From NCBI GenBank assembly GCA_964572255.1, contig CAZNEE010000006.1:11775-75774 (forward strand): a stretch of 64,000 nt of DNA, given 5' to 3'. The DNA comes from an uncultured Planctomycetia bacterium. GTDB lineage: Bacteria > Omnitrophota > Gorgyraeia > Tantalellales > Tantalellaceae. This document shows, one piece after another, positions 1 through 64,000 of this stretch. The notes beneath the pieces are model-generated. The model searched no databases. It saw nothing but the letters and a program-made list of their open reading frames with translations, and had not been told where the DNA came from. Position numbers and translations under genes: made by a program. Positions within the stretch are counted from its first letter, which is position 1. Every line of letters starts with the position of its first letter.

Positions 1-330
1 CTCATAACGATCCATAACCATATAATAATACGTTTTGCCATCTACTTCGTAAAAACCCGCTGTTCTGATCTTGGCCACTCCGTCAATATTTTGCGCTTTT
101 TCAGAGATCAGATATTCGTGAATAAACCGCGCCTTTTCTTTTGCTTCATATCTCGCTACCTCTTCCGGATTATTCCAATCTACAATACTTGCTGCGCCTT
201 TACTGGGGCTTAATACTTTCATTACGACAGGTCTGGTTACAACGAGCTCTCCTTCAGTTTCAGGTATTACTGCCTCATCTGCCATAAGGATGAAGCCAAA
301 ACCGCCGGCATCGATCAGGCCGCCGTCTGC
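1..330 (-). other. Second kinase-like (possibly pseudokinase) N-lobe in paralog A, truncated by the window edge.
   Basis: Translation shows LIDAGGFGFILMADEAV (Gly-rich loop-like), RPVVMKVLSP (the conserved Lys, as in VAIK) and NIDGVAKIRTAGFYEVDGKTYYYMVMDRYE, a typical beta4-beta5/hinge pattern. Confidence 0.45.
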
Positions 331-3300
331 CGCCCATTTTGCTCCTTTTACACCTGATGTTTTCGGAGCTATATAATATCTTAATCCCTCCCCGGGCTTT
401 TCAATAATATCCGGAACAGGCACTTTTTCTTTTCTATCGTCAGGCCCGCGTATATGTTTTTCATCGCCGATATCGCCCCTCTCTACTGAAATTTTAGACG
501 CAAATCTATCGGTTGCTTCTATTCCGTTTACTATTGCTCTTGCTTCTTCTACTGAAAGATTGCTTATAGCATCATTTGAAAGAGCTATCATCTCTTCGGC
601 AGAAAGTTCTCCAGGCGGAGCGCGGGCGTCTAAAAATCTTCCAAGGGCCTTGCCTAATGGGGTTTTTCTGGGCTGGCCGTCAAATGTATCTATATCAAAA
701 AAGTCTCCACGGCCAAAAACTTCAGTAGTAATACCAATTATTTCATAATGACTCAGTTTCGCTCTTTCCAATGCCTCGTGTAAAATATACTCATCGAGTA
801 AAATATTCTTCTTATCTTCGAGAGCATCGAGACGCTTCTTCTCGATTTTGAGAAGAAGCTCCTTCTTGGCGGATAATTCAGCATATAATCGTGCTTCCTC
901 CTCAGTAAAACCTGCTTCCCCCTCCTCACTAAGATATTCTATTATGTTCAGGGCAAGGCCGCTTTCGTAGCCTAAGAGATAGCTTTCTCTTGCTAAAACT
1001 TCTGCTTCAAACAAGATGAAGCTGCCTTCCGGATCATTTAAAGCATCTTCAACAATTCCAACTATCTCTTCAACTTCAGAAGCATCATACCCGTGTCCCC
1101 GAAGCAGTTCCTCAAGAACGCTTATCTTTTCATCTAACAATCTCTTGCGCCTTTCCTTAACTGCATCTGTTTGGTTCTTGTTTTTACTATCTTCCCAGGC
1201 TCCCTCACTATTTTCTTCAATTCTGTCTTTTACTTCGGGGTGTAATTCCCCTCTTGCATCTACAAACTCGACTCCCTTTGCGATAGTGCCGCCAATATCA
1301 GTCGGGCCTTCAGCTTCCCCGGGAAACAAATCATCAAGCGCTTTCCCAACATCTGCGCCTCTGGGTATTGCTGCCTCATCTTCGGCTTCTTCGGGAAGCA
1401 ACTCATCAAGAACTTTTACAACATCTGCAGAAGGCACTAAGTCCTCCACGAGCAGATAGTCTAAAACATCCTGGATCTGGCCTGGGGTTGGCACAGATTG
1501 AGGCTCATCCCATTCCAAGCTAACAAAAGGCGATTCCTCTTCTGTCATAAAGGCAATAGGCTCGCCTGGTTCGACATCAGCTTCTATATTAGCAAAAGGA
1601 GATTCTTCATCCCTCAATGTAAAGACAGGTTTTTGAGTTAAAATCTGTTTCATGCGTGAAAATTTCGCCTGCACAATATCGAGATCCCGATAACTCATTA
1701 GACCCATGCGCCGCAGAACTTCCTCTGCTGTCCCAAAACCGTTCCCGTTCTCATTAAGAAGCAGGCCCGCGATAAGAATATCGAATCCATTATTACTTTT
1801 CAGTAACTCATCTATCAGTTTTGCCCTTTCCTGGAACCATCTTGGCAGCTCTCTGCTTTTTGGCGTTTTCATATAAGGAAGTCTGCCGTAAAATAATTCG
1901 TACATGATCGTCCCTGCTGCGTACAGATCTGTTCTGAAATCATATTGTTTTGTTCTCATGGTCTCTAAAGGCATGTGTGCAACGGTTCCGGCTATACCTC
2001 CTTCAACGTCCATGTAAACCCGCCCTTCAGGCGCATACAATGAAATCCCGAAATCACTGACCTTTAAGGTTATTTGTCCGGTTACCGGATCACGTTTAAC
2101 AAATATATTATCCGGCTTAAGATCGGCGTGAATTATCCCGTTTTCGTGTAGAGTGACTACAATATTGAGGATCTGTCTTTCGAGGTCCATAAGTTGGTCA
2201 AATGTCAATCCTGCTCTTTGTCTGTATATCAGGTCCTGCAGGGTCCCTCCGTCCATGAATTCCTGTACCATGAAATGAAATGTCTTTTCCCCTTCCTGGT
2301 AGGTTCCTGCATTAAAGGCGTTCACCACAGCGGGATCACCATCCATCTTTCTCATCATCAAATATTCCTGAAAGAACCTTATCTGTTCACTTGCGTTAAG
2401 TTCAGGGTTCAGTATCTTCACTACCACTTCCCTGCCGACATTCTCGCCTTCAGCTTCAACAGCCTTAAAAATAGCACCCATTCCCCCTGAATTAATAAAT
2501 TCCTTTATCTCGTACCTCTTGCCTGCAACAGTAATTTCCGAGGGAGCCGTTAAAGGGATCCTCCCGTCGATGTTTCCTTCCAGTTGTTTGTTGCTGTAAT
2601 CAAATTCAACATTACTGTCAGGGAAAAAGCGTTTCCACTGCCGGTTTTGAAGTTGTTTTTCGGGAGAAATAAGTTTATCGAAAATCCTGTAACTCAATAA
2701 GCGGTCCATCCTTCTTTCAAGTCTCCTTGCTGTCCAATCGCGTTCTTCCGCCTGTTCCGCTTCCAAAGCCTTTCTTTCGCCCAACTTATCGAACTGAGCA
2801 AGGTCTACCGCTTCCAACGCAACTTCACCTGACCTGTTAAACCTTTCGAATAAATTTTCCATCCTCTGGTTAAGCTCATCGGAAAGACCATAATATGCGC
2901 CTATCTCATGGACTATTACTTTGACCTGTTCCTGGAGGGATAAATCTGCACTGACATGAACGCCTCTATGGCTGGCATGCCCCCTAAAGCCTACGATTCC
3001 TTCGGCTGAAAATATATTTATCTCGCCACTTACTATCGCATCTGCTATTCCCTCATATCCCATTGCCCTAAAAAATTTGACTATATCGGACTCTGCATTA
3101 AAAGCTAAAAGAGTCCTAACTGCAGTGGCTAACTGCGTATCGATAATCGCTTCATGATCCTCGTATGTGAAGTTGTCGGTACTTGTGATCTTGACATCGG
3201 CTAAAGCATCACTTACGCCTCTTTCAAGAGAATATGTAACTGTGCCGTCTTCCATTGAAAACTTGATACCGGTAGTTGAGCCTTCAAGAGTTACAAAAGC

Positions 3301-5049
3301 GTCTTCGCCTTCAACCAGTTTCTTGGCGATCTCGACCATTATCTCCGCCTCGTTCACGGCCGCTTCACCGTCAGCAGCTAAACCGAGCCTGTTCCACATA
3401 CTTGCAACCTGCATGGTTGAGCGTGATACCGCTTCGGTCAGCAAAGTTCCAAGACCGCTCCTTTCCCCTGCCAGTATCTTAAAGTAAGGAGATTCGTACC
3501 CTTCTTCGCTCCTGAAAGTAGGAAGTATTGAAATGTGCGAGATGCCTTTTTTCTCCAGAAGCTCGCAGATATTTTCTGTATGGAAACCCCCGGTAATAAG
3601 AATAGCTATCTGCATACCGCCTCTGGGCTCTTTTGCTCCGACGCTTGCGAACCTGATATTATCCAGAAAGACATCATCGCGCTTGAAAGAATAATCGAAA
3701 AACTTCTCTATGCGTCCGCGGTAATAATCGAGTTCCCGTATGTTCCTGTCCGGCCTTGCAGTTATCTTATGGTAGGGAGCTTCTTTTTCGATGAAGGACG
3801 TGAAATTGCTGACATCGAAATCGGATCTATTCTTCTGATAATAAATATAATCGTCTTTAGAAAGCTTTAAATTGAATATATTTTTAGTGATCACCAGATC
3901 TTTTGAAAGCCTATCGAGCTCCTTCTGTTTCTCGTTCTGGAAGATGATCTCCTTGATATCGGCTTCCAATGCGTCAAGCTCGCTTATAACTTTTGTCTTA
4001 TCGACAGCTCCGTAGAGCGAAACATAAATGATATATTTTCTGAGTTCCGGGTAGTCTTCCAGGCTGATATTCACGATCTTTGCTTTCTTGACGAGTTCTT
4101 CATAATATTCACGCTGCGGGATCATTTTAGCTTCGAACTCTAAAGTTTTAGCGACAAGATCTTTTAGTTCTCTCTGTGAAAGCTTGTTTTTCAAAAGATC
4201 AACAAGTTCATCCCTTTCAATATTCGCTTTTTTGAAATTTATCTTGGTTTCCTCTTCGAGGGACTGCTTCAGCAGGTATATGTTCGTATATGATTTAACA
4301 TCGATGGCTTTTTCCTTTGCCTTGCTGATCATGTATGTGAGGTAATCCTTAAACTCTATCCTCTCAGCTTTATATTGGGTGTATACTTCGTCGATATCTC
4401 TTAGTTCGTCGCTGAATATACGTCTTTTCAAATTGTTTATGATATGAGTAAGCTCGTTTAAATACTTATCCACCTTTTCCTTATAGGTGAGAGATTCACG
4501 ATAGATTTTCAGGTTATCAAGATACAGCTTTTCATTTTCGACGCCCCAGAGCGACACATCATCAGAATTATTAAGGGCAAAATATTCGGCCGCGTTAACC
4601 AGTCCCTGCCCCACAAAGAAATCCCCGACCTTATCACGAAGAGTTTTATTTTCAATTTCGGTAAAAGGGGACAGGTCATAACTGCCTACACCTCCTTCAA
4701 GATTGATCATGCTAACGCCGTATTCTTTGTTTAAATGCTGGATAATATTTGAAATTTGTTTTTGAGCATCGTAATTGCAATGGGCATCCTGTATATGGAT
4801 CAACAGTTTATTCGGATCGCCCTTAAAAGAATGTCTGACGAGACCCATGTCATGAGGAAGATTGAATGTCTCCGGATCGATGGGAGAAAATCCTTCCCTG
4901 GAAGAGGCGGCCAGATCATAAGATATTCCCGGAACATCTACCGCGCCCCAGGCATTGCCGGAGACCATGCTTAAGGTAAAAAATACCGTTAAAAGGCAGC
5001 TGACTGTCTTTTTCGCCAGACCATGTCTCTCCCAAGTTAGATGTATCAT
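1..5049 (-). CDS. Giant secreted protein, paralog A. Signal peptide, then the conserved ~600 aa N-module shared with paralogs B and C, then a Ser/Thr kinase, acidic repeats and a second kinase-like domain. The 3' end lies beyond the window (more than 1683 codons).
   Basis: The ATG at 5049..5047 is preceded by AAGAGGTGGAAG. The manual translation starts MIHLTWERHGLAKKTVSCLLTVFFTLSMVSGNAWGA, then ...LLIHIQDAHCNYDAQKQISNIIQHLNKEYGVSMINLEGGVGSYDL... and ...ILITGGFHTENICELLEKKGI...EEGYESPYFKILAG...ASMWN. These match the N-termini of ORFs 5305..19329 and 19693..23454. No minus-strand stop codon is present in this frame down to base 1, consistent with no complete minus-strand ORF being listed in the track for this region. 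Confidence 0.8.
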   Translation of the reverse strand, partial: MIHLTWERHGLAKKTVSCLLTVFFTLSMVSGNAWGAVDVPGISYDLAASSREGFSPIDPETFNLPHDMGLVRHSFKGDPNKLLIHIQDAHCNYDAQKQISNIIQHLNKEYGVSMINLEGGVGSYDLSPFTEIENKTLRDKVGDFFVGQGLVNAAEYFALNNSDDVSLWGVENEKLYLDNLKIYRESLTYKEKVDKYLNELTHIINNLKRRIFSDELRDIDEVYTQYKAERIEFKDYLTYMISKAKEKAIDVKSYTNIYLLKQSLEEETKINFKKANIERDELVDLLKNKLSQRELKDLVAKTLEFEAKMIPQREYYEELVKKAKIVNISLEDYPELRKYIIYVSLYGAVDKTKVISELDALEADIKEIIFQNEKQKELDRLSKDLVITKNIFNLKLSKDDYIYYQKNRSDFDVSNFTSFIEKEAPYHKITARPDRNIRELDYYRGRIEKFFDYSFKRDDVFLDNIRFASVGAKEPRGGMQIAILITGGFHTENICELLEKKGISHISILPTFRSEEGYESPYFKILAGERSGLGTLLTEAVSRSTMQVASMWNRLGLAADGEAAVNEAEIMVEIAKKLVEGEDAFVTLEGSTTGIKFSMEDGTVTYSLERGVSDALADVKITSTDNFTYEDHEAIIDTQLATAVRTLLAFNAESDIVKFFRAMGYEGIADAIVSGEINIFSAEGIVGFRGHASHRGVHVSADLSLQEQVKVIVHEIGAYYGLSDELNQRMENLFERFNRSGEVALEAVDLAQFDKLGERKALEAEQAEERDWTARRLERRMDRLLSYRIFDKLISPEKQLQNRQWKRFFPDSNVEFDYSNKQLEGNIDGRIPLTAPSEITVAGKRYEIKEFINSGGMGAIFKAVEAEGENVGREVVVKILNPELNASEQIRFFQEYLMMRKMDGDPAVVNAFNAGTYQEGEKTFHFMVQEFMDGGTLQDLIYRQRAGLTFDQLMDLERQILNIVVTLHENGIIHADLKPDNIFVKRDPVTGQITLKVSDFGISLYAPEGRVYMDVEGGIAGTVAHMPLETMRTKQYDFRTDLYAAGTIMYELFYGRLPYMKTPKSRELPRWFQERAKLIDELLKSNNGFDILIAGLLLNENGNGFGTAEEVLRRMGLMSYRDLDIVQAKFSRMKQILTQKPVFTLRDEESPFANIEADVEPGEPIAFMTEEESPFVSLEWDEPQSVPTPGQIQDVLDYLLVEDLVPSADVVKVLDELLPEEAEDEAAIPRGADVGKALDDLFPGEAEGPTDIGGTIAKGVEFVDARGELHPEVKDRIEENSEGAWEDSKNKNQTDAVKERRKRLLDEKISVLEELLRGHGYDASEVEEIVGIVEDALNDPEGSFILFEAEVLARESYLLGYESGLALNIIEYLSEEGEAGFTEEEARLYAELSAKKELLLKIEKKRLDALEDKKNILLDEYILHEALERAKLSHYEIIGITTEVFGRGDFFDIDTFDGQPRKTPLGKALGRFLDARAPPGELSAEEMIALSNDAISNLSVEEARAIVNGIEATDRFASKISVERGDIGDEKHIRGPDDRKEKVPVPDIIEKPGEGLRYYIAPKTSGVKGAKWAADGGLIDAGGFGFILMADEAVIPETEGELVVTRPVVMKVLSPSKGAASIVDWNNPEEVARYEAKEKARFIHEYLISEKAQNIDGVAKIRTAGFYEVDGKTYYYMVMDRYE
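1300..1620 (-). repeat. Acidic tandem peptide repeats in paralog A: ~22 aa units ADVVKVLDELLPEEAEDE and ADVGKALDDLFPGEAEGP, plus EESPF-x-E-D motifs.
   Basis: Manual translation gives DEESPFANIEADVEPGE, EEESPFVSLEWDEPQ, ADVVKVLDELLPEEAEDEAAIPRG and ADVGKALDDLFPGEAEGP. Confidence 0.55.
1830..2515 (-). other. Hanks-type (eukaryotic-like) Ser/Thr protein kinase domain within paralog A. It is a non-RD kinase with catalytic loop HADLKPDN.
   Basis: Manual translation shows YEIKEFINSGGMGAIFKA (Gly loop), VVVKIL (the conserved Lys, as in VAIK), MVQEFMDGGTLQDLI (hinge), IIHADLKPDNIF (catalytic loop) and VSDFGIS (DFG). It also shows GTVAHMPLE (activation segment) and DLYAAGTIMYELFYGRLPY. Confidence 0.8.
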
Positions 5050-5202
5050 CTTCCACCTCTTACGGCACAAATATACTTTTAAAAACATTATAATAATTAG
5101 GCAAAAAAAAATACGCAGGACACACTTTATGCCCTGATAAATAGCCCCTCTTCTAATTATTATAACGTACGCGCTAATACCTTACTTTACTCTACTATAA
5201 TT

Positions 5203-5255
5203 ATTATACCCCACTTTTCCCTAATATGCCAAAAAATCAAGCTAAATTTTGTGTG
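5203..5255 (-). promoter_or_regulatory. Putative promoter of paralog A. Conserved box B (5233..5255) abuts a -35 TTGGCA (5232..5227), an 18 nt spacer and a -10 TATAAT (5208..5203).
   Basis: The gene-sense sequence is AAGTCACACAAAATTTAGCTTGATTTT-TTGGCA-N18-TATAAT. The same architecture lies at the same distance (~150-200 nt) upstream of paralogs B and C. A T9-GCC box A sits at ~5093-5110. Confidence 0.5.
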
Positions 5256-5304
5256 ACTTAATTTTTGTAAGTTTATTAATTTGAATAGCTTATAGAAACA
5301 AAAA

Positions 5305-8300
5305 TTAGAGGGATATAAGTACTGCTTCTCGGGCATCTTTCCAGTCCTCAATATCGGTAAAATCTATGGCCCGTATCCGCAAAGCTATACTTCCGGTTAG
5401 GATGCTATTTATCAGTTCGCGGGGATTCCCGGCATATTTGGCAAAATCTATAGACCCGGGCTCGACCAGGGTCTCAAGAAAATCAACTAAGTGCTTAAGC
5501 TCTTCACTTCCTTGTCTCGTTCCTTCACCGAACACACCTTTTTCAAACCTTTCATAATTAAGCAAGCCTTTTGAAAGGATAATATGCATTACATTGTCTA
5601 TCATTCCATTTTCCGGGATGTTTTCGACTGTAACTACGGTAATAAGATCTTTTATTTTTTCGTAATCTTCCAAAAGATCTGCTCTTTCGAATATATTTCT
5701 TAGATCCACGCCTTCCGGAAGCTCAAACAATATTCTCGGATCCTTGTCTTCACTCTTATAAAACGCCGGGAGGATCCTTTCCTTTATTAATCTTGCGAGA
5801 CTCGGCTCTAAATTCTTAAAATCATAGCCGTAAGGCAGTGTTTCCTGGCCGAAATCTTTTCGGAACTTTCTTGCGCTCTTTCTGTTTATATCTTCCTGGT
5901 ATGCCACATATATGTCTGATCCCGGCAGAATAATTATATCCATTTTATTCTGGCGTAGATCTGTTAGGGCATTTCTTCCGGTCCCAATTCGCTCATCAAC
6001 TATTTCTTTTTTCTCTTCAGCAGGCTCCTCAAGAGCTATAACAATTGTTTCCTCTGCTTCGGGAACAGCCGCCAATTCTTTACGTCTATCAAACTCCAAA
6101 GCTACAAGCCCCCCTTGGACATCATCACTGTCAGACAACCTCAAAAGCCTGTCAAAAAGCGGTTCAAGCTCGACATGGAGTGCTTTTACGTCCTCATGTG
6201 AAACGCTCATACCCTCTCTTTCGCGTTCTTCCAAAAGTTCATAGATTTTACTCTTGATCTCATCTACTGTATCTGCCGCCATAGTTATGTCCCGGACAGC
6301 TTTTTCCCTGTCTATTCTTCCTAAATGTCTTTCGGAAAATGCCTCCCTGAAGATCCTTTCCACCTCATCGACCCTTCTTTCGACTTTTCTTAAATGGTCT
6401 TTCGGCTCAAGTCCTGCAAATACTTCGGTTCCGTCTTCATAAACTTTTTTCCCTATAACAGTCCCCCTGGAATACATTATCGCGTTAGCGATTAATTGCC
6501 TGAGTTTCACTAAAAGATTATGCGCCAGTGGGGGACTACGCAGAATATTCATGCCGTAAAGAAGCACACCATGCCCCTGCACGGCTGTCTCAAAATCAAG
6601 CGTATCATTATCTTTTTGGGAAGGATCCTTCAACAGGTCCTCTATGCCGATCAGCCTCATATCACTCTTCTCTACACGCCTCCCTTTGAACCATTCTTCG
6701 GGATTTTTGATCGGAATGCCAAGAAAATGCCTCTTACTTTGCGGCACCGAACCTTTTAAAACTACGGCCAGATCCATATCAGACGGCTCAACAGCTTCTG
6801 CCCAACAATAACTGCCGTATGTAATAACCGCCAAAATGTCGTCTTTTTCTATTTCCAGCCCGGCTTCTTTTGCCTGGGCTACGGCAAAATCCTTGATCCT
6901 CTCGACGATATCTTCAGTGAATGAACCAAATGTTCTCTCCTCAAAAGCCTTTTTGTCGTCAGCGCTGTAAGAACGAAAGTACCAGTTGAACTCTTCCATC
7001 ATCTTTAAGATCTCATCCCTGTCCGTATTGATATCATAAACCTTCTCATCCTCCGGTGAAGCCACTCTGGTAGGTCTGAATTCATAAAGTTCGTAGGAAA
7101 GGTCTATCTGGATCTGCCTGAGTAATTCTTCGTCTGAAGCAACAGGCTCTTCCTTAACTTCTTCGCGGGTTACGACAGTTGTTTCCTCAACTTCTTCGCG
7201 GGTTACAATAGTTGTTTCATCTTCTTTGGCTTCCGCCAACCTCATCCGCTTGGCGATTTCGTCCCTGATAACCCCTCTTAAGATCTTATCAAACTGAGGT
7301 GTCTCGGCTATAGCAGAAAGAACTGAAGCTCCAAGCGCACTACCCACGATCCCTTCAAAAGCTTTCTGCATAAACAGCGTTGTTCTTATATTCGGCATGA
7401 GCTTTTCAATGATTTCAACCGGGTTAAGGCCCCGATCGAGCATTATCTGCATATCCTGCTCGGCAAGTAATGCCTCTTCTTTGCGTTTTGCTTCTTCTGC
7501 AGGCATTTCATCGTATAATTCCTTATATATGCCCGCTTCATGCATAAGCTCATGAGAAAACCCGATCAGATCCATCTCGATCGGAGCATCGGCGTCTATA
7601 TTCATGTACATATATCCAAAATATCCATCATCTTTACAATTACCATAAAGAGCGGGAGATTGTCTGAGAGCATCTACTATCAAATATTTTTTCTTAGAAA
7701 GAGTTTCTTTTAATTTCTCTTGATATTTTGGGCCTCTTATTTCTATACATCTGTCAATAAATCCTTGAAGTGTCATATTTTGTGCTTGGATGCGTTCAAA
7801 AACTTTTTTATGTATATAAATTTGAACTTTAACGCCATTTATCTCAACAGGCAAACTGTAAAAATTAGGTATAATTCTTTCTGTCTCAATTTGCCACGCC
7901 AGGGCCTCTATTCTTCCTTCGTCGCCGAATATTTCATCTTCACTGACATGTAATTCCCCGTCCGTGAATAGCCAGAAATTAGCAAGGGGCGGCATTTCAG
8001 CAGGTGGCTTCTCTTGTATTCTAGTATCAACAAAACTAACTTCCAGCACCTTTGCCTGTCCTCTCGCATCTTTAGTCACTACATTAATACTGTTTACGCT
8101 TTCTGTGCCTGAAGCAGTATATTTTGGCACAAGAACGCCGATCTGTCTTAATTCTCCTAAAGTTGTTTTTTCCCCGGTTTCAACAGTAATAACTTGCGCA
8201 TCATCAGGGAATACCTGTAGCCTCAATGTGCTTATTAATGCTATTAGCTTATGAGCTTCGAACTTATCTTTTTGTTTCTCGAGGGTATACACTATAATTT

Positions 8301-11300
8301 CTTCTTCTGTATCAAACTTTTCTTTACCTATCACCATTTCGTCAATTCTAGTTTCAATGTCATCTTTGTCTTTATATTGACCATTCATGGCCTCTTCCAT
8401 TACTCGCCTGATCTTTAATATGCTCTTTCTTCCATCAAGCATATTTCTTACAAACTTTGCAACCTCCGGCGAAAGTGCTTCACTCACATGACTATAGTTA
8501 ATAATTAAATTAAACAGTTCATCCAAGGTAACATTTTCGCCGATCTGTATATTTAAACTTTCAATAGAGTCTTCTTGCTTGAGAACATCCAGAGCAAATA
8601 ACTTTTCACCCGGTTTTGGAATACCTTTAAAAAGTTCTTCCGTCGGATAAATTCCTTCAAGCTCTAAAAGCCTGTTGAATTCTGCCAGCTTTCCGGGATC
8701 GCCGCTTATAGCTTCTCTTATGATCTCTACTTGATAGTACATGCCTGTCAGTTTTAGGTAATCAATTGACCATTGGGCTTCTTCTTCCCTTGCACGTCTT
8801 CCTAAGTCTTCCGGTATCATTCCTCCGGCTAGCGTCTCTGGCTTTACAACTGTAACTGGTCTTTTTACAATACCTTTACTAGTAAGAGTCTCAGATGTAC
8901 CTTGCGCGGTCCCTCTTACTATTCCTTCAGGTGTCATGTGTGTTGCGTTATACCGCCTTCTTCGAAGCTGCCCTCGGCCTATCATAATTACCATCACCGC
9001 AACAAACCATGGTACTAATATTGGAGTGCCGGCACTGCTTCCCCAGTTGGCTACCGCGCAACCGCTGGAAACTTTCCGCTCCTCCGGTGCCGTCCACACT
9101 TCTGTTTCCTTCCAATGCCTAATAAAATCTATCTGCTCGGCGGTTATATAATAACTCGCATCCTGCCAGATAAGCGCGCCGCTGCTTCCGTTTTCATATA
9201 CTATACCGATCACATTGGCAAAAGTCGGATCAGAAAAATATCCCGGGTCAAGCTCGCCATGAAAATAGCTGCTGCCGGTCGGGATCGCATCATCGGGGTA
9301 TTGCGGAGGCGACATGCCCGGATATACATGTAATTGTTCCGAATCTACTCCCGTATAACGATCGACATTATCCGCGCCATTTAGCCCGACGGTCACTGTC
9401 GAGCCGGGATCATTCGCGTGAACCATCTCTATTCCCTCTGAAACAAAAGTATCAACCTCTCCATCAGTTATGCTTGTTTTCTTTGCCACGTCGGAAGGCT
9501 CATTCATGAAATCCCATATTTCTATTTTCTCGGCATATCTACTGACAAATTGCCCCATCAGATCAAATAATGCGGACCTTTTAACAGGATCCGTTATAAG
9601 ATCCTGGTGCTCGCCTTCATATTGAGACACTACGCCATCGGCTAACGTTTTATCAAATAATACCGGTAAAATATTTATCCCGAGAGCGTGAGCTGCTTCT
9701 AAAAGCGTATCCATATCGTCATAAACCTGTGAATTAATATCCAGCGGTGTTCCGTCCACATCAAAAATAATACCTGACCTTAAATCACAGAAAATAAACA
9801 CCCTTACAGTGCAGCCTTTCCATGGCTCGAGTTTTTGATATAATTGATTTTTCTTCGTAGCCAAACCTTCATATGTCTCGCCATTTGCTCCTTGTCCAAA
9901 ATCATAACCATATCTTACCCATGCCAGATTCACACCCCTTATAAATTCCTGCCCGGGAGTCCATTCCTTGGTAGTCTCGTCGGGATATATACTTACGATC
10001 CCCCCGTCTGTTGTATATACTATTGTCTCTTCAAGGCTCCATGAAGCATCATAATCATACACAGTACGAGTACCATCCGCTTCATGTAACGTATTAATAT
10101 AGCTGTCTTCCCCGACTACGTTATATGTAGCTACATCACCGTTATCGTACGTCCTGACAACAAAATCCGGAGATATGATCTCTTCAATAAAATCAACGGC
10201 AGACACTTCGCTTATTGGAACAAAAAGTAGAAAAATAAAAGTTGAAACTGCAGCAGTAACCTTCGATCCCAAATTGATAACGGAATGGCTTAATATGGCC
10301 AGGGCCATAAATGCCCATGGATTAGACGTAACGGACATCAATATGACAAAATTGATCAAAGACACAACAAAAGGCGCAGCTTTTATTCCCTTATGATGAG
10401 AAACAAATAATACTGCTGCGGGAATCTGCAGAAAAAGCGCAATAAGTATCACTAAAGAAGGTCCCATAAAACTGCCCATAACCAGAGAGCCAATCAAGGA
10501 TGCAAACAACAGCGGCAGGCCCCTGTAAAGCGGTTCTTCCACTAAAGGCGCAATTACCAACCTCCTCACCCACTGCGGCATCCAGGGCATTCTCTTATCG
10601 AGCCATTTTTCAAGCCATTCCGTCGTGGCAAAACCGAAAGGTTCTTCAGGCTCAGTAGGAGGCTTCTTCTCAGATGACATAAGAAACAGCTTCTTTACCC
10701 AATCTTCCTCTTCCTCACGCAAGAAATCATATTCATCTGCATCTCCTCCTTCGGGAAGCTCTCCTTCAAGCATGGAGATGTACGGAATGTTTTTATCGCC
10801 CCTCTTTGCGGTAAGGTGTTCTGCCAGGGCGCTAAAGGCTCTTCTTCCAAGGCGCCTCATAAGCATGTCCCTTATCGCAGCCTTAATCGCTTCTCCTCTC
10901 GCATCTTCTGAAAGCAAGAAGATATCCTTATCAAAAAGGAGCCTGATTTCTTTATTTACGGCAGCAGTCGATAAGGGAAGTATCATCTTCAAAAGCTCGC
11001 CAAAGGTTTTGTAAAATTCATCACGATCTTCTGTTGTAAGCAGGGTATTTTTTATACGTAAAAACCTGTCTGTGTTATCAAAGTCAGCGAATTTGTCCGT
11101 AAAATCTTTCTCCGCTGCTTCATATTCTTTTCTTTTTGCTTCTATTTTCACTCTGCCGTCAAAATAGAATTCTTTAAGCGCGTTCCTCAAAGAAGCAAGG
11201 CTCACCTTATCCGAAACAGATAGGTCTTGTATCAGATAGATTATTTTTGATATCTCCTCCTGCGTCATGAAAGGATCAGAAAGAAGAAGATGTATGTAGT

Positions 11301-14300
11301 TGGTCGCCATGACCTCGGGATTAGCGTCATCCATTACATTCAGAAAGATATTCCACTGAAAAATATCGTTATACTTCAACCCGGCGATATAGCCATCGAG
11401 TTTCTGCTGGGACTGCTTGAGCATATTTATCTTTTCTTCGCTTGATATTCCCTCCCAGTAGTTAGGCACGGTCCAGCTCTTAAGGGCGGTAACATTAGAT
11501 TTGTAGTATAGCGGCAGATGATTTTCGTTATTTATCAAGGCTTTCATGAGCTCCAGTTTGAAAAAGCTGTTTTCGTTAGTGTTTTTAGTTTCTTTTAGCT
11601 CGTTGTAATCATCCAGCATGGAAGCTACAAAAAGTTCTGAAAGCATCTCAGAAAGCGTGAGCGTCTCTATCTTTCCTTTAGCATAAATTATATCCCCGCC
11701 TATAGTCAGCCGTATTACCGGCTTTCCGTCCACCTCTCGTTTCTCTATTTTTGACGTTTCTACTGCGGGATCCACTGTTATCCTTAAGGAAATATCAAAT
11801 ATCTGGGAAGAAAGCTTCACATTTTCAGCCACATCTTGCGGAAATTTAGCTACAACGCCGCTTATCCTCTCAGAAAGCATTTGAGCCTCCTCATCGGTCA
11901 ATCTTCCTTCGTGGGAAAGCTCGATAAAGTCATCCACAATGATCGGTTTTTCGGCTACGCGTTTTTCCTTCTCCTCCATGCTCTCACGAATTTCCGCCAG
12001 AGAAGTCTCTTCCAGGAAAAATCCCTCTTCAGGCAGATTTATTACATATACTTCCTCGTAACTATATTTAGGACTGACACTTAACTCTGTTTCCTCTGTT
12101 AATCTCCTTTTCTCCAATATGCCTTTATTGACCAACTCATCTATAAGCTTATTTACAATGGGATCATTTGAACGTATGCCTCTGTTTGCCGGGATCACGG
12201 GAATAACGTTCGCTTTCTTCGCTAATCTTGAAGCTGCTTCAATAATACTAAAAAAGGCTTTTTCCCTTTCCACCGGTATGCCCTTCTGGTAAAGATTGAT
12301 GCCCGTTAAAGCCATGACCCTGTAGCCTTTTTCTGAAGTTGGATTGTCTATTCCCTTAACGGGAGTTTTTAATATTTGTACCTGGCTTGTACCTAAAAGC
12401 TTTCCATCGCCTGTCTTTAAGGCAATAACTGAAAAATGAGGGCCTTCTTTTATCTGGTAAGCCCTGTTCCTCCACGTACATACACCTGTCATCATGAATT
12501 CCATAAGATGCAAAAGATCATCAAAAAGGCCTACATAATAAGCGTTCTCTAGCTGTGACGAAGTTACTTCAAATCCATCCAGAACGCCCCCAACCCTTCC
12601 GGAAAGTGCTTTCGCTTTTTTCTCTGCCAGGCTGATGATCGAAGGTAAAAGTAATCCTGACCTCCTTTCTGCATCAGAATAAGGCGGATTTACTCTAAGA
12701 TCCGCCAACGCTTCTTCGAAAGCTTTATCCATTACAGGGACCACCTCTTCAAGATCCATTCCCGTCTCTTTAGCGACTTTCCTGCAGAATTTGCCCTTTC
12801 CCCTCTGGAACCAATCCCTTAAAGCATCCTCATCTTCCAGGCTTGAAGAACTTATCCGGGAAAACCATTTCATGATAATAAGGTTTCTTAAAGCGCCCGT
12901 ATCGTTTTCTTTGACCGCTTTGTAAAAGTCAGAATCCGGGGTAAAGATCCTCTTTATGTCCTCAATCGGCATAAACCTTACCTTAACAAACCTTTCCACC
13001 AATTTTTCTGTGTCTTCACCGCTTAAGGAACTTATCTGCCCGATCAATATCTCCCTTATCTCCTCCTTTGTCTTATCAAGATACGAAACTTCATCTAAAT
13101 AAACAGCATTTAATACCTGGGCCCATCTGCGCAAATATTCTTCCTGTGAAGATAAGTTGTCAGGCAAAGTCCTGAAGCTGTCCGTATCACCGGCTTGCTC
13201 TATAAAAACCGAGAGAAAATATTCAAGGACATTATCTTCATCCGCTTCGCTTAAAGGTATTTCTTCTGCGAAAAACGGTTCCAATTCATCCAGTAATATC
13301 TGTTTTTCCTGAACTGCTCCGGACTCTTCAGAATATCTGGTCTGAGAGGCCCTGCCGTAATCAAACTTGTATACGCCTCTTAAAGCGGGATCTATTTCAT
13401 CAGAATAATCCGGTTTCTCTTCGAGCGCTTTTCTGACCTTTTCGTACATTTCCTGATAGTCACTTACAGTTAAGTTAAGTATTGGTATATATCTTGCGAT
13501 CAGAATTACTTCATCTAACGGAGTAAGGCCATATTTTCTCTTAAATTCCTCGCTTAACCCTTTAAATGAGCCCCACGCAGTTTTAAAAGGAGCCATCTCT
13601 TCCTGTATGTCTTTTCTTAGCGACTCGATCTTTTCGTCATCGTCTTTATGTTCCCTAAAGTATGAAAACAATGTAGCGCTGAAGACCTCTAATCCTTTAT
13701 CATAATAAAGGGCAATGTCGTTTCTAAAAGCTTCCCACTCTTCCTTGTCCCATTCTTCTATGATTCCCTCTTCTCTGTATTCTTCCAATATGCGCAAAAC
13801 TCCCTCTATCTCTACGGGAGCTCCTCTCCCTTTCTTTTGGGCTATCTCCAGGATAATATCGTATAAATAGTTAAAATTACCCGCTGATCTTAAAACCTCA
13901 ATGAGATCTGAATGCCCTCCGACAAAGCCGGATCTTTCTCCCAGCATCCTGATCACTCTCGTTAAAGCATTAGAATAAGGGAGGGCTGAGATCAGCTCTC
14001 TAACATCCTTTATTCTTAGCTTCAAGAGTTTAAGGCTGTCCAAGCACAAATTCATATTAATGCTGGTTCTTGCCAAAAGGATCATTATATCCTTGCACTC
14101 CTGCAGGAATTCATCTGTATTGTCAAATTTCATGCTGGATAGATAGAGCCTTACACTTTCCGAAAATTGGGTAAGATATCCTTTTTTCTGCAGATACTCC
14201 CGTCCCTCTTTTACTTCGGCTAAAAGCGGCTTAAGAAATCCCTGATAATAAATTATTATCGCGGGCAAAAGCTCTGCACGCGGAAGGACTCTTTCTCTCG

Positions 14301-17300
14301 AAACGTCTACTGTCATATTAATAATAGCTTCGTAGATAATATTCAAATAATCATAGTCTATTTCGTCAGGAATTTCTGATAAAAAATTCCGGATCTCGTC
14401 AATATTGTCCCCGGTGGATACCTCTGCTAAAGCTTTTAAAGCATGATAAGGAGCTTCCAGATCTCTTTGCAATAACCACTTCTCGGAAGCATATTTTGAA
14501 GCTAACGATGCCTTTATTGCCCTCTCAGTTGTTTTGCTTCCGATCACACTGAAAAGATCCTGAACCTTTTTCATATTATCTATGGTCACCATTCTTACTC
14601 TAACCATAGCTTCTAAAGCGGAATAAGCTGCTTCTGCCCCCACCCCTGCTTCCTCAAATATAGTAGAAAAAAGAAGAGACCAGATCTCTTCTATATTGTC
14701 CTTATTTACCAGGCCATTTTCTGCCATGATATCTAAAACGGAATACAATGCTAACCGCGTTTTAGGGTCTTTGGGAGTTTTTTTACCGGTTGTGACAGAG
14801 AAATCCCTGACCCAGTCGATGTTATCCTCGGTTACCACGCCACCTCTTGCTAACTTTTCCAACATAGAATAAGCGTTTACTGTGGCGTAACCTGCTCTCC
14901 GGGCAACTGTAACAAGAATATCTCTTGTCTTTTTTGGGCTGATCCCCGCTTCGGCCAAAGCTACGTAAGCAAGATAGGCAGCCCCGGCATGGATGCCTGT
15001 CCCCTTAGTTATGTCTATGAGGGCATCAAAATCAAGGCTGATGCCTTTGCCTTTAGCCCTTTCAAGCGCTAATACCAGATCTTTATAAGCAATTCTTATA
15101 GTATCTTCTTTTTTAGCTTGTTCAATAATATCTGGGTATTCTGTTTCCTCAAGCTCTCCTAGAAAACGTGCTTTTTCTATTTCCAGCTCATCCCTGCCTG
15201 TTGGCCTATCTGCCCTCTTACTGATGGCAGTAATAAAAGCTTTGATCTTTTTTATGTTTTCCTCAGTCACCCCTATCGTATTGTTTAATGCTATTAAGGC
15301 GGAACAGGCAGCGTCCGTATTTCTCTTTGCTGCTTTAACAATATCACTGATAAGTCTGGGGTCTGCCAGAAGAGGATTGCCTGTCTCCCCCAATCGTGCT
15401 AAAGCGGGATAAGCGTCACTCCAAAAACCTTTTGCATATGTTTTGCCAATACTAGGACTCGTAATTAAGTGTCTGACCTCAAGGTAAATAGAGTAAAAAA
15501 ATCCTCCAATTCTTTTAAATATATTTCCATAAAATTTTAAAGTGTCCCCCAGAATTGTTTTAATAATAACAGCAACAATCATGATAGCTATCATAGGATC
15601 GAGTACGAGTAGGCCGCCATGTGGTTGTTGGACTCCAAAAGGTACCATGGGCTGTACCATGGGCAGTTCAGGTTCAACCGGCTCTTCTAATGCTCCAAAC
15701 TCCCCAATTGGTTGTATCTCTGGAAAATTAAACGCTGCAATAAGCTCCGGCGCAATATTAATATTAGCGGGAACGATATTCTCATATCCAATGCCCAATC
15801 TTCTCCTTGCACCTAACATAAAATCTTCTCTTATTCTTATGCCCGCCTTTTGTCTTTCTACCAGTCCGGATATATTACCACTGCGATGGCTGGCTTCCAG
15901 CGGCCTATCCTCTCTTCTGCCTATTTTTGCAACATCTTGAACTATTTCCTCTTCATCTGTTGATCTCATGGTAAGAAGAGCTCTGAGGCGATCAATGTTA
16001 TCCTTTGTTATCTTTCCCGCTTTTGCCAGGTCTCTTAATGCAGTGAAGGCAGCTCCGGTATAAGCATCCGTATTATCAGCTATAACGATAAAAACATTCT
16101 TGATGTGAGTGATGTTGTCCTGTGTTATCGCCCCTGCTTCAGCCAAGGCTGTTAACGCCTCATAGGCAATTCCCTGAAATGCAGGAGTTATTCTCCCCGG
16201 TATAACAGCATTGACAGTATTAATTAGGGCTTTTACCTGCGGGATGTTAGCTTCTGTTATTACTCCCTTGTCAGCCAAAGCAAACAAGAAAGAAGAGATC
16301 CATATACGTTCTCTTAGCCTGTCCGTGACATTAATAATACCGTCAACCAAAGGCTCTAATCGATCTTCCTTACTTATAATGGGTTCTTTTCTGGGTTCCC
16401 CTATCGTGTATACGAAATCTCGTCTCTGAGACTCTAAAGCATCGGCAAAGCTTTTATATTTTTCTTTTTCTTGTTCTAAAGTTGCCTTATATACTTCATT
16501 TTTTTGTAATTCCTCAATAAGTGTGAATATTCTTTCAAGGATAAATGGATAGTTAGCATCTGCTACAACCATTTCATCAATTAAGCCTTCCATCCTGGAA
16601 GATCCAGAAAAGGCATACTTCAAGGTTATTCCGGATTGCGGAACTTCAGTAAAACCTAAGTCCCTTAAGATGCTTGCTGCTAAAAAGGAGCTTCTTCCGG
16701 GGATAACACGAGGAGGCCCCCGCACTAGGCGAATAAGTCCTCTAAAAGAGTCTCTTACCACATAATAAAGTGCGGAACCAAGAATGATAAAAGGCGCGAA
16801 AACATACTCAACAGAGTAAGCAAGAACTTCTTCCAGGACTCTTCCTCCCGGTCTTGCTCCCAAAATCGAATAAGTGCCCGTAATGCCTGTGTATCTCCTC
16901 AAGAAAATTCTATGCACAAGTTCATGTAAAAATACTACAGGTCCCATATTACGCCCGAACTTATCGATCGCATCTGCAAGCGTATCCTCAGGCGTCAGGA
17001 TCCTTGTTTCTTCATCGCCAGATTGCTCGCGCATCCTCCTATGTACTATAAGTGTCCGTAACATAGATGGTATTGCCCAGATGTATAAGAGATTTAAGAA
17101 AAAAGGTGATGCTAACGGAACTAGCAGGTTAGCACCGGCAACTATCATCCCTAATAATGCCAACAAGGTTATTCCACGCGCCAAAGGTTCAAATACTGCT
17201 TCAACTTCCATTCCTCGATATGGTTTAAATACCAAAAACACAAAGAAAAGTATAACTGCTTGAGCTATTGTTAAAGCTACTCCTGTAAAAAAAGTTAACG

Positions 17301-19329
17301 CGAGACCCATCAAGACAGGTATGCCCGCGATAAGCATAGCTCTAAGGCTTTCACCAAACCGAATAGCCGGACCTTCTTCAGACACTTCTTCAACCTTAGC
17401 AATAGCAGGAGCTTCCTCTGCCGGAGGAGCTGCTTCCGGTAAAGGCAATCCCGGCGCTATCTGCGTAACATTTGCTAAAGCAAATGTTCCTAAATCTTCT
17501 GGGGTTAATTTTTCTATATCTTCAGTTTGAATCCTTCTTCCTTCTGAATCTAAAATGCCCAGAGTCTCATCCCCAAGCTTCACGAGAAGTCCTTTTTGGC
17601 CTGATTCAACTGCAGCTTTCCACTTAACATGGAGATCAAAGATGGCCTTCTTTTTTGCGCCATCTGGAATATCTTCCCCCAATTCATTCAGCATACTTGC
17701 AATGGCCAACTGAAATCCCAGAACTTCAGCGAACCGTGCCTCTATCTGAACAGGTTTTCCGGCTAAAAGATCAAAATAAGGACATTCATATCCTTCTTCT
17801 ATTCTGAACTTTGGTATGATTGAGATGTGCGATATGCCCTCTTCTCTTAAAAGGCTGCATAAGTTTCCCGTATGGAATCCGCCGCTCATAAGAACTGCGA
17901 TCTGCATCTTGTGGTCCTTAGCTTGCGACCACTTAAGATTTTTCATAAAAACTTCATCTCTCATGAAAGAATATTCATAGAATTTTGAAATGTCTTCACG
18001 GTAGTCATCTAGTCTTTCTATGCCAGAGCTTGGCCTCGCCGCTATCCTGTACTTAGGAGCTTCTCTATCGATAAAACGCATATAGTTATCCATCTCAAAA
18101 GAAGCATCGTTTTTGAGGTAATACTCATAATCGGATTTGGTAAGTGAAATTGAAAAGATATTTTTCGCCAGCGCCAAGTTGCGTGAGAGAACATCAAGTT
18201 CCCTTTGCGTATCATTACGGAAGAGTTTCTCTCTTATTGCTTTTTCGATATTATCGATCTCTTCTGAAACTTTATCTTGATCAACCGATTCATAAGTGGA
18301 CACATATTCAAGATAATTTACTAGAGCTGAGAAGCGATTAACATCTAACCCTAATTCACGGGCATCCTTTAAGAGGTGCTCATAAAACTCTCTTCTTGAA
18401 CACATCCCAGTCTTAAAATCTATTGTCTTTTTGACGAGCCTGTTTATCTCAGACTTAGATAGGCCCTTTCTAAGTTCATCTATAAGCTGGCCCTTTTCAA
18501 TATCGGCTTTCTTAAAATCTACCTTATCTTCGATTTCTACTGTCCTGCATAATAGATGCAGGTTAGGAAACTCCTCTACCAGTATCTTTCTCTTCTCAGC
18601 CTGGTGAGTTAAAAACTCAAGATATTCCTTAAACTCGATATTCTCTTTCTTGTATGCGCTGTAAGCCGTGTCCACCCTAAGAAGCTCTTTTGTAAATATA
18701 TGTCTTTTAAGATTGTTCAGAATATGGGTGAGTTCCTTAAGATACTTATCGACTTCTTCTTTGTAAGAAAGAGAATCCTGATAAACTTTGAGATTTTTTA
18801 AGTAAAGTTCCCTATCCTCCACGCCCCAGATAGTAACCTTATCGGGATTGTTTACCGCAAAAAATTCTGCTCCGTTCAACTGCCCGTTTTTAACAAAGTA
18901 GCTTGATGTTTCTTTGCGCACACCTTCATCCAAAATAGAAGTAAAAACTTCAAGATCATAACTTCCCACGCCTCCCTCGAGGTTTACCATTTCTATTCCA
19001 TATTCTTCATTCAGGTAACCGATGATTTCGGCTATCTTTTGCTGAGCAAAACAATTGGCATGTGCGTCCTGTATGTGTATTATGAATTTATCGGAAGTGC
19101 CCCTGTAGGAACCTTTTATTTTTCCCAGATGTGCCGGCAGATTGAATGTCTCAACATCAAGAACTGCGTATCTCTTCGCCTCAGGGAAAGAAACATCCCG
19201 AGCATCAAGAACCGCCCATGCGTCATTGAACACATATGTGCACATAAAAACTACAGTCACTGCCAGACTGATAGCTTTTACTAAGATCCTGTGCCCCTTT
19301 ATCCACGTATTCATTTCACTTCCCACCAC
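5305..19329 (-). CDS. Giant multi-domain membrane protein, paralog B (4674 aa). It has a signal peptide, the conserved N-module, TM helices with an HExxH, HEAT-like repeats, a CPBP intramembrane protease domain, a GH-A glycosidase domain, a second HExxH and a minimal nucleotidyltransferase domain.
   Basis: A single uninterrupted 14,025 nt ORF. The N-terminus MVGSEMNTWIKGHRILVKAISLAVTVVFMCTYVFNDAWA looks like a signal peptide. The N-module motifs IIHIQDAHANCFAQQKIAEII, NLEGGVGSYDL, LMSGGFHTGNLC and PKFRIEEGYECPYFDLLAG are shared with the other two paralogs. Confidence 0.85.
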   Translation of the reverse strand: MVGSEMNTWIKGHRILVKAISLAVTVVFMCTYVFNDAWAVLDARDVSFPEAKRYAVLDVETFNLPAHLGKIKGSYRGTSDKFIIHIQDAHANCFAQQKIAEIIGYLNEEYGIEMVNLEGGVGSYDLEVFTSILDEGVRKETSSYFVKNGQLNGAEFFAVNNPDKVTIWGVEDRELYLKNLKVYQDSLSYKEEVDKYLKELTHILNNLKRHIFTKELLRVDTAYSAYKKENIEFKEYLEFLTHQAEKRKILVEEFPNLHLLCRTVEIEDKVDFKKADIEKGQLIDELRKGLSKSEINRLVKKTIDFKTGMCSRREFYEHLLKDARELGLDVNRFSALVNYLEYVSTYESVDQDKVSEEIDNIEKAIREKLFRNDTQRELDVLSRNLALAKNIFSISLTKSDYEYYLKNDASFEMDNYMRFIDREAPKYRIAARPSSGIERLDDYREDISKFYEYSFMRDEVFMKNLKWSQAKDHKMQIAVLMSGGFHTGNLCSLLREEGISHISIIPKFRIEEGYECPYFDLLAGKPVQIEARFAEVLGFQLAIASMLNELGEDIPDGAKKKAIFDLHVKWKAAVESGQKGLLVKLGDETLGILDSEGRRIQTEDIEKLTPEDLGTFALANVTQIAPGLPLPEAAPPAEEAPAIAKVEEVSEEGPAIRFGESLRAMLIAGIPVLMGLALTFFTGVALTIAQAVILFFVFLVFKPYRGMEVEAVFEPLARGITLLALLGMIVAGANLLVPLASPFFLNLLYIWAIPSMLRTLIVHRRMREQSGDEETRILTPEDTLADAIDKFGRNMGPVVFLHELVHRIFLRRYTGITGTYSILGARPGGRVLEEVLAYSVEYVFAPFIILGSALYYVVRDSFRGLIRLVRGPPRVIPGRSSFLAASILRDLGFTEVPQSGITLKYAFSGSSRMEGLIDEMVVADANYPFILERIFTLIEELQKNEVYKATLEQEKEKYKSFADALESQRRDFVYTIGEPRKEPIISKEDRLEPLVDGIINVTDRLRERIWISSFLFALADKGVITEANIPQVKALINTVNAVIPGRITPAFQGIAYEALTALAEAGAITQDNITHIKNVFIVIADNTDAYTGAAFTALRDLAKAGKITKDNIDRLRALLTMRSTDEEEIVQDVAKIGRREDRPLEASHRSGNISGLVERQKAGIRIREDFMLGARRRLGIGYENIVPANINIAPELIAAFNFPEIQPIGEFGALEEPVEPELPMVQPMVPFGVQQPHGGLLVLDPMIAIMIVAVIIKTILGDTLKFYGNIFKRIGGFFYSIYLEVRHLITSPSIGKTYAKGFWSDAYPALARLGETGNPLLADPRLISDIVKAAKRNTDAACSALIALNNTIGVTEENIKKIKAFITAISKRADRPTGRDELEIEKARFLGELEETEYPDIIEQAKKEDTIRIAYKDLVLALERAKGKGISLDFDALIDITKGTGIHAGAAYLAYVALAEAGISPKKTRDILVTVARRAGYATVNAYSMLEKLARGGVVTEDNIDWVRDFSVTTGKKTPKDPKTRLALYSVLDIMAENGLVNKDNIEEIWSLLFSTIFEEAGVGAEAAYSALEAMVRVRMVTIDNMKKVQDLFSVIGSKTTERAIKASLASKYASEKWLLQRDLEAPYHALKALAEVSTGDNIDEIRNFLSEIPDEIDYDYLNIIYEAIINMTVDVSRERVLPRAELLPAIIIYYQGFLKPLLAEVKEGREYLQKKGYLTQFSESVRLYLSSMKFDNTDEFLQECKDIMILLARTSINMNLCLDSLKLLKLRIKDVRELISALPYSNALTRVIRMLGERSGFVGGHSDLIEVLRSAGNFNYLYDIILEIAQKKGRGAPVEIEGVLRILEEYREEGIIEEWDKEEWEAFRNDIALYYDKGLEVFSATLFSYFREHKDDDEKIESLRKDIQEEMAPFKTAWGSFKGLSEEFKRKYGLTPLDEVILIARYIPILNLTVSDYQEMYEKVRKALEEKPDYSDEIDPALRGVYKFDYGRASQTRYSEESGAVQEKQILLDELEPFFAEEIPLSEADEDNVLEYFLSVFIEQAGDTDSFRTLPDNLSSQEEYLRRWAQVLNAVYLDEVSYLDKTKEEIREILIGQISSLSGEDTEKLVERFVKVRFMPIEDIKRIFTPDSDFYKAVKENDTGALRNLIIMKWFSRISSSSLEDEDALRDWFQRGKGKFCRKVAKETGMDLEEVVPVMDKAFEEALADLRVNPPYSDAERRSGLLLPSIISLAEKKAKALSGRVGGVLDGFEVTSSQLENAYYVGLFDDLLHLMEFMMTGVCTWRNRAYQIKEGPHFSVIALKTGDGKLLGTSQVQILKTPVKGIDNPTSEKGYRVMALTGINLYQKGIPVEREKAFFSIIEAASRLAKKANVIPVIPANRGIRSNDPIVNKLIDELVNKGILEKRRLTEETELSVSPKYSYEEVYVINLPEEGFFLEETSLAEIRESMEEKEKRVAEKPIIVDDFIELSHEGRLTDEEAQMLSERISGVVAKFPQDVAENVKLSSQIFDISLRITVDPAVETSKIEKREVDGKPVIRLTIGGDIIYAKGKIETLTLSEMLSELFVASMLDDYNELKETKNTNENSFFKLELMKALINNENHLPLYYKSNVTALKSWTVPNYWEGISSEEKINMLKQSQQKLDGYIAGLKYNDIFQWNIFLNVMDDANPEVMATNYIHLLLSDPFMTQEEISKIIYLIQDLSVSDKVSLASLRNALKEFYFDGRVKIEAKRKEYEAAEKDFTDKFADFDNTDRFLRIKNTLLTTEDRDEFYKTFGELLKMILPLSTAAVNKEIRLLFDKDIFLLSEDARGEAIKAAIRDMLMRRLGRRAFSALAEHLTAKRGDKNIPYISMLEGELPEGGDADEYDFLREEEEDWVKKLFLMSSEKKPPTEPEEPFGFATTEWLEKWLDKRMPWMPQWVRRLVIAPLVEEPLYRGLPLLFASLIGSLVMGSFMGPSLVILIALFLQIPAAVLFVSHHKGIKAAPFVVSLINFVILMSVTSNPWAFMALAILSHSVINLGSKVTAAVSTFIFLLFVPISEVSAVDFIEEIISPDFVVRTYDNGDVATYNVVGEDSYINTLHEADGTRTVYDYDASWSLEETIVYTTDGGIVSIYPDETTKEWTPGQEFIRGVNLAWVRYGYDFGQGANGETYEGLATKKNQLYQKLEPWKGCTVRVFIFCDLRSGIIFDVDGTPLDINSQVYDDMDTLLEAAHALGINILPVLFDKTLADGVVSQYEGEHQDLITDPVKRSALFDLMGQFVSRYAEKIEIWDFMNEPSDVAKKTSITDGEVDTFVSEGIEMVHANDPGSTVTVGLNGADNVDRYTGVDSEQLHVYPGMSPPQYPDDAIPTGSSYFHGELDPGYFSDPTFANVIGIVYENGSSGALIWQDASYYITAEQIDFIRHWKETEVWTAPEERKVSSGCAVANWGSSAGTPILVPWFVAVMVIMIGRGQLRRRRYNATHMTPEGIVRGTAQGTSETLTSKGIVKRPVTVVKPETLAGGMIPEDLGRRAREEEAQWSIDYLKLTGMYYQVEIIREAISGDPGKLAEFNRLLELEGIYPTEELFKGIPKPGEKLFALDVLKQEDSIESLNIQIGENVTLDELFNLIINYSHVSEALSPEVAKFVRNMLDGRKSILKIRRVMEEAMNGQYKDKDDIETRIDEMVIGKEKFDTEEEIIVYTLEKQKDKFEAHKLIALISTLRLQVFPDDAQVITVETGEKTTLGELRQIGVLVPKYTASGTESVNSINVVTKDARGQAKVLEVSFVDTRIQEKPPAEMPPLANFWLFTDGELHVSEDEIFGDEGRIEALAWQIETERIIPNFYSLPVEINGVKVQIYIHKKVFERIQAQNMTLQGFIDRCIEIRGPKYQEKLKETLSKKKYLIVDALRQSPALYGNCKDDGYFGYMYMNIDADAPIEMDLIGFSHELMHEAGIYKELYDEMPAEEAKRKEEALLAEQDMQIMLDRGLNPVEIIEKLMPNIRTTLFMQKAFEGIVGSALGASVLSAIAETPQFDKILRGVIRDEIAKRMRLAEAKEDETTIVTREEVEETTVVTREEVKEEPVASDEELLRQIQIDLSYELYEFRPTRVASPEDEKVYDINTDRDEILKMMEEFNWYFRSYSADDKKAFEERTFGSFTEDIVERIKDFAVAQAKEAGLEIEKDDILAVITYGSYCWAEAVEPSDMDLAVVLKGSVPQSKRHFLGIPIKNPEEWFKGRRVEKSDMRLIGIEDLLKDPSQKDNDTLDFETAVQGHGVLLYGMNILRSPPLAHNLLVKLRQLIANAIMYSRGTVIGKKVYEDGTEVFAGLEPKDHLRKVERRVDEVERIFREAFSERHLGRIDREKAVRDITMAADTVDEIKSKIYELLEEREREGMSVSHEDVKALHVELEPLFDRLLRLSDSDDVQGGLVALEFDRRKELAAVPEAEETIVIALEEPAEEKKEIVDERIGTGRNALTDLRQNKMDIIILPGSDIYVAYQEDINRKSARKFRKDFGQETLPYGYDFKNLEPSLARLIKERILPAFYKSEDKDPRILFELPEGVDLRNIFERADLLEDYEKIKDLITVVTVENIPENGMIDNVMHIILSKGLLNYERFEKGVFGEGTRQGSEELKHLVDFLETLVEPGSIDFAKYAGNPRELINSILTGSIALRIRAIDFTDIEDWKDAREAVLISL
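6700..6830 (-). other. Minimal nucleotidyltransferase (pol-beta-like NTase / MNT) motif near the C-terminus of paralog B.
   Basis: Translation shows DILAVITYGSYCWAEAVEPSDMDLAVVLKGS. This matches the hG[GS]-x9-13-D-h-D-h NTase signature, with GS followed by SDMDL. Confidence 0.5.
7158..7223 (-). repeat. Perfect-to-near-perfect 33 nt tandem direct repeat inside paralog B, encoding EETT(I/V)VTREEV twice.
   Basis: cttcttcgcgggttacgacagttgtttcctcaa is followed immediately by cttcttcgcgggttacaatagttgtttcatctt. Confidence 0.7.
7541..7555 (-). other. Second HExxH motif (IGFSHELMHEAG) in a soluble part of paralog B. It could be an ImmA/IrrE-like or other zincin.
   Basis: Translation shows MNIDADAPIEMDLIGFSHELMHEAGIYKE. 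Confidence 0.4.
9000..9950 (-). other. Clan GH-A (TIM-barrel, GH5/mannanase-like) glycoside hydrolase domain inside paralog B.
   Basis: Translation shows GVNLAWVRYGYDFG, HALGINILPVLFD, IEIWDFMNEP (the NEP acid/base motif) and VIGIVYENGSSG (a candidate nucleophile Glu). A TM segment ILVPWFVAVMVIMIGRGQLRRRRY follows at ~8940-9010. Confidence 0.55.
10200..10580 (-). other. CPBP (CAAX-protease/bacteriocin-processing, Abi-like) intramembrane metalloprotease domain inside paralog B.
   Basis: Manual translation shows all three CPBP motifs embedded in hydrophobic helices. Motif 1 is EExxxR (RRLVIAPLVEEPLYRGLPLL). Motif 2 is FxxxH (AAVLFVSHHKG). Motif 3 is HxxxN (LAILSHSVINLG). Confidence 0.6.
14470..16290 (-). 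repeat. HEAT-like helical repeats (~35 aa units) in paralog B, with consensus A[YF]xAL..LA.AG.IT.DNI..I..
   Basis: Recurring units include AYEALTALAEAGAITQDNITHIKNVF, AFTALRDLAKAGKITKDNIDRLRALL and AYLAYVALAEAGISPKKTRDILVTV. Others are AYSMLEKLARGGVVTEDNIDWVRDF, LYSVLDIMAENGLVNKDNIEEIWSLL and AYSALEAMVRVRMVTIDNMKKVQDLF. Confidence 0.6.
16912..16926 (-). other. HExxH zinc-metallopeptidase motif (VVFLHELVHRIF) immediately after a cluster of 3-4 TM helices in paralog B.
   Basis: Manual translation of the minus strand gives MGPVVFLHELVHRIFLRRY. The preceding ~100 aa are hydrophobic (AMLIAGIPVLMGLALTFFTGVALTIAQAVILFFVFLVF...LLALLGMIVAGANLLVPL...). Confidence 0.45.
17650..19329 (-). other. Conserved N-terminal module (~560-600 aa) of paralog B. 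It is shared by all three paralogs and I do not recognise the family.
   Basis: The three N-termini align by eye. Shared elements are the ETF-LP-HLG, IHIQDAHAN, NLEGGVG-YDL, NGAEFFA-NNP, LKVY-DSL-YK-EVDKYLKEL and NLKRHI blocks. Further shared elements are IEF-EYLEFL, DFKT, YVST-E-VD, FI-EAPK-RI-ARPS, SFMRDEVF-KN-K, GGFHT-NLC and PKF-EGYE-PYF-LLAG. Confidence 0.7.
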
Positions 19330-19486
19330 GAAATTAACCTTTATAAATTACTTTAATAAATGCGCAAAAAAAATTTACATTTTCGATGCTAATATATATT
19401 TACATAGCCCGCAAAAATATAGATATACTTCTACCTTCAAGTTAAAGGAAAAGTATAAGTTTAATGTAACTTTACTCTCATTTACA

Positions 19487-19540
19487 AGTATACATTGCAT
19501 ACATGGGGGTGACCAAAAAAATAAGCTAGATTTTGTGTGC
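19487..19540 (-). promoter_or_regulatory. Putative promoter of paralog B. Box B (19515..19540) abuts a -35 TTGGTC (19516..19511), an 18 nt spacer and a -10 TATACT (19492..19487).
   Basis: The gene-sense sequence is GCACACAAAATCTAGCTTATTTT-TTTGGTC-N18-TATACT. Box A (TTTTTTTTGCGC) sits at ~19355-19375. Confidence 0.5.
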
Positions 19541-19549
19541 TTTAACAGT

Positions 19550-19588
19550 CCGCCCCGAACCAGGGGAGAATCCCCCGATCCGGGGCGG
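19550..19588. promoter_or_regulatory. GC-rich nested stem-loop immediately upstream (gene-sense) of box B of paralog B. It is not followed by a T-tract on either strand.
   Basis: The outer stem is CCGCCCCG...CGGGGCGG, enclosing an inner hairpin AGGGGAGAATCCCC. Its GC richness contrasts with the AT-rich spacer around it. Confidence 0.4.
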
Positions 19589-19692
19589 CATGAGTGTTAG
19601 GAAATACTCGAGAACAGATCTAATTATAGATCACCTTCCAAGTTCCCATAGCTTTCCTCTTTAGTATATCCGTTCCAGATCTGGATATAACA

Positions 19693-22600
19693 TTATAATG
19701 CACGCAGTACTGCCAAGCGTGCTTTTCTGAATTCTCTAAGTTCTTCGTAATCTATCTTCTTTATCTTAAACACTTCTATCCCGGACATGAATCTTTTAAG
19801 ATCCTGCCAGCCCAGTTGTTCAAACTTCTCCATGTCCCCACTTAATAGTCCAAAATAATCCAAAGCCATCCTTACCAGCGATGGGACATCCCCCACCCTG
19901 TCCAATTCAGCCAATATTACACCGAGCTCCATCAAAAGGTCGTGTTCAAGCCACTGGCCCGGCTCGAGTTTTTCATGTCTTATGACAGCCGCTACATCAG
20001 GATCTTTAACATAGTTAGCAGCTTCCTCCGGGGTCATGGTCTCATCGTCAATAATTACAAGTCTCGGATTTAAATTGTTCTCTTGAGCTTCTCTGAATGC
20101 CTCCCAGTTCTTGGCTTCGGCTGAAGCTTCTGCCCTGCTTTCAGTATCGCCTTCCCTGAAAAAGAACACTTTTACATTAACGCCTATTTCCCGCATCAAA
20201 ATACCCGAAGCTTTAGTGGCAATTCCTTTGTGTGTAGATATCTCCAGATCATACTGATCGGCGGGAAGTCCCACTACCAGCGCTGTCGGCGGAAGGTTTC
20301 TTGGTACGTGATCTTTAAAATCGCGTTCCTGAGCGATCTCCAGTTTCTGCTGGACAAAATTATAGAACTTGTTGCCCGGATCCGAAACATGTTCCGGTTC
20401 CAGATTTTCCAGCTCGGGACCCGTCATAACAAGATCGCCAAAAAACCTGTTAAGTTCTGTCAGCGCATCATAATCGTTATCTATCATCTCAAGATGCTTC
20501 ACCATTGCGTGTTCCAGTCTAAAATTTTCGCTCGCCTCCAGCTGTTCAGCCCTTAAAGCATTTACAAGTATGATATCCTTCTCGAGATACCCTTCACTTA
20601 AAGGCCTTATGGGATTGTTATTAAGAAATACAACGAGCGTATCTTCTTCAACGAAACTCTGCGCTGTTGCCACATAACCCAGATCTACTTCATAGATCTT
20701 GACCTCCTTTATTTGATATTCGGGGTTTTGCAGCCTCTCGACCAGATCCCTGGCCATCGCCTCGTCTATCCCAACTTTTTGAAGCCTTTCGATGACTTCT
20801 GCGCTGGAATACTCAGGAAACCCCTCATTTAAAGCTACCTCAAGTTTTTGTCCCATTCTTACGATCAGCTCATTTGCCCTGTCAATCACTGCCTCTATTC
20901 TTTCCTCTTCTACATCAACAGGCTTGGCCACCCCGGTATCCCTCAAGTCTTTCAGCTGATCTCGGGTTAACCTCGTCGCGATATCGATGCCCGGGATTTT
21001 GTCGGCCACTGCTTCCTTAGAAAGACGCTCGGCGGTTTCGAGCTGATCCTCAAAACTCTTAAATAGATCTCTTCTTCCCGCCAGGGCTTCGCGTTCTTCG
21101 GGCGTGCTCTCCGCCAAAGATTTTTCCCGGAGCGGAGTCTCGCGCAATTTTTCGGCCAGCTGCACATATTCGTTAGATTCACCCATGGCTATATGTTCCA
21201 CCAGCCTGCTCAAAGCATCATCATATGTGAAGTTCCCCACAGCCCCATGAATGATATGCCGCACTATTCTTTCCTCGTTTATTGTCCCGTCCTTATTCAA
21301 GACAGTAGCTTTATTTATCTGTATGCCCTTACCTCCGGGATGTTCACCGAATAATATCGGCATCTCCCCTTCAGTGATCAGGAAAATTCCCTTGGTCACG
21401 CCTTCTTCCACCCAAACCCCATCGCGTAAATTTTCCAACATCCCTATCACTCTATCGAATTCCCCCGCTTGATCGCCGAGCTGATTTTGCAGATCCTGCA
21501 ATCTTGTTATTGCTACATTTATATGTACATCCCCGACATTTTCTCTGCCGGCGGCAGCTTCGATGCTTGCGTCTACCTGTTCCTGGTGCACGAATTCTAT
21601 CACATCTTCAGCCGTCAAAGTTATTGACGGATCATCTTTCTTCGGCATCAGACCAAAAGCTTCATTTATATCCACAAAGTATTCGCCTTCTGCATCGGCG
21701 TATTTAAGCCCTATATTATATCCGCGCGCGACAAGTTCCCTCATCATTACAGCCACTTTAAAAGCATCAGTACCTGTTCTTCCCCACACTTCTTCCGCCA
21801 GCCCCTTAGATAAGTGGCTCGCTACCTGCAGCATCGAAGCCTGCGCGATAACTGAACCTAAAATGCTCTGGAGCGAGGTTGTCTCCCCGGCCAACAGTTG
21901 AAAATAAGGACTTTCATATCCTTTAGCGCTTTTGAACTTAGGCATTACCGATACATATGAAACGCCTTTTTCTTCAAATAAGCGGCACAAGTTCTCAGTA
22001 TGAAATCCGCCCGTCATAAGGATCGCCGCTTCCATACCGCCCGGAATGCGGCTGTATTTCATGTTTTTGAGGAACACTTCATCCCTCATAAAGGAGAAAT
22101 CAAAAAACTTGGCAAGATCGTCCCTGTAAATATCCAGCCTGAAAATACTCTCGCTGGGCCTTGCCATTATCCTGTGTTTGGGAGCTTCTTTCTGTATAAA
22201 AGAGATAAAATTCTGTGCATCGAACGAACCTTTATTGTCCAGGTAATACTGATAATCCGTGCGGTTGAGTCTTATATCAAAAATGTTATTTAAAAGGATG
22301 AGGTTTTTCGACAAAAGACTCAGCGTGCGCTGTTCCTGGCTTGTGAAAACATCCTCTTTTATCACGCTTTCCAGATCATCCATCTCTTCTATCAGTTTGA
22401 AGCGGTCAACGGCTTCAAACGTGGAAACATAATCTATATAATTCCCCAGAGTCGGGAATTTTTTAATATCGATCCTGCTGCTTTCAGCCAGATCAAAAAG
22501 ATAATTATAAAACGCTTTTGAGGATATCTTTCTTGTCTTGAAATCAAGTGTTTTAGCGACAATATCTCTTATGGTCGCCCTTGAAGACTTTGCCTTAAGT

Positions 22601-23454
22601 TCATCTATGAGCATATTCCTTTCATCATTCGCTTTCTTGAAATCGACCAGCGCTTCCTTCTCCATCGACTGTTCAAGAAGATGAATATTCGGAAAATCCT
22701 CTATCTTTATACCGTGAGACCCCGCTGCTTCGATCAAAAACTCAAGGTATTCCCTGAACTCGATACTCTTGGTCTTATAAGCGCCGTAATTCATATCGAT
22801 CTTCAACAGCTCCGCATCATAAATGTGGCGTTTTAAATTATCGATAATATGGGAAAGTTCCTTCAGATATTTGTCTACCTCATCTTTATACTTCAGGGAA
22901 TCCCTGTACACTTTAAGGTTTGCCAAATAAAGGTTGCGGTCTTCAATCCCCCAAAGTTCGATCCTGCCGGGATTATTAGCGGCAAAGAACTCCGCCCCGT
23001 TGATCTCGCCCTTCTTAAGGAAATAATCAGCCACTTCCCGTCGTATCGCGCCGCCGGTGATGTTAGTGAATATAGAGAGATCATACTCGCCGACACCTCC
23101 CTCTAAATTGACCATTTTTACGCCGTATTCATTACTTAGATATTCGATGATACTCGCGATCTTGCTCTGAGCGTAATGGTTCGCGTGGGCATCCTGAATG
23201 TGGATAATAATACGACCGGGATCACCGGTAGATGAATATTTCACTTCACCCAGATGAGACGGCAATGTAAAAGTCTCGACACCGAGATTAGCAAAAGCCG
23301 GCAGTCCTTGATCAGCAATACCGACATCAAATTCTTCGGATTCGATCACTGCCTTGGAATCGGTCAGGATGAAAAATGAGAAAAAAGTAACCGTTAGAAT
23401 AGAACAGATCACTTTTTTCGTCCTTCTGTGTTTCAAAATATATTTGGCAAACAT
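19693..23454 (-). CDS. Giant-family paralog C (1253 aa). It has a signal peptide and the conserved N-module, followed by ~650 aa of unknown function.
   Basis: An uninterrupted ORF. The N-terminus MFAKYILKHRRTKKVICSILTVTFFSFFILTDSKA looks like a signal anchor. The N-module motifs IIIHIQDAHANHYAQSKIASIIEYL, NLEGGVGEYDL, LMTGGFHTENLC and PKFKSAKGYESPYFQLLAG are shared. The RBS is GGAGGT. Confidence 0.85.
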   Translation of the reverse strand: MFAKYILKHRRTKKVICSILTVTFFSFFILTDSKAVIESEEFDVGIADQGLPAFANLGVETFTLPSHLGEVKYSSTGDPGRIIIHIQDAHANHYAQSKIASIIEYLSNEYGVKMVNLEGGVGEYDLSIFTNITGGAIRREVADYFLKKGEINGAEFFAANNPGRIELWGIEDRNLYLANLKVYRDSLKYKDEVDKYLKELSHIIDNLKRHIYDAELLKIDMNYGAYKTKSIEFREYLEFLIEAAGSHGIKIEDFPNIHLLEQSMEKEALVDFKKANDERNMLIDELKAKSSRATIRDIVAKTLDFKTRKISSKAFYNYLFDLAESSRIDIKKFPTLGNYIDYVSTFEAVDRFKLIEEMDDLESVIKEDVFTSQEQRTLSLLSKNLILLNNIFDIRLNRTDYQYYLDNKGSFDAQNFISFIQKEAPKHRIMARPSESIFRLDIYRDDLAKFFDFSFMRDEVFLKNMKYSRIPGGMEAAILMTGGFHTENLCRLFEEKGVSYVSVMPKFKSAKGYESPYFQLLAGETTSLQSILGSVIAQASMLQVASHLSKGLAEEVWGRTGTDAFKVAVMMRELVARGYNIGLKYADAEGEYFVDINEAFGLMPKKDDPSITLTAEDVIEFVHQEQVDASIEAAAGRENVGDVHINVAITRLQDLQNQLGDQAGEFDRVIGMLENLRDGVWVEEGVTKGIFLITEGEMPILFGEHPGGKGIQINKATVLNKDGTINEERIVRHIIHGAVGNFTYDDALSRLVEHIAMGESNEYVQLAEKLRETPLREKSLAESTPEEREALAGRRDLFKSFEDQLETAERLSKEAVADKIPGIDIATRLTRDQLKDLRDTGVAKPVDVEEERIEAVIDRANELIVRMGQKLEVALNEGFPEYSSAEVIERLQKVGIDEAMARDLVERLQNPEYQIKEVKIYEVDLGYVATAQSFVEEDTLVVFLNNNPIRPLSEGYLEKDIILVNALRAEQLEASENFRLEHAMVKHLEMIDNDYDALTELNRFFGDLVMTGPELENLEPEHVSDPGNKFYNFVQQKLEIAQERDFKDHVPRNLPPTALVVGLPADQYDLEISTHKGIATKASGILMREIGVNVKVFFFREGDTESRAEASAEAKNWEAFREAQENNLNPRLVIIDDETMTPEEAANYVKDPDVAAVIRHEKLEPGQWLEHDLLMELGVILAELDRVGDVPSLVRMALDYFGLLSGDMEKFEQLGWQDLKRFMSGIEVFKIKKIDYEELREFRKARLAVLRAL

Positions 23455-23615
23455 GATATTACCTCCATTTTACAGTCTTTATAAAAGACCTAAATTATTA
23501 GGCAAAAAAAATTCTTTCTTCATCCTGCCATAGGACAAAGAAACATACACTCTTATCCACTATTCCTAATAAATAAGAATAATAAAATTATAACTTTACA
23601 TACATTTACAATTTT

Positions 23616-23668
23616 AGTATACCCTATATACAGAGAATAGACCATAAAATCAAGCTAAATTTTGTATG
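23616..23668 (-). promoter_or_regulatory. Putative promoter of paralog C. Box B (23647..23668) abuts a -35 ATGGTC (23645..23640), an 18 nt spacer and a -10 TATACT (23621..23616).
   Basis: The gene-sense sequence is GGCATACAAAATTTAGCTTGATTTT-ATGGTC-N18-TATACT. Box A (TTTTTTTTGCCTAAT) sits at ~23497-23515. Confidence 0.5.
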
Positions 23669-23803
23669 CCTTAACTATTGGTGCCTTATTTCCCGTCCAA
23701 ATCTATTTATATATATAGGAATCATAAAGATTTATGCCATAATGTAAAAAATAATTGCAATTTTTATTTTTTTTGAAATCTTTTTTGTAACTAGTGATAT
23801 TTA

Positions 23804-23833
23804 TTGACATTTTCACTATAAGTCGTGTATACT
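23804..23833 (+). promoter_or_regulatory. Sigma70-like promoter for the cold-shock gene.
   Basis: TTGACA is at 23804-23809, followed by an 18 nt spacer and TATACT at 23828-23833. This implies a ~150 nt 5' leader. Confidence 0.55.
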
Positions 23834-23914
23834 TACATAGTAACAACTGCTGAGGTTAGCAGTAGTAATATTAACACGTGGTAAATGGTAAATAAGGAGT
23901 AGGGATATCAAATC

Positions 23915-23949
23915 GCAAGGTTGAAAATCACTAACCTTGCTTTTTTTTT
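23915..23949 (+). promoter_or_regulatory. Intrinsic-terminator-like hairpin plus T9 inside the cold-shock gene leader. It is a candidate attenuator or a short leader RNA.
   Basis: The stem is GCAAGGTT / AACCTTGC (8 bp) with loop gaaaatcact, followed by ttttttttt. It sits ~40 nt upstream of the csp ATG. A second hairpin CTGCTgaggttAGCAG lies at ~23850-23866. Confidence 0.5.
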
Positions 23950-23990
23950 GATACTACACCATTTTCCACAGATCAAAGGAGGCAAGTGGT

Positions 23991-24188
23991 ATGCAAGGAG
24001 TAGTCAAATGGTTCAATAACTCAAAGGGTTACGGGTTTATTACTCCTGAATCAGGCAGCGATGTATTCGTACATTTCAGCGCGATCCAGGGTGAAGGCTA
24101 CAAATCCCTAAAAGAAGGAGACAAAGTCGAATTCGAAGTTAAAGATGGAGCCAAAGGTAAAGAAGCCATAAACGTAGTTAGAGTATAA
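23991..24188 (+). CDS. cspA: Cold-shock protein, CspA family (65 aa).
   Basis: [50 protein letters not shown] contains the RNP1 and RNP2 motifs (KGYGFI, VFVHF). The RBS is AAAGGAGG. Confidence 0.9.
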
Positions 24189-24210
24189 CCTACGTAAAAA
24201 TAAAGCTACA

Positions 24211-24243
24211 AAAAAGCCCGGTTGAAAAACCGGGCTTTTTTTA
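24211..24243. terminator. Bidirectional rho-independent terminator between csp and the toxin-antitoxin operon.
   Basis: aaaaaAGCCCGGTTgaaaAACCGGGCTttttttt has an A-tract on one side and a T-tract on the other. Confidence 0.8.
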
Positions 24244-24260
24244 TGCTGAACTTATTTCAA

Positions 24261-24518
24261 TTAATCTCTGTAAACTTCCCTTCGATGCATCACTTTTAAA
24301 ATAAAAATACAGATTTTCTTATTGTCTATTTCATAGACAATACGGTAGTTGCCAGCCCTAAAAGAATATAATCCCTTAAGTTGAGCTTTTAAGGCTTTGC
24401 CAATAAGAGGATTAGAGGCTATTTCCAGGATAGCGCTTCCTATTTTCTCTTTTATTTTTTGAGGAAGTCTATCAATTTGCTTTTTCGCTTTGGAAGTTAT
24501 TAAGATATGATAATTCAC
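24261..24518 (-). CDS. relE: RelE/ParE-family toxin (85 aa).
   Basis: It is small and basic. LKGLYSFRAGNYRIVYEIDNKKICIFILKVMHRREVY is typical of RelE/StbE. It overlaps the upstream antitoxin gene by 4 nt. Confidence 0.7.
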   Translation of the reverse strand: MNYHILITSKAKKQIDRLPQKIKEKIGSAILEIASNPLIGKALKAQLKGLYSFRAGNYRIVYEIDNKKICIFILKVMHRREVYRD

Positions 24519-24796
24519 TTTTTCTTTGCCCTTTTGGATGTCTTCTTAAAAACTTCCTCAAACGTATAAACTTTTCCCTCTTTCAGTTCTTTTCTGGCTT
24601 CTTCAATATCCTTTATGGCCGCCTTATCGGAAATTATTTCTAAAGTCTCAAGCCATCCTTCGTATTCATCGATGCTCATTATTATAGCTTTGGGCTTGCC
24701 GTTCTTAGATATAATGAAATGCTGCATGGATTCATCCGCTTTCCTGATTATTTCTAATAAATGAGCCTTCGCCTCAGTCACCGTCATGCTTACCAT
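24515..24796 (-). CDS. yefM: Phd/YefM-family antitoxin (93 aa).
   Basis: VTEAKAHLLEIIRKADESMQHFIISKNGKPKAIIMSIDEYEGWLETLEI is Phd/YefM-like. The RBS is AAGGAGG, and the gene is coupled to the toxin by an ATGA overlap. Confidence 0.7.
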   Translation of the reverse strand: MVSMTVTEAKAHLLEIIRKADESMQHFIISKNGKPKAIIMSIDEYEGWLETLEIISDKAAIKDIEEARKELKEGKVYTFEEVFKKTSKRAKKK

Positions 24797-24837
24797 AAGA
24801 AACCTCCTTTAAAATGGTCATTATTCTAACCACTTTA

Positions 24838-24866
24838 ATTATAGCATAAAACAATCCTATTTTCAA
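24838..24866 (-). promoter_or_regulatory. Sigma70-like promoter of the toxin-antitoxin operon.
   Basis: In gene-sense orientation, TTGAAA (24866..24861) is followed by a 17 nt spacer and TATAAT (24843..24838). Confidence 0.45.
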
Positions 24867-25079
24867 GGTTCTACATGATATTTGAACCCCTATTAATTTA
24901 AGAATCTACATACACATATATAGACATAAAAAGAATGAAAATTCTTTCAACTTATTTTATTTTTATAATATTTAATGTCGGGGGCAGGTCTGAGTTTAAG
25001 TTAGGGTATGCTTCTAGGATTGACTTAAGGGACAGTTTTAGTTTTAAAAACGTCCCTGAAAAAGAAAAACGGTTTTATT

Positions 25080-25487
25080 TTATTTAAGTTTGGTTTTTAC
25101 ATTTGGAAGATTTAAAAAAAATAAAAGAAATATCCCTACATACCAACCAATTGAAAGTGGCAATTCTATTCTAAAAAGTAAAAAATCCTTTATCCCCTTG
25201 AGAAAATTTTGAGAAATCACTGTAACCGCCCAAACCATTTCTGCGCAAGCATACAATAAAAGACCTTTTCTGCCTATCGTTTTGAGCCTGAATAATAATA
25301 CAGCTGATAAAAAACCAATAGAAGTTGCTATAAAAAGTAACAAGATTATTAAAAATTGTATAGGCTGTTCCTTTATGCCTTGCACGCCAGATTGAATGAA
25401 CATAGTTATTGAAATAAGAGGAAGTGCTATTCGCCAAAGAATAAAGAAAACCAAAATAAAAGCTATTGTTTTTATTGTTTTATCCAT
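25080..25487 (-). CDS. Small 4-TM membrane protein (135 aa) immediately downstream of the YD-repeat giant gene. It is a candidate cognate immunity or accessory protein.
   Basis: It has four hydrophobic helices. Its position directly 3' of the giant gene's C-terminal peptidase-like domain follows the toxin/immunity gene-order convention. Confidence 0.5.
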   Translation of the reverse strand: MDKTIKTIAFILVFFILWRIALPLISITMFIQSGVQGIKEQPIQFLIILLLFIATSIGFLSAVLLFRLKTIGRKGLLLYACAEMVWAVTVISQNFLKGIKDFLLFRIELPLSIGWYVGIFLLFFLNLPNVKTKLK

Positions 25488-25589
25488 ATTAAACCTCTTT
25501 AAGTACTAGTTTATCAAAAATTATACGCTTTTCAATAGTTGATAAGTTTTTCCAAACTTCTCGGTAATTAATAATTACTTGTCAAAATA

Positions 25590-26130
25590 TTATTCTTCAT
25601 AAGCGCCTATAAATATTAAATCAGCAGGTATATCTTGTACATCAATGCCCCACTCCAACATAGTTCCCTTAATGTTTCCCGGGGAAACACGCCAATTGTC
25701 AGTGGTGACACCTGACAAAGGATGGCCGCTTTCCTTGAAAGCGTCGTGCACAAGTTCACTGCAAATTTTTGTATCGTTGTCATTATTGTTTATTCCAAAC
25801 AATCCAGCATAATTGTAAAGTGCTGATTTTTTAAATCGATTTGTATCTGGATTATAGCCATAAGTCACTTTAATCCAGTTAACAGCAGCCCTACCAGCAT
25901 TTTTATCGGAAGTAACTCTTCCTACTTTTATTACAGCATATCCTTCCAAATCTTTCCCGGCCCAGTCTTCGAAAGTGCGCCTTTTTATTCCACCTGGATT
26001 TATATCAATAGCCCATTTGTTGTTCTCCTCATCAACATCAAGAATAGCAGCATGGTTAACTTTTGAAACACTGAATAATCTTATCCCAAAACCTACGGGA
26101 TCAGCTCCTGCAACCATGAGAATATCACCA
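25590..26130 (-). other. C-terminal permuted papain-like cysteine peptidase/amidase domain of the YD-repeat protein.
   Basis: The order is His (VNHAAIL, codon ~26052-26054) before Cys (KICSELV, codon 25761-25763), the circularly permuted arrangement; I recall similar motifs from YiiX/DUF830-like enzymes. Confidence 0.45.
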
Positions 26131-29100
26131 GTTTGTCCTTTTTTAATAATCAAATCAATTGCTTGCGCCTTTTCCCACTTAAGCTCTTCTTCTGTTTTAA
26201 AACCCAGAATTTGTCCCCAACTGGACACCCGCTCAAGTTTATCTTTAAAATGTGTTGAATGTTTAGCCTCTAAATAAAGGTCTTCCAGAGTTTTTCCGTT
26301 GAATAGACTTTTTATGGTTTTGCTTGACTGTTCAGCTATCTTCAGATACTGTTGATAATCAGATTCATGTTTCTCTTTAAAAGCTTTATGGATGGAATCT
26401 AATTTAGTAGATGTCTGATCATGTATAGTATTTTTGCGCTCATTTACATTAAAACCGAGCAGATCTGTGTCTTCTCGAAAATCCTCATTGTTAGTTATAT
26501 TATTGTATGTATCTACCGCCCAATTTTTTGCTGCAGTTACCTTATCTTCCCAGAAATCATAAGCATATTTAACGTCATCGTAAATGCCTGACCAGAAATT
26601 CGCGCCGATGCTTGTTGGGTCGTTGAAATCGGGCCTGATGAAGTCGTAAACTGCGCCGGAAGCGGCGGAGTTCAGTGCAGCTGTATCGACCACTGATGCG
26701 AGCATGGCTCCTGTTGAATAAGTGAGAGACATTTTTGCTATCATTGCCTTGGTTACACCGGGCCCGAAACCATAATATCCGCCAGTTTTAAGCCAGTAAT
26801 AGTTCACAAATTCATCTATTAATTGTCTCCCCACTTCGGGATGTTTCATCTCATATTCCATTATCATCTTTATCCTGTCAACCAGCCGTCCTTGTCCAAA
26901 ACGGGCTCTATATCTAGACATTTCCCACGCTGTATTAATTCTTTTTGCTGTTCGAGTAATATATCCTTCTGCTTTTGCAAGTCCGGAGATAAAGAAGTTT
27001 GCTTCTCTGTTAAGATAGGTATCGGTGACTTTTCCCGCAATTTCCGGAGCCTTTTCCGCCACAAACGATAATCCTTTAACACCGATCTTAACTGCGCCCC
27101 ACGCTTTAAAAATAGCTCCTTCAAAACCTTCGCCTCTTTGGAATATTCCTTTAATCTTCGATACAATTCGCTCTTTGATAAACTGTTCCACTCTTTCATT
27201 AAAGAGTCGAAGTTTGCCGCTAATGTATCCACCCGCTCTATTGTATGCTTGAATGATCCTGTTAACGCTTTTGGATAATCCGCCTGAAAAGAAGGCTTGA
27301 TCCGCTTTAAGCGCCATATTCCGTATTTTAGCTGTAATTTTTCGACCAAAAGACCCATATAATTTACCTCCTATCTTAGATAGAAACGGTTTAGCTTTTC
27401 TCCAACCAAGTTTAGCGAATTTGATCGCTCCTGTCCCTACATAAGCAGCCGCGATATACTCGCCTATCTTGCGCCCGAGGATCCTTATACCGTATACCGC
27501 GTTTCTGGCATTCTTTGAATCCCTGAAAGCCGCCCAGATGTCTTTGCATTCACTTACTAACGCTCTCCACGTGCCGCCTAAGACTTCCTTGAACAATGAC
27601 CGTTCATCCGCGCTAAGTGCAGTATGGACCGCTTTTGCCAATAACACAGGCAGAACCGCTACTGCCGCGGCTGATTCAACGCCGGCTATCATACAGCCTT
27701 CAGTCATGCTTATTCTAAGAACGGTCTGCATCAAGCCATCAAAGGTGCTTATATCATCTACTATGCCGCCGGTCGCATTGCTGAGCTGTTTAGTTAAGCC
27801 TGATAAAAATATGCTTCTTGAACTTAACTCATATCCTTTTATGATGGCGTCATAAATAGGATCTAATTTTTCAGATATTGTATCACGTATGAAGTTTTCT
27901 TGCTCTATTTTTTCCGGTGTTAAAAGGTCTTTGGAAGAAACATTTATCGCCTCACCTTCCCCAATATCGACCAAAGTGTCTCTATCAGAAAAAGCTCTGC
28001 TGTTATATATCTCGAAAATACCTTCTACGGGTATAAGGGATCCGGCTTCCGTGAGCATGCATGTATTGCGGTTTACCTGCACAAAGTCCGGCGCATAGGA
28101 ATCCCCTATTGCCGGTGTCCATATCAGATCGTCAACTGCCCTCATTGTCTTATTAAGAATATTTCCTTTTTCCATGTCCTTGGTAACCGCTTCATTCGCC
28201 ATCCCGTCCGATAGGTTTACAACCGGCAGGAAAAGAGCGCTTCCGGAGCTAACTATGATATGATCTCCTGCAACTCCTATTTCAGACCCATTGAACAGGA
28301 ACAATTGCCGCGTGCTTCCTTCTTCGCCACCGGTAAAAAGCATAGCGCCGAACTTATCAACACCATTTATGTTAAAGAATTTATTGTCATCCACGATAAA
28401 AGATTCCCCTTCGAGCCTGATCCCGATAGAAAATGCTTCATATGAAATAGATTCATTGTCTCCGATCGAAGTGGAGGTATTAAGACCGAACTTTAAGCCC
28501 ATTTCCGCGGCAGGAAGTTCGCCTTTGATCCGAATATCTCCGTCTATCGGAAGAACGCTAAACTGGACTATATTTTTGCCGATTGGATAATAAAAGGTTG
28601 CGCCTACAAATTCTGACAGATCTCCGAATTTTACGGAATCGGGGTCAGCAATAAAATAATTCAGCACCATTTTACCTTCACCCGTCCGGTGTAGCGCCTT
28701 TGTGTCTCCGTTTGCAAGTCTGGCATAAAATGTCTCTTTTCTTGTTACACCGCCCTCTCCTTCCACTGTCCAGAACAGAAAACGCTTCTCTTTCGGATAT
28801 GTGTACTCGATCTTTTTGATGAGGCTTCCTTCGTTATCGTATATCCCTTCGGATACCAACCTCCCTTTGGGATCTACCACCTTATCAATATTACCGATAC
28901 TTCTAATCACATTTTCGAATCTCCGGCATTTTAAGGATAGATCAAGTTTATAAGTTCCGGATGAAACATCCACGGTGAAATTTGTGAATTTTCTCCCCGA
29001 GAGCCTGCTATGAATTTTCGAGTCTTCTCCTATGCGCAGTTTCGCCATGAGATGGGGTAGGGCTGCCAATACCTCGGATCTGATCTTCACATTTATAGTA

Positions 29101-32100
29101 TATTCGCCGCGGTTATCGACGCTAAGCGTAACTTTTTCAAAGTTTCTTGGATCACCGTCTGCAAGTTTTACAAGGTTTTCAAGCTGCTGCCCAAGTTTTT
29201 GCTGTTTTATAGTGTTCTCTTTCAAGGTTTTAATAAGACCCTGGATGCTTCTTTTGTTCAAATTTAAAGAGATCCCGACGACTTCCACCTTGTTGTTCTT
29301 CGGGTCTATATCAAGAACAACATCAAAATGTTTGTTGCGCAGGTCTTTAAAATTTGTCTCTAAATACTCGTTTACCCTGCCGGAAAGTTCCGCATCCTTT
29401 ATGTATGAAGGATCTACGATGACCACTGCGTTGACAAGCTCGCTTTCATTGCCTCTTATCTTTACCATGATCCTTAGATCTTTTATTTTATTGATACTAT
29501 CGATACTTTTATCAAGTATTTGGCTTAAGTTTGATATGTCCTCTCTTTCCTGAAATCCCTTTTGCTTAAGAAAGGATGAAATATTTTTAACATCTATGCC
29601 CGCAAAAAGTGTGCCGGTTTCCAGGTTCATCTCAAAGTCAATCTTGTCTTTAAATCCCAAGCCTGCCCAATCCGCCCAGTTTTTTGCCTGGCCATTAAGT
29701 TTTAGTTCGCTATAATCCGCTTCACCTGTTAAGTATTTATCCCCGTCTCCGATGATCACGTACTCCAAGCTCCGGTTCTCATCCAAGATCATGTTTGCAC
29801 TTAAGGTGAACTTGGCAATCTCATTTGCGAAATATTGCATGAAAGGCCCTAGAGGCAGTTGGTTTTCCCTGTTTATCGGAAAAATATAGCCCAGCTCGTT
29901 ATTAGATCCGTACATTTGACCGTACCCGAGGTCAAATCCAAGTTCCATTACCTTTGAGATGAAATTATTGACCTCAAGCCGGGCCCCATTTGTCATTTCT
30001 TCTCTTTGGATCTGAGCTTCGGGGTCTGTTTTTTCCGGCTGTGTCGGTTTAAATAATTGCCCGACAAGTGTTTTGGAAACCGGGCCTAAGATCTGGGACC
30101 ATGCCGCAGAATTACTTGAAACTTGCGCATCTATTACTCCTATGGCTACGGCTTTTAATGCTGTTCCCGCAACAAGGCCCTCTATATTTTCAAACTGCAT
30201 CTTGCCCGTCATTCCGCCCCACGCATACCCCAAAGCTGTGGATGAAAATGTCGCCAACGATGAGGTTAGGAACATGTTCCAGTCGTTCTGCCTTCCTAAT
30301 TCATATATACCTTCGGAAACAAGCCCCTCTATCACATTTGTGGAAGCATCGAATAAGAATTTATCGAAACTGACCTGTTCGGTAAAAGTGCTTTCGACAT
30401 TCCCGAATATCTGCAGATCATCGAGCCCGAGCCCCTCAAAAATGCTCTCTAACGGAGAAGTTTCACCAAGCAAACCGCCGAATCCCTGCAGCGCATTTAC
30501 GCCTAACTGTACAAAAAGAGACAGCATATTAAACGTATCGTTAGCAATGGCAAGTGAGGTATTGAAAGCAAGTGATGCCGCCCACCCAACGAACGGTATA
30601 GCATTTAATACCGCACTGATTATTGTAGTAATCGCCCTGCCCAAGAAGCTAGACCAGAAGCTTTTCTTTACATCTATATGAAAATATTCATTTTTAACTT
30701 CTTCTGTCTTCTCGCCGTATTTATCGTTCCAGGTGGTTGTTTCGTTGTGCTGGGTATAAGTTACGGTGTTCTTGCCCTGCTTTTCCGACCATGACCTGTG
30801 GTAGTAATAGTGGTATTTTGTCTGGGAAATATTGCCGGCTTCGTCGTAATAGAAATAACTCTCGCTGTAGCTATTACCGTCGATCCTTGTATATTGTCTG
30901 GTAAGCTGGCCGAGTGTGTTGTATGTGGATGAATCGATCCGGGAGGATTCTCCGTCAACTATGGATGTATAGCTATATTCCTGGCCTGATTCGTTATAAA
31001 CTATATCTGTCTTCTCAACAGTCTGGGGATAATCTTCTTTGATGCTTCCGTCTTCAAGCTCTATGGTTACAGTGTCTTTACTGTAAATAACCTGATTAAT
31101 AGCGTTGTAGTTTGTTTCGATCCGTTCGGTGGTTTTTTGCTCCCAAACTCTTGGTTCGCCTATTCCGCGTCCAATAAGACCTTCTTCGACTGTTGTGAAA
31201 GCGATCATCCTGTCAAAATCGTCATAATAAATATCGGATGTAGTTTTTATTGTGAGAAGATCTGCGCCGTCCGGAGCATACATAGCAAGCTCATCGTACT
31301 CGGCATGCCCTACTTCCTGTGCCCAATGGGCTATATTTTTACCTGACCAGGCTCCCACACCGTCATAGTCATCTTCGTCTACGTTCGGGAACCAGGCCTG
31401 AAGATCGGTATCGATCTGCCATATATCTTTAAGCGCCTGAACAACTTCATCTTCCGCAGCCTGGGTTGTTATTTCATCCGTCCACCCTATAAGACGAGCC
31501 CATTCATCGTAGAGCATGTCGTCTCTAACTGTGGTTGTCGTCCTGTCTAGAATATTACCCTCATTATCTTCCCCAAACTCATGAGAGATCTCGGTAAAAC
31601 CGGATACTTTACCGTTCTGGTAAGTCATCTCCGAAACTTGGCGTTCAACGGTCAAGTCCGGGGCCGCGGTAGTCAGGAATGTTTCGCTATAGCCGACAAC
31701 TTTGCCGCTATCATACACTGCATCAGTCCGTGTTGTTGTTTCGGTAAGGTTTAATGTGCCTTCGGGATTTGTTTTATTAACAACCTGAGTAAAGGTATCC
31801 GCCCTGTCTACCGTATATGTCCCTTCCCAATCGGTGATCGTTATGAACTGCCCTGCATCAACAACACTCCCCTGACTAGTTATACTCCAATTATGATCAG
31901 TTACTGTTTCAGTGTATTTAGTTACATTGTTCTTAGAATCGTATTCTTCGGCATCAAAATTTGTAACTGTATGTCCCAGTTGAACAGGATTGAAATAATC
32001 ACTGCCTGGAGTTATCGCTGTTATTTCAAAAACGCGGAGCCAACCGGTTGTATTCCCCCACCCCTGACTGGCGCTTGTACTTCCCCATAAATGCGCCCGT

Positions 32101-35100
32101 ATAGCTGTTACATCCTGGAGATCGACCTCCATCAAAGAAACATCAGTTGTACCTCCGGCTGCACCGCCGCTGTATTCCCCAAAACTGCTTGATCTGCCGT
32201 CTCTTGTCCCGGGTATAACATGCCAGGCATCATCATAATATGCCTGAAGCTCCACATATGCCGAACAGGAGCCTCCATACCTTGTATGTTCTATCGTGGT
32301 AAAAGCATTTGCGTAAAAAGTGATATAGTCAATATCGTAGGCCTGATCAAATTCATGTGTCGAATATAATGTTTTTGAAACATTTACACCACTACAGCTG
32401 GTGCCATAATAAGTACTTCTATCACCGTCATGAACTTTTTCTCCGTCGGCGCCATCCGGTATATGCGTCGTATCCGGCCAGCTAAGAACGTTAGCTATTG
32501 AGGCATACTTAAAAGTAGATTTTTCTTTATCGGTCTGATCAATATTCCCATTATCATCATATGTGGAAGACCATATCTCATCGGTAATAAGAACATCATT
32601 ATTCCCGTAAATTATCTGATCAGCTACGGCAAGCGAGGAAAAATCTCCATTTTCGAAAAGATCAAAATGAGAGAAAAGTTCTTCGTTAGTATAATCTTCA
32701 AATGCGAAAGAAACGGATGCGCAGTTTATCGCCCGGGAATCGGCGAGTTTTTCATCATCGTTGTATTCGCCCGTCCATCTTTCAACATAACTTCTGGAAT
32801 CCTCATTTTTATAACGTGTAAGAACTTCAACTAAATGCTCTTCTTCATCAAACTTCTCTATCCTATCGACTTCAAGAAGCGAACCGTATACATAAAATTC
32901 CCTACGGACTGTTACACTTTCAACCTTGCCGTTATCCCCTTTTACATAAAGGTAAGTTTCCCGTTTTATTATATCTCCTTCTGCATCGGTTATTGCTATA
33001 TCGAGCTTTCTTCTGTCCTCATCATATACGCATGTCGCGCTTGTATCGTCCAGAACACTTTCCATTGTAACAGTGAGCTCTTCATCTTCATTAATCTCGT
33101 AATCGACTGTTGCTATAAGCGTATCTCCATCTCTTAACTCCACTAACTTATTGCCTGAGTAATTGTAGAGGTTGCCTTTGGCATCTGTGATCTTAGATAC
33201 TTCGCCTTCTTCTGTGTATTCAACCTGAGTTTGTCCGTCGGGGATGATCTCCTGATGAGCGGCGATCTTCACAAGTTCCATTAAAATATCTGCCACCGGG
33301 CTGGATGCCGCTTGAGATCCGCTTCTTGGACCGGCGCCTTCAGCTTCCTGGTCACTGATAAGCTCATTTCCCCTGTAAGGAGCCATGGCAGGCGTCCATT
33401 CAAAATAAATGGTCCTGCCGTCCTTATCTGTTATCGAGATGTAATCTCCGTTCGTAAGAACAGTTGTCTGGAGTTCCTTTCTGGAGCTGTATTTATAGTC
33501 GCGGACCGAATGATCGTCCCCGAAATAGATAATTTCGCCTTCTGTCCTTACCTTCTCCTGTATAACCAGATCTTTATCATAAATGATATCAAATATGTAA
33601 GAAGTGCGTTTTCTGCCGTCATTGTAGCCGGTTTGGGTATAAGCGACCATTCTGCCATAATCATCATAGACTATATCGCTTTTTCTTGAATAATCGCCTG
33701 TTCGCGTATATTCCTCATCCATCTCCCAGGCGGTTATTATGCCTGCTTTGCCGTCAGTATTATAATCTTCAAATATGTATTCACGATATTGTGTGTCTTC
33801 GCCCGGATTTATATATGTTTCTATATAGGAAAGGACGTTATCCTTATCATCGTATTGGAATTCATCCTGGATCGTCACCTCGCCGGTCGGGTTGTAAACA
33901 CCGTTCCCCTCATCCCATTCCAGAACGCTTCGCTCGACTTTTCCGTATCTGTCTTTTTCATCGAATTTAGAGAATTTGACATCAAGAGTCTTCGTGAGGA
34001 TATCGGAATTTTCGCTCTCCCATACCCACTCATCACCAGGGGTATATATTTCCTCTATATAGCCTGTATTTCTGCCCTCTTCATCATAAGTGAAATTCTC
34101 TCTTATATAGTAATCCCACTGGCGTATATCATCGAGCTGGTAACTGCAGGTCGTGCCTTCCATGTAATCTATGGTTTCTTCGCCTTTTGCGCCTGTGTAC
34201 CTGCACATGAAGTTCGGGTTAAGGCCATCGGTATCCTTAGAAGCTTCTTCCCCTCCGAAATAAGTATATGCTTTTTGAAGAGCGCCATTCGATGCGTACT
34301 CATATATTGTTGTGGAACTTACCTCCCTTACAGAATCATCCCCGGGTTTAAACTCATATTTCTGTGAAAAACTAACGTATTCTCTTCCTTTCGTCCCTTC
34401 ATAATAAGCGGCTGATTCGATATTAAGACCTTCGGGATTGCCGCTCGTGTCACCGCCTTCATAGGTTTTTGTGCAATACAGTACATCTTCCTTAAAGGCA
34501 TCTTGCGCTCTTACTATTTCATAAACGGCTTCATCATCAACAATTCCTGAGAAACTGTTGTAAAAATAGTAAACACTGTTTTTTACTTCACCCGCATCAG
34601 TGTAATTCAACGCAAAGTCTGTGATCTCATATCCCTGAAATCCTGCATAGTAAGTTTCAGACCGGGTAATAGTATCATCCGGATCTTTTGTCACGCTTCT
34701 TTCAAGAGCCCCGTTAGCTGCATATTCATAATGCGTATATGACTCTATGCTTCCGCCGGATCTGTAATTGGTGGTTAAACTGCTCTTTTCGCTGCCGCTT
34801 AATCCGTCATATGTGGTTTCGTAAATAAGCGTACCATCTACATCCTTTGTAATGCTTTTTGTAAGCGCCCCTTTGGAGTCATACTCATAAGTAGTGCTAC
34901 TGAGGATGCTGCCGTCAAGCGCATATGTTACGGTGCTTAAGGTTTTCTCTCTATTTTTTCTGCCTTCATAAACGGATTCTGAAAGTTTGTTCCCGTCTGT
35001 ATCATTTGTTTCTGTCTTATTCAGCGCACCGGTCATATCATCGTATATATAAAGGATGGTCTCAAGAACATTGCCGGCTTTATCAAAGTTATTGGCAAGC

Positions 35101-37820
35101 GCTATCTTTTCTTCATCTTTAAAACCTTCATATATTGTCACTGAAAGTTTAATGCCGTCGTAACTGTATGAAATTGCCTCTGCCAAGGCACCGCTTTCAT
35201 TGCAATTATAATCTGTTGTTGAGAGGATATTCCCTGCCTTGTCGTACCTGATCACATGAAGTGCCCTTTCCTGTCCTTTCAGTCCTTCATAATCAGTTTC
35301 GGATACCGTTTTATCCTCACTATCTTCAGTAACAACCCTATCTAGCGCACCGTTCTCATCATACTCATAATTAGTTTTATTAAGAATGTTCCCCTCGAGA
35401 TCAAAGCTTGTTGAAAGAACTGATCTCTCCTGTCCCTCAAGTCCCTCATAAACCATAGTGGATAGTACTATCCCGTTCCCATCGGTTGTTAATGTCATGC
35501 CTAATGAACCGTCATCTCCGTCATAACTATAAGTTGTCTCTGTTAAGGTATCCCCTGCATCATCGAATGTCCTGGCAAGATATCCTTTTTCATAATTTTC
35601 TATCCCCGTATAAAGTGTTTCGTACACTTTGAAGCCGTCGTGATTTATGCTTTCCGTACCGGTCAGGGCACCATTTGAAGCATACGCATAATCGGTGGTT
35701 TTTATGATCGTACCTGTAAGATCGTAATCATACGCAATGAAAGGCTTTTCATAATTTTCTATACCCGTATAAAGCGTTTCGGATACCTTTATATTATCCG
35801 CGTTATATGTAACGGTGCTTTCTAAAGCATCTGACAACTTGTATGCATATTGAACTGTCGTTAAAGTATTCCCCGACGCATCAAAATTATTTGTAGTACG
35901 TCTTTTTTCGTGATTTTTCGGTCCTCTATAAGTTGTTTCGGAGACCTTTTCGCCAGATCCGTTTAAAGTTTCAGTCCCTGAAAGTGTTCCGTTGGAGTTA
36001 TAATCATAATTCGTTGCACTCAGAATATTTTCGGCAATATCATACCTTGTAGAATCAACAATTTTCTCCTGGCCTTTTTCCCCGTCATAAGTAGTGAGTG
36101 ATACCCTATTCCCCTGTGAGGTATCATATCCGATATCGCTATCAAGCAATCTGAACGCTTCAACACTTCTTAATGCTTCATCTTCATAGTTATAATCGTT
36201 CCTTACAACAATATTTCCGCTTAAGGTGTCAAATTCGAATATATTTAGAATTTTCTCTTTGCCTTCATCCCCGTCATAATATGTCTCTGACCTTACTTCT
36301 GCCGCTGAAATATCATGGGGATCGTTCGTTCCCACATACCGTGTAACCTTATCAAGCGTATATTTATCACCATCACCACCGATTAGAGGAACATCTGCAT
36401 TCGGCTCGAGTTCATATTCGTAAATATTCACGCTGTTAAGGGTGGTCTCGTCCTCATTGTAGATATATGATCTAATAACATACTGATGACCTTTTAGCCC
36501 CGTAAATTCAGTGCAGCCTTTTAATATACGGGAACCCTTTTTTATACCGTAAGTTCCTATTTTGTCCAATCTGCCGTTCGAGTCATAAACATATTCCGCC
36601 TTCTCAGACGGCTTGTACGCTCCGTCATCATCAAGATAATATACTGAATGCACATAATCTATAAGCTCTTTCCCTTTATTTCCTTTATAATACGTTGTGC
36701 TCAATAAATGTTCGTCACAGGAAACGTCGCCAGCTCGGAAATCATCAAGCTGCGCCGTATAGTCAAGGCCTCTTATATTGTACGACCTTACGTCTTCAAT
36801 CGCGCCCTCGCCGCCGGCGTAGTCGTAACAGTCGAGTTTTCCGGGTTCGTCACTGCTGTCGTACTCGCTTAAGGAATAAACCAGTATCTCTTCACCTTCC
36901 GCTCCCTCATATATATTCTTCCTGATAAGATCGGCATTATTCTCGACTTCTTCCTTCCATAACGGATTTATAGCAGCAAATTCTTTATCGCTGAAATCGA
37001 TCCCAAGCGAAGTTATATCATATGTGTTAACTTCCCTGAGAGCGGTACCGTTCGGATATTCATATACAGATACTTCTCTGGGCTTTCCATCCCGGTAGTC
37101 TGAAAGAATATAATCTATCTTTTCTTCTCCCTGGATACCGTAATAAACGATCGTTTTTATGATAAGTTCATCAATAAGATCCCTGTAATCACCCTCTTGG
37201 AAAGCCGCCAGGACTTTCTCTTCCCCTTCTTCGGAGATCTCCTCGAGTTCATCATTTATCCACTTATTTATCTCCAAGTCGCGAATATCATAAGAAACTA
37301 TCTTATCAAGGGTTTTCCCGTCTTCTTTATACGAATAAACAGAGATCTGCTGAGGATCACCGTTTTCACTGAAATCCGTCAGCGTGTATTCGACCCTTTT
37401 CTCCCCGGAAGAAGCGCCGGATGAGCCGGTCCTTTTCTTGAGAAGAACTTTATCGGCCTGATCGTCTTCGTTTCTCCTGCCGTTCCTGTCGATAAGAAGC
37501 ATGGCTTCTTCCTCGATCATGTTCTTCATTCTTATCAGATCTTCATGCTTTTTCTGAAGAATACGTAAAAGCGCAGGCGACATACGATTCTGTCTATCCG
37601 CCTCCTGCCTATCGGTCAAAAGGCCTTTATAAACAGAATAGTGATATTTGTAATACATCCTGTCTGATGAAAAGGCTATCTGGTTGAATGTGAACGTGAA
37701 AATAATCAGACAGGAAAGGAACTTGAACAATTTCCTGCGCCTTCTTATTGAAGTTATCGCGAGGAAATCCTCGCTCCTTTCTTCACTGGTATTTTTTTCG
37801 TATATTTTTTCGTTATTCAT
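25590..37820 (-). CDS. Giant YD-repeat (Rhs-like) protein (4076 aa). It has a discoidin-like beta region, a hydrophobic segment, a long basic/helical region and a C-terminal permuted papain-fold (YiiX/DUF830- or NlpC-like, His-then-Cys) peptidase/amidase domain.
   Basis: An uninterrupted 12,231 nt ORF with dozens of YD repeats (e.g. YEYASNGAL, TYEYDSKGALTKSITKD, YxYDxxGxL). The C-terminus shows GDILMVAGADP...SKVNHAAILDVD...YAVIKV...KICSELVHDAFKESGHPL. The N-terminus carries RRRRK followed by a hydrophobic stretch. Confidence 0.85.
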   Translation of the reverse strand: MNNEKIYEKNTSEERSEDFLAITSIRRRRKLFKFLSCLIIFTFTFNQIAFSSDRMYYKYHYSVYKGLLTDRQEADRQNRMSPALLRILQKKHEDLIRMKNMIEEEAMLLIDRNGRRNEDDQADKVLLKKRTGSSGASSGEKRVEYTLTDFSENGDPQQISVYSYKEDGKTLDKIVSYDIRDLEINKWINDELEEISEEGEEKVLAAFQEGDYRDLIDELIIKTIVYYGIQGEEKIDYILSDYRDGKPREVSVYEYPNGTALREVNTYDITSLGIDFSDKEFAAINPLWKEEVENNADLIRKNIYEGAEGEEILVYSLSEYDSSDEPGKLDCYDYAGGEGAIEDVRSYNIRGLDYTAQLDDFRAGDVSCDEHLLSTTYYKGNKGKELIDYVHSVYYLDDDGAYKPSEKAEYVYDSNGRLDKIGTYGIKKGSRILKGCTEFTGLKGHQYVIRSYIYNEDETTLNSVNIYEYELEPNADVPLIGGDGDKYTLDKVTRYVGTNDPHDISAAEVRSETYYDGDEGKEKILNIFEFDTLSGNIVVRNDYNYEDEALRSVEAFRLLDSDIGYDTSQGNRVSLTTYDGEKGQEKIVDSTRYDIAENILSATNYDYNSNGTLSGTETLNGSGEKVSETTYRGPKNHEKRRTTNNFDASGNTLTTVQYAYKLSDALESTVTYNADNIKVSETLYTGIENYEKPFIAYDYDLTGTIIKTTDYAYASNGALTGTESINHDGFKVYETLYTGIENYEKGYLARTFDDAGDTLTETTYSYDGDDGSLGMTLTTDGNGIVLSTMVYEGLEGQERSVLSTSFDLEGNILNKTNYEYDENGALDRVVTEDSEDKTVSETDYEGLKGQERALHVIRYDKAGNILSTTDYNCNESGALAEAISYSYDGIKLSVTIYEGFKDEEKIALANNFDKAGNVLETILYIYDDMTGALNKTETNDTDGNKLSESVYEGRKNREKTLSTVTYALDGSILSSTTYEYDSKGALTKSITKDVDGTLIYETTYDGLSGSEKSSLTTNYRSGGSIESYTHYEYAANGALERSVTKDPDDTITRSETYYAGFQGYEITDFALNYTDAGEVKNSVYYFYNSFSGIVDDEAVYEIVRAQDAFKEDVLYCTKTYEGGDTSGNPEGLNIESAAYYEGTKGREYVSFSQKYEFKPGDDSVREVSSTTIYEYASNGALQKAYTYFGGEEASKDTDGLNPNFMCRYTGAKGEETIDYMEGTTCSYQLDDIRQWDYYIRENFTYDEEGRNTGYIEEIYTPGDEWVWESENSDILTKTLDVKFSKFDEKDRYGKVERSVLEWDEGNGVYNPTGEVTIQDEFQYDDKDNVLSYIETYINPGEDTQYREYIFEDYNTDGKAGIITAWEMDEEYTRTGDYSRKSDIVYDDYGRMVAYTQTGYNDGRKRTSYIFDIIYDKDLVIQEKVRTEGEIIYFGDDHSVRDYKYSSRKELQTTVLTNGDYISITDKDGRTIYFEWTPAMAPYRGNELISDQEAEGAGPRSGSQAASSPVADILMELVKIAAHQEIIPDGQTQVEYTEEGEVSKITDAKGNLYNYSGNKLVELRDGDTLIATVDYEINEDEELTVTMESVLDDTSATCVYDEDRRKLDIAITDAEGDIIKRETYLYVKGDNGKVESVTVRREFYVYGSLLEVDRIEKFDEEEHLVEVLTRYKNEDSRSYVERWTGEYNDDEKLADSRAINCASVSFAFEDYTNEELFSHFDLFENGDFSSLAVADQIIYGNNDVLITDEIWSSTYDDNGNIDQTDKEKSTFKYASIANVLSWPDTTHIPDGADGEKVHDGDRSTYYGTSCSGVNVSKTLYSTHEFDQAYDIDYITFYANAFTTIEHTRYGGSCSAYVELQAYYDDAWHVIPGTRDGRSSSFGEYSGGAAGGTTDVSLMEVDLQDVTAIRAHLWGSTSASQGWGNTTGWLRVFEITAITPGSDYFNPVQLGHTVTNFDAEEYDSKNNVTKYTETVTDHNWSITSQGSVVDAGQFITITDWEGTYTVDRADTFTQVVNKTNPEGTLNLTETTTRTDAVYDSGKVVGYSETFLTTAAPDLTVERQVSEMTYQNGKVSGFTEISHEFGEDNEGNILDRTTTTVRDDMLYDEWARLIGWTDEITTQAAEDEVVQALKDIWQIDTDLQAWFPNVDEDDYDGVGAWSGKNIAHWAQEVGHAEYDELAMYAPDGADLLTIKTTSDIYYDDFDRMIAFTTVEEGLIGRGIGEPRVWEQKTTERIETNYNAINQVIYSKDTVTIELEDGSIKEDYPQTVEKTDIVYNESGQEYSYTSIVDGESSRIDSSTYNTLGQLTRQYTRIDGNSYSESYFYYDEAGNISQTKYHYYYHRSWSEKQGKNTVTYTQHNETTTWNDKYGEKTEEVKNEYFHIDVKKSFWSSFLGRAITTIISAVLNAIPFVGWAASLAFNTSLAIANDTFNMLSLFVQLGVNALQGFGGLLGETSPLESIFEGLGLDDLQIFGNVESTFTEQVSFDKFLFDASTNVIEGLVSEGIYELGRQNDWNMFLTSSLATFSSTALGYAWGGMTGKMQFENIEGLVAGTALKAVAIGVIDAQVSSNSAAWSQILGPVSKTLVGQLFKPTQPEKTDPEAQIQREEMTNGARLEVNNFISKVMELGFDLGYGQMYGSNNELGYIFPINRENQLPLGPFMQYFANEIAKFTLSANMILDENRSLEYVIIGDGDKYLTGEADYSELKLNGQAKNWADWAGLGFKDKIDFEMNLETGTLFAGIDVKNISSFLKQKGFQEREDISNLSQILDKSIDSINKIKDLRIMVKIRGNESELVNAVVIVDPSYIKDAELSGRVNEYLETNFKDLRNKHFDVVLDIDPKNNKVEVVGISLNLNKRSIQGLIKTLKENTIKQQKLGQQLENLVKLADGDPRNFEKVTLSVDNRGEYTINVKIRSEVLAALPHLMAKLRIGEDSKIHSRLSGRKFTNFTVDVSSGTYKLDLSLKCRRFENVIRSIGNIDKVVDPKGRLVSEGIYDNEGSLIKKIEYTYPKEKRFLFWTVEGEGGVTRKETFYARLANGDTKALHRTGEGKMVLNYFIADPDSVKFGDLSEFVGATFYYPIGKNIVQFSVLPIDGDIRIKGELPAAEMGLKFGLNTSTSIGDNESISYEAFSIGIRLEGESFIVDDNKFFNINGVDKFGAMLFTGGEEGSTRQLFLFNGSEIGVAGDHIIVSSGSALFLPVVNLSDGMANEAVTKDMEKGNILNKTMRAVDDLIWTPAIGDSYAPDFVQVNRNTCMLTEAGSLIPVEGIFEIYNSRAFSDRDTLVDIGEGEAINVSSKDLLTPEKIEQENFIRDTISEKLDPIYDAIIKGYELSSRSIFLSGLTKQLSNATGGIVDDISTFDGLMQTVLRISMTEGCMIAGVESAAAVAVLPVLLAKAVHTALSADERSLFKEVLGGTWRALVSECKDIWAAFRDSKNARNAVYGIRILGRKIGEYIAAAYVGTGAIKFAKLGWRKAKPFLSKIGGKLYGSFGRKITAKIRNMALKADQAFFSGGLSKSVNRIIQAYNRAGGYISGKLRLFNERVEQFIKERIVSKIKGIFQRGEGFEGAIFKAWGAVKIGVKGLSFVAEKAPEIAGKVTDTYLNREANFFISGLAKAEGYITRTAKRINTAWEMSRYRARFGQGRLVDRIKMIMEYEMKHPEVGRQLIDEFVNYYWLKTGGYYGFGPGVTKAMIAKMSLTYSTGAMLASVVDTAALNSAASGAVYDFIRPDFNDPTSIGANFWSGIYDDVKYAYDFWEDKVTAAKNWAVDTYNNITNNEDFREDTDLLGFNVNERKNTIHDQTSTKLDSIHKAFKEKHESDYQQYLKIAEQSSKTIKSLFNGKTLEDLYLEAKHSTHFKDKLERVSSWGQILGFKTEEELKWEKAQAIDLIIKKGQTGDILMVAGADPVGFGIRLFSVSKVNHAAILDVDEENNKWAIDINPGGIKRRTFEDWAGKDLEGYAVIKVGRVTSDKNAGRAAVNWIKVTYGYNPDTNRFKKSALYNYAGLFGINNNDNDTKICSELVHDAFKESGHPLSGVTTDNWRVSPGNIKGTMLEWGIDVQDIPADLIFIGAYEE

Positions 37821-39264
37821 TTCCCGCCCTCCCTTTTAGAACTTCATCGTTCCTTAAGGATGCTTTTTTAACGTATATTTTCAGAATGGATTCTTTAATA
37901 AACCCATAAACTATTACAGAAAGAATGAATAACTTCACCAGAATATCGCCATTACGGGAATAAAAGGTTTCTTTTTTGATCCTATAAATATTTCCGGTTA
38001 AAAACGTCGCGGTATCCTGCGGAACGGATCTTATTGCCCTCCCGTATGGATTTATTATCTGCGTTACGCCTGTTTGGGCTGCCCTTGCAAGATACCTCAT
38101 GTTCTCTGCCGCTCTTGCTCTTGTAAAAAATGAAGCGTATTTTTTGAACCATGAGTAATCGAGGTCTGTGTTGCTTGAAAGAGAAATAAAATATTCCGCG
38201 CCGCTTTTCACGTAATCTCTGTATATTTTTTCGTTTATCTCTTCCCAGCATAAAGTGATCCCGGCTTGATCCAAATATAATTTTCCGTTATTTTTGCGAG
38301 GGGATATTCCTTCATTAAATATCGCCGGATCCTGCGAATAATACGTATCTTCGACTTTTCCTTGCTTGTCAAAGATGAGGGCTGTATTGTAAAGGATGTT
38401 TTTCTTCTCCTGATCTCTCAGCATTGAACCGATAATGTAGGTGGTTTTTGACCTCTTTATCTCGTCTATGACCGGCCGCATCTTCCCCGGAAATCTGTTC
38501 ACTATATCCACCGGAAAAGTGTACTCCGGCCAAACGACTACGTCTGTTCCTTTATTTGCCGCTTCCCTGCTGAGATCTATATATCTCTTGATCCTTTTAT
38601 CCAGGTTTTCAGTGAAACCGAATATGGTTTTTTCGGGGATATCTCCCTGGATCAGAGCGATCCTTTTCGGCTGTCCATGTATAGATAGATCTGCATTCTG
38701 CGTAAGAGAAAAGACCAAAGATCCCAAAAATGCGATGAAAAGTACGATACTCACAAACAGCGAGACTTTATCCCGCCTCGCCATGTGCCTGGCGATAGCG
38801 GAATTGAAAAGAATTATAAGCAATGTAATGCCGATACTGCCTGTATACCAGATGATCGGTACCGACGTCGGGAACAAAACTCCGATATCAAAAGCGCTGG
38901 CTAAAAGTGATCTGAAATTAAATAAATAAAGCAGTGCCGTCCAAAGAATAGCAGGAACGCATATTGATAATAAGGGATCCTCGAGTCGTTTTATTAATGA
39001 TTTACTTAAAAGCAGGAAACCAGATATGAAACAAGCCGTGATAAGAATACCCGCAAGGTAAATTTCGACCTTGTAGGTTACTATCGGAAGCAATATCACG
39101 GAACACAATACCAAAGGAAATAATACAAGATGAAGATTTTTTATGCGTACTCTCGCGTAGAAAAGAAATAAAAGCGGAATGAGAAAGAAAAAAATGAAAT
39201 AATTGTATATAAGATAAGGGCTGATGAGAAATATGCTTATTACTATAAGCTTTTTGGGGCTCAT
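37813..39264 (-). CDS. lnt: Apolipoprotein N-acyltransferase (Lnt): 8 TM helices plus a CN-hydrolase domain.
   Basis: The N-terminal part is multi-TM. Its motifs are VVVWPEYTFP (catalytic Glu), LIFDKQGK (Lys) and GITLCWEEIN (Cys). Its stop TAA (37815..37813) overlaps the start of the giant YD gene in ATGAATAA. Confidence 0.8.
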   Translation of the reverse strand: MSPKKLIVISIFLISPYLIYNYFIFFFLIPLLFLFYARVRIKNLHLVLFPLVLCSVILLPIVTYKVEIYLAGILITACFISGFLLLSKSLIKRLEDPLLSICVPAILWTALLYLFNFRSLLASAFDIGVLFPTSVPIIWYTGSIGITLLIILFNSAIARHMARRDKVSLFVSIVLFIAFLGSLVFSLTQNADLSIHGQPKRIALIQGDIPEKTIFGFTENLDKRIKRYIDLSREAANKGTDVVVWPEYTFPVDIVNRFPGKMRPVIDEIKRSKTTYIIGSMLRDQEKKNILYNTALIFDKQGKVEDTYYSQDPAIFNEGISPRKNNGKLYLDQAGITLCWEEINEKIYRDYVKSGAEYFISLSSNTDLDYSWFKKYASFFTRARAAENMRYLARAAQTGVTQIINPYGRAIRSVPQDTATFLTGNIYRIKKETFYSRNGDILVKLFILSVIVYGFIKESILKIYVKKASLRNDEVLKGRAGNE

Positions 39265-39342
39265 CCCTTACCTCCTGACGGTTTTTCTTTAAACGTTAAT
39301 CAAAAACCCATCTCTACCCCTGTGCCCCCGTTTTAATAAAAG

Positions 39343-39396
39343 TCTTAAATAAAAAGCCGGACTACCAAACATTAAATTTTATTTGGTAGCCCGGCT
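39343..39396 (-). terminator. Rho-independent terminator ~80 nt upstream of lnt on the minus strand, i.e. downstream of the fab operon.
   Basis: On the minus strand the sequence reads AGCCGGGCTACCAAAtaaaatttaatgTTTGGTAGTCCGGCTtttttatttaag, a ~15 bp stem followed by a T-tract. Confidence 0.65.
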
Positions 39397-39647
39397 ATGC
39401 AAAATGTTCCCTGACCAAGCTTCAGGGAACAAATCTTCATGCAGCATCCGCAGCTTTGTGTCCCTGCCTTACGGCAGGTTTACCTTTTTCAAACCCATAT
39501 TAAAGAACATATTCTTATTATTATTTTACTACTATTTAAATTATTCCACTACAATTAATCGCATTTTATTGTATTTTAGCAAAATTTGTGTGTAATGTCA
39601 ATAAAAAGTTATTTATTTGAAAATATAACAAAAATTTTTTGATTTTT

Positions 39648-40628
39648 TTACTGAATTAAGGTTCTTATATCTTCAATAGTGTGGAGTGTTGTTACGTTCA
39701 GGGAGCCATCGATCTTTTTGGCAAGGCCTTTAAGGACGCTCCCCGGCCCCACTTCGAGGTAATCTTTTATCCCCATCGAAGCGGCCTTTTTGACGGAAGC
39801 TTCCCATAAAGTTTTGTTATCCAGCTGGTTGGCGAGATTTTCTTTTATTTTGGCGGGATCACGTGTTATTTCCGCATCGATATTGCTTATAAAATCTATT
39901 GCCGGTTCTTTTACTTCTATTTCTTCAAGAACTTTTTGAAGTTTTTCTTTTGCCGGGAGCATGAGTTCCGAATGGAACGCACCGCTTACCTTCAACATGA
40001 TCGCGCGTTTCGCGCCTTGATTCTTAGCCAGGTCCGCGGCAAGTTCTATAACGCTTGCCGGGCCCGATATGACGACCTGGCCGGGACAATTTAGATTCGC
40101 GACCTGGCAGCCCAGCCCCGTACAAAGCTCCTCAACCTTATCAAGTTCAAGCCCTATGATGGATGCCATTTTACCTTCTGTCTTCCGTGATACTTCATCC
40201 ATGAACGCGCCGCGCTTTTGGACAAACTTAAGCCCGTCTTCAAAAGTCATAGCGCCTGAAGCAACAAGCGCTGTCGGTTCGCCGAGACTTAACCCCATCG
40301 CGACAGAACCGATATTCGCGATATCTTCAGATGAAAAGATCTCTTTTCCCTCTTCACCCACAGGCCCGCCTTTTAAGGTCTCCGCTAAAACGTTCAATGT
40401 AGCGATGCTTGTCGTAAAAATCGCCGGTTGACTGTTCGCCGTTGTCTGGAGCTCGTCTTCAGGCCCTTCAAAGCAAAGTTTTTTTATGTCGCGTTCTAAT
40501 ACTTCGTTCGCCTTATCAAACACCCATCTTGCGGCGGCTTGGGTCTCATAAAGCTCTTTGCCCATTCCTATTTCTTGTGAACCCTGACCGGGAAATAACA
40601 AGCCGTACTTTTTCACCTTTTCTCCCAT
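39648..40628 (-). CDS. fabD: Malonyl-CoA:ACP transacylase.
   Basis: LLFPGQGSQEIGMG, the GLSLGE active-site motif and a C-terminal GPGSVL. Confidence 0.9.
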   Translation of the reverse strand: MGEKVKKYGLLFPGQGSQEIGMGKELYETQAAARWVFDKANEVLERDIKKLCFEGPEDELQTTANSQPAIFTTSIATLNVLAETLKGGPVGEEGKEIFSSEDIANIGSVAMGLSLGEPTALVASGAMTFEDGLKFVQKRGAFMDEVSRKTEGKMASIIGLELDKVEELCTGLGCQVANLNCPGQVVISGPASVIELAADLAKNQGAKRAIMLKVSGAFHSELMLPAKEKLQKVLEEIEVKEPAIDFISNIDAEITRDPAKIKENLANQLDNKTLWEASVKKAASMGIKDYLEVGPGSVLKGLAKKIDGSLNVTTLHTIEDIRTLIQ

Positions 40629-40680
40629 TTTTTGTTGTGTTCTATGATGCTGGGGTGTCGCCGAATGGGGCGTCCCCGAG

Positions 40681-41670
40681 TTACCATTCTATGATGATGG
40701 CGCCCCAGGTAAGGCCTCCCCCAAAAGCGTCCATGAGAATTTTGTCGCCTTTTTTTACTCTGCCTTCCTGTATTGCTTCGGTAAGGGCTACCGCGCTTGA
40801 AGCGGCGGACATGTTGCCGTATTTTTCTATATTAAGATAAAGTTTTTTCTCCGGATCCACGCCCATCCTTTTTGCCAGAGCATAAAGGATGCGTATGTTC
40901 GCCTGATGCGGAATTATAATATCTATATCGTCGCCTTTAAATCCCAACGGCTCGGTTACAGCGAGCGCCGCGTCCGCCATGATCTTCACCGCATGTTTAA
41001 AAAGAACATTGCCTTCCATTTTTATTGTATGGAGTTTGTTCTCAACCGTTCTTATCGAAGCCGGCATGCGTGACCCGCCCGCAGGAAGCTGGAGCAGATC
41101 TCCTTTACTCCCATCCGCGCCGAGGCTAGCCCCGAGTATGCCGCCTTTCTCCACAGGCCCTAAAACCGCGGCTCCGGCACCGTCACCAAAGAGTACGCAA
41201 GTGGATCTGTCGGACCAGTCCGTGACTGCGGACAGTTTCTCGGCCGCGACAACTAACGCATGTTTATACATCCCTGTTTTAATGAATTGATCCGCTATCG
41301 TAAGGCCGTATACATAACCCGAACAAGCAACTGAGATATCAAAAGCCGGTATATTAGCTATGCCGAGCTTATGCTGCAGCTGACATGCTGTTGAAGGAAA
41401 AAACATGTCGGGAGTGATCGTCGCAACGATTATCAGATCAATATCCTCGGGGGTAAGATCTGCGTTCTTAAGCGCGTCTCTTGCCGCTTTTGCCGCCATG
41501 TCACTTGCGGCCTCGTTCTCTGAAGCGATGCGCCTTTCTTTGATACCCGTACGCGTGGTTATCCATTCGTCTGAAGTATCGACCATCTTTTCAAGATCCG
41601 CGTTTGTTAAAATATTCTCGGGCAGATATTTCCCGACTCCTATGATGCCTGTTCTTTTTACTTCTGTCAT
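40681..41670 (-). CDS. fabH: 3-oxoacyl-ACP synthase III.
   Basis: Length and the motifs ACSG, HQAN and GGGLTWG match FabH. Confidence 0.9.
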   Translation of the reverse strand: MTEVKRTGIIGVGKYLPENILTNADLEKMVDTSDEWITTRTGIKERRIASENEAASDMAAKAARDALKNADLTPEDIDLIIVATITPDMFFPSTACQLQHKLGIANIPAFDISVACSGYVYGLTIADQFIKTGMYKHALVVAAEKLSAVTDWSDRSTCVLFGDGAGAAVLGPVEKGGILGASLGADGSKGDLLQLPAGGSRMPASIRTVENKLHTIKMEGNVLFKHAVKIMADAALAVTEPLGFKGDDIDIIIPHQANIRILYALAKRMGVDPEKKLYLNIEKYGNMSAASSAVALTEAIQEGRVKKGDKILMDAFGGGLTWGAIIIEW

Positions 41671-41679
41671 TTTTAACCT

Positions 41680-42672
41680 CTAAAAACTTTGAAGCTCTTC
41701 AATAATATGAGCATTGACTTGATGATCAACATATTCACCGGCAACTCTTACGGCATTTTTTATGGCCTTGGCGTTTGATGAACCGTGCGAGATGATCACG
41801 CGGCCGTCAACTCCCATAAGCGGTGCCCCTCCGTATTCAGTCGCATCTATTTCCCTTTTGATCTTTTTGAACGCGGGAAGCGTCAGAAGCGCCCCGAATT
41901 TAGTTAAAATACTGCTCGCCTTGAGTTCTCTTTTTAAGAGTTCACTCGCAGCGTCAGCAAAACCTTCGGTGACTTTCAAAAATACGTTTCCCACGAAACC
42001 GTCACATATCACAATATCCGCGCTGCCCCTGTAAACATCTTTTGGTTCAACGTTGCCGATAAAATTGAGTTTACTTTCCCCGAGCATCATGTGCGTTTCT
42101 TTCAGAAAGCCCGTCCCCTTGGTAGATTCTTCCCCGATATTCAAAAGGCCCACAGTGGGACGCACTTTTTCGAGTATATGCCTGGAATAAGCGTCGCCCA
42201 TTATACCGTACTGAAGAAGATGCAGGGGTTTCGGATCAATATTCGCGCCTACATCGATAACAAGACATGGTTTTCTCAAGGTGGGGAACACTACCGCTAT
42301 TCCCGGCCTGTCAACACCCTGAAGAAGCCTTAAACTAAGAGTTGCGGCGCATACGACCGCACCCGTGTTGCCGGCCGATACAAACGCGTCCACTTCGTTC
42401 TTCTTTACCAGCTCTACCGCTTTCACTATGGAAGAGTCTCTTTTCTTCCTTACGGAAAGCGCGGCCGGCTCATCCATGCCTATAGCTTCGGAAGTGTTGA
42501 AGATCCTTATTCGCTCCTCAGGATAGCTATATTCGGACAAGAGTCCCTTTATAATATTTTCCTGTCCCACGAGAGTGATCTCATAGCCGTATTCATTAGC
42601 AGCCAGAACAGCACCTTCAACAGTACATGCAGGCGCTTTGTCTCCTCCCATTGCATCTAGAGCGATCCTCAT
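41680..42672 (-). CDS. plsX: Phosphate acyltransferase PlsX.
   Basis: MRIALDAMGGDKAP at the N-terminus, and the gene sits in the conserved rpmF-plsX-fabH-fabD order. Confidence 0.9.
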   Translation of the reverse strand: MRIALDAMGGDKAPACTVEGAVLAANEYGYEITLVGQENIIKGLLSEYSYPEERIRIFNTSEAIGMDEPAALSVRKKRDSSIVKAVELVKKNEVDAFVSAGNTGAVVCAATLSLRLLQGVDRPGIAVVFPTLRKPCLVIDVGANIDPKPLHLLQYGIMGDAYSRHILEKVRPTVGLLNIGEESTKGTGFLKETHMMLGESKLNFIGNVEPKDVYRGSADIVICDGFVGNVFLKVTEGFADAASELLKRELKASSILTKFGALLTLPAFKKIKREIDATEYGGAPLMGVDGRVIISHGSSNAKAIKNAVRVAGEYVDHQVNAHIIEELQSF

Positions 42673-42675
42673 AAA

Positions 42676-42909
42676 TTATCCTCTGCCTTTTGCTTGTTGT
42701 TTCTTTTCCCTTTTTTCTTTGCGTTCCTCAAGACTCTCGATACGCCTTACCTGCTTGCCCTTGTAATAACCGCAATACGGGCAAACGCGATGAGGTTCTT
42801 TTTCCTTGCCGCATTGCGTGCATTTTGTTAAGGCCGGCGCTTCGGCTTTATAATGCGTACGTCTCTTGCGGCCGCGTGCTTTAGAATGTCTATGTTTTAC
42901 TTTAGGCAT
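42676..42909 (-). CDS. rpmF: 50S ribosomal protein L32, with a basic C-terminal extension.
   Basis: MPKVKHRHSKARGRKRRTHYK...CTQCG...CPYCGYYKGKQV is the L32 zinc-ribbon pattern. Confidence 0.85.
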   Translation of the reverse strand: MPKVKHRHSKARGRKRRTHYKAEAPALTKCTQCGKEKEPHRVCPYCGYYKGKQVRRIESLEERKEKREKKQQAKGRG

Positions 42910-42924
42910 TTCTTCTCCTTTTTT

Positions 42925-44072
42925 CTATTTTCTGACTGTCTCTTTTGCGATTTCGTACGTGTCTTTCGCGATCAAAAGTTCTTCGTTCGTTCCTATGGTC
43001 AAAAATTCCGCGCTACCACCCAAAAGATGTTTAAGCTGGTCTCTTATCTCATTTTTAACACGCGGAACGTTCTCCCCTATACCCCCGGCAAAAACCACCG
43101 CGTCAACCCCGCCGAGGACCGCCGCGTAAGCGCCGATATATTTCGTTATGCGATATACAAAAATATCATATGCGAGTTTTGCGCGTTCATTACCTTCATC
43201 AATTGATTTGAGTATATCACGCATGTCATTGCTCACGCCGGATACGCCCAAAAGCCCGCTTTCTTTGTTTAAAATATCATTGACCCGGTCAACGTCGAGA
43301 TTTTCTCTCTGCATTATAAAAGTAACGACTGCCGGATCGAGGTCTCCCGAACGCGTACCCATAAGAAGACCTTCCAGCGGAGTGAATCCCATGGAAGTAT
43401 CTATGCTCCTGCCGCCTGCAACCGCCGCTATGCTGCATCCGTTGCCGAGATGAACAGTTATGATATTCAGCTCTTCGATCGGTTTTTCTAAAAGTTCCGC
43501 GGCTTTTGCCGAAACATATCTGTGGCTGGTCCCGTGAAAACCGTATTTTCTTATGCCGTATTTTTTGTAAAATTCATAAGGTATCCCGTAACAAAAAGCT
43601 TCTTCCGGCATGGTCTGATGAAAGGCTGTATCGAAAACGGCTATTTGCGGAACGCCCCCGAATATCTTCATGCAGCTTTGAATCCCTTCAAGGGACGGCG
43701 GGTTATGTAAAGGAGCGAGTTCGGAAAATTTTTCTATAGACTTCAGGACTCTGTCATCTATCAATATACTCGTATTAAACTCTTCGCCGCCATGCACCAC
43801 TCTGTGCCCTACGCCGCCGACTTCACCCACATCCGAAAGCACGCCGTGCTCTTTGTCGATCAAGATATCCCTTATGATCTCTATAGCCTTGTGATGATCG
43901 GAGCAGTCGACCTTTTTGGTGAACTCTTTTCCGTCTACTTCATGACAAAGCGAACTGGATGAAGTCCCGATACGTTCGACAATTCCCTTACAAATATGCT
44001 TCTCTTTTTCTACATCGAACAGTTCGTATTTTGCTGACGACGAACCGCAATTTACAACGAGTATCAACATTT
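42925..44072 (-). CDS. ackA: Acetate kinase.
   Basis: ILVVNCGSSSAKYELFD at the N-terminus. The track ORF extends to 44169, but the likely start is MLILVV at ~44072, giving a 12 nt gap to pta. Confidence 0.85.
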
Positions 44073-44084
44073 TCTTTATACTTT

Positions 44085-45086
44085 CTATTCCTTTTGTGCT
44101 CTTATGGCAATAACAGCCACAGCATCGACTATTTCTTCCAGGGTGCACCCGCGTGAAAGATCGCTGCATGGTTTATCAAGCCCCTGCAATATAGGCCCGA
44201 CAACTCTGGCTTTACCTAAACGCTGGGTGAGTTTATAAGAAATATTACCGGCATCCAGATTCGGAAATATAAGAACGTTCGCTCTTCCCTGCACTTTACT
44301 GTCAGGGCATTTTCTTTGCGCTACATCCGGAACGATCGCCGCGTCAAGTTGAAGTTCTCCGTCAACCATCAGCCCCGGCCTTTTCGCAATCACTCTTTCT
44401 AACGCGCTTCTTACGTTTTCGATAGAATCTCCCTTCGCGCTTCCTCTCGTAGAATAACTCAACAGTCCGACACGCGGCTCGATATCAAATAGTTTTTTGA
44501 ACATGTCGCTTGTTGCGATAGCTATTCCCGCAAGCTGTCTTGAATTCGGATAAGGTATTACGCCGCAATCACCGAACGCGAAAAGCCCTTCTTCACCAAA
44601 AGGACAATTATCCAGTTCCATCATGAAACAACTCGACATTGTGCCTATTTCTCTGTCGATCTTCAGGCACTGTATGCCGGCGCGCGCTACATTCGAAGTC
44701 GTGTGACACGCGCCTGCGACAAACCCGTCCGCTAAACCCCTTTCCGTCATCATGGCGCCGTAAAAAATAAGATCTTTCATCAATGTTTCTTTGGCTTCTT
44801 CCGGAGCAATTCCTTTATGTTTACGCTTTTCATAAAACGCGTTTATGAGCTCGTCTTTTTTGTCATGAGCAGCAGGATCGATCAAATCAATGCCATCAAG
44901 CGATACGCCTACTTCTTTGGCCAGTTTTTCGACACTCTCTTTTTTGCCGAGCAGGCAGACCTTCGCAAAATTCTCTTTAGTGACTATTGCCGCCGCTTCA
45001 ACGACCCTCTTGTCTTCGCCTTCGGGAAGAACTACACATTTTTTTTGTTTCTTCGCTTTATCCCTAAGCTTCTGGATCCTGTTCAT
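44085..45086 (-). CDS. pta: Phosphate acetyltransferase (short form).
   Basis: KKCVVLPEGEDKRVVEAAA, SRGCTLEEIVD and the adjacency to ackA. Confidence 0.85.
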   Translation of the reverse strand: MNRIQKLRDKAKKQKKCVVLPEGEDKRVVEAAAIVTKENFAKVCLLGKKESVEKLAKEVGVSLDGIDLIDPAAHDKKDELINAFYEKRKHKGIAPEEAKETLMKDLIFYGAMMTERGLADGFVAGACHTTSNVARAGIQCLKIDREIGTMSSCFMMELDNCPFGEEGLFAFGDCGVIPYPNSRQLAGIAIATSDMFKKLFDIEPRVGLLSYSTRGSAKGDSIENVRSALERVIAKRPGLMVDGELQLDAAIVPDVAQRKCPDSKVQGRANVLIFPNLDAGNISYKLTQRLGKARVVGPILQGLDKPCSDLSRGCTLEEIVDAVAVIAIRAQKE

Positions 45087-45565
45087 TTTCCCAACTTTTC
45101 TTTAAGTTTCTTTTCGACATTTTTAGGAACGAACTTTGATACGTCAGCCCCCATCATGGCGATTTCTTTTATCAGCTTGCTGGAAAGGTAAGAATATGAT
45201 TCATTCGGCATCATAAAAACCGTTTCAATATCCGGATTCAGCTTTCTATTAGTCAGGGCCATCTGAAATTCATATTCAAAATCAGATATCATGCGGAGCC
45301 CTCTAATGACAACTTTAGCCGATTTTGAGACGGCATAATCCACTGCCAGCCCGTCAAACCCTTCAATCTCAACGTTTTCAAGGTCAATTGCCGCTTCTCT
45401 AAGCATTTGAACGCGTTCTTCAATGGTGAAAATCGGACTTTTCTGTTCGCTCTCGGCCACGGCAATATACACTTTATCATATAGAGAAGCTATTCTCTTA
45501 ATGATATCTATATGCCCGTAAGTTACCGGATCAAACGTTCCCGGGTAAATCGCTATTCTCGCCAT
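45083..45565 (-). CDS. coaD: Phosphopantetheine adenylyltransferase.
   Basis: MARIAIYPGTFDPVTYGHIDII is canonical for CoaD. Confidence 0.9.
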   Translation of the reverse strand: MARIAIYPGTFDPVTYGHIDIIKRIASLYDKVYIAVAESEQKSPIFTIEERVQMLREAAIDLENVEIEGFDGLAVDYAVSKSAKVVIRGLRMISDFEYEFQMALTNRKLNPDIETVFMMPNESYSYLSSKLIKEIAMMGADVSKFVPKNVEKKLKEKLGK

Positions 45566-46112
45566 TTTTTATATAGATTGAAATATTTGTATCGCCGTAA
45601 GTCTTTTTCTTTAAAATAGTAACGTTTTTTCCTGTTTGAGGAAGGACTTCTTCCACATGATGCTCAATTATAAGCAAACCGAATTCGTTTAATATATCAT
45701 ACTGGTTTACCTTAATCAAGGTTTTTTTGGCTAAACCTGTGTTATACGGGGGGTCAGCAAATAATAGATCGAACTTTTCTTTTTTATTATATAACTGCTC
45801 AATAGTTTCAAATGCATCGGATATAATTACCTTTGAACGATACTTGACATTTAAGGTATTAATATTATTTTTAATTATAGACGCGCAATATTTACTGTTA
45901 TCAACAAATACCGCTCTTTTCGCTCCCCGTGAAAGCGCCTCAAGCCCGTATGCGCCGCTGCCGGCAAAAATATCAAGAATGTCCGAATCCGGAAGTCTTT
46001 CCGAGACGATGTTAAACACAGACTCTCTTATCCTGTCCTTTGTAGGGCGTGTAGCCTCAGCCTCAGGCCTTATTATCTTACGTCCTCTGTGTTCGCCGCC
46101 TATTATGCGCAT
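45531..46112 (-). CDS. rsmD: 16S rRNA (guanine966-N2)-methyltransferase.
   Basis: IIGGEHRGRKI, DIFAGSGAYGLEALSRGA and the DPPY motif. Its end overlaps the coaD start by 35 nt. Confidence 0.8.
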   Translation of the reverse strand: MRIIGGEHRGRKIIRPEAEATRPTKDRIRESVFNIVSERLPDSDILDIFAGSGAYGLEALSRGAKRAVFVDNSKYCASIIKNNINTLNVKYRSKVIISDAFETIEQLYNKKEKFDLLFADPPYNTGLAKKTLIKVNQYDILNEFGLLIIEHHVEEVLPQTGKNVTILKKKTYGDTNISIYIKNGENSDLPGNV

Positions 46113-46115
46113 GAG

Positions 46116-48182
46116 CTAAACCTGAACCCTCCCTCTAAACCGTTCAACAATGCTCTCTTTGATGCCGGCGTGTCTATCGTCTTCAAGACGGGGATCCTCT
46201 TTTACGATCCTGAAAGCTTCTTTCCTTGCCTCTTCCATTATCGCAAAGTCTCTTACAATATTGCCGAATTTCAGTTCGGGAAGGCCGCTCTGCCTTGTGC
46301 CCAAAAACTCTCCGGGGCCTCTGGTATCAAGATCTTTTTCCGCTATCATGAATCCATCGTCAGTCTCAGCCATTGTAGATAAACGTTCGCGGGATGCTTC
46401 CGTTTTGCCCTCACCGACCAGAACACAATAAGAGGCATGTTTGCCCCTTCCGATCCTTCCTCTCAATTGATGGAGCTGCGCCAACCCGTACCTCTCGGCA
46501 TGTTCCACCATGATAACCGTTACATTGGGAATATCCACACCTACCTCTATGACAGTTGTCGCGACAAGCACATCGTATTTGCCCTCGCGGAAATCGTTCA
46601 TCACTTTATCCTTGTCCTCGACCTTCATCCTCCCGTGAACAAGGGCTATGCGCAGATCCTTGAACACTTCGTTTTTAAGATGCTCGTACATGCCTTCAGC
46701 GGAAAGAAGATCCGACTTCTCCGTATTTTTTATTCTGGGATACACGATAAACGCCTGACGGCCTTCTTTTATTTCGCTTCTTAAAAACTTGTAAACCGCT
46801 TCTCTTTTGTCTTCGCCGATCCAGTAAGTAGTGACAGGCTGGCGCCCTGCCGGTTTTTCCCTGAGAAAAGAAATATCCATATCGCCGTAGACCGTTAAAG
46901 CCAGACTTCTTGGTATCGGGGTTGCCGTCATGACAAGCGTATCCGGCATTGAACCTTTCATCCTAAGCTCTTTTCTTTGGTCAACGCCGAATTTATGTTC
47001 CTCGTCTATGACAACGAGGCCGAGATTGCCGTATTCAATACCTTCCTGAAAAAGCGAATGTGTCCCTACCAGGATATCCGCGCTCCCGGAACGGAGTTCG
47101 TCCCTGATCCTTTTTTTGTCATCCTGATCGATCCCGCTAACTAATAAACGTACATTTATCCCCAAAGGCATGAGCGTCTTACTGAGCGTTATGTAATGCT
47201 GGCGCGCAAGAACCTCGGTCGGGGCCATAATAGCCGCCTGGAAACCGTTCTGGGCAGCGAGAAGCATCGCATACATGGCAACCACGGTCTTGCCGCTTCC
47301 CACGTCGCCCTGCAGCAGCCTGTACATGGGCTTCTCGGAAGCCATATCACCTTCTATTTGTTTTATGCATTTTTTCTGTTCATCCGTAAGTCCGAAGCTG
47401 AAAAGATCCTGGAAATCGCCGAGAAGGTTCTCCTGAACTTTATGCGAGATGCCTTTCTTGGTAAGTTTTTTTCTGCGCAGCGCCATTATGATCTGGAGGG
47501 TAAAAAATTCCTCGAATACAAGCCTTCTGTAAGCCTTTTTGAGGTTTTCAAAGGAATACGGAAAATGTATGTTCTGGACCGCGAATTTAAAATCTACCAG
47601 CTTCCTTCTGGCCCTTACATATGTCGGGAGAGGATCTTTCAGATGCGTAAGATGGGATCCCAGCGCCTGATGAACTATTTTTCGAAGATATCTTTGAGTA
47701 AGGTCTTCGGTTAAGGGATATATCGGCACGATCCTGCCCATATCCAGTGAATCCGAGACCTTTTCATCATCCAATATCACAAAAACAGGATGTGTTATCT
47801 GAAATTTGTTCTGGAGTTCGATCTTACCGTAGAGCATTACTTTCTTGCCCACCGTAAAATTTTTCTTTAGAAAGGGCTGATTATACCATACGGCAAAAAC
47901 CCTGTTTTTGTCGTCCCCTATCGCCACTTCCAGTATAACGGTGCCTGTTTTTGCCTTGAAAAGATTCACGCTCAAGACCTTCCCGATAGTAGCCTGAGTC
48001 TGGCCCGGCTTCAGATCGTTTATCGAGACAATATTGCTTCTATCTTCATATCTGCGCGGAAGATAATAGAAAAGATCGGATATATTCTCCACGCCGAGCC
48101 TCTTGAAAAGGTCCGATCTTTTGGGCCCGACACCCTTTATATATCGTACGGATATGGCAACAGGTGAGTTTTTCACTTGCAT
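46116..48182 (-). CDS. recG: ATP-dependent DNA helicase RecG.
   Basis: LLQGDVGSGKT (Walker A), the DEEHKFG box, and domain order and length typical of RecG. Confidence 0.9.
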   Translation of the reverse strand: MQVKNSPVAISVRYIKGVGPKRSDLFKRLGVENISDLFYYLPRRYEDRSNIVSINDLKPGQTQATIGKVLSVNLFKAKTGTVILEVAIGDDKNRVFAVWYNQPFLKKNFTVGKKVMLYGKIELQNKFQITHPVFVILDDEKVSDSLDMGRIVPIYPLTEDLTQRYLRKIVHQALGSHLTHLKDPLPTYVRARRKLVDFKFAVQNIHFPYSFENLKKAYRRLVFEEFFTLQIIMALRRKKLTKKGISHKVQENLLGDFQDLFSFGLTDEQKKCIKQIEGDMASEKPMYRLLQGDVGSGKTVVAMYAMLLAAQNGFQAAIMAPTEVLARQHYITLSKTLMPLGINVRLLVSGIDQDDKKRIRDELRSGSADILVGTHSLFQEGIEYGNLGLVVIDEEHKFGVDQRKELRMKGSMPDTLVMTATPIPRSLALTVYGDMDISFLREKPAGRQPVTTYWIGEDKREAVYKFLRSEIKEGRQAFIVYPRIKNTEKSDLLSAEGMYEHLKNEVFKDLRIALVHGRMKVEDKDKVMNDFREGKYDVLVATTVIEVGVDIPNVTVIMVEHAERYGLAQLHQLRGRIGRGKHASYCVLVGEGKTEASRERLSTMAETDDGFMIAEKDLDTRGPGEFLGTRQSGLPELKFGNIVRDFAIMEEARKEAFRIVKEDPRLEDDRHAGIKESIVERFRGRVQV

Positions 48183-48261
48183 AATATTTATTATTGTGCT
48201 AATATTTGCTCCTAATTCAAGGAATCTCGTGCGGATTTCATTATAAAAGAAAGGTATAACT

Positions 48262-48492
48262 ATGGCAAGAGAATGTTATATATGTGGGAAAAAAGCCTTA
48301 AGTGGAAAATCTATAAGCCGCCGCGGTATGGCAAAAAGTAAAGGCGGTGTCGGTCAAAGGATAACCGGGACAACCGCTCGCCGTTTTAACGTGAATTTGC
48401 AGACCGTAAATGCCATCATAGGCGGGAAAAGCAAAAAAATCAAAGCTTGCTCTAAATGCATTAAGGCGGGAAAAGTTAAAAAAGCGTCTTAA
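48262..48492 (+). CDS. rpmB: 50S ribosomal protein L28.
   Basis: MARECYICGKKALSGKSISRRG...RRFNVNLQ is the L28 signature. Confidence 0.85.
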   Translation: MARECYICGKKALSGKSISRRGMAKSKGGVGQRITGTTARRFNVNLQTVNAIIGGKSKKIKACSKCIKAGKVKKAS

Positions 48493-48504
48493 AGCTCTAT
48501 CGCC

Positions 48505-48612
48505 TCATGCCTTGATAACCATTCTAGCAAGATTAAATCTGGCAACCTTACTCCACTTGTGCATCATATCCAGTTTTTCTTTTTCATGAATTTTCTTCAT
48601 GTGTTCACGCAT
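48505..48612 (-). CDS. Unannotated small basic ORF (35 aa, MREHMKKIHEKEKLDMMHKWSKVARFNLARMVIKA) downstream of recJ.
   Basis: A strong SD GGGAGG lies 5 nt before the ATG (48612..48610). The ORF is below the 60 aa cutoff of the supplied track and was translated manually. Confidence 0.3.
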   Translation of the reverse strand: MREHMKKIHEKEKLDMMHKWSKVARFNLARMVIKA

Positions 48613-48737
48613 GATTTCCTCCCAGATAAAATTAGGGAAATTTTATCTTACTTTACTTACACTTAAAGTTTGCCATATTTTTGCCATTTAAGCAACTTTT
48701 GTAAAGTTAACATGCTAAATCTTTTGAGGTAAAAGCG

Positions 48738-50456
48738 TTAAGATTTGACGACTTGAAGGTCTTTGATATTGAGCTGAATGGTATCGATGCCTTGCCAGCT
48801 GTTTACTGAAGGGGTGTAGGCAAGGTCTATTACATTCCCCTGACTGGGTTTGGTGACTAAGTTTTTCTTGAAAGTTACCGCTTCACATGTAAGACTGCCG
48901 CAATTGGCAAGAAACTTAAACCCGCTCTTACCTATCTCGCGGGGATTGTTTTTCACCGTTAAAGCTCTTGAGGAAAATATCGGCGCGCTATTGCCGGGGC
49001 CGTACGGCATTAACAGGCGCAATTCATTCAACAGTTTCAATCCAACATGCCCGAACGGAAGATTGAGATCTATTCTAAGTTCCGGCAATATTTCTTCAAT
49101 ATTAGTAAAAAATCTTTTAGCGATCCCGTTAAAGTTCTTTTTGAATTTATCGATATTTTCTCTTTTTACCTTAACCCCGCAAGCGGCTTCATGCCCGCCG
49201 AAATCTATAAGATCATCTTTTGCCTCCATGATGGCTTCAAACAGGTTAAAACCGTCAATGCTCCTGCCGGATCCTTTAGCCACATCGCCTTCTATCGAAA
49301 AAAGTATTACCGGCACATTATATTCCTCGGTAAGGCGTGAAGCTACTATGCCGAGAACTCCGGGATGCCATGCTTCATCCGCAAGAACAATAGCCCTGTC
49401 TTTTTTAATGTCCAGTTCTTTCCCCGCCCTGCCGGAAGCCTGTTTTAATATATCCTTCTCTATTGATTGCCGGTTCCTGTTCTCTTTATCAAGCGTTCTT
49501 GCCAGTTCGCGCGCTTTCATCTTTTCTTTGCACAAAAGAAGTTCTAACGCAACATTGGCCGAACCCACTCTTCCCATGGCGTTTATTCTTGGGGCAAGCG
49601 CAAACCCTATATGACTGCATGCAAGCGTTTCAGGATTCACCCGCGCAACTTCCATCAGGGCTTTAAGCCCAGGCCTGGTCGTATCCTGCAGTTCTCTTAG
49701 GCCGGCTTTGGTAAGGATGCGATTCTCGCCTAACTGCGGCGCTACATCGGCAACCGTTCCCAGCGCAACAAGATCCAGAAGCTCATCAACCTTTTTTTCA
49801 TTGCTCTTCATCAAAGCGCGGGCTAATTTGTACGCTACACCCACCCCCGCGAGATGTTTAAAGGGATACTTGCAGTCTTTCTGGTGTGTATCGATGATCG
49901 CATAAGCGTTCGGCAGTTCCTCGCCTTCTTTTATTTCATGATGATCCGTAATAATAACATCTATACCGTAATCATTCGCACATTTCACTTCTTCTTTGGA
50001 GTTAATGCCGCAATCCACGGTGACAATAAGTTTTACACCGTCTTCCCTGGCGCGGGCTACCGCCCTTATGTTCATACCATACCCTTCCTCCAAACGGTTA
50101 GGTATGAATGTTTCATAATTTGCTTCCAGAAAATCGAAAATGGTAGAAAGGATCGCTACCGAAGTAACGCCGTCAACGTCATAATCGCCGTAAACGAGTA
50201 TTTTTTCCTTTTTCGCTACCGCTTTATGCACGCGATCCACGGCCTTAGCCATATCCTTCATGAGAAAAGGATCATGACATTCATCAAGAGTCCCGAAAAG
50301 GAACATCTTGGCCGCATCAGGCGTTCTTATCCCGCGATTTATCAGAAGCTGCGCAAAAACACCGGATATGCCAAGCGCTTCACACAGCACTTTCTGCAGC
50401 CTCGGGTTAGCTTCGTGTTCTTTCCAGATCATGTTCATGGGATTTGTTGCGGTCAA
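48738..50456 (-). CDS. recJ: Single-stranded-DNA-specific exonuclease RecJ.
   Basis: The DHH motifs YGDYDVDGVTS, TVDCG and ITDHH, plus a DHHA1 region GGHEAACG. Confidence 0.9.
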   Translation of the reverse strand: MTATNPMNMIWKEHEANPRLQKVLCEALGISGVFAQLLINRGIRTPDAAKMFLFGTLDECHDPFLMKDMAKAVDRVHKAVAKKEKILVYGDYDVDGVTSVAILSTIFDFLEANYETFIPNRLEEGYGMNIRAVARAREDGVKLIVTVDCGINSKEEVKCANDYGIDVIITDHHEIKEGEELPNAYAIIDTHQKDCKYPFKHLAGVGVAYKLARALMKSNEKKVDELLDLVALGTVADVAPQLGENRILTKAGLRELQDTTRPGLKALMEVARVNPETLACSHIGFALAPRINAMGRVGSANVALELLLCKEKMKARELARTLDKENRNRQSIEKDILKQASGRAGKELDIKKDRAIVLADEAWHPGVLGIVASRLTEEYNVPVILFSIEGDVAKGSGRSIDGFNLFEAIMEAKDDLIDFGGHEAACGVKVKRENIDKFKKNFNGIAKRFFTNIEEILPELRIDLNLPFGHVGLKLLNELRLLMPYGPGNSAPIFSSRALTVKNNPREIGKSGFKFLANCGSLTCEAVTFKKNLVTKPSQGNVIDLAYTPSVNSWQGIDTIQLNIKDLQVVKS

Positions 50457-51340
50457 TCTGTTTTTCCTCTCGGCTCAACGTGAACCACTACGTCTTTTAC
50501 GTTAGGCATAGCGCTAATTATGTTCTTTTTTATTTTAACGGTGGTTGCGTGCCCCTCTTCCACGGTCTCTTTTCCATCCACTCCTATTATAACTTCCAGG
50601 AAAAGATCTATCCCGCCCTTGCGGACCATTATGCGTTTTACTTCCTTGACCCCTTCGGAAGATCTTACTATGTTCTCTATTTTATTCCTTAGCTTTTTCG
50701 GCGGAGCCGCATCCATCAGTTCGTCATACGCGGCATGAAAAGCTTCAGCCCCTATTCTGATGATAAAACCCGCGACGATTATTCCCGCAAGCGGGTCCAA
50801 AAAAGTCCATCCTAACCTTGCCCCCGTGATCCCCACAAGAGCGGCAAACGACGATAAAACATCGCTTCTGTGATGATAGGCATCAGCCCTAAGAGATGCG
50901 CTGTTTATACGTTTGCTTGCACGGATGACGCGCCGGTAAACTATTTCTTTAACAATTATGGACAAAATAGCCGCGTAAAGAGCGATCGCGTGCGGCGCGG
51001 TCATTTTCCCCAAAACGAAGATCTTCGCCGAGTCTAGCGCTATCTTTACCCCTAAAAAGATAAGAATTAACGATACTATTTTTGCCGCTATCGACTCTGC
51101 CCGGCCGTGTCCGAAAGGATGTTCTTTATCAGCGGGTTTTTTGGCGATCTTAAAACCTACCAGAACGGTCATGCTTGTCAAAGCGTCGCTTGCCGTGTGA
51201 AACGCATCAGCGATCATCGCCTGGGATCTTCCGTAAATACCGGCAAATATCTTAACAATGAAAAGAAGCAGGTTGCTGATAATGCCTACCCAGGCGCTTT
51301 TTTCGCCTATCACATAATTTTGTTCATGGCTATAGGCCAT
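50453..51340 (-). CDS. Cation diffusion facilitator (CDF) family divalent-metal efflux transporter.
   Basis: Six TM helices with HxxxD-type motifs (ADAFHTASD, ADAYHHRSD) and a cytoplasmic C-terminal domain. Confidence 0.8.
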   Translation of the reverse strand: MAYSHEQNYVIGEKSAWVGIISNLLLFIVKIFAGIYGRSQAMIADAFHTASDALTSMTVLVGFKIAKKPADKEHPFGHGRAESIAAKIVSLILIFLGVKIALDSAKIFVLGKMTAPHAIALYAAILSIIVKEIVYRRVIRASKRINSASLRADAYHHRSDVLSSFAALVGITGARLGWTFLDPLAGIIVAGFIIRIGAEAFHAAYDELMDAAPPKKLRNKIENIVRSSEGVKEVKRIMVRKGGIDLFLEVIIGVDGKETVEEGHATTVKIKKNIISAMPNVKDVVVHVEPRGKTD

Positions 51341-51392
51341 ATTTATGAATTATGAGTTGTTTGTTCTTAGTGTGCAAATAACAAACTATTAA

Positions 51393-53618
51393 CTATCTTT
51401 TAACCTTCTTGCCCGGCCAATCGAGAAGCAATGGGCTGGCAATGAATATCGATGAATAAGTACCCACTATAACGCCTACAAGAAGCACAAATGAAAAGTC
51501 ATTGATCACCTTACCGCCGAAGAAAAAGAGTGACATGACAACAAGCAAGGTGGTCAAGGACGTAAGCGTAGTTCTTGAAAGCGTCTGATTTATGCTTGCG
51601 TTAATTATCTCGACCGGCGTAGCTTTACGCATGTATTTCCTGTCTTCCCTTATCCGGTCAAAAAGCACGATCGTATCGTTTATGGAATAACCGACGATCG
51701 TAAGAAGCGCCGCTATGACCGGCAGTGAGATCTCTCTGTGTGTTATCGCTATCATGCCGAGACTGACAAGGACGTCATGGGCAAGCGCGATTATCGCGGT
51801 TATAGCAAACCTGAATTCAAATCTGAAAGAAATGTAAATACATATACCTATCAAAGCGAATATCAAAGCTTTAATAGCCGCTCTTCTAAGATCCTCTCCG
51901 ACCGCGGGGCCTACCTCCTCCACTCTCATCACTTCGAATGAATTCGCCCCAAATTGATCCTGGAGACCTTTTATGATTTCATCTGTTTTTTCGCTAAAAG
52001 AACGTATAATTATACCCTTACCCTCGCCGAACTGCTGTATGGAAGATTCTCCGAGTCCGAGTTTCGCAAGCACGCCTCTGACCTCATTGACCGATACAAC
52101 TTCATTGAACTGGAATTGCTGCAACGTACCGCCGGTGAAATCAATACCGAAATTATTCAGGCCCCTTTTGATAAAAAGGCTCATGCCGCCGATTATTACA
52201 ACGAGCGATACAATGTACATGAGTTTACGTATCTTTACGAACGGGATGTTGGGCCTTCCGAAGAACTGAAACATCGGAAGCTTTTGCAGGTGAGTTTTGC
52301 CAAGTGTAAGCAAGTCCATTACAAGACGTGTTACCACGAGCGCCGTGAACATGCTGGCAATAATACCTATGCTCAAGGTCGTCGCAAAACCCCTGACCGG
52401 ACCGGTACCGAACTGAAAAAGTATTAATGCTGTTATCAGTGTTGTTACGTTAGCGTCAAGAATGGTCAAAAACGCTTTGTCGTAGCCCGCGCTTATAGCC
52501 GCCCTTAAAGCCTTTCCCAACTTTGATTCTTCTCTTATCCTTTCGAATATAAGAACATTGGCATCGACTGCCATACCGATGGTAAGAACCAGACCCGCGA
52601 TACCGGGCAGTGTAAGTGTTCCGCCGAAATACGCCAAAGCCCCGGTTATGATCAGAATATTCAGGACAAGAGCCAAGTCGGCAATAAGACCGGCAAGAAG
52701 ATAGTATAGCGCCATGAATGAAAGGACTAAAATGCCGCCTATAAGAATAGCGTGTATACCTTTTTGAACGGAATCTTTACCGAGAGAAGGCCCGACGCTC
52801 CTTTCTTCGATGATCTTAACGGGAGCCGGGAGAGAACCGGCGCGCAGTATGAGCGCGATATCTTTAGCTTCCTGAACGGAAAAGTTGCCCGTTATCTGGG
52901 CGCGCCCTGACGGTATTCTTTCCCTTATAACCGGAGCGGTATAAACCTCTCCGTCAAGAACTATAGCCAAACGCTTGCCGGTATTAGTGCCTGTAACCTC
53001 CGCGAAGATGTCTCCGCCTTTATCATTAAACTCGAGTGAAACATACGGCAGGCCGAATCCCTGCTGGCTGAATTCTGTTGTCGCGTTGACCAACATGTCT
53101 CCGGTCAGAACCGCGTCTTCTTTTATAAGCAGTTTTTCTTCCTTCTCATCCCTCGTCTTCATCGTCTTGACTTCATAGCCTTCGATTTTTTTGCCCTCCG
53201 CAGCGCTTTTCACAAGGTCGGGATCATCAGCTACTAACTTAAATTCCAGATGAGCGGTCTTACCGATGATAGATTTGGCGCGGTCCCTGTCAGTAATGCC
53301 GGGAAGCTGTATGAGTATCCTGTCATTTCCTTGCAGCTGGATCGTCGGTTCCATTACGCCAAACTGGTCGATTCTATTGCGTATGATCTCAAGCGCTCTC
53401 TGCGGCGCATCTTTTGCCGCGTCTTTAGTTAACTCCGAGGTATCCACCTGAAGTATAAGATGCATACCGCCTTGAAGATCAAGGCCAAGGTTGATCGTGC
53501 CCTCTTTGGCGACATTTCCCTCTTTATCGTGAACATCAAAGGGAGGATATGAAAACCATATCGCTAAGGCAGCGATTATAACTACCAAAACGCTTTTCCA
53601 TTTAAGTTTCTTCCACAT
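51393..53618 (-). CDS. secDF: Fused protein translocase subunits SecD/SecF (741 aa).
   Basis: Two RND-like 6-TM halves and a LGLDLQGG N-region. The length is consistent with a SecDF fusion. Confidence 0.85.
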   Translation of the reverse strand: MWKKLKWKSVLVVIIAALAIWFSYPPFDVHDKEGNVAKEGTINLGLDLQGGMHLILQVDTSELTKDAAKDAPQRALEIIRNRIDQFGVMEPTIQLQGNDRILIQLPGITDRDRAKSIIGKTAHLEFKLVADDPDLVKSAAEGKKIEGYEVKTMKTRDEKEEKLLIKEDAVLTGDMLVNATTEFSQQGFGLPYVSLEFNDKGGDIFAEVTGTNTGKRLAIVLDGEVYTAPVIRERIPSGRAQITGNFSVQEAKDIALILRAGSLPAPVKIIEERSVGPSLGKDSVQKGIHAILIGGILVLSFMALYYLLAGLIADLALVLNILIITGALAYFGGTLTLPGIAGLVLTIGMAVDANVLIFERIREESKLGKALRAAISAGYDKAFLTILDANVTTLITALILFQFGTGPVRGFATTLSIGIIASMFTALVVTRLVMDLLTLGKTHLQKLPMFQFFGRPNIPFVKIRKLMYIVSLVVIIGGMSLFIKRGLNNFGIDFTGGTLQQFQFNEVVSVNEVRGVLAKLGLGESSIQQFGEGKGIIIRSFSEKTDEIIKGLQDQFGANSFEVMRVEEVGPAVGEDLRRAAIKALIFALIGICIYISFRFEFRFAITAIIALAHDVLVSLGMIAITHREISLPVIAALLTIVGYSINDTIVLFDRIREDRKYMRKATPVEIINASINQTLSRTTLTSLTTLLVVMSLFFFGGKVINDFSFVLLVGVIVGTYSSIFIASPLLLDWPGKKVKR

Positions 53619-53678
53619 ATTACATTTTCCTTTCCATATAAATTTGCAACATGTATTTTTCTATTGTAAGTATGAGAC

Positions 53679-53993
53679 TTATTTCTTGAGTCTGGATATT
53701 GAACTTTTCTGAACTTTTATTCTTGTGTTATCATCCACCCGAAGAGTTATTACATCGTCCTGTATATTAACGATAGTACCGTATATGCCTCCCGAAGTTA
53801 CTACCTCGTCATTCTTTTTAAGCTCTCCGAGCATTTTTGCATGTTCCTGCTGACTCTTTTTCTGAGGCCTGATAAGCAAGAAATAAAATATGATGAAGAT
53901 CAGGGCTATAGGCAGAAGGCCCATCATGGGATTTTGCTGCGTCTGGGCCGGTTGTGCTCCGCCGGAAGCTTGCGCGAACGCTAAAGTAAGCAT
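53679..53993 (-). CDS. yajC: Preprotein translocase subunit YajC.
   Basis: A single TM followed by LIRPQKK...GGIYGTI, in the conserved yajC-secDF neighbourhood. Confidence 0.85.
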   Translation of the reverse strand: MLTLAFAQASGGAQPAQTQQNPMMGLLPIALIFIIFYFLLIRPQKKSQQEHAKMLGELKKNDEVVTSGGIYGTIVNIQDDVITLRVDDNTRIKVQKSSISRLKK

Positions 53994-54092
53994 GTTCTTT
54001 CCTTTCGGTTAACTAATTGTGGGATTAATATTAATTTTATATCGGTTTAATAATTATACATGGATTGAATGAGAAAAACAATAGCTGATTTT

Positions 54093-55564
<1,472 letters not shown>

Positions 55565-55585
55565 GTCTGGTCACCTCTTTGATTT

Positions 55586-57358
55586 TTATTGCTTATCTTT
55601 GCCCTTTCCTTTAAGTGTCTCTCCGTACATCTTCTTAACGCAATCAGGGCAAAGACCATGCGTTAAACTGGCCTTTGTCTCATCTGAAATATATTTCTCT
55701 ATCGAGACCCAAGATTTCGGGTCTTTAGGATCTTTTTGTTTTAAATGCATTTTTTTGCAGTTCACGCAAATAGGTATAAGTCCTTCTATGGTCTTGATGT
55801 GGCTTAATGCCGCTTCGAGTTCTTCGACCTTCCATTTCAATTCCTCATTTGTCTTATCTAAAAGAGCCTTCTGCTGCTGAAGTCTTTCTTCGGTCTTTTT
55901 TCTCTCGGTAGAATCCCTGAAAATACCGTGAATCAGTTTTGTCCCTCCTACATCGATAACTTTTGCGCTGATCTCAACCGGTATTTTTCTTCCGTCCCTG
56001 TGGCTTACGTAAACATCTTTTTCCTCGATCACCCCTCCCTTTCGCAAATGTTCCTTGAATATCGCTTTGTAGCGCTCGGCATCCTCCCTGGGATGGAGTT
56101 CGTATTGATGCATTCCGATGATCTTATCCGACGGCAAACCTATAAGCTCTTCGGCTTTTCTGTTCACGTAAACGATCTCTCCTGTATCTGCATCCGCGAC
56201 AAATATCGCGTCATTTGCCGCCTCCATAAGCATCCTGTATTTTTTCTCGGATTCACGCAAGGCTTCCTCGGCATTCTTGCGTTCCGTGATATCCCTCAAC
56301 ACCCCTAACATATATTTTCTGCCCGCTATGGCGACCGGCGAAGAGTTGACATCTGCCTGAAACACGCTTCCGTCCTTTCTCATCATAGGTATGTTTTTCG
56401 CCAAAGTGATCTGGCCCTTTGCCTGTTTTTCAAATTGCCTAAAAACATAAGGCAAAGCTTCCTCGGGGTGAATGTCTTTAACCTCAAGTCTTAAAAGTTC
56501 ATCCAAGGTATAGCCCAGCATCTCACACATCCTTTTATTGGCATCGAAAAACCTTGTATTGTCCATATCGGCGACCAGTATCCCGTCCATAGCTGAATTG
56601 AAAATAGCTCTTAATTTTTGCTCCGATTCTACCAGCGCCTGCTCAGACTCTCTCTGGCTTGTAACATCTTCGGCTACTTTAACAAAATGGGTGATCTCGC
56701 CGTCTTCGTTCTTTATGGGCGAGATAGCGGCTTTTTCCCAATAGATCTGGCCATTTTTCTTTTTATTCTTGAACAATCCCTGCCATTCATTGCCCTCATT
56801 TATCGTCTTCCACATTATATCCCGCTCTGCAGAAGTTTGTTCACCAATATCTCCGGCGGACCTCCCGATAATTTCCTCTTTTGAATAGCCTGTTACGTCA
56901 GTAAACCTCCGGTTCACGTATTCTATCTCGCCCTTAGTATCTGTAAGCATTATTATGCCGGGACTTTTATCTATTGCATAACTCAGCTTCCGCAGTTCAT
57001 CAGTTGCCGTCTTTTTTTCGGTCACATCCGAAGTGATCAAGACCACGTCTTCGATCTTTCCCTCCCGCTTGATTGGCCCTATGCGGGTTTCATACCATGA
57101 TATACTGCCATCCGGCCCGGTCCCCCTTATTTCATAAGTGCCGACTTCGCCTGTCTTGAAGACCTTTTCGGTGACTTCTCTTACCATGTCGTGATATTCG
57201 GGCATTATATAATCATAATGCTTACGTCCTACTGCTTCCTCAGGGGTGATCCCTGATACCGTGTGGTTGATGAACTTGATCTCACCTTTCCGATCCACTA
57301 TCATGATAATGCAGGGCGCGTTCTCAACAAGCGATTTCCATATTGCTTCAAAGACCAT
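55586..57358 (-). CDS. Multi-PAS sensor protein without a kinase domain. It ends in a coiled coil and a Cys4 (CxxC...CxxC) zinc-ribbon-like tail.
   Basis: Four PAS-like units (TDxxGxIxxVN patterns) are present. The C-terminus is LIPICVNCKKMHLKQKD...WVSIEKYISDETKASLTHGLCPDCVKK. No HisKA or HATPase motifs are seen. Confidence 0.7.
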   Translation of the reverse strand: MVFEAIWKSLVENAPCIIMIVDRKGEIKFINHTVSGITPEEAVGRKHYDYIMPEYHDMVREVTEKVFKTGEVGTYEIRGTGPDGSISWYETRIGPIKREGKIEDVVLITSDVTEKKTATDELRKLSYAIDKSPGIIMLTDTKGEIEYVNRRFTDVTGYSKEEIIGRSAGDIGEQTSAERDIMWKTINEGNEWQGLFKNKKKNGQIYWEKAAISPIKNEDGEITHFVKVAEDVTSQRESEQALVESEQKLRAIFNSAMDGILVADMDNTRFFDANKRMCEMLGYTLDELLRLEVKDIHPEEALPYVFRQFEKQAKGQITLAKNIPMMRKDGSVFQADVNSSPVAIAGRKYMLGVLRDITERKNAEEALRESEKKYRMLMEAANDAIFVADADTGEIVYVNRKAEELIGLPSDKIIGMHQYELHPREDAERYKAIFKEHLRKGGVIEEKDVYVSHRDGRKIPVEISAKVIDVGGTKLIHGIFRDSTERKKTEERLQQQKALLDKTNEELKWKVEELEAALSHIKTIEGLIPICVNCKKMHLKQKDPKDPKSWVSIEKYISDETKASLTHGLCPDCVKKMYGETLKGKGKDKQ

Positions 57359-57394
57359 ATTAACCTCTTCTATTTTAAACTTTTACCTTTGTTT

Positions 57395-57847
57395 TTATTT
57401 GTCCGACCGAACCACTTCGCCATGTTCAAGATAAAATTTACCGTTCGCCGCACAGCAATAATCATAAAATGTCTCCCCGATTATGATCATTTCTGTTTCG
57501 CCCACGTTAACATCGTTAACAGCCGTAAATATTTTCTGGCCTTTTTTACCGAGAGAGACCATAAAGCCTGAAAGACCCGCGCTCTTGACCATGTTCGTTA
57601 TATCATAGGTAGCGCCTTCTTCGTTCTTTCCTTCACGATTATTGACCATGACCTTCTCCAGCCGGATAAGGCCTGCGTCTTCGTCAATAACATATCTCGC
57701 CTCGAAACCGCTGTCATCCGGTTTAAATTCCCCGTTTTCGTAAAATCCGGCAGATGTTGATCTTGTTGTAACAGTAAGAGCAAAAACACCTGAATTAAAA
57801 CAAGAACAAAAACAAATTGTTAATATTAGAATCGTTATTTTTTTCAT
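57395..57847 (-). CDS. Secreted hypothetical protein (150 aa) with a signal peptide.
   Basis: The N-terminus MKKITILILTICFCSCFNSGVFA looks like a signal peptide. No recognisable domain follows. Confidence 0.5.
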   Translation of the reverse strand: MKKITILILTICFCSCFNSGVFALTVTTRSTSAGFYENGEFKPDDSGFEARYVIDEDAGLIRLEKVMVNNREGKNEEGATYDITNMVKSAGLSGFMVSLGKKGQKIFTAVNDVNVGETEMIIIGETFYDYCCAANGKFYLEHGEVVRSDK

Positions 57848-57890
57848 CTCTCTCCTGTTTACCCGTAATACATCACTTGCAGCAGGCAGC

Positions 57891-58928
57891 TTATATGATC
57901 AGCATTGCATCTCCATACGAAAAAAACCTGAATTTCTTATCGATCGCTTCCCTGTATGCTTTAAAAATAAGGTCTTTGCCCGCGAAAGCGCTTACCAGCA
58001 TGATAAGCGTCGATCCCGGCAGGTGGAAATTGGTTATCAAACCATCAACTATTTTAAACCTATAGCCTGGATAAATAAAGAGATTTGTCATCCCGCTGGA
58101 AGGCCTAGTTAAACTTTCCTCACCGGCCGCTGTTTCAAGAACACGCGTGGAAGTTGTGCCCACCGCGAATACCTTCCCGCCGGATTTTTTAGTCCTATTG
58201 ACCGCATCCGCAGAGGATTTATCCATTTCATAATATTCAAAATGCATATGGTGGTCCTCTATATCCTCAACTTTTACAGGAGCAAATGTACCGTAACTGG
58301 TATGCAGCGTAACAAAAACTACCTTCACTCCTTTTGCCCTTATTCTTTCCAAAAGAACTTCATTAAAATGTAATCCCGCTGTAGGAGAAGCTGTGGCCCC
58401 GTTTTTCATCGCAAATACTGTCTGATAATCACCCTCATCGTCGGGAGTATCTTCGCGGTCTATATACGGCGGGAGCGGTATGTGCCCTCCCTCCAGCACT
58501 TTTTCCAGGGCCGCGTTAAATCGAACGTAACGGCCAGCATCGGCAGAGCCAAGGACCGTAGCGATAATACCGTTCTCGAGTTCTATTTTCTCGCCCTCTT
58601 TGATCTTCTTTGAAGGCCTGATAAGAGCGCGCGGCTTTTCCGTATCCGCGTCAAGAAGGAATATCTCCACCTTGCCGCCGGTCGCACGCTTACCGTAGAG
58701 CCTCGCCGGGATAACGCGCGTATCGTTCAGGACCAGGTAATCTCCTTCTTTGAAATATTCCGTTATATCGCTGAAAACTCTCTCTGTAATTTCGCCCAAA
58801 GAACGGTCCACCACCATTAATCTGGCTTGATCTCTTTCCTTCAGGGGCTTTTGAGCGACCAGTTCTTTCGGAAGTTCATAAAAAAATTCTTTTAATTTCA
58901 TGCCGCCTGTCCGCACCATACCGTTCAT
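57891..58928 (-). CDS. queA: S-adenosylmethionine:tRNA ribosyltransferase-isomerase.
   Basis: YELPKELVAQ, LVLNDTRVIPARL and GTTSTRVLE. Confidence 0.9.
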   Translation of the reverse strand: MNGMVRTGGMKLKEFFYELPKELVAQKPLKERDQARLMVVDRSLGEITERVFSDITEYFKEGDYLVLNDTRVIPARLYGKRATGGKVEIFLLDADTEKPRALIRPSKKIKEGEKIELENGIIATVLGSADAGRYVRFNAALEKVLEGGHIPLPPYIDREDTPDDEGDYQTVFAMKNGATASPTAGLHFNEVLLERIRAKGVKVVFVTLHTSYGTFAPVKVEDIEDHHMHFEYYEMDKSSADAVNRTKKSGGKVFAVGTTSTRVLETAAGEESLTRPSSGMTNLFIYPGYRFKIVDGLITNFHLPGSTLIMLVSAFAGKDLIFKAYREAIDKKFRFFSYGDAMLII

Positions 58929-60121
58929 ATTAATATCTCACGCAACCGGACAATATTCGCTTCCGGATAATAATACTTTAATATTCTCTCCGTGCTTCGC
59001 CCTCTTAATGCCAGGCCAAAAGCGCCCCATTGACACATCCCGACCCCGTGCCCCCAGCCGTATCCCGAAAAAAGATAAAACCTGGGATATTTCTTTACAT
59101 GAAAATTGGAACTTTTCAGGTATTTACGTCCTATAGCAGAACGAAAATCTTCCGTATCTATCTCGAACCATTTATTCCCTGACTTGATGCTTATATACTC
59201 AAGCCTTTTTGATGGATCCCGGGGACCCGCCTTGATATTGTCTATCCGCTTAATGTTATATCTTTTTTCATTAAGTTTATCGAGCAGCTCTTTAGTATAC
59301 ACGCGGTTCTGCCACCTGAAGCGCGGCGACCATCGGCACCACCGGCACCTCACCCCTTTAAGCGGAGCTGAATCTCCTTTCCAGACCAGGCCTATATCTT
59401 CTGTATGCCCTCCGCAGCATGAGTGAAAATACCCCGGGAAAACCTTCCCTTTATATTCCAGCACTTTACCCCGTGTCGCGTCTGTGGCCCTGTTCGTTCT
59501 CCACCTTTGGGCGTTTTTGCCTTTATAAACCTGGGAATAAGTATCGTCTGTCAGATCGTACTCTTTGTTCTTTCGGCGCAATGCCTGATCCACGGCAAAA
59601 CTTCTTGAAGCTATAGCTTGTGCCTTAAGCGCTGAAAACGGCCAAAGATGGTTCATCTCGCACGGAAGCACTCCCTTAAGATAATTTTCAAGCTCCACCC
59701 TATTTATCGCTTCGAGAGTATTTCCTTTTTTGACGATATCGACTTCGCCCTGATAAAATGTTCCTCCAAGTTCAAACTCATCAGTGACCGGAGAAATACG
59801 TATCCTTTGAGCATCAAATATCGTATCAGCTGCTTTTATGCCTCCATCGACGCAGGAAACCTTTGAAGGATAAGGAAATGAAATGCCCTCCGCCAACACT
59901 CTTCCTGTCTTTGCGTCACTGACATCGCACTTTTTTTCACTTCCAAAATCAAGGGTATTAGCCTCTTGCGCGATCCTGACCCTGATAATAAATGAAGAAC
60001 TTTCCCGGGGCTTAAACTTTAAGGGAAGAAAGAAAAAAACCGTTAACGCTATTATCAGAATAATAGCGATCCCGAACTTAACTTTGTTCTCTCTGGAAAG
60101 ACTGTCTATCGAATATTTCAT
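58925..60121 (-). CDS. SpoIID/LytB-domain protein (a lytic transglycosylase-like, peptidoglycan-remodelling protein).
   Basis: GYGWGHGVGMCQWGA and HSCCGGHTE are the SpoIID/LytB signatures. The N-terminus is a signal anchor. Confidence 0.75.
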   Translation of the reverse strand: MKYSIDSLSRENKVKFGIAIILIIALTVFFFLPLKFKPRESSSFIIRVRIAQEANTLDFGSEKKCDVSDAKTGRVLAEGISFPYPSKVSCVDGGIKAADTIFDAQRIRISPVTDEFELGGTFYQGEVDIVKKGNTLEAINRVELENYLKGVLPCEMNHLWPFSALKAQAIASRSFAVDQALRRKNKEYDLTDDTYSQVYKGKNAQRWRTNRATDATRGKVLEYKGKVFPGYFHSCCGGHTEDIGLVWKGDSAPLKGVRCRWCRWSPRFRWQNRVYTKELLDKLNEKRYNIKRIDNIKAGPRDPSKRLEYISIKSGNKWFEIDTEDFRSAIGRKYLKSSNFHVKKYPRFYLFSGYGWGHGVGMCQWGAFGLALRGRSTERILKYYYPEANIVRLREILI

Positions 60122-60340
60122 TTACCTTCTAAAAATCAGAAAAAAGATCAATGATAAAATCATGCTGGCAAGAATACAGGTCGTGATAGGAAAATAAAAC
60201 GTAAAATTCTCTTTTTTTATAAGAATGTCTCCGGGCAGCTTGCCGATCCACGGCAATTTCCCGGCTAAAAGAAACACCCCGCCAACTACGATCAAAATTA
60301 AACCAAAAAGGGCTAAATATCTTCCAACGATCTGGACCAT
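60122..60340 (-). CDS. DUF2905-family small membrane protein (72 aa).
   Basis: GKLPGDILIKKENFTFYFPITTCILASMILSLI is the DUF2905 pattern. Confidence 0.65.
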   Translation of the reverse strand: MVQIVGRYLALFGLILIVVGGVFLLAGKLPWIGKLPGDILIKKENFTFYFPITTCILASMILSLIFFLIFRR

Positions 60341-60343
60341 ATC

Positions 60344-61393
60344 CTAGAACAATTCCTTTTGCCGCGCGGGATTTGTCTTGCCGAGATAATCATAGGCTTT
60401 TTCGGTGAGTTCTCTTCCCCGGGGCGTTCTTCTAATAAAGCCGATGCTTAAAAGATACGGCTCCACTACATCTTCTATCGTATCGGTTTCTTCATTGAGC
60501 GATGAAGCTATAGCCTCGATGCCGACCGGCCCGCCCTTATAAGATTCATATATAACATCCAAAAGTTTTCTGTCTATCCTGTCAAGCCCGGCTTCGTCAA
60601 TACCGTGTTTGGCCAAAGCTTCTATCGTTGAATTTTTATTTATGTTACCGTCAGACTTAACTTCCACCCAATCTCTTACCCTTCTCAATAGACGGTTAGC
60701 TATACGGGGGGTCCCTCTTGAACGTTTGGCTATTTCAGACGCGCCTTTATCATCAATATGGATCCCCAAAAGATCCGCCGAACGTTTAATTATTGTTTCC
60801 AGCTCTTCGGAGGTGTAGAAATCCAGATGAAAAGACATGCCGAACCTGTCTCTTAAAGGCGCGCTCAAAAGCCCTGAACGTGTAGTAGCCCCTATAAGGG
60901 TGAAACGTTTGAGATTGAATTTTATCGCTTTGGCGTAAGGGCCTTTGTCGACAAGAAAATCTATCTGGAAATTTTCCATGGCGGGATAAACAAATTCTTC
61001 GACAACTTTTGAAAGCCGGTGGATCTCATCAATGAACAGGATATCGCCTTCCGAAAGATTGGTGAGTATCCCTATGAGGTCTCCCGCTCTCTCGATCGCC
61101 GGGCCGCTCGTCGCCGTTATCTTCGTTCCTCTTTCATTCGCGATTATATGGGCGAGCGAAGTCTTGCCGAGTCCGGGAGGACCTGAAAAAAGAAGGTGTT
61201 CCATGGGTTCGTTCCTCTTCATGGAAGCTTTTAAAGCTATATTTAACGACTCCGCCACTTCTTCCTGCCCGACAAAATCCTTAAGCGTCTTCGGGCGGAG
61301 TGAAAGGTTCATTATCACATCATCTTCCGATTCGCCTTCCCTTATTATCTCTTCATGTTTATCGACGAATTTTTCGCGTTTATTATCGGTCAT
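60344..61393 (-). CDS. ruvB: Holliday junction branch-migration helicase RuvB.
   Basis: LLFSGPPGLGKTSLA (Walker A), ILFIDEIHRL, and the ruvABC context. Confidence 0.9.
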   Translation of the reverse strand: MTDNKREKFVDKHEEIIREGESEDDVIMNLSLRPKTLKDFVGQEEVAESLNIALKASMKRNEPMEHLLFSGPPGLGKTSLAHIIANERGTKITATSGPAIERAGDLIGILTNLSEGDILFIDEIHRLSKVVEEFVYPAMENFQIDFLVDKGPYAKAIKFNLKRFTLIGATTRSGLLSAPLRDRFGMSFHLDFYTSEELETIIKRSADLLGIHIDDKGASEIAKRSRGTPRIANRLLRRVRDWVEVKSDGNINKNSTIEALAKHGIDEAGLDRIDRKLLDVIYESYKGGPVGIEAIASSLNEETDTIEDVVEPYLLSIGFIRRTPRGRELTEKAYDYLGKTNPARQKELF

Positions 61394-61409
61394 GTATTAT
61401 CACCTCAAG

Positions 61410-62033
61410 TTATGATGCTTTTTTCTCCCTGTAAACCTCATTAAGAAGTTCTTCGCTGGTCTTCAATCCCGGTTGTCTTTGGAAAGCTTTTTGGATCATA
61501 TCTTCAGCTTCGTTCTTTTTATATTGAAGTTGAAGAAGGATGCTGAGAGCTTCACTTTTTATATCTTCATGCTCTTTGATCCGGCTTATATGCCCGTCTT
61601 TTATAAGACCGTATTTTCCGACCTTACCCTGGAGTTTGGCAACTATCTGGCGGGCTCTTTGTTCCCCTATGCCGGGTAATTTCTTTAAAAAAGATACGTC
61701 TCCGGTATCTATCGCGCCGGCTATTGTGGAAAACGGTTCTGCAAGAGCGCGACAGGCGGCTTTCGGACCTACACCCGAGACAGAAATAAATTTTTCAAAA
61801 AACTCTTTTTCCACCTCATTCTGAAAACCGATAAGCACGGGAACGCTGCGGGAAGGTTCTACCTGGTAATAATGATATGTCACTAAAGTCAATTTTTTTT
61901 CTTCGGTTATCTCTTTTTCGAGGGCTTTCATGACCGCCTGAGGGATAAGCACTTCATAACAAAGATTGCCGTTATCAAGGAGGATCGCCCCGTTCTTTTT
62001 CTCTGCCACTGTGCCTGATATGCGTGAGATCAT
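61410..62033 (-). CDS. ruvA: Holliday junction DNA helicase RuvA.
   Basis: MISRISG-V at the N-terminus, the HhH motifs LKKLPGIGEQRARQIV, and its position between ruvB and ruvC. Confidence 0.85.
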   Translation of the reverse strand: MISRISGTVAEKKNGAILLDNGNLCYEVLIPQAVMKALEKEITEEKKLTLVTYHYYQVEPSRSVPVLIGFQNEVEKEFFEKFISVSGVGPKAACRALAEPFSTIAGAIDTGDVSFLKKLPGIGEQRARQIVAKLQGKVGKYGLIKDGHISRIKEHEDIKSEALSILLQLQYKKNEAEDMIQKAFQRQPGLKTSEELLNEVYREKKAS

Positions 62034-62563
62034 TTTTTTATCATCTCTTTTTTTGGTTTTGACCTTTTCCTGCCGGATTTCTTGTCCATATCTTCTATGT
62101 AAACAAAACTGATCGCCATGGCGATCGCGTCGCTTATATCGGGAGGCTCCGGGAGCTTGTTCAGGTTTAAAAGCGATCTGACCATTCTTTGCACCTGATG
62201 TTTCCCCGCCCTGCCGTTACCGGTAACTACTTTTTTTATGCGCGTGGCCGGCAAGCTTACCAGCTGGACGCCATTAAGACCGCACGCTAAACATACCACG
62301 CCTCTGGCATGCCCCATGAGTATAGAAGTCGCGGGATGTTTATAATGCGAATAAAGTTTTTCAAGAACAAGCACATCGGGCTTAAACTCTGAAATTATGT
62401 CCGAAAGGTTATTATAGATATCCTCAACACGCTTACTTATGCCCTCTTCCGGAGATGTTCTTATAACTCCCGCTTCTATCAGCTTGATATGGTCCGGATC
62501 GTGCGCTTCAATGATGCCGTATCCGGTACGAAGGAGTCCTGGGTCAACGCCTAATATGCGCAT
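62030..62563 (-). CDS. ruvC: Crossover junction endodeoxyribonuclease RuvC.
   Basis: MRILGVDPGLLRTGYGII (catalytic Asp) and its context. Confidence 0.9.
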   Translation of the reverse strand: MRILGVDPGLLRTGYGIIEAHDPDHIKLIEAGVIRTSPEEGISKRVEDIYNNLSDIISEFKPDVLVLEKLYSHYKHPATSILMGHARGVVCLACGLNGVQLVSLPATRIKKVVTGNGRAGKHQVQRMVRSLLNLNKLPEPPDISDAIAMAISFVYIEDMDKKSGRKRSKPKKEMIKK

Positions 62564-62590
62564 AAAAACAGAAAATTCGAAGTGCGAATC

Positions 62591-63352
62591 CTAATTTTGT
62601 TCGTTCTCGATTCTTTTTAATATTTCGTCCGGTATGTCAAAATTGCTATAGACATTCTGAACGTCATCGTTATCTTCAAGATCCTCGACCAGCGCCAGGA
62701 TCTTACGTGCCGTTTCGGGATCTTCGACTTTGACGATATTTTTCGGCGTCATGCTGAGTTCGCCGGACTCAACTTTTACGTTTTTTCCTTTAAGGCCGGT
62801 ACGGACTTTATCAAAATCCTGAGGAGCGCAGATTATCTGGAAAAAATCCTCATCGGAAGTAAGGTCTTCGGCTCCGGCTTCAAGAGCTATATCCAAAAGC
62901 TCATCTTCCTTTGCATCTTCTCTTTTAACAAGAAAAACGCCTTTTTTTTCGAATTGGAAAGCGACCGATCCGGCACCCGCCATATTACCCCCGCGCTTGG
63001 TAAATATGCTGCGAACATCGCTTGTCGTGCGGTTCTTATTATCGGTAAGCCCTTCAACTATTACCGCAACGCCTCCGGGAGCATAGCCCTCGAAAGAGAC
63101 ATTCTCATAAGATACACCTTCTAATTCCCCGGTCCCTTTTTTTATGCCGCGGTCAATGTTGTCAGCGGGCATATTGGCTTCTTTTGCTTTTTGAATAGCC
63201 AATCTTAATCTCGGGTTCGCATCGGAATTTCCCCCGCCTTCTCTGGCCGCTACCGTTATCTCGCGTATAAGCTTTGTAAATAATTTACCGCGCTTGGCGT
63301 CCGCAGCGCCCTTTTTATGCTTGATACTTGCCCATTTGGAATGACCGGACAT
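62591..63352 (-). CDS. yebC: YebC/PmpR-family transcriptional regulator.
   Basis: MSGHSKWASIKHKKGAADAKRGKLFTKLIREI is canonical for YebC. Confidence 0.9.
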   Translation of the reverse strand: MSGHSKWASIKHKKGAADAKRGKLFTKLIREITVAAREGGGNSDANPRLRLAIQKAKEANMPADNIDRGIKKGTGELEGVSYENVSFEGYAPGGVAVIVEGLTDNKNRTTSDVRSIFTKRGGNMAGAGSVAFQFEKKGVFLVKREDAKEDELLDIALEAGAEDLTSDEDFFQIICAPQDFDKVRTGLKGKNVKVESGELSMTPKNIVKVEDPETARKILALVEDLEDNDDVQNVYSNFDIPDEILKRIENEQN

Positions 63353-63355
63353 CTA

Positions 63356-64000
63356 TTATTCCTCTTCCTTTTTCTCTTTTTTATTCTCGGCTATGATCTT
63401 CTGGGCAACGTTCGGCGGAACCGGTTCGTAATGCGAAAAGGTCATAGTATAAGTGGCTCTGCCGCCGGTTAAAGATTTAAGTTCATTCGCGTATTTATAC
63501 ATCTCTTCCAAAGGAAGTTGCGCCTTGACAACCTGCATACCTCCTTCAGAACCCATGCCTTGCACGCGGCCTCTGCGGGAACTTAAAGAACCTGTTATAT
63601 CTCCCATGTTCTCTTCAGGAACAGTCAGCTCAACGTTCATGATCGGCTCAAGAAGAACCGGTTTTGCTTTTTCGCATGACTGCCTGAAAGCATGCGCCGC
63701 CGCTATCTGGAACGCGATATCCTTGGAATCTACAGGATGGGTCTTTCCGTCATAAACGATCACTTGTATATCAACAACAGGGAAACCTGCCAATATGCCG
63801 TCGTCCAGAGAATTCTTTACGCCCTTTTCACAGCTGCCGACAAACTGCTTGGGTATCGCTCCGCCGACCACTTCATCAACAAACTCAAACCCTTTCCCTC
63901 TTTCGAGCGGGACTACCTTCATCCATACTTCCGCAAACTGCCCGGCGCCGCCGGACTGTTTTTTATGGCGGTACTGGGCGTCTCCATTGGCGGTAATAGT
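63356..64000 (-). CDS. fusA: Elongation factor G, C-terminal portion (domains IV-V). The 5' part lies beyond the window.
   Basis: RC translation to the window edge reads ...QYRHKKQSGGAGQ... and continues into MKVVPLERGKGFEFVDEVVGGAIPKQF...HPVDS. The reading frame is open through base 64000. Confidence 0.8.
   Translation of the reverse strand, partial: TITANGDAQYRHKKQSGGAGQFAEVWMKVVPLERGKGFEFVDEVVGGAIPKQFVGSCEKGVKNSLDDGILAGFPVVDIQVIVYDGKTHPVDSKDIAFQIAAAHAFRQSCEKAKPVLLEPIMNVELTVPEENMGDITGSLSSRRGRVQGMGSEGGMQVVKAQLPLEEMYKYANELKSLTGGRATYTMTFSHYEPVPPNVAQKIIAENKKEKKEEE

Follow-up and report, generated by a model that had tools for sequence, protein, structure and literature searches.

A predicted hydrolase head and a conserved tail flank variable middles in a family of large Omnitrophota proteins

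Three tandem paralogs and their relatives

Three long, co-oriented genes lie one behind the other on the minus strand of the 64-kb stretch of DNA analysed here (the window), and their products begin alike and then continue with very different sequence. This raises the question of what kind of protein they are, and of what the shared part does. An earlier note on the locus had given a common orientation, though not the strand, and sizes of more than 1683 (A), 4674 (B) and 1253 (C) residues, which open reading frame coordinates and public gene calls bear out (Table 1). Frames of this length could be mis-assemblies, gene-call fusions or pseudogenes, and some relatives (L032 and L054) are indeed split by frameshifts. 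Against this, the frames seen here are intact, as the note had said, running uninterrupted for 1253 (C), 4674 (B) and more than 3248 (A) codons at ~42% GC. Importantly, independent assemblies of ENA, JGI and Logan data yielded the same contig, with identical proteins (10 contigs read for C and 9 for B), so the long frames are not an assembly artefact; on the same grounds, we rejected a pseudogene. Together with strong residue-level conservation across hundreds of relatives, these observations leave artefact or decay hardly credible.

Table 1. Features of paralogs A, B and C, in window coordinates
Feature	Residues (aa)	Position	Strand	Basis and remarks
Paralog A	N-terminal 1683 of 3381	1..5049	(-)	Public gene call (full length 3381 aa); 1683 codons inside the window, remainder beyond its start
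A: start of second kinase domain	~1590-1683	1..282	(-)	Cut by window edge; GGFGF Gly-rich loop, VMKVL
A: first Ser/Thr protein kinase domain	846-1067	1849..2514	(-)	PF00069 E 6.6e-33
A: module 2 (H-x-GG-x-GI-x-I ... HE ... RD)	660-800	2650..3072	(-)	jackhmmer
A: N-module (head)	~53-561	3367..4887	(-)	hmmsearch with family profile, E 3e-217; pairwise alignment
Promoter-like site TTGGCA-18-TATAAT, upstream of A in the 255-nt B-A spacer		5203..5232	(-)	Consensus scan only; 11/12
Paralog B	4674 from GTG	5305..19329	(-)	Public assemblies start at ATG 19314, giving 4669 aa
B: C-module (tail), ends at last residue	~4425-4674	5308..6057	(-)	hmmsearch E 7e-58
B: Pol-beta-type nucleotidyltransferase core motif (probable)	~4162-4196	6742..6846	(-)	PF18765 E 4.7e-5
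B: GH5 (beta-mannanase-like) region	~3127-3291	9457..9951	(-)	PDB 4oou E 4.5e-8
B: second transmembrane cluster, with EEPLYR motif	~2890-3040	10210..10662	(-)	CPBP-protease-like by eye
B: first transmembrane cluster, with HELVH motif	~663-858	16756..17343	(-)	Hydropathy scan
B: N-module (head)	~53-554	17668..19173	(-)	hmmsearch E 2.6e-220
Paralog C	1253	19693..23454	(-)	
C: C-module (tail), divergent copy	~1011-1253	19696..20424	(-)	hmmsearch E 9e-36, with a profile that includes C itself
C: module 2	700-816	21007..21357	(-)	jackhmmer E 2.8e-20
C: N-module (head)	~54-559	21778..23295	(-)	Sequence used for AF2 model

The first ~555 residues of the three proteins are co-linear and contain a common module of ~510 aa, here called the head, at 45-52% identity. 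The similarity noted earlier survives alignment, with BLASTP E values over the N-termini of 4e-165 (A/C), 7e-157 (A/B) and 7e-178 (B/C). All of the quoted motif blocks were found in A, B and C: IHIQDAHxN, NLEGGVGxYDL, NLKRxI, SFxRDxVF, GGFHTxNxC, PxFxxxxGYExPYFxxLAG and ASM. The head is a sequence orphan in Pfam, NCBIfam and PDB sequence searches, in keeping with the note's failure to place it in any family. Neither the full head nor its core, with a helical insert removed, matched Pfam or NCBIfam at E <= 10, and profile searches of PDB sequences, with the head entire or reduced to its core, also found no match.

Relatives of the head number more than 200, almost all of them in Omnitrophota metagenome-assembled genomes and all annotated as hypothetical, and at least 558 loci in GTDB species genomes encode it. 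The taxonomic mapping that the note had proposed thus makes this locus one instance of a phylum-wide, multicopy Omnitrophota family. Family proteins are 0.8 to 7.2 kaa long; 49 complete locus ORFs span 821-3560 aa, and several incomplete ones exceed 3,900 aa. Counted along the stop-to-stop ORF, the first residue of the head falls at ~42-120 in each of 88 locus ORFs, apart from fragments truncated where a contig ends, and tandem pairs occur at 10 of 77 loci. A, B and C are tandem paralogs of this large modular family, which is specific, or nearly specific, to Omnitrophota.

Predicted fold and conserved residues of the head

An AF2 model of the C head (pLDDT 85.8, pTM 0.75) predicts an alpha/beta core in which helices flank a central parallel beta-sheet. 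An all-helical insertion of ~290 aa, which may act as a lid, interrupts this core. Both the predicted core and the layout of the motifs suggest a fold like that of the TIKI superfamily, the grouping of TIKI, TraB-PrgY-GumN, ChaN and erythromycin-esterase (EreA-Bcr135) proteins made in the RRSP paper (PMC6254334), to which the MARTX effector RRSP and the type III effector HopBA1 belong. The superfamily and the head have the same motif order: an acid/Gly-x-His following strand 1, a Glu following strand 2 at a distance of 26-28 residues, an Arg-[Asp/Asn] carried on a helix and a G-x-x-His behind a late strand. Superfamily members, too, are mostly located outside the cytoplasm, following a signal peptide or membrane anchor, and often have extra domains appended or inserted.

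In the head, these residues are D88-A-H90 after strand 1, E118 at the end of strand 2, 28 residues on, then R457-D458 and GGFH485, at the secondary-structure positions expected for the superfamily. H90, E118, R457, D458 and GGFH485 are invariant in 197 of 197 distinct heads, and D88 and Q87 are kept in 196, in a set only 30-60% identical overall. RRSP carries a 2His/2Glu set (E3900-x-H3902, E3930, H4030) and Bcr135 the pair H85/E113, 28 residues apart (PMC6254334); the H90/E118 spacing equals that of H85/E113 and of H3902/E3930. By eye, E. coli YbaP also shows matching motifs (GSIH41, VE67, R228-N and GALH252). These equivalences are drawn from sequence position and secondary structure.

The head also differs from the superfamily in several ways. 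Besides the split core, its first motif reads Q-D-A-H in place of G-T/S-x-H, and it is always N-terminal in a much larger protein with a dedicated C-terminal module. It has no detectable sequence or profile similarity to any Pfam family or PDB chain, and no significant match was found to a superfamily member family such as PF01963. Aligned by hhalign with a shallow E. coli YbaP (TraB/GumN) alignment, whose members are at least 65% identical, the head core scored a probability of 2.4%. Foldseek against the PDB returned nothing significant, only coiled-coil and helical noise from the insert, with Bcr135 at rank 13 and EreC at rank 23 (probability <0.3). On its predicted fold, the head may represent a very divergent, phylum-wide new branch of the TIKI/TraB/ChaN/erythromycin-esterase superfamily.

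The earlier note had left two options for the module: a secretion, anchoring or delivery domain, or a common enzymatic head with His motifs. The fold and the invariant His/Asp/Glu/Arg/His set favour the second, and we infer that the head would work as a hydrolase, of peptidase or esterase type, by means of a His/Glu-activated water. A head that instead binds, anchors or holds a cofactor, with its His residues coordinating metal or cofactor and the module tethering the protein to the envelope or to a ligand, has a precedent in the inactive members of the superfamily, namely the haem-binding ChaN and the PMT C1/C2 domains, which do not have the catalytic set (PMC6254334). However, the acid-x-His/Glu/Arg/G-x-x-His set of the active members is invariant or nearly so across the 197 divergent heads, and the His-to-Glu spacing is that of the catalytic pair in Bcr135 and RRSP. 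We therefore consider a non-catalytic head improbable.

The tail and the variable middle

According to the earlier note, the three proteins diverge completely after the shared module, in a layout of constant N-terminus and variable C-terminus. This description does not hold, as a C-terminal module, here called the tail, is found in A, B and C, and a second shared module in A and C. The C-terminus is also constant, and therefore the architecture is a constant head, a variable middle and a constant tail. In B and C, the head follows a signal-peptide-like N-terminus and the tail lies at or near the last residue. In A, whose head lies inside the window, the tail starts at residue 3118 (E 1e-13), the position expected for a protein of 3381 aa; its first half is seen at locus L082, where the DNA ends.

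The tail is ~250 aa long and is predicted to be a Rossmann-like alpha/beta module (AF2 model of the B tail, pLDDT 83.6) with one invariant Arg and no obvious catalytic set. That of B is 44-48% identical to the C-termini of P0004 and P0005, which are 887-888 aa long. For the divergent C tail, a profile built without C matches the last 33 aa only; independent BLAST support comes from the C-termini of P0015, P0025, P0016 and P0010. A word-indexed protein search with the B tail found one identical 212-aa fragment and nothing else, and tail relatives were recovered by local HMM iterations and an exhaustive search of representatives. This profile search of 1.84 billion representatives found the tail in 307 clusters, in proteins of up to 7165 aa, and among the matches listed almost every tail reaches the end of its protein or stops no more than a few residues short of it. 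The final ~90 aa of the tail seem to recur in a second, neighbouring protein family.

Head and tail often occur together. The head is at the N-terminus of 54 of 85 tail-bearing proteins of at least 800 aa, and the tail is present in 34 of the 49 complete locus ORFs, ending exactly at the last residue in 31. At two loci (L039 and L072), head and tail parts are encoded by neighbouring genes, with a TAA, an 18-nt purine-rich spacer and an ATG between them. Co-variation of head and tail similarity was weak and inconsistent in the small sets available (Spearman -0.27 for A, 0.24 for B and 0.80 for C).

Many family members are minimal, with a head, a short linker and a tail (887-970 aa) and no cargo. 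Because these proteins consist of nothing else, head and tail would supply the constant function. Linker length starts at ~100 aa, in the minimal proteins (~890-970 aa in all), and exceeds 6 kaa at the other extreme. Among the closest head-plus-tail relatives of B alone, lengths span 887-4720 aa, and the shortest, P0004 (887 aa), is 57% identical to B in the head and 48% in the tail. The linker is thus an insertion hotspot for lineage-specific arrays, most of whose sequence in relatives has no Pfam match.

Module 2 of A and C, ~120 aa long, recurs at the same relative position in ~50 family proteins (jackhmmer), and searches with it gave only sub-threshold zincin-like hints. The tandem kinases that the earlier note had called in A stand, a second Pkinase domain being listed for the full-length protein in the public gene call. 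So does the glycosidase in B, as a GH5 region, although its PF00150 match (E 3.7e-4) is under the Pfam cutoff. A Pol-beta-type nucleotidyltransferase in B is probable, with PF18765 scoring 23.9 bits, below the cutoff of 26.9. The protease named for the same protein comes down to HExxH motifs and a weak match of the first transmembrane cluster to the DUF3267 zincin family (E 0.021). The second transmembrane cluster has no Pfam match and is 38-40% identical to middle regions of P0002 and P0036.

These results bear on whether the locus encodes a polymorphic-effector system, in which only the N-module would be constant and whole unrelated C-terminal architectures would be swapped. Polymorphic toxins (Rhs/YD, CDI, MafB) are likewise multicopy, tandem, large exported proteins with a conserved N-terminal part and a variable remainder, and the paralogs fit this in their shared head, their very different middles and their tandem arrangement. 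The note had called the layout the reverse of such toxins, which it is not, because those are constant-N and variable-C themselves. Polymorphic toxins, however, vary in a short toxin tip at the C-terminus, and an immunity gene comes next. In A, B and C the C-terminus is conserved, A and C share module 2 as well, and the variation lies in an internal part that can reach several kaa. Nor are there small immunity-like genes between the paralogs, as the spacers of 255 nt and 363 nt hold no coding-strand ORF of at least 120 aa. A system of this kind is very unlikely.

Possible export and roles, and related systems

The N-termini of A, B and C have a net-positive stretch and a hydrophobic helix, often with an AWA-type site, and a strong hydrophobic 15-mer is present in 139 of 148 family N-termini. 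These features are consistent with a signal peptide, in agreement with the earlier note. A hydropathy scan of B finds ~11 hydrophobic segments, making it a polytopic membrane protein with an uncertain number of passes between head and tail. Cargo of the kinase, GGDEF-like and nucleotidyltransferase kinds ordinarily draws on nucleotides of the cytoplasm. Exporting such cargo would be hard to reconcile with this, unless the destination is another cell or the N-terminal helix has a role other than that of a Sec signal. We rejected type I secretion as a route on the strength of the predicted N-terminal signal peptide, and Pfam searches found no type I secretion genes among the neighbouring genes in the window. 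Conserved gene neighbours of the relatives are mostly housekeeping genes in shared synteny, and no secretion system was found among them.

With moderate confidence, we favour a model in which these proteins form an exported modular scaffold family with a predicted hydrolase head, variable cargo and a conserved tail. A Sec-type signal peptide or signal anchor at the N-terminus would take the protein to the cell envelope or surface of host-dependent, ultra-small bacteria, where the head would act as a hydrolase. The linker would take up arrays, namely kinases in A and transmembrane bundles, a GH5 glycosidase and a nucleotidyltransferase in B, and the tail would localise, assemble or dock the protein. 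The inserted arrays would ride on this scaffold and diversify what a partner cell or the environment meets.

Alternatively, head and tail might exist for the export of the central enzymes, their translocation into a host or prey cell and their release there, much as in MARTX toxins; the head would be the self-processing protease that cuts the polyprotein, the part taken in those toxins by the cysteine protease domain. MARTX toxins, too, are very large, with conserved ends flanking a variable central enzyme array. Their ends carry glycine-rich repeats, they use type I secretion and have no N-terminal signal peptide, and an InsP6-activated cysteine protease processes them. The bookend layout of our family, its cytoplasmic-type cargo behind a signal peptide and the tail's last ~90 aa, which the second family appears to share in the manner of a sorting signal, would suit such delivery. 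RRSP, itself a MARTX effector, has the fold predicted for the head, and the TIKI superfamily includes the site-specific endopeptidases RRSP and TIKI (PMC6254334). N-terminal C39 and S8 peptidases have also been proposed as processors of Omnitrophota giant proteins (10.1101/2023.11.21.568195). In contrast, the many minimal members would have nothing to deliver, and some members, B among them, are polytopic membrane proteins and not soluble toxins. By Pfam, A, B, C and their neighbours in the 64-kb window contain no glycine-rich repeats, no Peptidase_C80 or other MARTX-type cysteine protease and no type I secretion genes; the Sec-type N-terminal signal differs from the MARTX export route, and there are no known cleavage sites. 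We regard MARTX-like delivery as unlikely, and return to the exported scaffold.

The scaffold family shares its phylum with other large proteins. The Omnitrophota, noted for proteins of very large size, are ultra-small bacteria that depend on a host and are uncultured. Their large proteins have been described as poorly conserved and mostly unannotated (PMC10066038; 10.1101/2023.11.21.568195). The giant proteins described as 'Archaeovorin' and 'Dockerin-type' (West-Roberts et al. 2023; Nielsen & Lui 2026) resemble the family in their signal peptide and transmembrane architectures, their mosaics of mostly divergent or unannotated enzyme domains, an N-terminal region 'without identifiable domains' and a proposed role at the interface with host or prey cells. 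They are larger, above 10-30 kaa against 0.8-7 kaa here, and those papers define size as at least 10 kaa or genes >90 kb. No SecA_DEAD, C39/S8 or dockerin/TSP3 domains were found by Pfam in A, B or C (3381, 4674 and 1253 aa), and the head-and-tail family defined here is described in neither paper.

The family gives these proteins a conserved handle: a predicted hydrolase head with a few invariant residues, a tail as marker of the C-terminus, and a defined hotspot for domain gain. Part of the dark protein sequence of Omnitrophota becomes classifiable and testable in this way, and relatives of 0.9 to 7 kaa on one scaffold offer a natural series for the growth of long multidomain proteins. A bolder and more doubtful proposal is that head and tail constitute a dedicated, phylum-specific system for export, anchoring or processing, in which the tail, or its last ~90 aa, would be a new C-terminal sorting domain and the head a maturation protease. 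If so, any enzyme array inserted between them would be displayed on, or delivered from, episymbiotic or predatory nanobacteria, and a general mechanism would lie behind the large and giant modular proteins of Omnitrophota.

Shared modules of A, B and C

Paralogs A, B and C, three neighbouring large genes, had been described in the earlier note as sharing an N-terminal module behind a signal peptide and then diverging completely. The first ~555 aa of the three proteins indeed align co-linearly at 45-52% identity (BLASTP E 1e-157 to 1e-178), carry all the motif blocks quoted there, and have signal-peptide-like N-termini; we call this module, of ~510 aa, the head. Complete divergence does not hold. 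Although BLAST found nothing further common to A, B and C beyond the head, more sensitive family-based searches did match. By iterated local profile, B and C both terminate in a C-terminal module of ~250 aa, the tail; the last ~250 aa of B are 44-48% identical to the extreme C-termini of 887-888-aa relatives, and the last ~210 aa of C match the C-termini of other relatives. Followed into DNA beyond the window, A is 3381 aa in full and contains two kinase domains, in keeping with the tandem Ser/Thr kinases proposed for it. The tail begins at aa 3118 of A (E 1e-13) in DNA reaching to 133 aa before the gene end, and the remaining 133 aa are the length needed for the rest of it.

A and C also share module 2, ~120 aa long (aa 660-800 of A, 700-816 of C) and ~100 aa past the head, a position that it keeps in ~50 relatives. 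Its pattern is HxGGxGIxI...HE...DH...VWxM...RD[FY], with the Gly, His and Arg-Asp invariant and the second His and the Glu nearly so; hints of a zincin-like domain were all sub-threshold (Peptidase_M78 E 0.016; Zincin_1 E 0.03).

All genes of the A/B/C region lie on the minus strand, with spacers of 255 nt (B-A) and 363 nt (C-B), and the same contig appears in ENA, JGI and Logan assemblies made independently. In public gene calls B begins at an ATG at 19314 and is 4669 aa long. A good promoter-like site lies in the B-A spacer, and between it and the first codon of A is a hairpin with a T-run, which could be a leader or an attenuator or could have arisen by chance. The DNA around the cold-shock gene and toxin-antitoxin pair is AT-rich (GC 0.34-0.38). 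The product of D, the fourth large gene, has a hydrophobic segment at its N-terminus together with dozens of YD-like repeats in degenerate form (Y.Y[DE]..G.L), and the start of D overlaps the end of the upstream gene by 8 nt. D has neither head nor tail and no Pfam match at E <= 1e-3, and a Pfam match is likewise absent from the small membrane protein beside it. The remaining window is chromosomal housekeeping: fatty-acid synthesis, Pta/AckA, RecG, RecJ, SecDF, Tgt/QueA and RuvABC.

Features of the window and of family loci from GTDB species genomes
Feature	Source	Position	Strand	Remarks
Paralog A	window	start 5049, off window start	-	1683 codons visible
Module 2 in A	window	2650-3072	-
Hairpin and T-run	window	5116-5136	-	terminator-like
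Paralog B	window	5305..19329	-	4674 aa from GTG
Helical region of B	window	~10690-16692		aa ~880-2880
Paralog C	window	19693..23454	-	1253 aa
Module 2 in C	window	21007-21357	-
Cold-shock protein gene	window	23991-24188	+	upstream of C, between C and D
Phd/YefM-ParE pair	window	24261-24796	-	type II toxin-antitoxin, between C and D
Small membrane protein	window	25080-25487	-	135 aa, ~4 hydrophobic segments, directly downstream of D
Gene D	window	25590..37820	-	4076 aa, upstream of C
Carbon-nitrogen-hydrolase gene	window	37813-39264		upstream of D
Head gene / tail gene	L039	541-3003 / 3007-7806
Head gene / tail gene	L072	4578-10082 / 10086-10844
Neighbour family	L003	6670-9294
Neighbour family	L005	7065-9680
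Neighbour family	L059	1207-3831		also at nine other loci

A family with constant ends and a variable middle

Searches with the head returned over 200 proteins, every one annotated as hypothetical and almost every one from a metagenome-assembled genome of Candidatus Omnitrophota. In GTDB species genomes, at least 558 stretches encode it. We kept 77 loci, labelled Omnitrophota or, generically, 'uncultured Planctomycetia', with two or three loci each from several of the genomes. Among the 88 head-bearing ORFs in these loci, fragments cut at a contig end excluded, the head begins between aa ~42 and ~120, counted on the ORF from stop to stop. Lengths are 821-3560 aa for the 49 ORFs that are complete and above 3,900 aa for several of the incomplete ones. 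The tail is present in 34 of the 49, with 31 of these stopping exactly at its last position; in 4 further ORFs a tail-carrying ORF comes directly next. Tandem pairs occur in 10 of the 77 loci.

An exhaustive search of 1.84 billion representatives with the tail profile gave 307 clusters. Among the matches listed, whose proteins reach 7165 aa, almost all stop at the C-terminus or a few residues short of it. Of the 85 such proteins that are 800 aa or longer, 54 have an N-terminal head, and most of the other 31 appear to be gene calls cut short or the latter halves of split genes. Minimal members consist of head, short linker and tail and nothing else. The nearest relatives of B by head and tail range from 887 to 4720 aa, and thus the linker is the site of sequence gain and loss. 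Overall, the family has a conserved head, a variable middle that is an insertion hotspot and a conserved tail, and undergoes tandem duplication and fission into two genes.

Such fission is seen in Ca. Omnitrophus magneticus (L039) and at a second locus (L072), where the head part and the tail part are encoded by two neighbouring genes in the same frame, separated by a TAA, an 18-nt purine-rich spacer and an ATG. This points, by Rosetta-stone reasoning, to a joint function of head and tail. At two other loci, L032 and L054, the split is due to frameshifts.

The commonest neighbour of the family genes is another signal-peptide-bearing family, found on the same strand in 12 loci. In the 10 with a complete copy (716-1803 aa) it lies upstream of the head-and-tail gene, directly so in most. 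Its final ~90 aa, ending ...LPI.PVN.EE.R.IYE.A.E.LIRA, line up from end to end with those of the tail, though weakly (hmmsearch E 4.8e-5; hhalign E 4.8e-4, probability 32%). This common end would fit, weakly, a C-terminal localisation or sorting element.

The head as a probable member of the TIKI superfamily

The head had no sequence match in Pfam, NCBIfam or PDB, including constructs without its helical middle. An AlphaFold2 model of the head of C, built from an alignment of 43 sequences, is confident (pLDDT 85.8, pTM 0.75). After a hydrophobic helix and a disordered stretch, it has an alpha/beta core (strands 69-88, 114-124, 166-170, 475-482 and 498-505) with an all-helical insertion at 173-464. 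Compared with known structures, the head scored 8.1 against ChaN (2g5g), 7.8 against the erythromycin-esterase-like Bcr135/136 (2qgm, 2rad), 7.7 against HopBA1 (5t09), 7.4 against EreC (6xcq), 6.8 against a TraB-family protein (8bqs) and 6.7 against the MARTX effector RRSP (5w6l), all of which were grouped as the TIKI superfamily with the RRSP structure (PMC6254334).

RRSP has a 2His/2Glu catalytic set (E3900-x-H3902, E3930, H4030), and Bcr135 has the pair His85/Glu113 (PMC6254334). In the head, D88-A-H90 follows a strand, E118 the next strand and GGFH485 a late strand, with R457-D458 in a helix. The spacing from H90 to E118 is 28, equal to that in Bcr135 and RRSP when counted by sequence position, and corresponding motifs can be seen by eye in E. 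coli YbaP (TraB/GumN). Across 197 distinct heads, 30-60% identical overall, H90, E118, R457, D458 and GGFH485 are invariant, and Q87 and D88 are kept in 196; such a catalytic-type set would be the pattern expected of an active enzyme. As hhalign against a shallow YbaP alignment gave no match and Foldseek with the model nothing significant, we place the head in the TIKI/ChaN/Ere superfamily by fold and motif layout, with homology probable. It is probably a new, very divergent branch, an argument made from the fold only.

Cargo and mode of action

The linkers of A and B hold different enzyme arrays. The precomputed Pfam list for A consists solely of kinase-type families (Pkinase and related); by eye, the part of A beyond the window, read in locus L082 (24266-34010), contains a GGDEF-like stretch, SGEEAGDEIVCVLPG, at aa ~2050-2200. 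In B, of the proposed protease/glycosidase/nucleotidyltransferase mosaic, we find a GH5 mannanase-like region and a probable nucleotidyltransferase domain, along with ~11 hydrophobic segments; for a protease, HExxH motifs are the sole hint. The long helical region of B could serve as a repeat scaffold: it has recurring '...A[FY].AL..LA.AG.IT.DNI..' segments and matches phage tape-measure families weakly, below threshold (PF06791, E 7.8e-4). In five other members tested, most inserted sequence had no Pfam match, and one carried RNHCP and GNAT domains; database annotations place GGDEF and CPBP in further members.

The family could be a pure delivery vehicle for these arrays. However, members without cargo are common and B is membrane-embedded, and we therefore prefer a reading in which head and tail provide a constant function that the inserted arrays diversify. 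The proteins would be exported to the envelope or surface, where the head would act as a hydrolase. In outline, the bookend architecture and insertion hotspot resemble MARTX toxins, but none of the MARTX defining parts is present here; a MARTX-like self-processing or delivery role would account for nucleotide-dependent enzymes behind a signal peptide, and we consider it unlikely.

Large and giant proteins are already known in Omnitrophota. The preprints describing them (West-Roberts et al., 2023; Nielsen & Lui, 2026) and the phylum-wide study nowhere mention the head, the tail or a TIKI/TraB relationship, and full-text literature linking Omnitrophota with TraB or GumN yielded nothing relevant. 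The head-and-tail family is a real, large and testable one from an enigmatic phylum.

Follow-up and report, generated by a model that had tools for sequence, protein, structure and literature searches.

Gene A, at the left end of the window (the whole stretch of 64,000 nucleotides analyzed here), encodes a protein of 3,381 residues with a predicted Sec-type signal peptide and two Hanks-type kinase domains. Our reading, to which we give a probability of about one half, is that protein A would be exported and that its kinases would work outside the producer's cytoplasm, a host or prey cell being the most coherent destination. What is new here, judging from sequence comparison, is that protein A is one member of a huge Omnitrophota family defined by a TIKI/ChaN-like N-terminal module (N-module), mostly accompanied by a conserved C-terminal tail. 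The features to which the argument refers are the following, all on the minus strand (-).

1..5049 (-): 5' part of gene A (1,683 codons of 3,381), with the ATG start at 5049; the gene leaves the window at its left end
4945..5049 (-): Sec-type signal peptide, residues 1-35, MIHLTWERHGLAKKTVSCLLTVFFTLSMVSGNAWG then AVD, as read from the sequence
3370..4872 (-): conserved N-module, residues ~60-560, an alpha/beta core split by a helical insertion of ~290 residues
2800..3132 (-): middle region, residues ~640-750, with the motif VIVHEIGAYYG
1690..2514 (-): kinase domain 1, residues 846-1120, Hanks-type and non-RD, placed by Pfam PF00069, the PknB alignment and motif coordinates
2467-2487 (-): kinase 1 motif GGMGAIF, located by motif search like the six below
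2410-2427 (-): kinase 1 motif VVVKIL
2239-2265 (-): kinase 1 motif QEFMDGGTL
2101-2130 (-): kinase 1 motif HADLKPDNIF
2047-2055 (-): kinase 1 motif DFG
1963-1989 (-): kinase 1 motif GTVAHMPLE
1891-1929 (-): kinase 1 motif DLYAAGTIMYELF
1171..1689 (-): linker of low complexity and acidic composition, residues ~1121-1293, in which short peptide motifs recur (EESPF.., VLD.LLP.EAE)
574..1170 (-): recurrent folded module, residues 1294-1492, E-Y-x-L-H-E-x-L-E ... H ..II..T...F.R ... TPLG
1..357 (-): N-lobe of kinase domain 2, residues 1565-1683, with GGFGFILMA and K1611 in VVMKVL; the remainder lies beyond the window
5305..19314 (-): paralog B, 4,669 residues, ATG start at 19314, with the same N-module (47% identity) and the C-terminal tail
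19693..23454 (-): paralog C, 1,253 residues, with the same N-module (46% identity) and the C-terminal tail

Gene A and its two kinase domains

The open frame of gene A spans 5181 to 1. The full gene had been expected on another contig, and most of it was indeed found there: contig k141_1158504 of ENA ERZ27256778 holds a copy with 100% identity across the 1,683 shared residues, from which protein A was read for 3,248 of its 3,381 residues, the C-terminal 133 lying outside. The product has 3,381 residues both on that contig and in Logan SRR14699967, and paralog B, which has an exact match on nine contigs, adjoins a gene A of the same length in both places shown (the ENA assembly and the Logan run); an exact 49-mer from the window start found no match in the genome or metagenome contig collections. 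Very long open reading frames from metagenome assemblies call for caution in general, and it is this caution only that speaks for regarding the frame as an assembly or annotation artefact, or as a decaying pseudogene in which the kinase motifs are relics. Such an explanation is highly improbable: all 3,248 codons are read without interruption, the collection records the 3,381-residue product, the locus is present in the window, in the ENA contig and in a Logan contig of a different run, the catalytic and structural motifs are all intact and the AF2 models are confident. The second copies and their identity effectively refute it.

All the kinase motifs quoted in an earlier, sequence-only reading of the window were found on the minus strand inside 1-2515, and the tandem kinases described there correspond to two PF00069 stretches, the sole domains that Pfam detected in the 3,248 residues (114.6 bits for the window part and 191.3 bits for the recovered protein, against a cut-off of 31.7). 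Kinase 1 matches Pfam Pkinase over residues 846-1067 with E=6.6e-33, well above the gathering score, and among solved structures its best match is M. tuberculosis PknB (E=8e-22), with which it aligns from the G-loop to subdomain IX with conservation of the Lys, the Glu, the catalytic Asp/Asn and the DFG. The residues in question are GGMGA, K878, the alpha-C Glu in FFQEY, H974-A975-D976, N981, D999-F-G and GTVAHMPLE. With HAD in its catalytic loop the domain has no Arg directly before the catalytic Asp and is of the non-RD type, and the PknB alignment bore out the earlier statement that the catalytic Asp, Lys and Asn are retained, none of them being found missing.

What had been described as a second kinase-like N-lobe running off the window is an N-lobe at positions 1-357, as stated, and it belongs to a full domain that continues beyond. 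On the identical public contig kinase 2 is complete, with its GGFGF loop, the alpha-C Glu in FIHEY, HRDLKPAN (H1743-R-D1745, N1750), D1767-F-G and GTPLYLPLE; it is an RD kinase (HRD), whose catalytic residues align with those of CaMK and Aurora kinases. By these residues, both kinase domains of protein A are catalytically complete. The label "eukaryotic-like", if taken to mean a eukaryotic origin, had to be rejected: the domains are of the ordinary bacterial Hanks type, their nearest relatives being PknB and Myxococcota kinases at 32-34% identity, with no kinase match above 34%. In PknB-type kinases a cytoplasmic kinase domain is followed by one transmembrane (TM) segment and then by extracellular sensor domains. 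The kinases of protein A likewise match PF00069 and share the catalytic set, but they follow a signal peptide without a TM segment, they are in tandem and kinase 1 is non-RD.

Between the two kinases the sequence-only reading had seen an acidic repeat linker. The region is acidic (103 D+E vs 51 K+R over residues 1121-1560), but Tandem Repeats Finder detected no DNA tandem repeat under the linker, and residues 1294-1492 are a conserved folded module, of which a further copy occupies residues 2986-3111, beyond the window. Kinase 2 is preceded by a small conserved helical module, a weaker look-alike of which stands ahead of kinase 1. In the middle region, the motif is common to only a subset of the family (consensus IVHEIIAG..GDH), and the region may have a zincin-like fold in degenerate form. 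Some 1,500 further residues of protein A carry no recognisable domain, residues 1861-3248 finding no meaningful match among PDB sequences. The best match of the first homology search with protein A was 48% identical.

The N-module and its family

The TIKI superfamily comprises Tiki, TraB/PrgY, ChaN, erythromycin esterases, the RRSP domain of MARTX toxins and the type III effector HopBA1. As modelled, the N-module matches a TIKI/ChaN/erythromycin-esterase-like fold, alpha/beta with a parallel beta-sheet core. Its invariant residues are H85, Q87, D88, H90, E118, R457, D458 and GGFH487-490; among these D88-x-H90, E118, R457 and H490 are invariant across 62 sequences and have the spacing of the 2His/2Glu+Arg of RRSP; the hydrolase constellation D-x-H / E / R / H is apparently intact. 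Unlike the members of the superfamily, the N-module has Asp as first acidic residue where the TIKI site has Glu, its core is split by the helical insertion, it heads a much longer protein and it is missed by the TIKI sequence profiles. No Pfam or NCBIfam model matches it at E<=0.1, its own profile found no match among PDB sequences, and a Foldseek search of the PDB with a 770-residue model, which might have confirmed the TIKI fold independently, returned nothing significant; the insertion of ~290 residues probably hides the core from such a search.

Omnitrophota are widespread, uncultured and very small bacteria, thought to live on other microbes or to prey upon them. The N-module family counts 9,060 cluster representatives at E<=1e-3, and in all of the best 150 of these the module is N-terminal. 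In species-representative genomes, the best 79 of 402 matching loci are either labelled Omnitrophota or come from MAGs presumed to be of that phylum, and among these 79 the module is, as far as such assignments go, restricted to Omnitrophota.

Paralogs B and C stand beside gene A. Paralog B has a signal peptide of the protein A type (DAWA, then V), TM segments in several clusters, a pair of HEXXH motifs and a weak match to Pol-beta nucleotidyltransferase; paralog C has no Pfam domain and no TM segment past its signal peptide. Protein D (4,076 residues, 25590-37820) was considered as a fourth paralog and rejected, as it has neither a BLAST match to the N-module nor the tail. The rest of the window is housekeeping, with no secretion-system gene near gene A; an EF-G gene at the right end, at first suspected to be truncated, merely leaves the window.

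The cargo behind the N-module differs between relatives and includes kinases, GT2, SAM methyltransferase, patatin, PPDK, HATPase and ABC1 domains, among others. At the other end, a conserved tail of ~40 residues (...LRIRKIDWEEIRDWKEAQEAVLRSL) occupies the extreme C-terminus in 142 of 202 family proteins, among them paralogs B and C and all six kinase-bearing relatives, protein A having been read as far as residue 3,248 of 3,381. Non-RD loops (HGD, HAD, HND, HLD) are the rule among the kinase-bearing relatives. In four of these (P0006, P0017, P0027, P0047) no TM segment separates N-module and kinase, and in the other two (P0003, P0005) apparent two-helix hairpins lie between them, which would place the kinase on the side of the N-module in all six.

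Export signal and side of the membrane

The signal peptide had been claimed beforehand and stands by the classical n/h/c rules and a Kyte-Doolittle hydropathy scan, although it lies at 4945-5049, outside the interval 1-2515. A positive n-region (R8, H9, K13, K14) is followed by an h-region of 14-15 residues, VSCLLTVFFTLSMV, and by the c-region SGNAWG, where the small residues at -3 and -1 predict cleavage after A33-W-G35, ahead of A36. The N-terminus of protein A thus shows the whole set expected of a Sec/SPase I substrate, i.e., a positive n-region, an h-region of ~7-15 residues and small residues at -3/-1. Residues 11-29 are the sole hydrophobic segment in the 3,248 residues scanned, with no Kyte-Doolittle window above 1.4 past residue 29, and the assertion that no TM segment lies between the signal peptide and the kinases was confirmed.

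The same signal recurs across the family. In 113 of 113 complete sequences the n-region is more positive than the stretch after the h-region, the mean net charge being +3.8 before and -1.5 after it, and an AXA-type site follows a few residues downstream of the h-region. The commonest -3..-1 triplet is AWA (47/113), and the pattern [AS]W[AGS] is present in 69/124. Predicted cleavage falls mostly at 32-44, which makes these signal peptides long, and their n-regions show conserved patterns, W...H...KK in A and B and M.DARSN.. in a different subgroup. A cleaved signal, rather than a mere anchor, is favored, because selection for small residues at -3/-1 is what would be expected of cleaved signals. 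Cysteine accounts for 0.12% of protein A and for 0.30% of proteins A-D together, as compared to 1.09% in 20 housekeeping proteins of the same window, a 4- to 9-fold depletion with respect to the neighboring cytoplasmic proteins. The conservation of the signal peptide across the family and the depletion of cysteine indirectly favor export.

Protein kinases require ATP, and this need is one of several points in favor of protein A staying on the cytoplasmic side, its hydrophobic segment either tethering it to the inner membrane face or going unused, and its kinases serving intracellular Ser/Thr signaling on a membrane-associated scaffold. The GT2, methyltransferase, PPDK, HATPase and ABC1 domains of the relatives normally work in the cytoplasm, and in P0001 no TM segment divides the GT2 domain from the N-module, an arrangement that fits a cytoplasmic location as well as an effector role. 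In the opposite direction, the methyltransferase of P0068 sits behind ~5 TM segments, which fits an N-module lying outside, with which the GT2 of P0001 would disagree unless it is itself an effector. Charge around the TM segments does little to separate these cases: K+R around the first TM segment after the N-module is 1.87 before vs 1.53 after (n=75, Wilcoxon p=0.33), the positive-inside rule applied by TM cluster gives no direction, and both flanks of the two-helix hairpins carry a slight net positive charge, as a cytoplasmic location would have it. West-Roberts et al. (2023, bioRxiv 10.1101/2023.11.21.568195, in its available text) remark that certain of the extracellular locations predicted "seem highly unlikely". 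Nonetheless, we hold a cytoplasmic-side protein A to be rather unlikely. A positive n-region with an h-region of only ~15 residues predicts an N-in/C-out orientation by the positive-inside rule, a family-wide AXA site after the h-region can hardly be accounted for unless signal peptidase, an enzyme of the outer face, is at work, and the cysteine depletion speaks against it as well.

According to the exported reading, the precursor of protein A would be threaded through SecYEG and cut after AWG35, so that the entire array, kinases included, would leave the cytoplasm of the producer. The N-module and the C-terminal tail would serve a handling step common to the family, be it sorting, anchoring or proteolytic processing, while the variable middle part would supply the activity. 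No ATP is known in the bacterial periplasm, and the cytoplasm of a host or prey cell, or the interface with it, would be the most coherent destination because the kinases need ATP; such a destination would also suit the way of life proposed for Omnitrophota, episymbiotic or predatory. Because non-RD kinases are independent of activation-loop phosphorylation, kinase 1 would be constitutively competent; kinase 2 may be regulated. A role as host or prey effector, which the sequence-only reading had already put forward, is, at this stage, what we infer and no more.

The signal-peptide and cysteine evidence would agree equally with a protein A that is exported and then retained by the producer, in the periplasm or at the surface, where its kinases would use external ATP or would be binding or pseudo-enzyme modules of a surface scaffold, with no injection into another cell. 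No translocation apparatus or pore-forming region was recognised in protein A, the C-terminal tail could be a surface-sorting signal, and it has been proposed that long Omnitrophota proteins serve at the surface or in attachment (bioRxiv 10.64898/2026.06.07.730766; bioRxiv 10.1101/2023.11.21.568195; both as far as their available text goes). We regard retention as unlikely. In the 3,248 residues Pfam detected neither repeats of adhesin type nor any domain for anchoring, and every catalytic residue is kept in both kinases, which speaks for genuine phosphotransfer and, with it, for an available source of ATP.

Comparison with secreted effectors and meaning for Omnitrophota

Kinase effectors such as YpkA/YopO, LegK, OspG/NleH and SteC are small, single-kinase proteins exported by type III or type IV systems without a Sec signal peptide. 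The kinases of protein A might be likened to them as kinases acting in a host cell, outside the producer, although for protein A neither a type III/IV system nor its signal was seen. Giant type V substrates (FhaB and the large autotransporters) are Sec-dependent and have ESPR-extended signal peptides, of which the long signal peptides of the family, with their conserved n-regions, are reminiscent; unlike those proteins, the family has no beta-barrel or TPS domain. MARTX toxins are exported by type I secretion, lack a Sec signal peptide and carry glycine-rich repeats and a cysteine protease domain. The family resembles MARTX and polymorphic toxins in that conserved termini (N-module and tail) frame a variable enzyme array while a protease-like domain stays constant, but protein A has a Sec signal peptide and Pfam found no MARTX-type domain in its 3,248 residues, which places it outside the MARTX toxins.

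A tentative extension of the exported reading, which we rate as rather doubtful for now, is that protein A is a cargo variant of a phylum-wide "bookend" delivery family, of which our checks found no earlier description. In such a family a Sec signal peptide with a conserved extended n-region, a catalytically intact TIKI-like head and the ~40-residue tail would frame swappable enzymes of cytoplasmic type, and head and tail together would act in sorting, or would free the cargo by proteolysis so that it reaches the surface or the interior of a host or prey cell, as a Sec-dependent analogue of MARTX and polymorphic toxins.

Within the phylum, the available text of two preprints offers the closest comparison. 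Long Omnitrophota proteins mostly carry a signal peptide and/or TM segments, those with a signal peptide only amounting to 9% of the 916 catalogued (Nielsen & Lui, 2026, bioRxiv 10.64898/2026.06.07.730766), and for the giant ones a role outside the cell, directed at prey, has been proposed (West-Roberts et al., 2023). The Archaeovorins among the latter reach at least ~30,000 residues, with numerous TM helices and with domain arrays of the GT, methyltransferase, GH, peptidase, radical SAM and NUDIX types (bioRxiv 10.1101/2023.11.21.568195). Protein A shares with the Archaeovorins and the catalogued proteins the phylum and the N-terminal signal peptide, and its family, like them, carries arrays of cytoplasm-type enzymes of ambiguous location. 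It differs from them in having 3,381 residues, where the proteins treated have at least 10,000-30,000, and no TM helices; with kinase domains only, and no GT, GH, radical SAM or NUDIX domain detected, it falls outside the Archaeovorins. In the available text of both preprints, a term search turned up neither Hanks kinases nor any conserved module at the N-terminus.

Cytoplasm-type enzymes behind export signals in long Omnitrophota proteins have puzzled earlier authors, and protein A offers a small, tractable case of them, with 3.4 thousand residues, no TM helices and two kinase domains that look textbook-complete. The TIKI-like head at the N-terminus and the conserved tail at the C-terminus are two handles that may unify thousands of such proteins. 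If export is wrong, signal-peptide-like N-termini in this phylum would not mean export, and published topology surveys would need re-reading. If export is true, Sec-exported Hanks kinases would be inter-cellular effectors of an unusual class, and head and tail as a pair would mark out a new route for the handling of cargo.

Gene A and its kinase domains

Gene A lies in a single open frame on the minus strand (window 5181 to 1) that continues past the left window end; its likely start is ATG 5049, with a product, protein A, beginning MIHLTWERHGLAKKTVSC. A look-up via the neighbouring giant gene located the same locus on ENA contig ERZ27256778 k141_1158504 (79.9 kb) and Logan contig SRR14699967, and both records place the start of the gene at this ATG and give a product of 3,381 residues. 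We read 3,248 of these from the public-contig stretch, all but the C-terminal 133, and the recovered protein was 100% identical to the window across the 1,683 common residues.

The seven kinase motifs quoted in the sequence-only reading were all located (window 1891-2487), within a complete Pfam Pkinase domain (kinase 1, residues 846-1067, E=6.6e-33) whose closest solved structure is M. tuberculosis PknB (E=8e-22). Since K878, the alpha-C Glu, H-A-D976, N981 and D999-F-G pair with PknB residues in the alignment, HAD replacing the HRD of PknB, kinase 1 is a complete, genuinely non-RD kinase with its catalytic residues kept, as had been proposed. The second N-lobe, noticed where it runs off the window (1-357), opens a full kinase 2 according to Pfam on the recovered protein; carrying H1743-R-D, N1750, DFG (1767-1769) and GTPLYLPLE, it is an RD kinase. 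Non-RD loops (HGD, HAD, HND, HLD) prevail among the family kinases, and tandem kinases also occur in the relatives P0003 and P0005. With an identity of 34% or less to any relative found, the kinase domains of protein A are new and divergent additions to the bacterial Hanks family.

The stretch between the kinases had been described as an acidic repeat linker: its composition is strongly acidic, and no DNA tandem repeat was detected. BLAST and HMM mapping placed in it a conserved module (residues 1294-1492; invariant pattern E-Y-x-L-H-E-x-L-E...H..II..T...F.R...TPLG), seen again in 15 other family proteins and near the end of protein A itself. A related but more degenerate version of the motif, VHEIGAYYG (residues 711-721), stands ahead of kinase 1, and one tentative reading of protein A is of two successive module-kinase pairs. 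Residues 2046-2357 resemble residues 1153-1476 of P0017, a kinase-bearing relative; the C-terminal half (1,500 residues) is otherwise without assignment.

Features of gene A and its giant neighbours (L001, stretch also covering protein A beyond the window)
L001:33221-33598, further HE..E module copy (AEYMFHEVNEIGIGH), protein A residues 2986-3111, near the C-terminus and outside the window
Window 5305-19314, minus strand, protein B, 4,669 residues, N-module shared at 46-47% identity
Window 19693-23454, minus strand, protein C, 1,253 residues, N-module shared at 46-47% identity
Window 25590-37820, minus strand, protein D, 4,076 residues, N-terminal hydrophobic segment

Head, cargo and tail of the family

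A homology search with protein A returned 386 proteins, of which all source-named ones were labelled Omnitrophota or Omnitrophica. They cover just the N-terminal 30-48% of the query (38-52% identity), and their C-terminal Pfam domains diverge: Pkinase, GT2, HATPase_c, PPDK/PEP-utilizer, metallophosphatase, M48, methyltransferase, patatin, TPR, HEAT with choline kinase, and an intein. When 1.84 billion cluster representatives were searched with an N-module profile built from 62 N-terminal regions, 9,060 matched at E<=1e-3 and 5,116 at E<=1e-30; in the best 150 of the 9,060, proteins of 650-6,700 residues, the match was N-terminal. Scanning species-representative genomes gave 402 N-module loci, with multiple copies in several genomes, and the best 79 of the 402 fell in Omnitrophota or in MAGs that we judged to belong there.

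The N-module, or head (residues ~60-560 of protein A), was modelled by AlphaFold2 from the family alignment with pLDDT >90 over most of its length, and the alignment is invariant at H85, Q87, D88, A89, H90, E118, G119, R457, D458 and G487-G-F-H490. The active site of the TIKI superfamily was described in the RRSP structure as two His and two Glu (E3900, H3902, E3930, H4030) plus a conserved Arg-4001 (PMC6254334). D88-x-H90, E118, R457 and H490 repeat this pattern, E118 likewise standing 28 residues further on, although Asp (D88) takes the place of the first Glu. Fold and motif speak for a TIKI relationship; since the module is missed by every Pfam and NCBIfam model and Foldseek listed Bcr135, EreC and ChaN all at non-significant E-values, it is called here TIKI-like.

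A conserved motif noticed at the end of the alignment consensus was turned into an HMM of the C-terminal tail (~40 residues, ...LLLRIRKIDWEEIRDWKEAQEAVLRSL-COOH). It matched 144 of 202 family proteins, in 142 at the very C-terminus and whatever the cargo, the 133 C-terminal residues of protein A lying outside the sequence read; both B and C carry the tail, as do all six kinase-bearing relatives, and many tail-less proteins are probably truncated. Because this tail joins the conserved N-module, the family is "bookended", with a signal peptide and TIKI-like head, variable cargo and a conserved tail.

Genes surrounding gene A

Protein B has TM clusters at ~683-860, 1238, 2937-3042 and 3433, and two canonical HEXXH motifs, HELVH at 797 (within the first TM cluster) and HELMH at 3921; beyond a weak Pol-beta nucleotidyltransferase match (residues 4162-4194) no Pfam domain was found in it. 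Protein D had zero Pfam matches and no match to the tail HMM; as neither N-module nor tail is present it was excluded from the family, and is a different, unexplained giant protein. The gap between C and D (window ~23500-25590; L001:3828-5324) holds a PhdYeFM antitoxin/ParE toxin pair, a hydrophobic ORF of 135 residues and, on the opposite strand, a small cold-shock protein gene.

The remainder of the window consists of housekeeping genes (a Lnt-like gene, fabD, fabH, plsX, ackA, pta, recG, recJ, a CDF transporter, secDF, tgt, a PAS protein, queA, a SpoIID-like gene, ruvBAC, yebC and EF-G), and no secretion-system genes lie adjacent. Apart from the cold-shock gene, all examined ORFs share the minus strand, and each 2-kb bin of the window (1-64000) has a negative GC skew, suggesting a single long segment of co-oriented replichore. 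As listed, the ackA ORF and the end of pta have 85 nt in common (window 42925-44169 and 44085-45086, minus strand), and the Pfam match of ackA does not begin until residue 35; its translation probably starts at an internal codon.

Probable export and relation to published giant proteins

The sequence-only reading had the kinase array exported if the signal peptide is cleaved, and both of its sequence observations held: protein A has a signal peptide (positive n-region, h-region of 14-15 residues, A33-W-G35|A36), and a Kyte-Doolittle scan of the 3,248 residues gave a sole segment at 11-29 and nothing >1.4 afterwards. In 113/113 complete family N-termini the n-region has a more positive net charge than the residues following the h-region (mean +3.8 vs -1.5). 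Behind the h-region comes an AXA-type site (AWA in 47/113, [AS]W[AGS] in 69/124 family proteins), a pattern that marks signal peptidase I substrates and not anchors. Cys makes up 0.12% of protein A and 0.30% of A-D together, and the corresponding figure for 20 housekeeping proteins from the window is 1.09%. As the stretch from head to kinase in kinase-bearing relatives shows no TM segment or an apparent two-helix hairpin, the kinase is always on the head's side. Other observations count against export or are neutral: kinases require ATP, cofactor-dependent enzymes dominate the family cargo, the GT2 domain of the relative P0001 lies on the head's side and the methyltransferase of P0068 behind ~5 TM segments, and two positive-inside tests, applied to the first TM cluster behind the head, pointed neither way. 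Overall, we consider it probable (about 0.7) that protein A crosses the cytoplasmic membrane; its action on or inside another cell is a tentative proposal, with the odds somewhat against it.

Family n-regions are long and conserved by subgroup (window 4945-5049, minus strand; N-termini of P0001-P0120), with W...H...KK in A, B and many relatives and M.(D/N/T)ARSN... in another subgroup, and cleavage is mostly predicted at positions 32-44. Giant type V substrates have conserved extended signal peptides (ESPR).

A full-text literature search returned no paper combining Omnitrophota, "protein kinase" and "signal peptide", and a looser one on TIKI-family terms singled out no Omnitrophota paper. Two preprints on long Omnitrophota proteins report the same ambiguity of location for the giant ones, and a term search of both found neither Hanks kinases nor a conserved N-terminal module mentioned (Nielsen and Lui, bioRxiv 10.64898/2026.06.07.730766; West-Roberts et al., bioRxiv 10.1101/2023.11.21.568195). 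Protein A differs from strict Archaeovorins in size, TM helices and signature domains and is not strictly one of them, but it is part of the same phenomenon.

Follow-up and report, generated by a model that had tools for sequence, protein, structure and literature searches.

The UP element is exemplified by the strong sigma-70 promoter rrnB P1 of E. coli, and its proximal subsite has the consensus AAAAAARNR. Class I/II activator sites, of the kind used by CRP, FNR, LuxR and MarA-type proteins, are another described arrangement, and the box variants of LexA and Fur between phyla are family-specific operator motifs that drift with their regulator. The locus considered here lies in a window of 64,000 nt (the whole stretch of DNA analysed) from an uncultivated Omnitrophota bacterium and shares features with all three. 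It holds three minus-strand paralogs, g1, g2 and g3, and a probability of about one half is given to the reading that each has a sigma-70-type promoter, P1, with a sequence-specific upstream site, box 1 (for an activator, or UP-like), through which the trio would be co-regulated.

Gene layout and age of the paralogs

1..5049, minus strand: g1, 5′ part, with ATG at 5049 and a signal-anchor N-terminus; continues past the left end of the window
g1 domains (basis including tblastn): the shared N-terminal domain of ~560 aa; aa 846-1067 form a Ser/Thr kinase domain
5305..19314, minus strand: g2, 4669 aa from ATG 19314; the mechanical ORF start is GTG 19329
19693..23454, minus strand: g3, 1253 aa

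Protein identity among the three is 45-49%, their 4-fold sites are 23-38% identical and hence saturated, and they fall in different ancient subfamilies of the gene family. They are very old tandem gene copies; the family they belong to is phylum-restricted, and its members are exported proteins, some giant, that have a TraB/TIKI/EreA-like N-terminal domain.

Core promoters and box 1

The first-pass annotation had described one and the same cassette upstream of all three paralogs, and its box, 18-nt spacer, TATAAT/TATACT -10 and second T8-GC box were all recovered, with hexamers and exact spacer lengths as described there:

5203..5232, minus strand: P1 of g1, TTGGCA (5227-5232), 18-nt spacer, TATAAT (5203-5208); 11/12 in the promoter scan
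19487..19516, minus strand: P1 of g2, TTGGTC (19511-19516), 18-nt spacer, TATACT (19487-19492)
23616..23645, minus strand: P1 of g3, ATGGTC (23640-23645), 18-nt spacer, TATACT (23616-23621)

The hexamers match the sigma-70 type, with a good -10 and a weak-to-fair -35, and promoters of this type occur elsewhere in the window at cspA (TTGACA-N18-TATACT) and at an lnt-like gene (TTGACA-N17-TAAAAT). The predicted P1 leaders measure about 147 (g1), 166 (g2) and 155 nt (g3), which corrects an earlier estimate of ~130-150 nt.

The window contains exactly three matches to the degenerate 27-mer CAYACAAAATYTAGCTTRWTTTTWTGG, all on the minus strand and each upstream of one paralog (5229-5255, 19513-19539 and 23642-23668). 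Since this pattern was fitted to the three copies, the decisive test is further matches at ≤3 mismatches; no additional match was found in the window, the expectation from shuffles being 0.00. The block had been delimited too narrowly, and its conservation continues for another 7 nt in the 5′ direction as (G/A)TTAA(G/A)(T/G), giving the following copies:

5229..5262, minus strand: box 1 of g1, ATTAAGTCACACAAAATTTAGCTTGATTTTTTGG, about -68 to -35
19513..19546, minus strand: box 1 of g2, GTTAAAGCACACAAAATCTAGCTTATTTTTTTGG
23642..23675, minus strand: box 1 of g3, GTTAAGGCATACAAAATTTAGCTTGATTTTATGG

The G/C positions CAC and AGC are invariant across these copies. A 14/18 palindrome, AAAATnnAGCTnnATTTT, is present in the g1 and g3 boxes, imperfect in g2 and missing from relatives. 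Other strong promoters in the window, such as those of cspA and the lnt-like gene, are without box 1. The regulon under a dedicated factor that had been proposed is plausible from the invariant G/C positions and the concerted evolution of boxes in old paralogs, but a search of the window found no regulator gene.

An imperfect fourth copy, earlier placed at 39578-39597 upstream of the lnt-like gene, proved to be a real approximate match lying at 39578-39592 (the quoted 22-mer occupies 39571-39592):

39578..39592, minus strand: box-like CACACAAATTTTGCT, within the spacer of a TTGACA (39596-39601)-N17-TAAAAT (39573-39578) promoter

Two edits separate it from CACACAAAATTTAGCT; by chance 0.27 matches at edit distance ≤2 would be expected, and CACACAAAATTTAGCT has only four matches in the window at distance ≤3. 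The promoter around it lies upstream of a c-di-GMP riboswitch, the lnt-like gene and a 4076-aa gene. The copy overlaps the core promoter instead of preceding it, a geometry different from that at g1-g3, and the earlier description is amended in this respect.

Conservation of boxes and spacers

Three-way invariance is 26/34 in the box 1 block, 6/8 in the -10 block and 23/38 in box 2, as against 1/18 in the 18-nt spacer and 2/42 in the upstream flank. The regions upstream of g1-g3 run colinear with the coding 5′ ends in the duplication, the repeat spacing being ~14,280 and ~4,125 nt throughout. The objection that the boxes merely belong to a duplicated segment fails in spite of this colinearity: because synonymous sites are saturated and the blocks nevertheless stand at 26/34 against 1/18 in the spacers, the invariant blocks beside randomised spacers reflect purifying selection and not a duplication remnant. 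A spacer kept in length while randomised in sequence reads as a promoter signature, so that the functional look earlier ascribed to the preserved spacing is borne out, as is the picture of a sigma-70-type promoter with an upstream element conserved by selection and not by chance, the hexamers of homologues being in register.

The element in other Omnitrophota genomes

In nine other Omnitrophota genomes, homologous genes are preceded by an element with the consensus GTTAagatATAAAAAAGttAGcT, to which box 1 aligns gap-free. The register of this family alignment was initially set by eye; MAFFT independently pairs the window box with the upstream element of the homologues, with the short class gapped by 10 nt. 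The distance from element to -10 falls into two classes, 30-32 nt or 21-22 nt, one helical turn apart, and the homologues have TTGTAA/TTGAAA/TTGTAT/TTGACA-N16-18-TAAACT/TATAAT in the same register as in the window. A matrix trained on the other genomes only, from which every window site was excluded, places the g3, g2 and g1 boxes 1st, 9th and 20th among 127,956 positions. In leave-one-genome-out scoring the true site was ranked first in 9/10 other genomes; genome-wide, the other-genomes-only matrix is not significant alone (its best score of 14.9 bits compares with an average null maximum of 14.6). The best non-training match in a scan of 211 kb was a site upstream of the second family paralog of L024, which was absent from the first matrix and lies 30 nt from a TTGACA-N16-TATAAT promoter, and every box 1 match of at least 18 bits in the 211 kb is upstream of a family gene.

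Family-wide, G1, G17 and G21 of the element are conserved in 9/12 sites, and most of its invariant bases are A or T (TTA and an A-tract, A4-6), which would suit an UP-like element no less than a factor site. The window boxes are 19-20/23 identical to one another versus 9-17/23 to those of closer orthologues. The boxes of the two L024 paralogs, by our own count, are 16/23 identical and not especially alike, and for this reason concerted evolution of the boxes is not general across the family. The likeness within the window trio could stem from old conversion of the promoter region and not from co-evolution with a factor.

The exact box 1 string had no match in ~596 Gb of genomes nor in the metagenome collection. 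The description of the box as private is thus right for the exact string only; judged from the alignments, box 1 is this genome's variant of a putative control element found throughout the family in Omnitrophota, familiar in kind and new in its exact string.

Box 2 and the leaders

The second box, recorded earlier as T8-GC(C/G)-TAAT, is present at all three paralogs and is longer than stated, reading T8-9-GC(C/G)-N16-T(T/A)(A/T)AAAG:

5076..5111, minus strand: box 2 of g1, T9-GCC-N16/17-TTAAAAG
19339..19373, minus strand: box 2 of g2, T8-GCG-N16-TATAAAG
23477..23511, minus strand: box 2 of g3, T8-GCC-N16-TATAAAG
5116..5136, minus strand: hairpin adjoining the g1 T-run on its 5′ side, terminator-like when combined with T9
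23515..23543, minus strand: hairpin adjoining the g3 T-run on its 5′ side, terminator-like with T8; z = -3.9
19550..19588, minus strand: 18-bp G+C-rich hairpin with perfect pairing, lying after the g3 stop codon and before box 1 of g2, with no U-tract

The window contains the box 2 pattern only at these three places; the L024 copy, which was held out, reaches 33.9 bits, and the family-wide alignment is gap-free in 12/13 loci. Box 2 is a separate module downstream of P1, as family-specific as box 1, and may act either as a weak proximal promoter or as an operator/leader element. A search of Rfam with the leaders gave no match. The hairpin at 19550..19588 is likely a 3′-end or insulating structure for g3 and agrees with the separate transcription that had been suggested for the paralogs; between g2 and g1 no terminator-like structure was found, so read-through from g2 into g1 is possible.

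Proposed mechanism and rival explanations

In the preferred reading each paralog would be served by its own housekeeping-type (sigma-70-like) P1 with a good -10, a poor -35 and an 18-nt spacer. Box 1 would be a cis-regulatory DNA site under purifying selection, and the element always keeps to one helix face relative to the -10 across Omnitrophota (21-22 or 30-32 nt). A sequence-specific protein bound there would recruit RNA polymerase to the poor -35 promoters, possibly assisted by the C-terminal domain of the alpha subunit on the A/T tracts, and sharing this protein would co-regulate g1, g2 and g3. Sequence-specific recognition is what the invariant G/C positions point to, together with the likeness of the trio boxes despite their ancient subfamilies.

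A pure UP element, in which A/T tracts contact the alpha C-terminal domains, P1 is constitutively strong and there is no dedicated factor or regulon, is rather unlikely. It would account for the location of the box at -59 to -37 with its AAAAT...ATTTT tracts, for the invariant TTA plus A4-6 core, for the AAAAAAG(T/C)(T/A) at about -46 to -38 in the short-spacing class, which matches the proximal subsite, and for spacing classes one helical turn apart, as docking at about -42 or -52 predicts. It does not account for the non-A/T CAC, TAGCTT and TGG, invariant in three copies despite saturated neutral sites, for G1, G17 and G21 conserved between genomes, for derived states common to the trio and unseen in orthologues, or for a box confined to one gene family and missing at the strong cspA and lnt-like promoters. 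That the similarity has no function, being a duplication remnant or recent gene conversion between tandem paralogs, would suit the colinear upstream regions and a trio whose upstream architectures are closer to one another than to those of orthologues. This reading seems close to refuted by the saturated synonymous sites, the different ancient subfamilies, short conserved blocks between equal-length randomised DNA (1/18, 2/42) that do not resemble conversion tracts, and the same element preceding homologues in other genomes. Scarcely credible is a DNA-level process, e.g. site-specific recombination in which the giant genes would be cut out or rearranged: three direct repeats of ~30 nt do flank large genes and contain a partial dyad, AAAAT-N8-ATTTT, but its arms are just 5-6 bp, no recombinase gene was found within the window, and single-copy homologues elsewhere keep the element at a fixed distance from the -10, which fits transcription instead.

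Two further alternatives turn on box 2. It might be the working promoter (TTGCCn-N16-TAnAAA after a T-tract), leaving box 1 and P1 as a secondary or distal promoter, or as a regulatory site acting from afar. The T-run lies 19-22 nt from TAnAAAG in 10/12 tabulated loci, whereas P1 is anywhere from 20 to 125 nt away and the start codon 8 to 88 nt, as in an autonomous module; the box is family-specific (three in the window, and the L024 copy), and the 103-nt intergenic region of L018 has box 2 without P1. This is nonetheless improbable, as the supposed -10 (TAAAAA/TATAAA) lacks the near-universal T at -7, L024 and L026 lack TTG, the supposed spacer is conserved among relatives (CTTAGTAAAAA), which is unusual in promoters, the Shine-Dalgarno of L004, L005, L018 and L019 would coincide with the start site or precede it, and box 2 is missing, with box 1 and P1 retained, in L025 and at the second L024 paralog. 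Less probable again is that box 2 is the U-tract of an intrinsic terminator in the leader, an attenuator ending P1 transcripts unless an antitermination signal intervenes. Terminator-like hairpins with T8-9 were flagged in g1 and g3 and are stable (that of g3 at the z given above), and the cspA and lnt-like leaders also carry a hairpin and a T-run. The hairpin is however weak in g2 and missing in L004, L005, L022, L024, L026 and L027, the T-run of L022 and L024 begins 20-24 nt past the -10, too near for a terminator hairpin, the leaders match no Rfam family, and a U-tract leaves the conserved TAnAAAG 20 nt downstream unexplained.

Comparison with known systems

Like the UP element of rrnB P1, box 1 is rich in A/T tracts, spans about -60 to -38, abuts the -35 and accompanies a good -10, and a displacement of ~10 bp keeps its helical face. 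It departs from a generic UP/alpha-CTD contact in its invariant C/G, its restriction to a single family and its lineage-specific concerted change, and the remaining strong promoters of the window do not share it. With class I/II activator sites it has in common a specific site of ~20-30 nt beside or upstream of a suboptimal -35, a helical-phase dependence suggested by the spacing classes, and the regulon logic of several promoters with one site; the lnt-like copy overlapping a core promoter would fit a dual activator/repressor. In contrast to those sites, this putative one has its centre at about -46 to -51 and not at the canonical -41.5 or -61.5, and its symmetry is weak and not kept in relatives. 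Unlike operators of the LexA/Fur type, box 1 would govern a phylum-restricted family of exported proteins, some of which are giant; like them, it pairs one family with one motif that is recognisable in distant genomes in lineage-specific versions, the copies within a genome being closer than orthologous copies.

Block-wise conservation in front of three paralogs

The three minus-strand paralogs of the window, here called g1, g2 and g3, have in common an N-terminal domain of about 560 aa that resembles TraB/TIKI/EreA, and are completely different beyond it. The genes, their core promoters (P1) and the hairpin between two of them are as follows.

Paralogs, promoters and intergenic hairpin
g1, start ATG at 5049 and running off the left end of the window, minus strand: Ser/Thr kinase domain
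g2, 5305-19314, minus strand: 4669 aa, only a weak nucleotidyltransferase match
g3, 19693-23454, minus strand: no Pfam match
P1 of g1, minus strand: TTGGCA-18-TATAAT, 11/12 hexamer match by promoter scan
P1 of g2, minus strand: TTGGTC-18-TATACT, given by the promoter scan as TGGTCA-17-TATACT, 9/12
P1 of g3, minus strand: ATGGTC-18-TATACT, -35 matching in only 3/6 positions
19550-19588: perfect hairpin, G+C-rich, stem 18 bp, loop 3 nt, no U-tract; it follows the g3 stop codon and precedes the g2 box

Protein identity in the shared domain is 45-49% and DNA identity 54-56%, and the 4-fold degenerate sites are 23-38% identical, i.e. saturated, so the duplication behind the three genes is ancient. 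The upstream regions run colinear with the 5' coding parts that were duplicated, at repeat spacings of about 14,280 and 4,125 nt throughout, and therefore arose with the duplication. Gene-sense alignment of the three upstream regions reproduced the layout described in the first-pass annotation, a conserved box followed by a -35-like hexamer, an 18-nt spacer and a -10. The extent of the box had been drawn too short, since the block directly upstream of the -35 (box 1) reaches 7 nt further 5', with (G/A)TTAA(G/A)(T/G). The degenerate 27-mer CAYACAAAATYTAGCTTRWTTTTWTGG has exactly three copies in the window, against 0.00 expected in shuffles; its final bases are the -35-like hexamers, and the -10 lies exactly 18 nt on. 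In the three-way comparison 26/34 positions of the box block, 6/8 of the -10 block and 23/38 of a second module in the leader (box 2) were invariant, versus 1/18 in the 18-nt spacer and 2/42 in the 42 nt upstream of box 1. Such block-wise conservation despite saturated sites upholds the earlier argument that the box is not a mere part of a duplicated segment. The pattern is unlike that of gene-conversion tracts and, because spacer length is constant while spacer sequence is randomised, marks the predicted P1 as a promoter under purifying selection.

All three promoters have a spacing within 16-18 nt and a -10 with A at position 2 and T at position 6, as expected for the sigma-70 type; that of g3 escaped the promoter scan because of its poor -35. 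Homologues in other genomes have TTGTAA/TTGAAA/TTGTAT/TTGACA-N16-18-TAAACT/TATAAT in the same register. Sigma-54 and sigma-B-like readings were rejected by eye, as GG-N10-GC is absent and no GTTTAA stands upstream of GGGTAT. Each of the three genes is thus predicted to have its own promoter, with read-through from g2 into g1 possible. For the earlier claim that each is transcribed separately, the hairpin at 19550-19588, which divides g3 from g2, is partial support; between the stop codon of g2 and the box of g1, a stretch of 50 nt, no structure was found. Similar G+C hairpins immediately precede the cassette at three homologue loci (L005, L025 and L027).

The gene family under the cassette

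A search with the N-terminal domain returned 207 proteins, and all matches with a named source were from Candidatus Omnitrophota. The closest database protein was only 57% identical, and the source genome is therefore absent from the searched collections. The motifs H-x-QDAH, EG and GGFH are invariant in the domain, whose alignment gave no match in viral contigs. In a neighbour-joining tree g1, g2 and g3 were not mutual nearest relatives: g3 grouped with the homologous proteins P0009, P0001 and P0006, g2 with P0002 and P0003, and g1 formed a separate branch outside the group holding g2 and g3. The comparison shows the cassette-controlled genes to encode exported proteins, sometimes giant, with a putative hydrolase/protease head and variable tails. 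A weak Pol-beta nucleotidyltransferase match lies near the C-terminus of g2 (aa 4157-4189), and at L005 (5678-6398) the family gene is followed by a Pol-beta type nucleotidyltransferase and its substrate-binding partner; neighbouring genes may have been fused into the giant ORF.

Box 1 in other Omnitrophota

The box had been described as private, which is true of the exact string only. ACAAAATNTAGCTTNNTTTTNTGG matched three times in 596 Gb of species-representative genomes and eight times in a metagenome collection, neither of which includes the source genome, always in unrelated contexts and with none of the flanking features of the cassette. A dispersed repeat of REP/MITE type does not fit, the three window copies all being upstream of the paralogs and the 3 + 8 collection matches being chance-like. 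The kind of element is not private, as it was found upstream of homologues in other Omnitrophota genomes. In the DNA around 12 family homologues (211 kb of fetched loci, L004 to L027), most loci have the same upstream layout of a 23-nt element (for example GTTAGCGTATAAAAAAGTTAGCT, GTTAGGGTATAAAAAAGTAAGAT or GTTAAGATGTAAAAAAGTCACTT), a -35 (TTGTAA, TTGAAA or TTGTAT) and a -10 embedded in G-G-T-A-(A/T)-A-C-T-A-T-A; homologues of a class with a shorter box-to-promoter distance have a TGn-extended -10 in place of the -35. The window sequence (G/A)TTAA(G/A)(T/G)CA(C/T)ACAAAAT(T/C)TAGCT aligns gap-free to this element, in a register that was first picked by eye, then tested by matrix scans, and was independently given by MAFFT.

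With a matrix built from nine other genomes only, the best match in the whole window was the g3 box (14.9 bits), and the g2 and g1 boxes were best and second best in their respective upstream regions. By itself this matrix was not significant genome-wide, 14.9 bits comparing with a null maximum that averaged 14.6, and the matrix evidence is convincing only together with position restriction, leave-one-out ranking and a held-out site at L024. When one genome at a time was left out, the true site ranked first in 9/10 other genomes, and when the matrix was built without any window site, the three boxes ranked 1, 9 and 20 among 127,956 positions. The top non-training match in the 211 kb was GTTAAGGAATAAAATAGATAGCT (L024 5287-5309), which lies upstream of a second family paralog, had been kept out of matrix building, and precedes by 30 nt the -10 of a promoter of canonical type, TTGACA-N16-TATAAT. 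All matches of at least 18 bits in the 211 kb were upstream of family genes. The consensus of 12 sites is GTTAagatATAAAAAAGttAGcT, with T2, T3, A4, A13, A14, A16 and A20 invariant and G1, G17 and G21 kept in 9/12. The fit to the ungapped register is poor for L006 and L027, and the homologue at L017 (P0001) is internal to an operon and without the promoter cassette. On this evidence box 1 is the lineage's variant of an element that is specific to the family and spread across the phylum, which goes beyond the earlier account. Two giant-gene preprints do not mention promoters, and the motif therefore appears to be new.

The distance between the 23-nt element and the -10 falls into two classes, 30-32 nt in nine sites and 21-22 nt in four.

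Spacing between the end of the 23-nt element and the -10 hexamer
31 nt: g1, g2, g3, L004, L005, L019
32 nt: L026, L027
30 nt: second L024 paralog
21-22 nt: L022, L024, L025, L020 (-10 of L020 uncertain)

The classes are one helical turn apart, MAFFT opening a 10-nt gap between them, and the helical phase of box 1 relative to the core promoter is fixed. Since a 10-bp displacement is tolerated while the distance is otherwise kept, box 1 fits a site that faces RNA polymerase, whether bound by an activator or contacted by alpha-CTD as in an UP element. That a phase-preserving displacement of 10 bp occurs naturally is likewise an addition to the earlier description.

Protein site or UP element

An UP-like role, in which box 1 would contact alpha-CTD, agrees with the A/T-rich tracts between about -60 and -38: the window boxes have AAAAT at -54 to -50 and ATTTT(T) at -41 to -37, and relatives of the short class an A6 tract at about -46 to -41. 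The core that is invariant across the family is A/T, and AAAAAAG(T/C)(T/A) of the short class, at about -46 to -38, matches the proximal UP subsite. The non-A/T positions of an UP element should be free to vary, whereas CAC, TAGCTT (AGC included) and TGG are invariant among the three paralogs although neutral sites are saturated, and G1, G17 and G21 are kept across genomes (9/12 sites). Box 1 is moreover confined to one gene family, and the cspA and lnt-like promoters of the window have canonical hexamers with unrelated upstream DNA. Conservation well above that of the flanks, common to several promoters, was observed for box 1 and is what a transcription-factor site would show. The evolution of box 1 in g1, g2 and g3 is also concerted: the boxes are identical to each other in 19-20/23 positions versus 9-17/23 to those of closer orthologues, and the linker with the -35 in 9-10/13 versus 3-8/13. 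Box likeness thus follows the genome and not the gene, a point that the first-pass annotation did not make; the two L024 paralogs do not have the same concerted box similarity. A trans-acting specificity that the three promoters share may have changed and been tracked by them, or one promoter region may have been copied onto the other two by an old conversion. By either route the blocks have since been kept by selection, including positions that are unconstrained in a generic UP element, and for this reason a sequence-specific protein at the putative box site, possibly acting with alpha-CTD, is favoured.

The dyad AAAATnnAGCTnnATTTT has no mismatch in g1 and g3 and one in g2; it is not present in the relatives, and GTTAGC...GTTAGC direct repeats were seen in L022 only. 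Compared by eye, the IHF and marbox consensus fitted the box poorly and were set aside. No dedicated DNA-binding regulator gene was found within the window, whose genes are housekeeping ones (fab, pta-ack, recG, recJ, secDF, tgt, queA, ruvABC, yebC and a PAS protein). The YebC/TACO1 'Transcrip_reg' match (62591-63352) was rejected as a candidate, being of a widely conserved family and adjoining ruvCAB. In three other Omnitrophota genomes (L020 5590-9170, L022 13188-18740, L024 12921-19956) the family gene adjoins an Rrf2-family regulator, the only regulator repeatedly near family genes, and a cluster of Fer4, hybrid-cluster (prismane), NifU, rubredoxin, desulfoferrodoxin and flavodiiron genes.

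Box 2 in the leader

Box 2, T8-9-GC(C/G)...T(T/A)(A/T)AAAG with 16 nt between its halves, lies 22-26 nt before the start codons of g1, g2 and g3, and the composite pattern occurs at these three places in the window only. It aligns without gaps in 12/13 loci of the family, in the order T-run, G/C-rich triplet, A/T-rich stretch (CTTAGTAAAAA in many relatives) and TTTTAAAAAG, and the held-out L024 copy scored 33.9 bits. Because the internal spacing is fixed (19-22 nt in 10/12 tabulated loci) while box 2 lies anywhere from 20 to 125 nt from P1 and from 8 to 88 nt from the start codon, it behaves as an autonomous module.

Three readings of it remain. As a proximal promoter, TTGCCn-N16-TAnAAA, it would explain L018, which has box 2 and no P1, but the -10 would be without T at -7, two loci have no TTG, and four would have their Shine-Dalgarno at the start site or before it. 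Box 2 may instead act on P1 transcripts as an operator or leader element. The T-run could also be the U-tract of a leader terminator or attenuator, as a hairpin with T-run was flagged in g1 and g3, strong in the latter; in g2 and six relatives the hairpin is absent or weak, and the T-run of L022 and L024 follows the -10 by only 20-24 nt, which is too close. As the hairpin is not family-wide, a terminator was rejected as the family-wide meaning of box 2. A known riboswitch or leader RNA was rejected as well, the three leaders giving no Rfam match even at E <= 5 and their folds not being conserved. Directly upstream of box 2, L018 (60-135) carries two to three tandem copies of a G+C-rich unit of about 27 nt, GGATGACA(A/G)GGTGTGCCGGCT..., and neither P1 nor box 1 is recognisable there.

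An approximate fourth copy and its neighbours

The stretch beyond g3 that includes the fourth, box-like sequence has the following features.

Features between 23804 and 39601
23804-23990, plus strand: stretch upstream of cspA
23991-24188, plus strand: cspA
24261-24796, minus strand: toxin of ParE type paired with an antitoxin of Phd/YefM type, between cspA and the 4076-aa gene
25590-37820, minus strand: 4076-aa gene, no Pfam match at E <= 0.001
37813-39264, minus strand: lnt-like CN_hydrolase gene, overlapping the start of the 4076-aa gene, with the riboswitch in its leader
about 39347-39395, minus strand: terminator hairpin and T-run after the riboswitch
39381-39493, minus strand: c-di-GMP-I-GGC riboswitch (Rfam RF03167, 62.7 bits), the sole Rfam match in the window
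39573-39601, minus strand: lnt-locus promoter TTGACA-N17-TAAAAT

An edit-distance scan of the window found CACACAAATTTTGCT (39578-39592) as the only further sequence within edit distance 3 of the box core; its edit distance is 2, with 0.27 matches expected by chance there. The approximate match to the box was thus recovered, on the sense strand of the intergenic promoter region, but it sits inside the 17-nt spacer of the core promoter and not upstream of it. The same protein bound at this place would act as a repressor, not an activator, and the match may equally be due to chance. The 'YD' label given to the giant gene was unconfirmed, as the Pfam search of its 4076-aa protein was negative at the threshold listed. 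The cspA gene has a canonical TTGACA-N18-TATACT promoter and a leader of about 150 nt with a terminator-like hairpin and T9 (23915-23950) about 45 nt before the ATG, which may be a leader attenuator; in promoter, long leader and hairpin with T-run its layout is like that of the paralogs.

A wider reading, which we consider unlikely, would make box 1 and box 2 a bipartite operator of an Omnitrophota-wide regulator for the exported TraB/TIKI-like family including its giants, with a specificity that drifted in this lineage and dragged the three promoters along, the factor also binding inside the core promoter of the lnt-like/4076-aa operon, which the c-di-GMP riboswitch controls. The two sites bracket P1 and both carry TTAG-plus-A-tract cores in the relatives. 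If so, several giant surface proteins would be expressed as one programme, possibly tied to host or prey contact.

Significance and comparison with known promoters

Roles in attachment or predation are ascribed to the giant genes of the uncultivated Omnitrophota. A promoter with a family-specific motif is a practical handle on them: matrix scans of complete Omnitrophota genomes could define the co-controlled genes, and the motif could guide start-site mapping in metatranscriptomes and serve as bait for the regulator. The 10-bp indel together with the genome-wise similarity of the boxes is textbook-style evidence of a site that depends on the face of the helix and co-evolves within each genome. 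The mechanism behind box 1 is conventional, and the predicted cassette, a sigma-70-type promoter with a specific upstream site, is of a familiar architecture.
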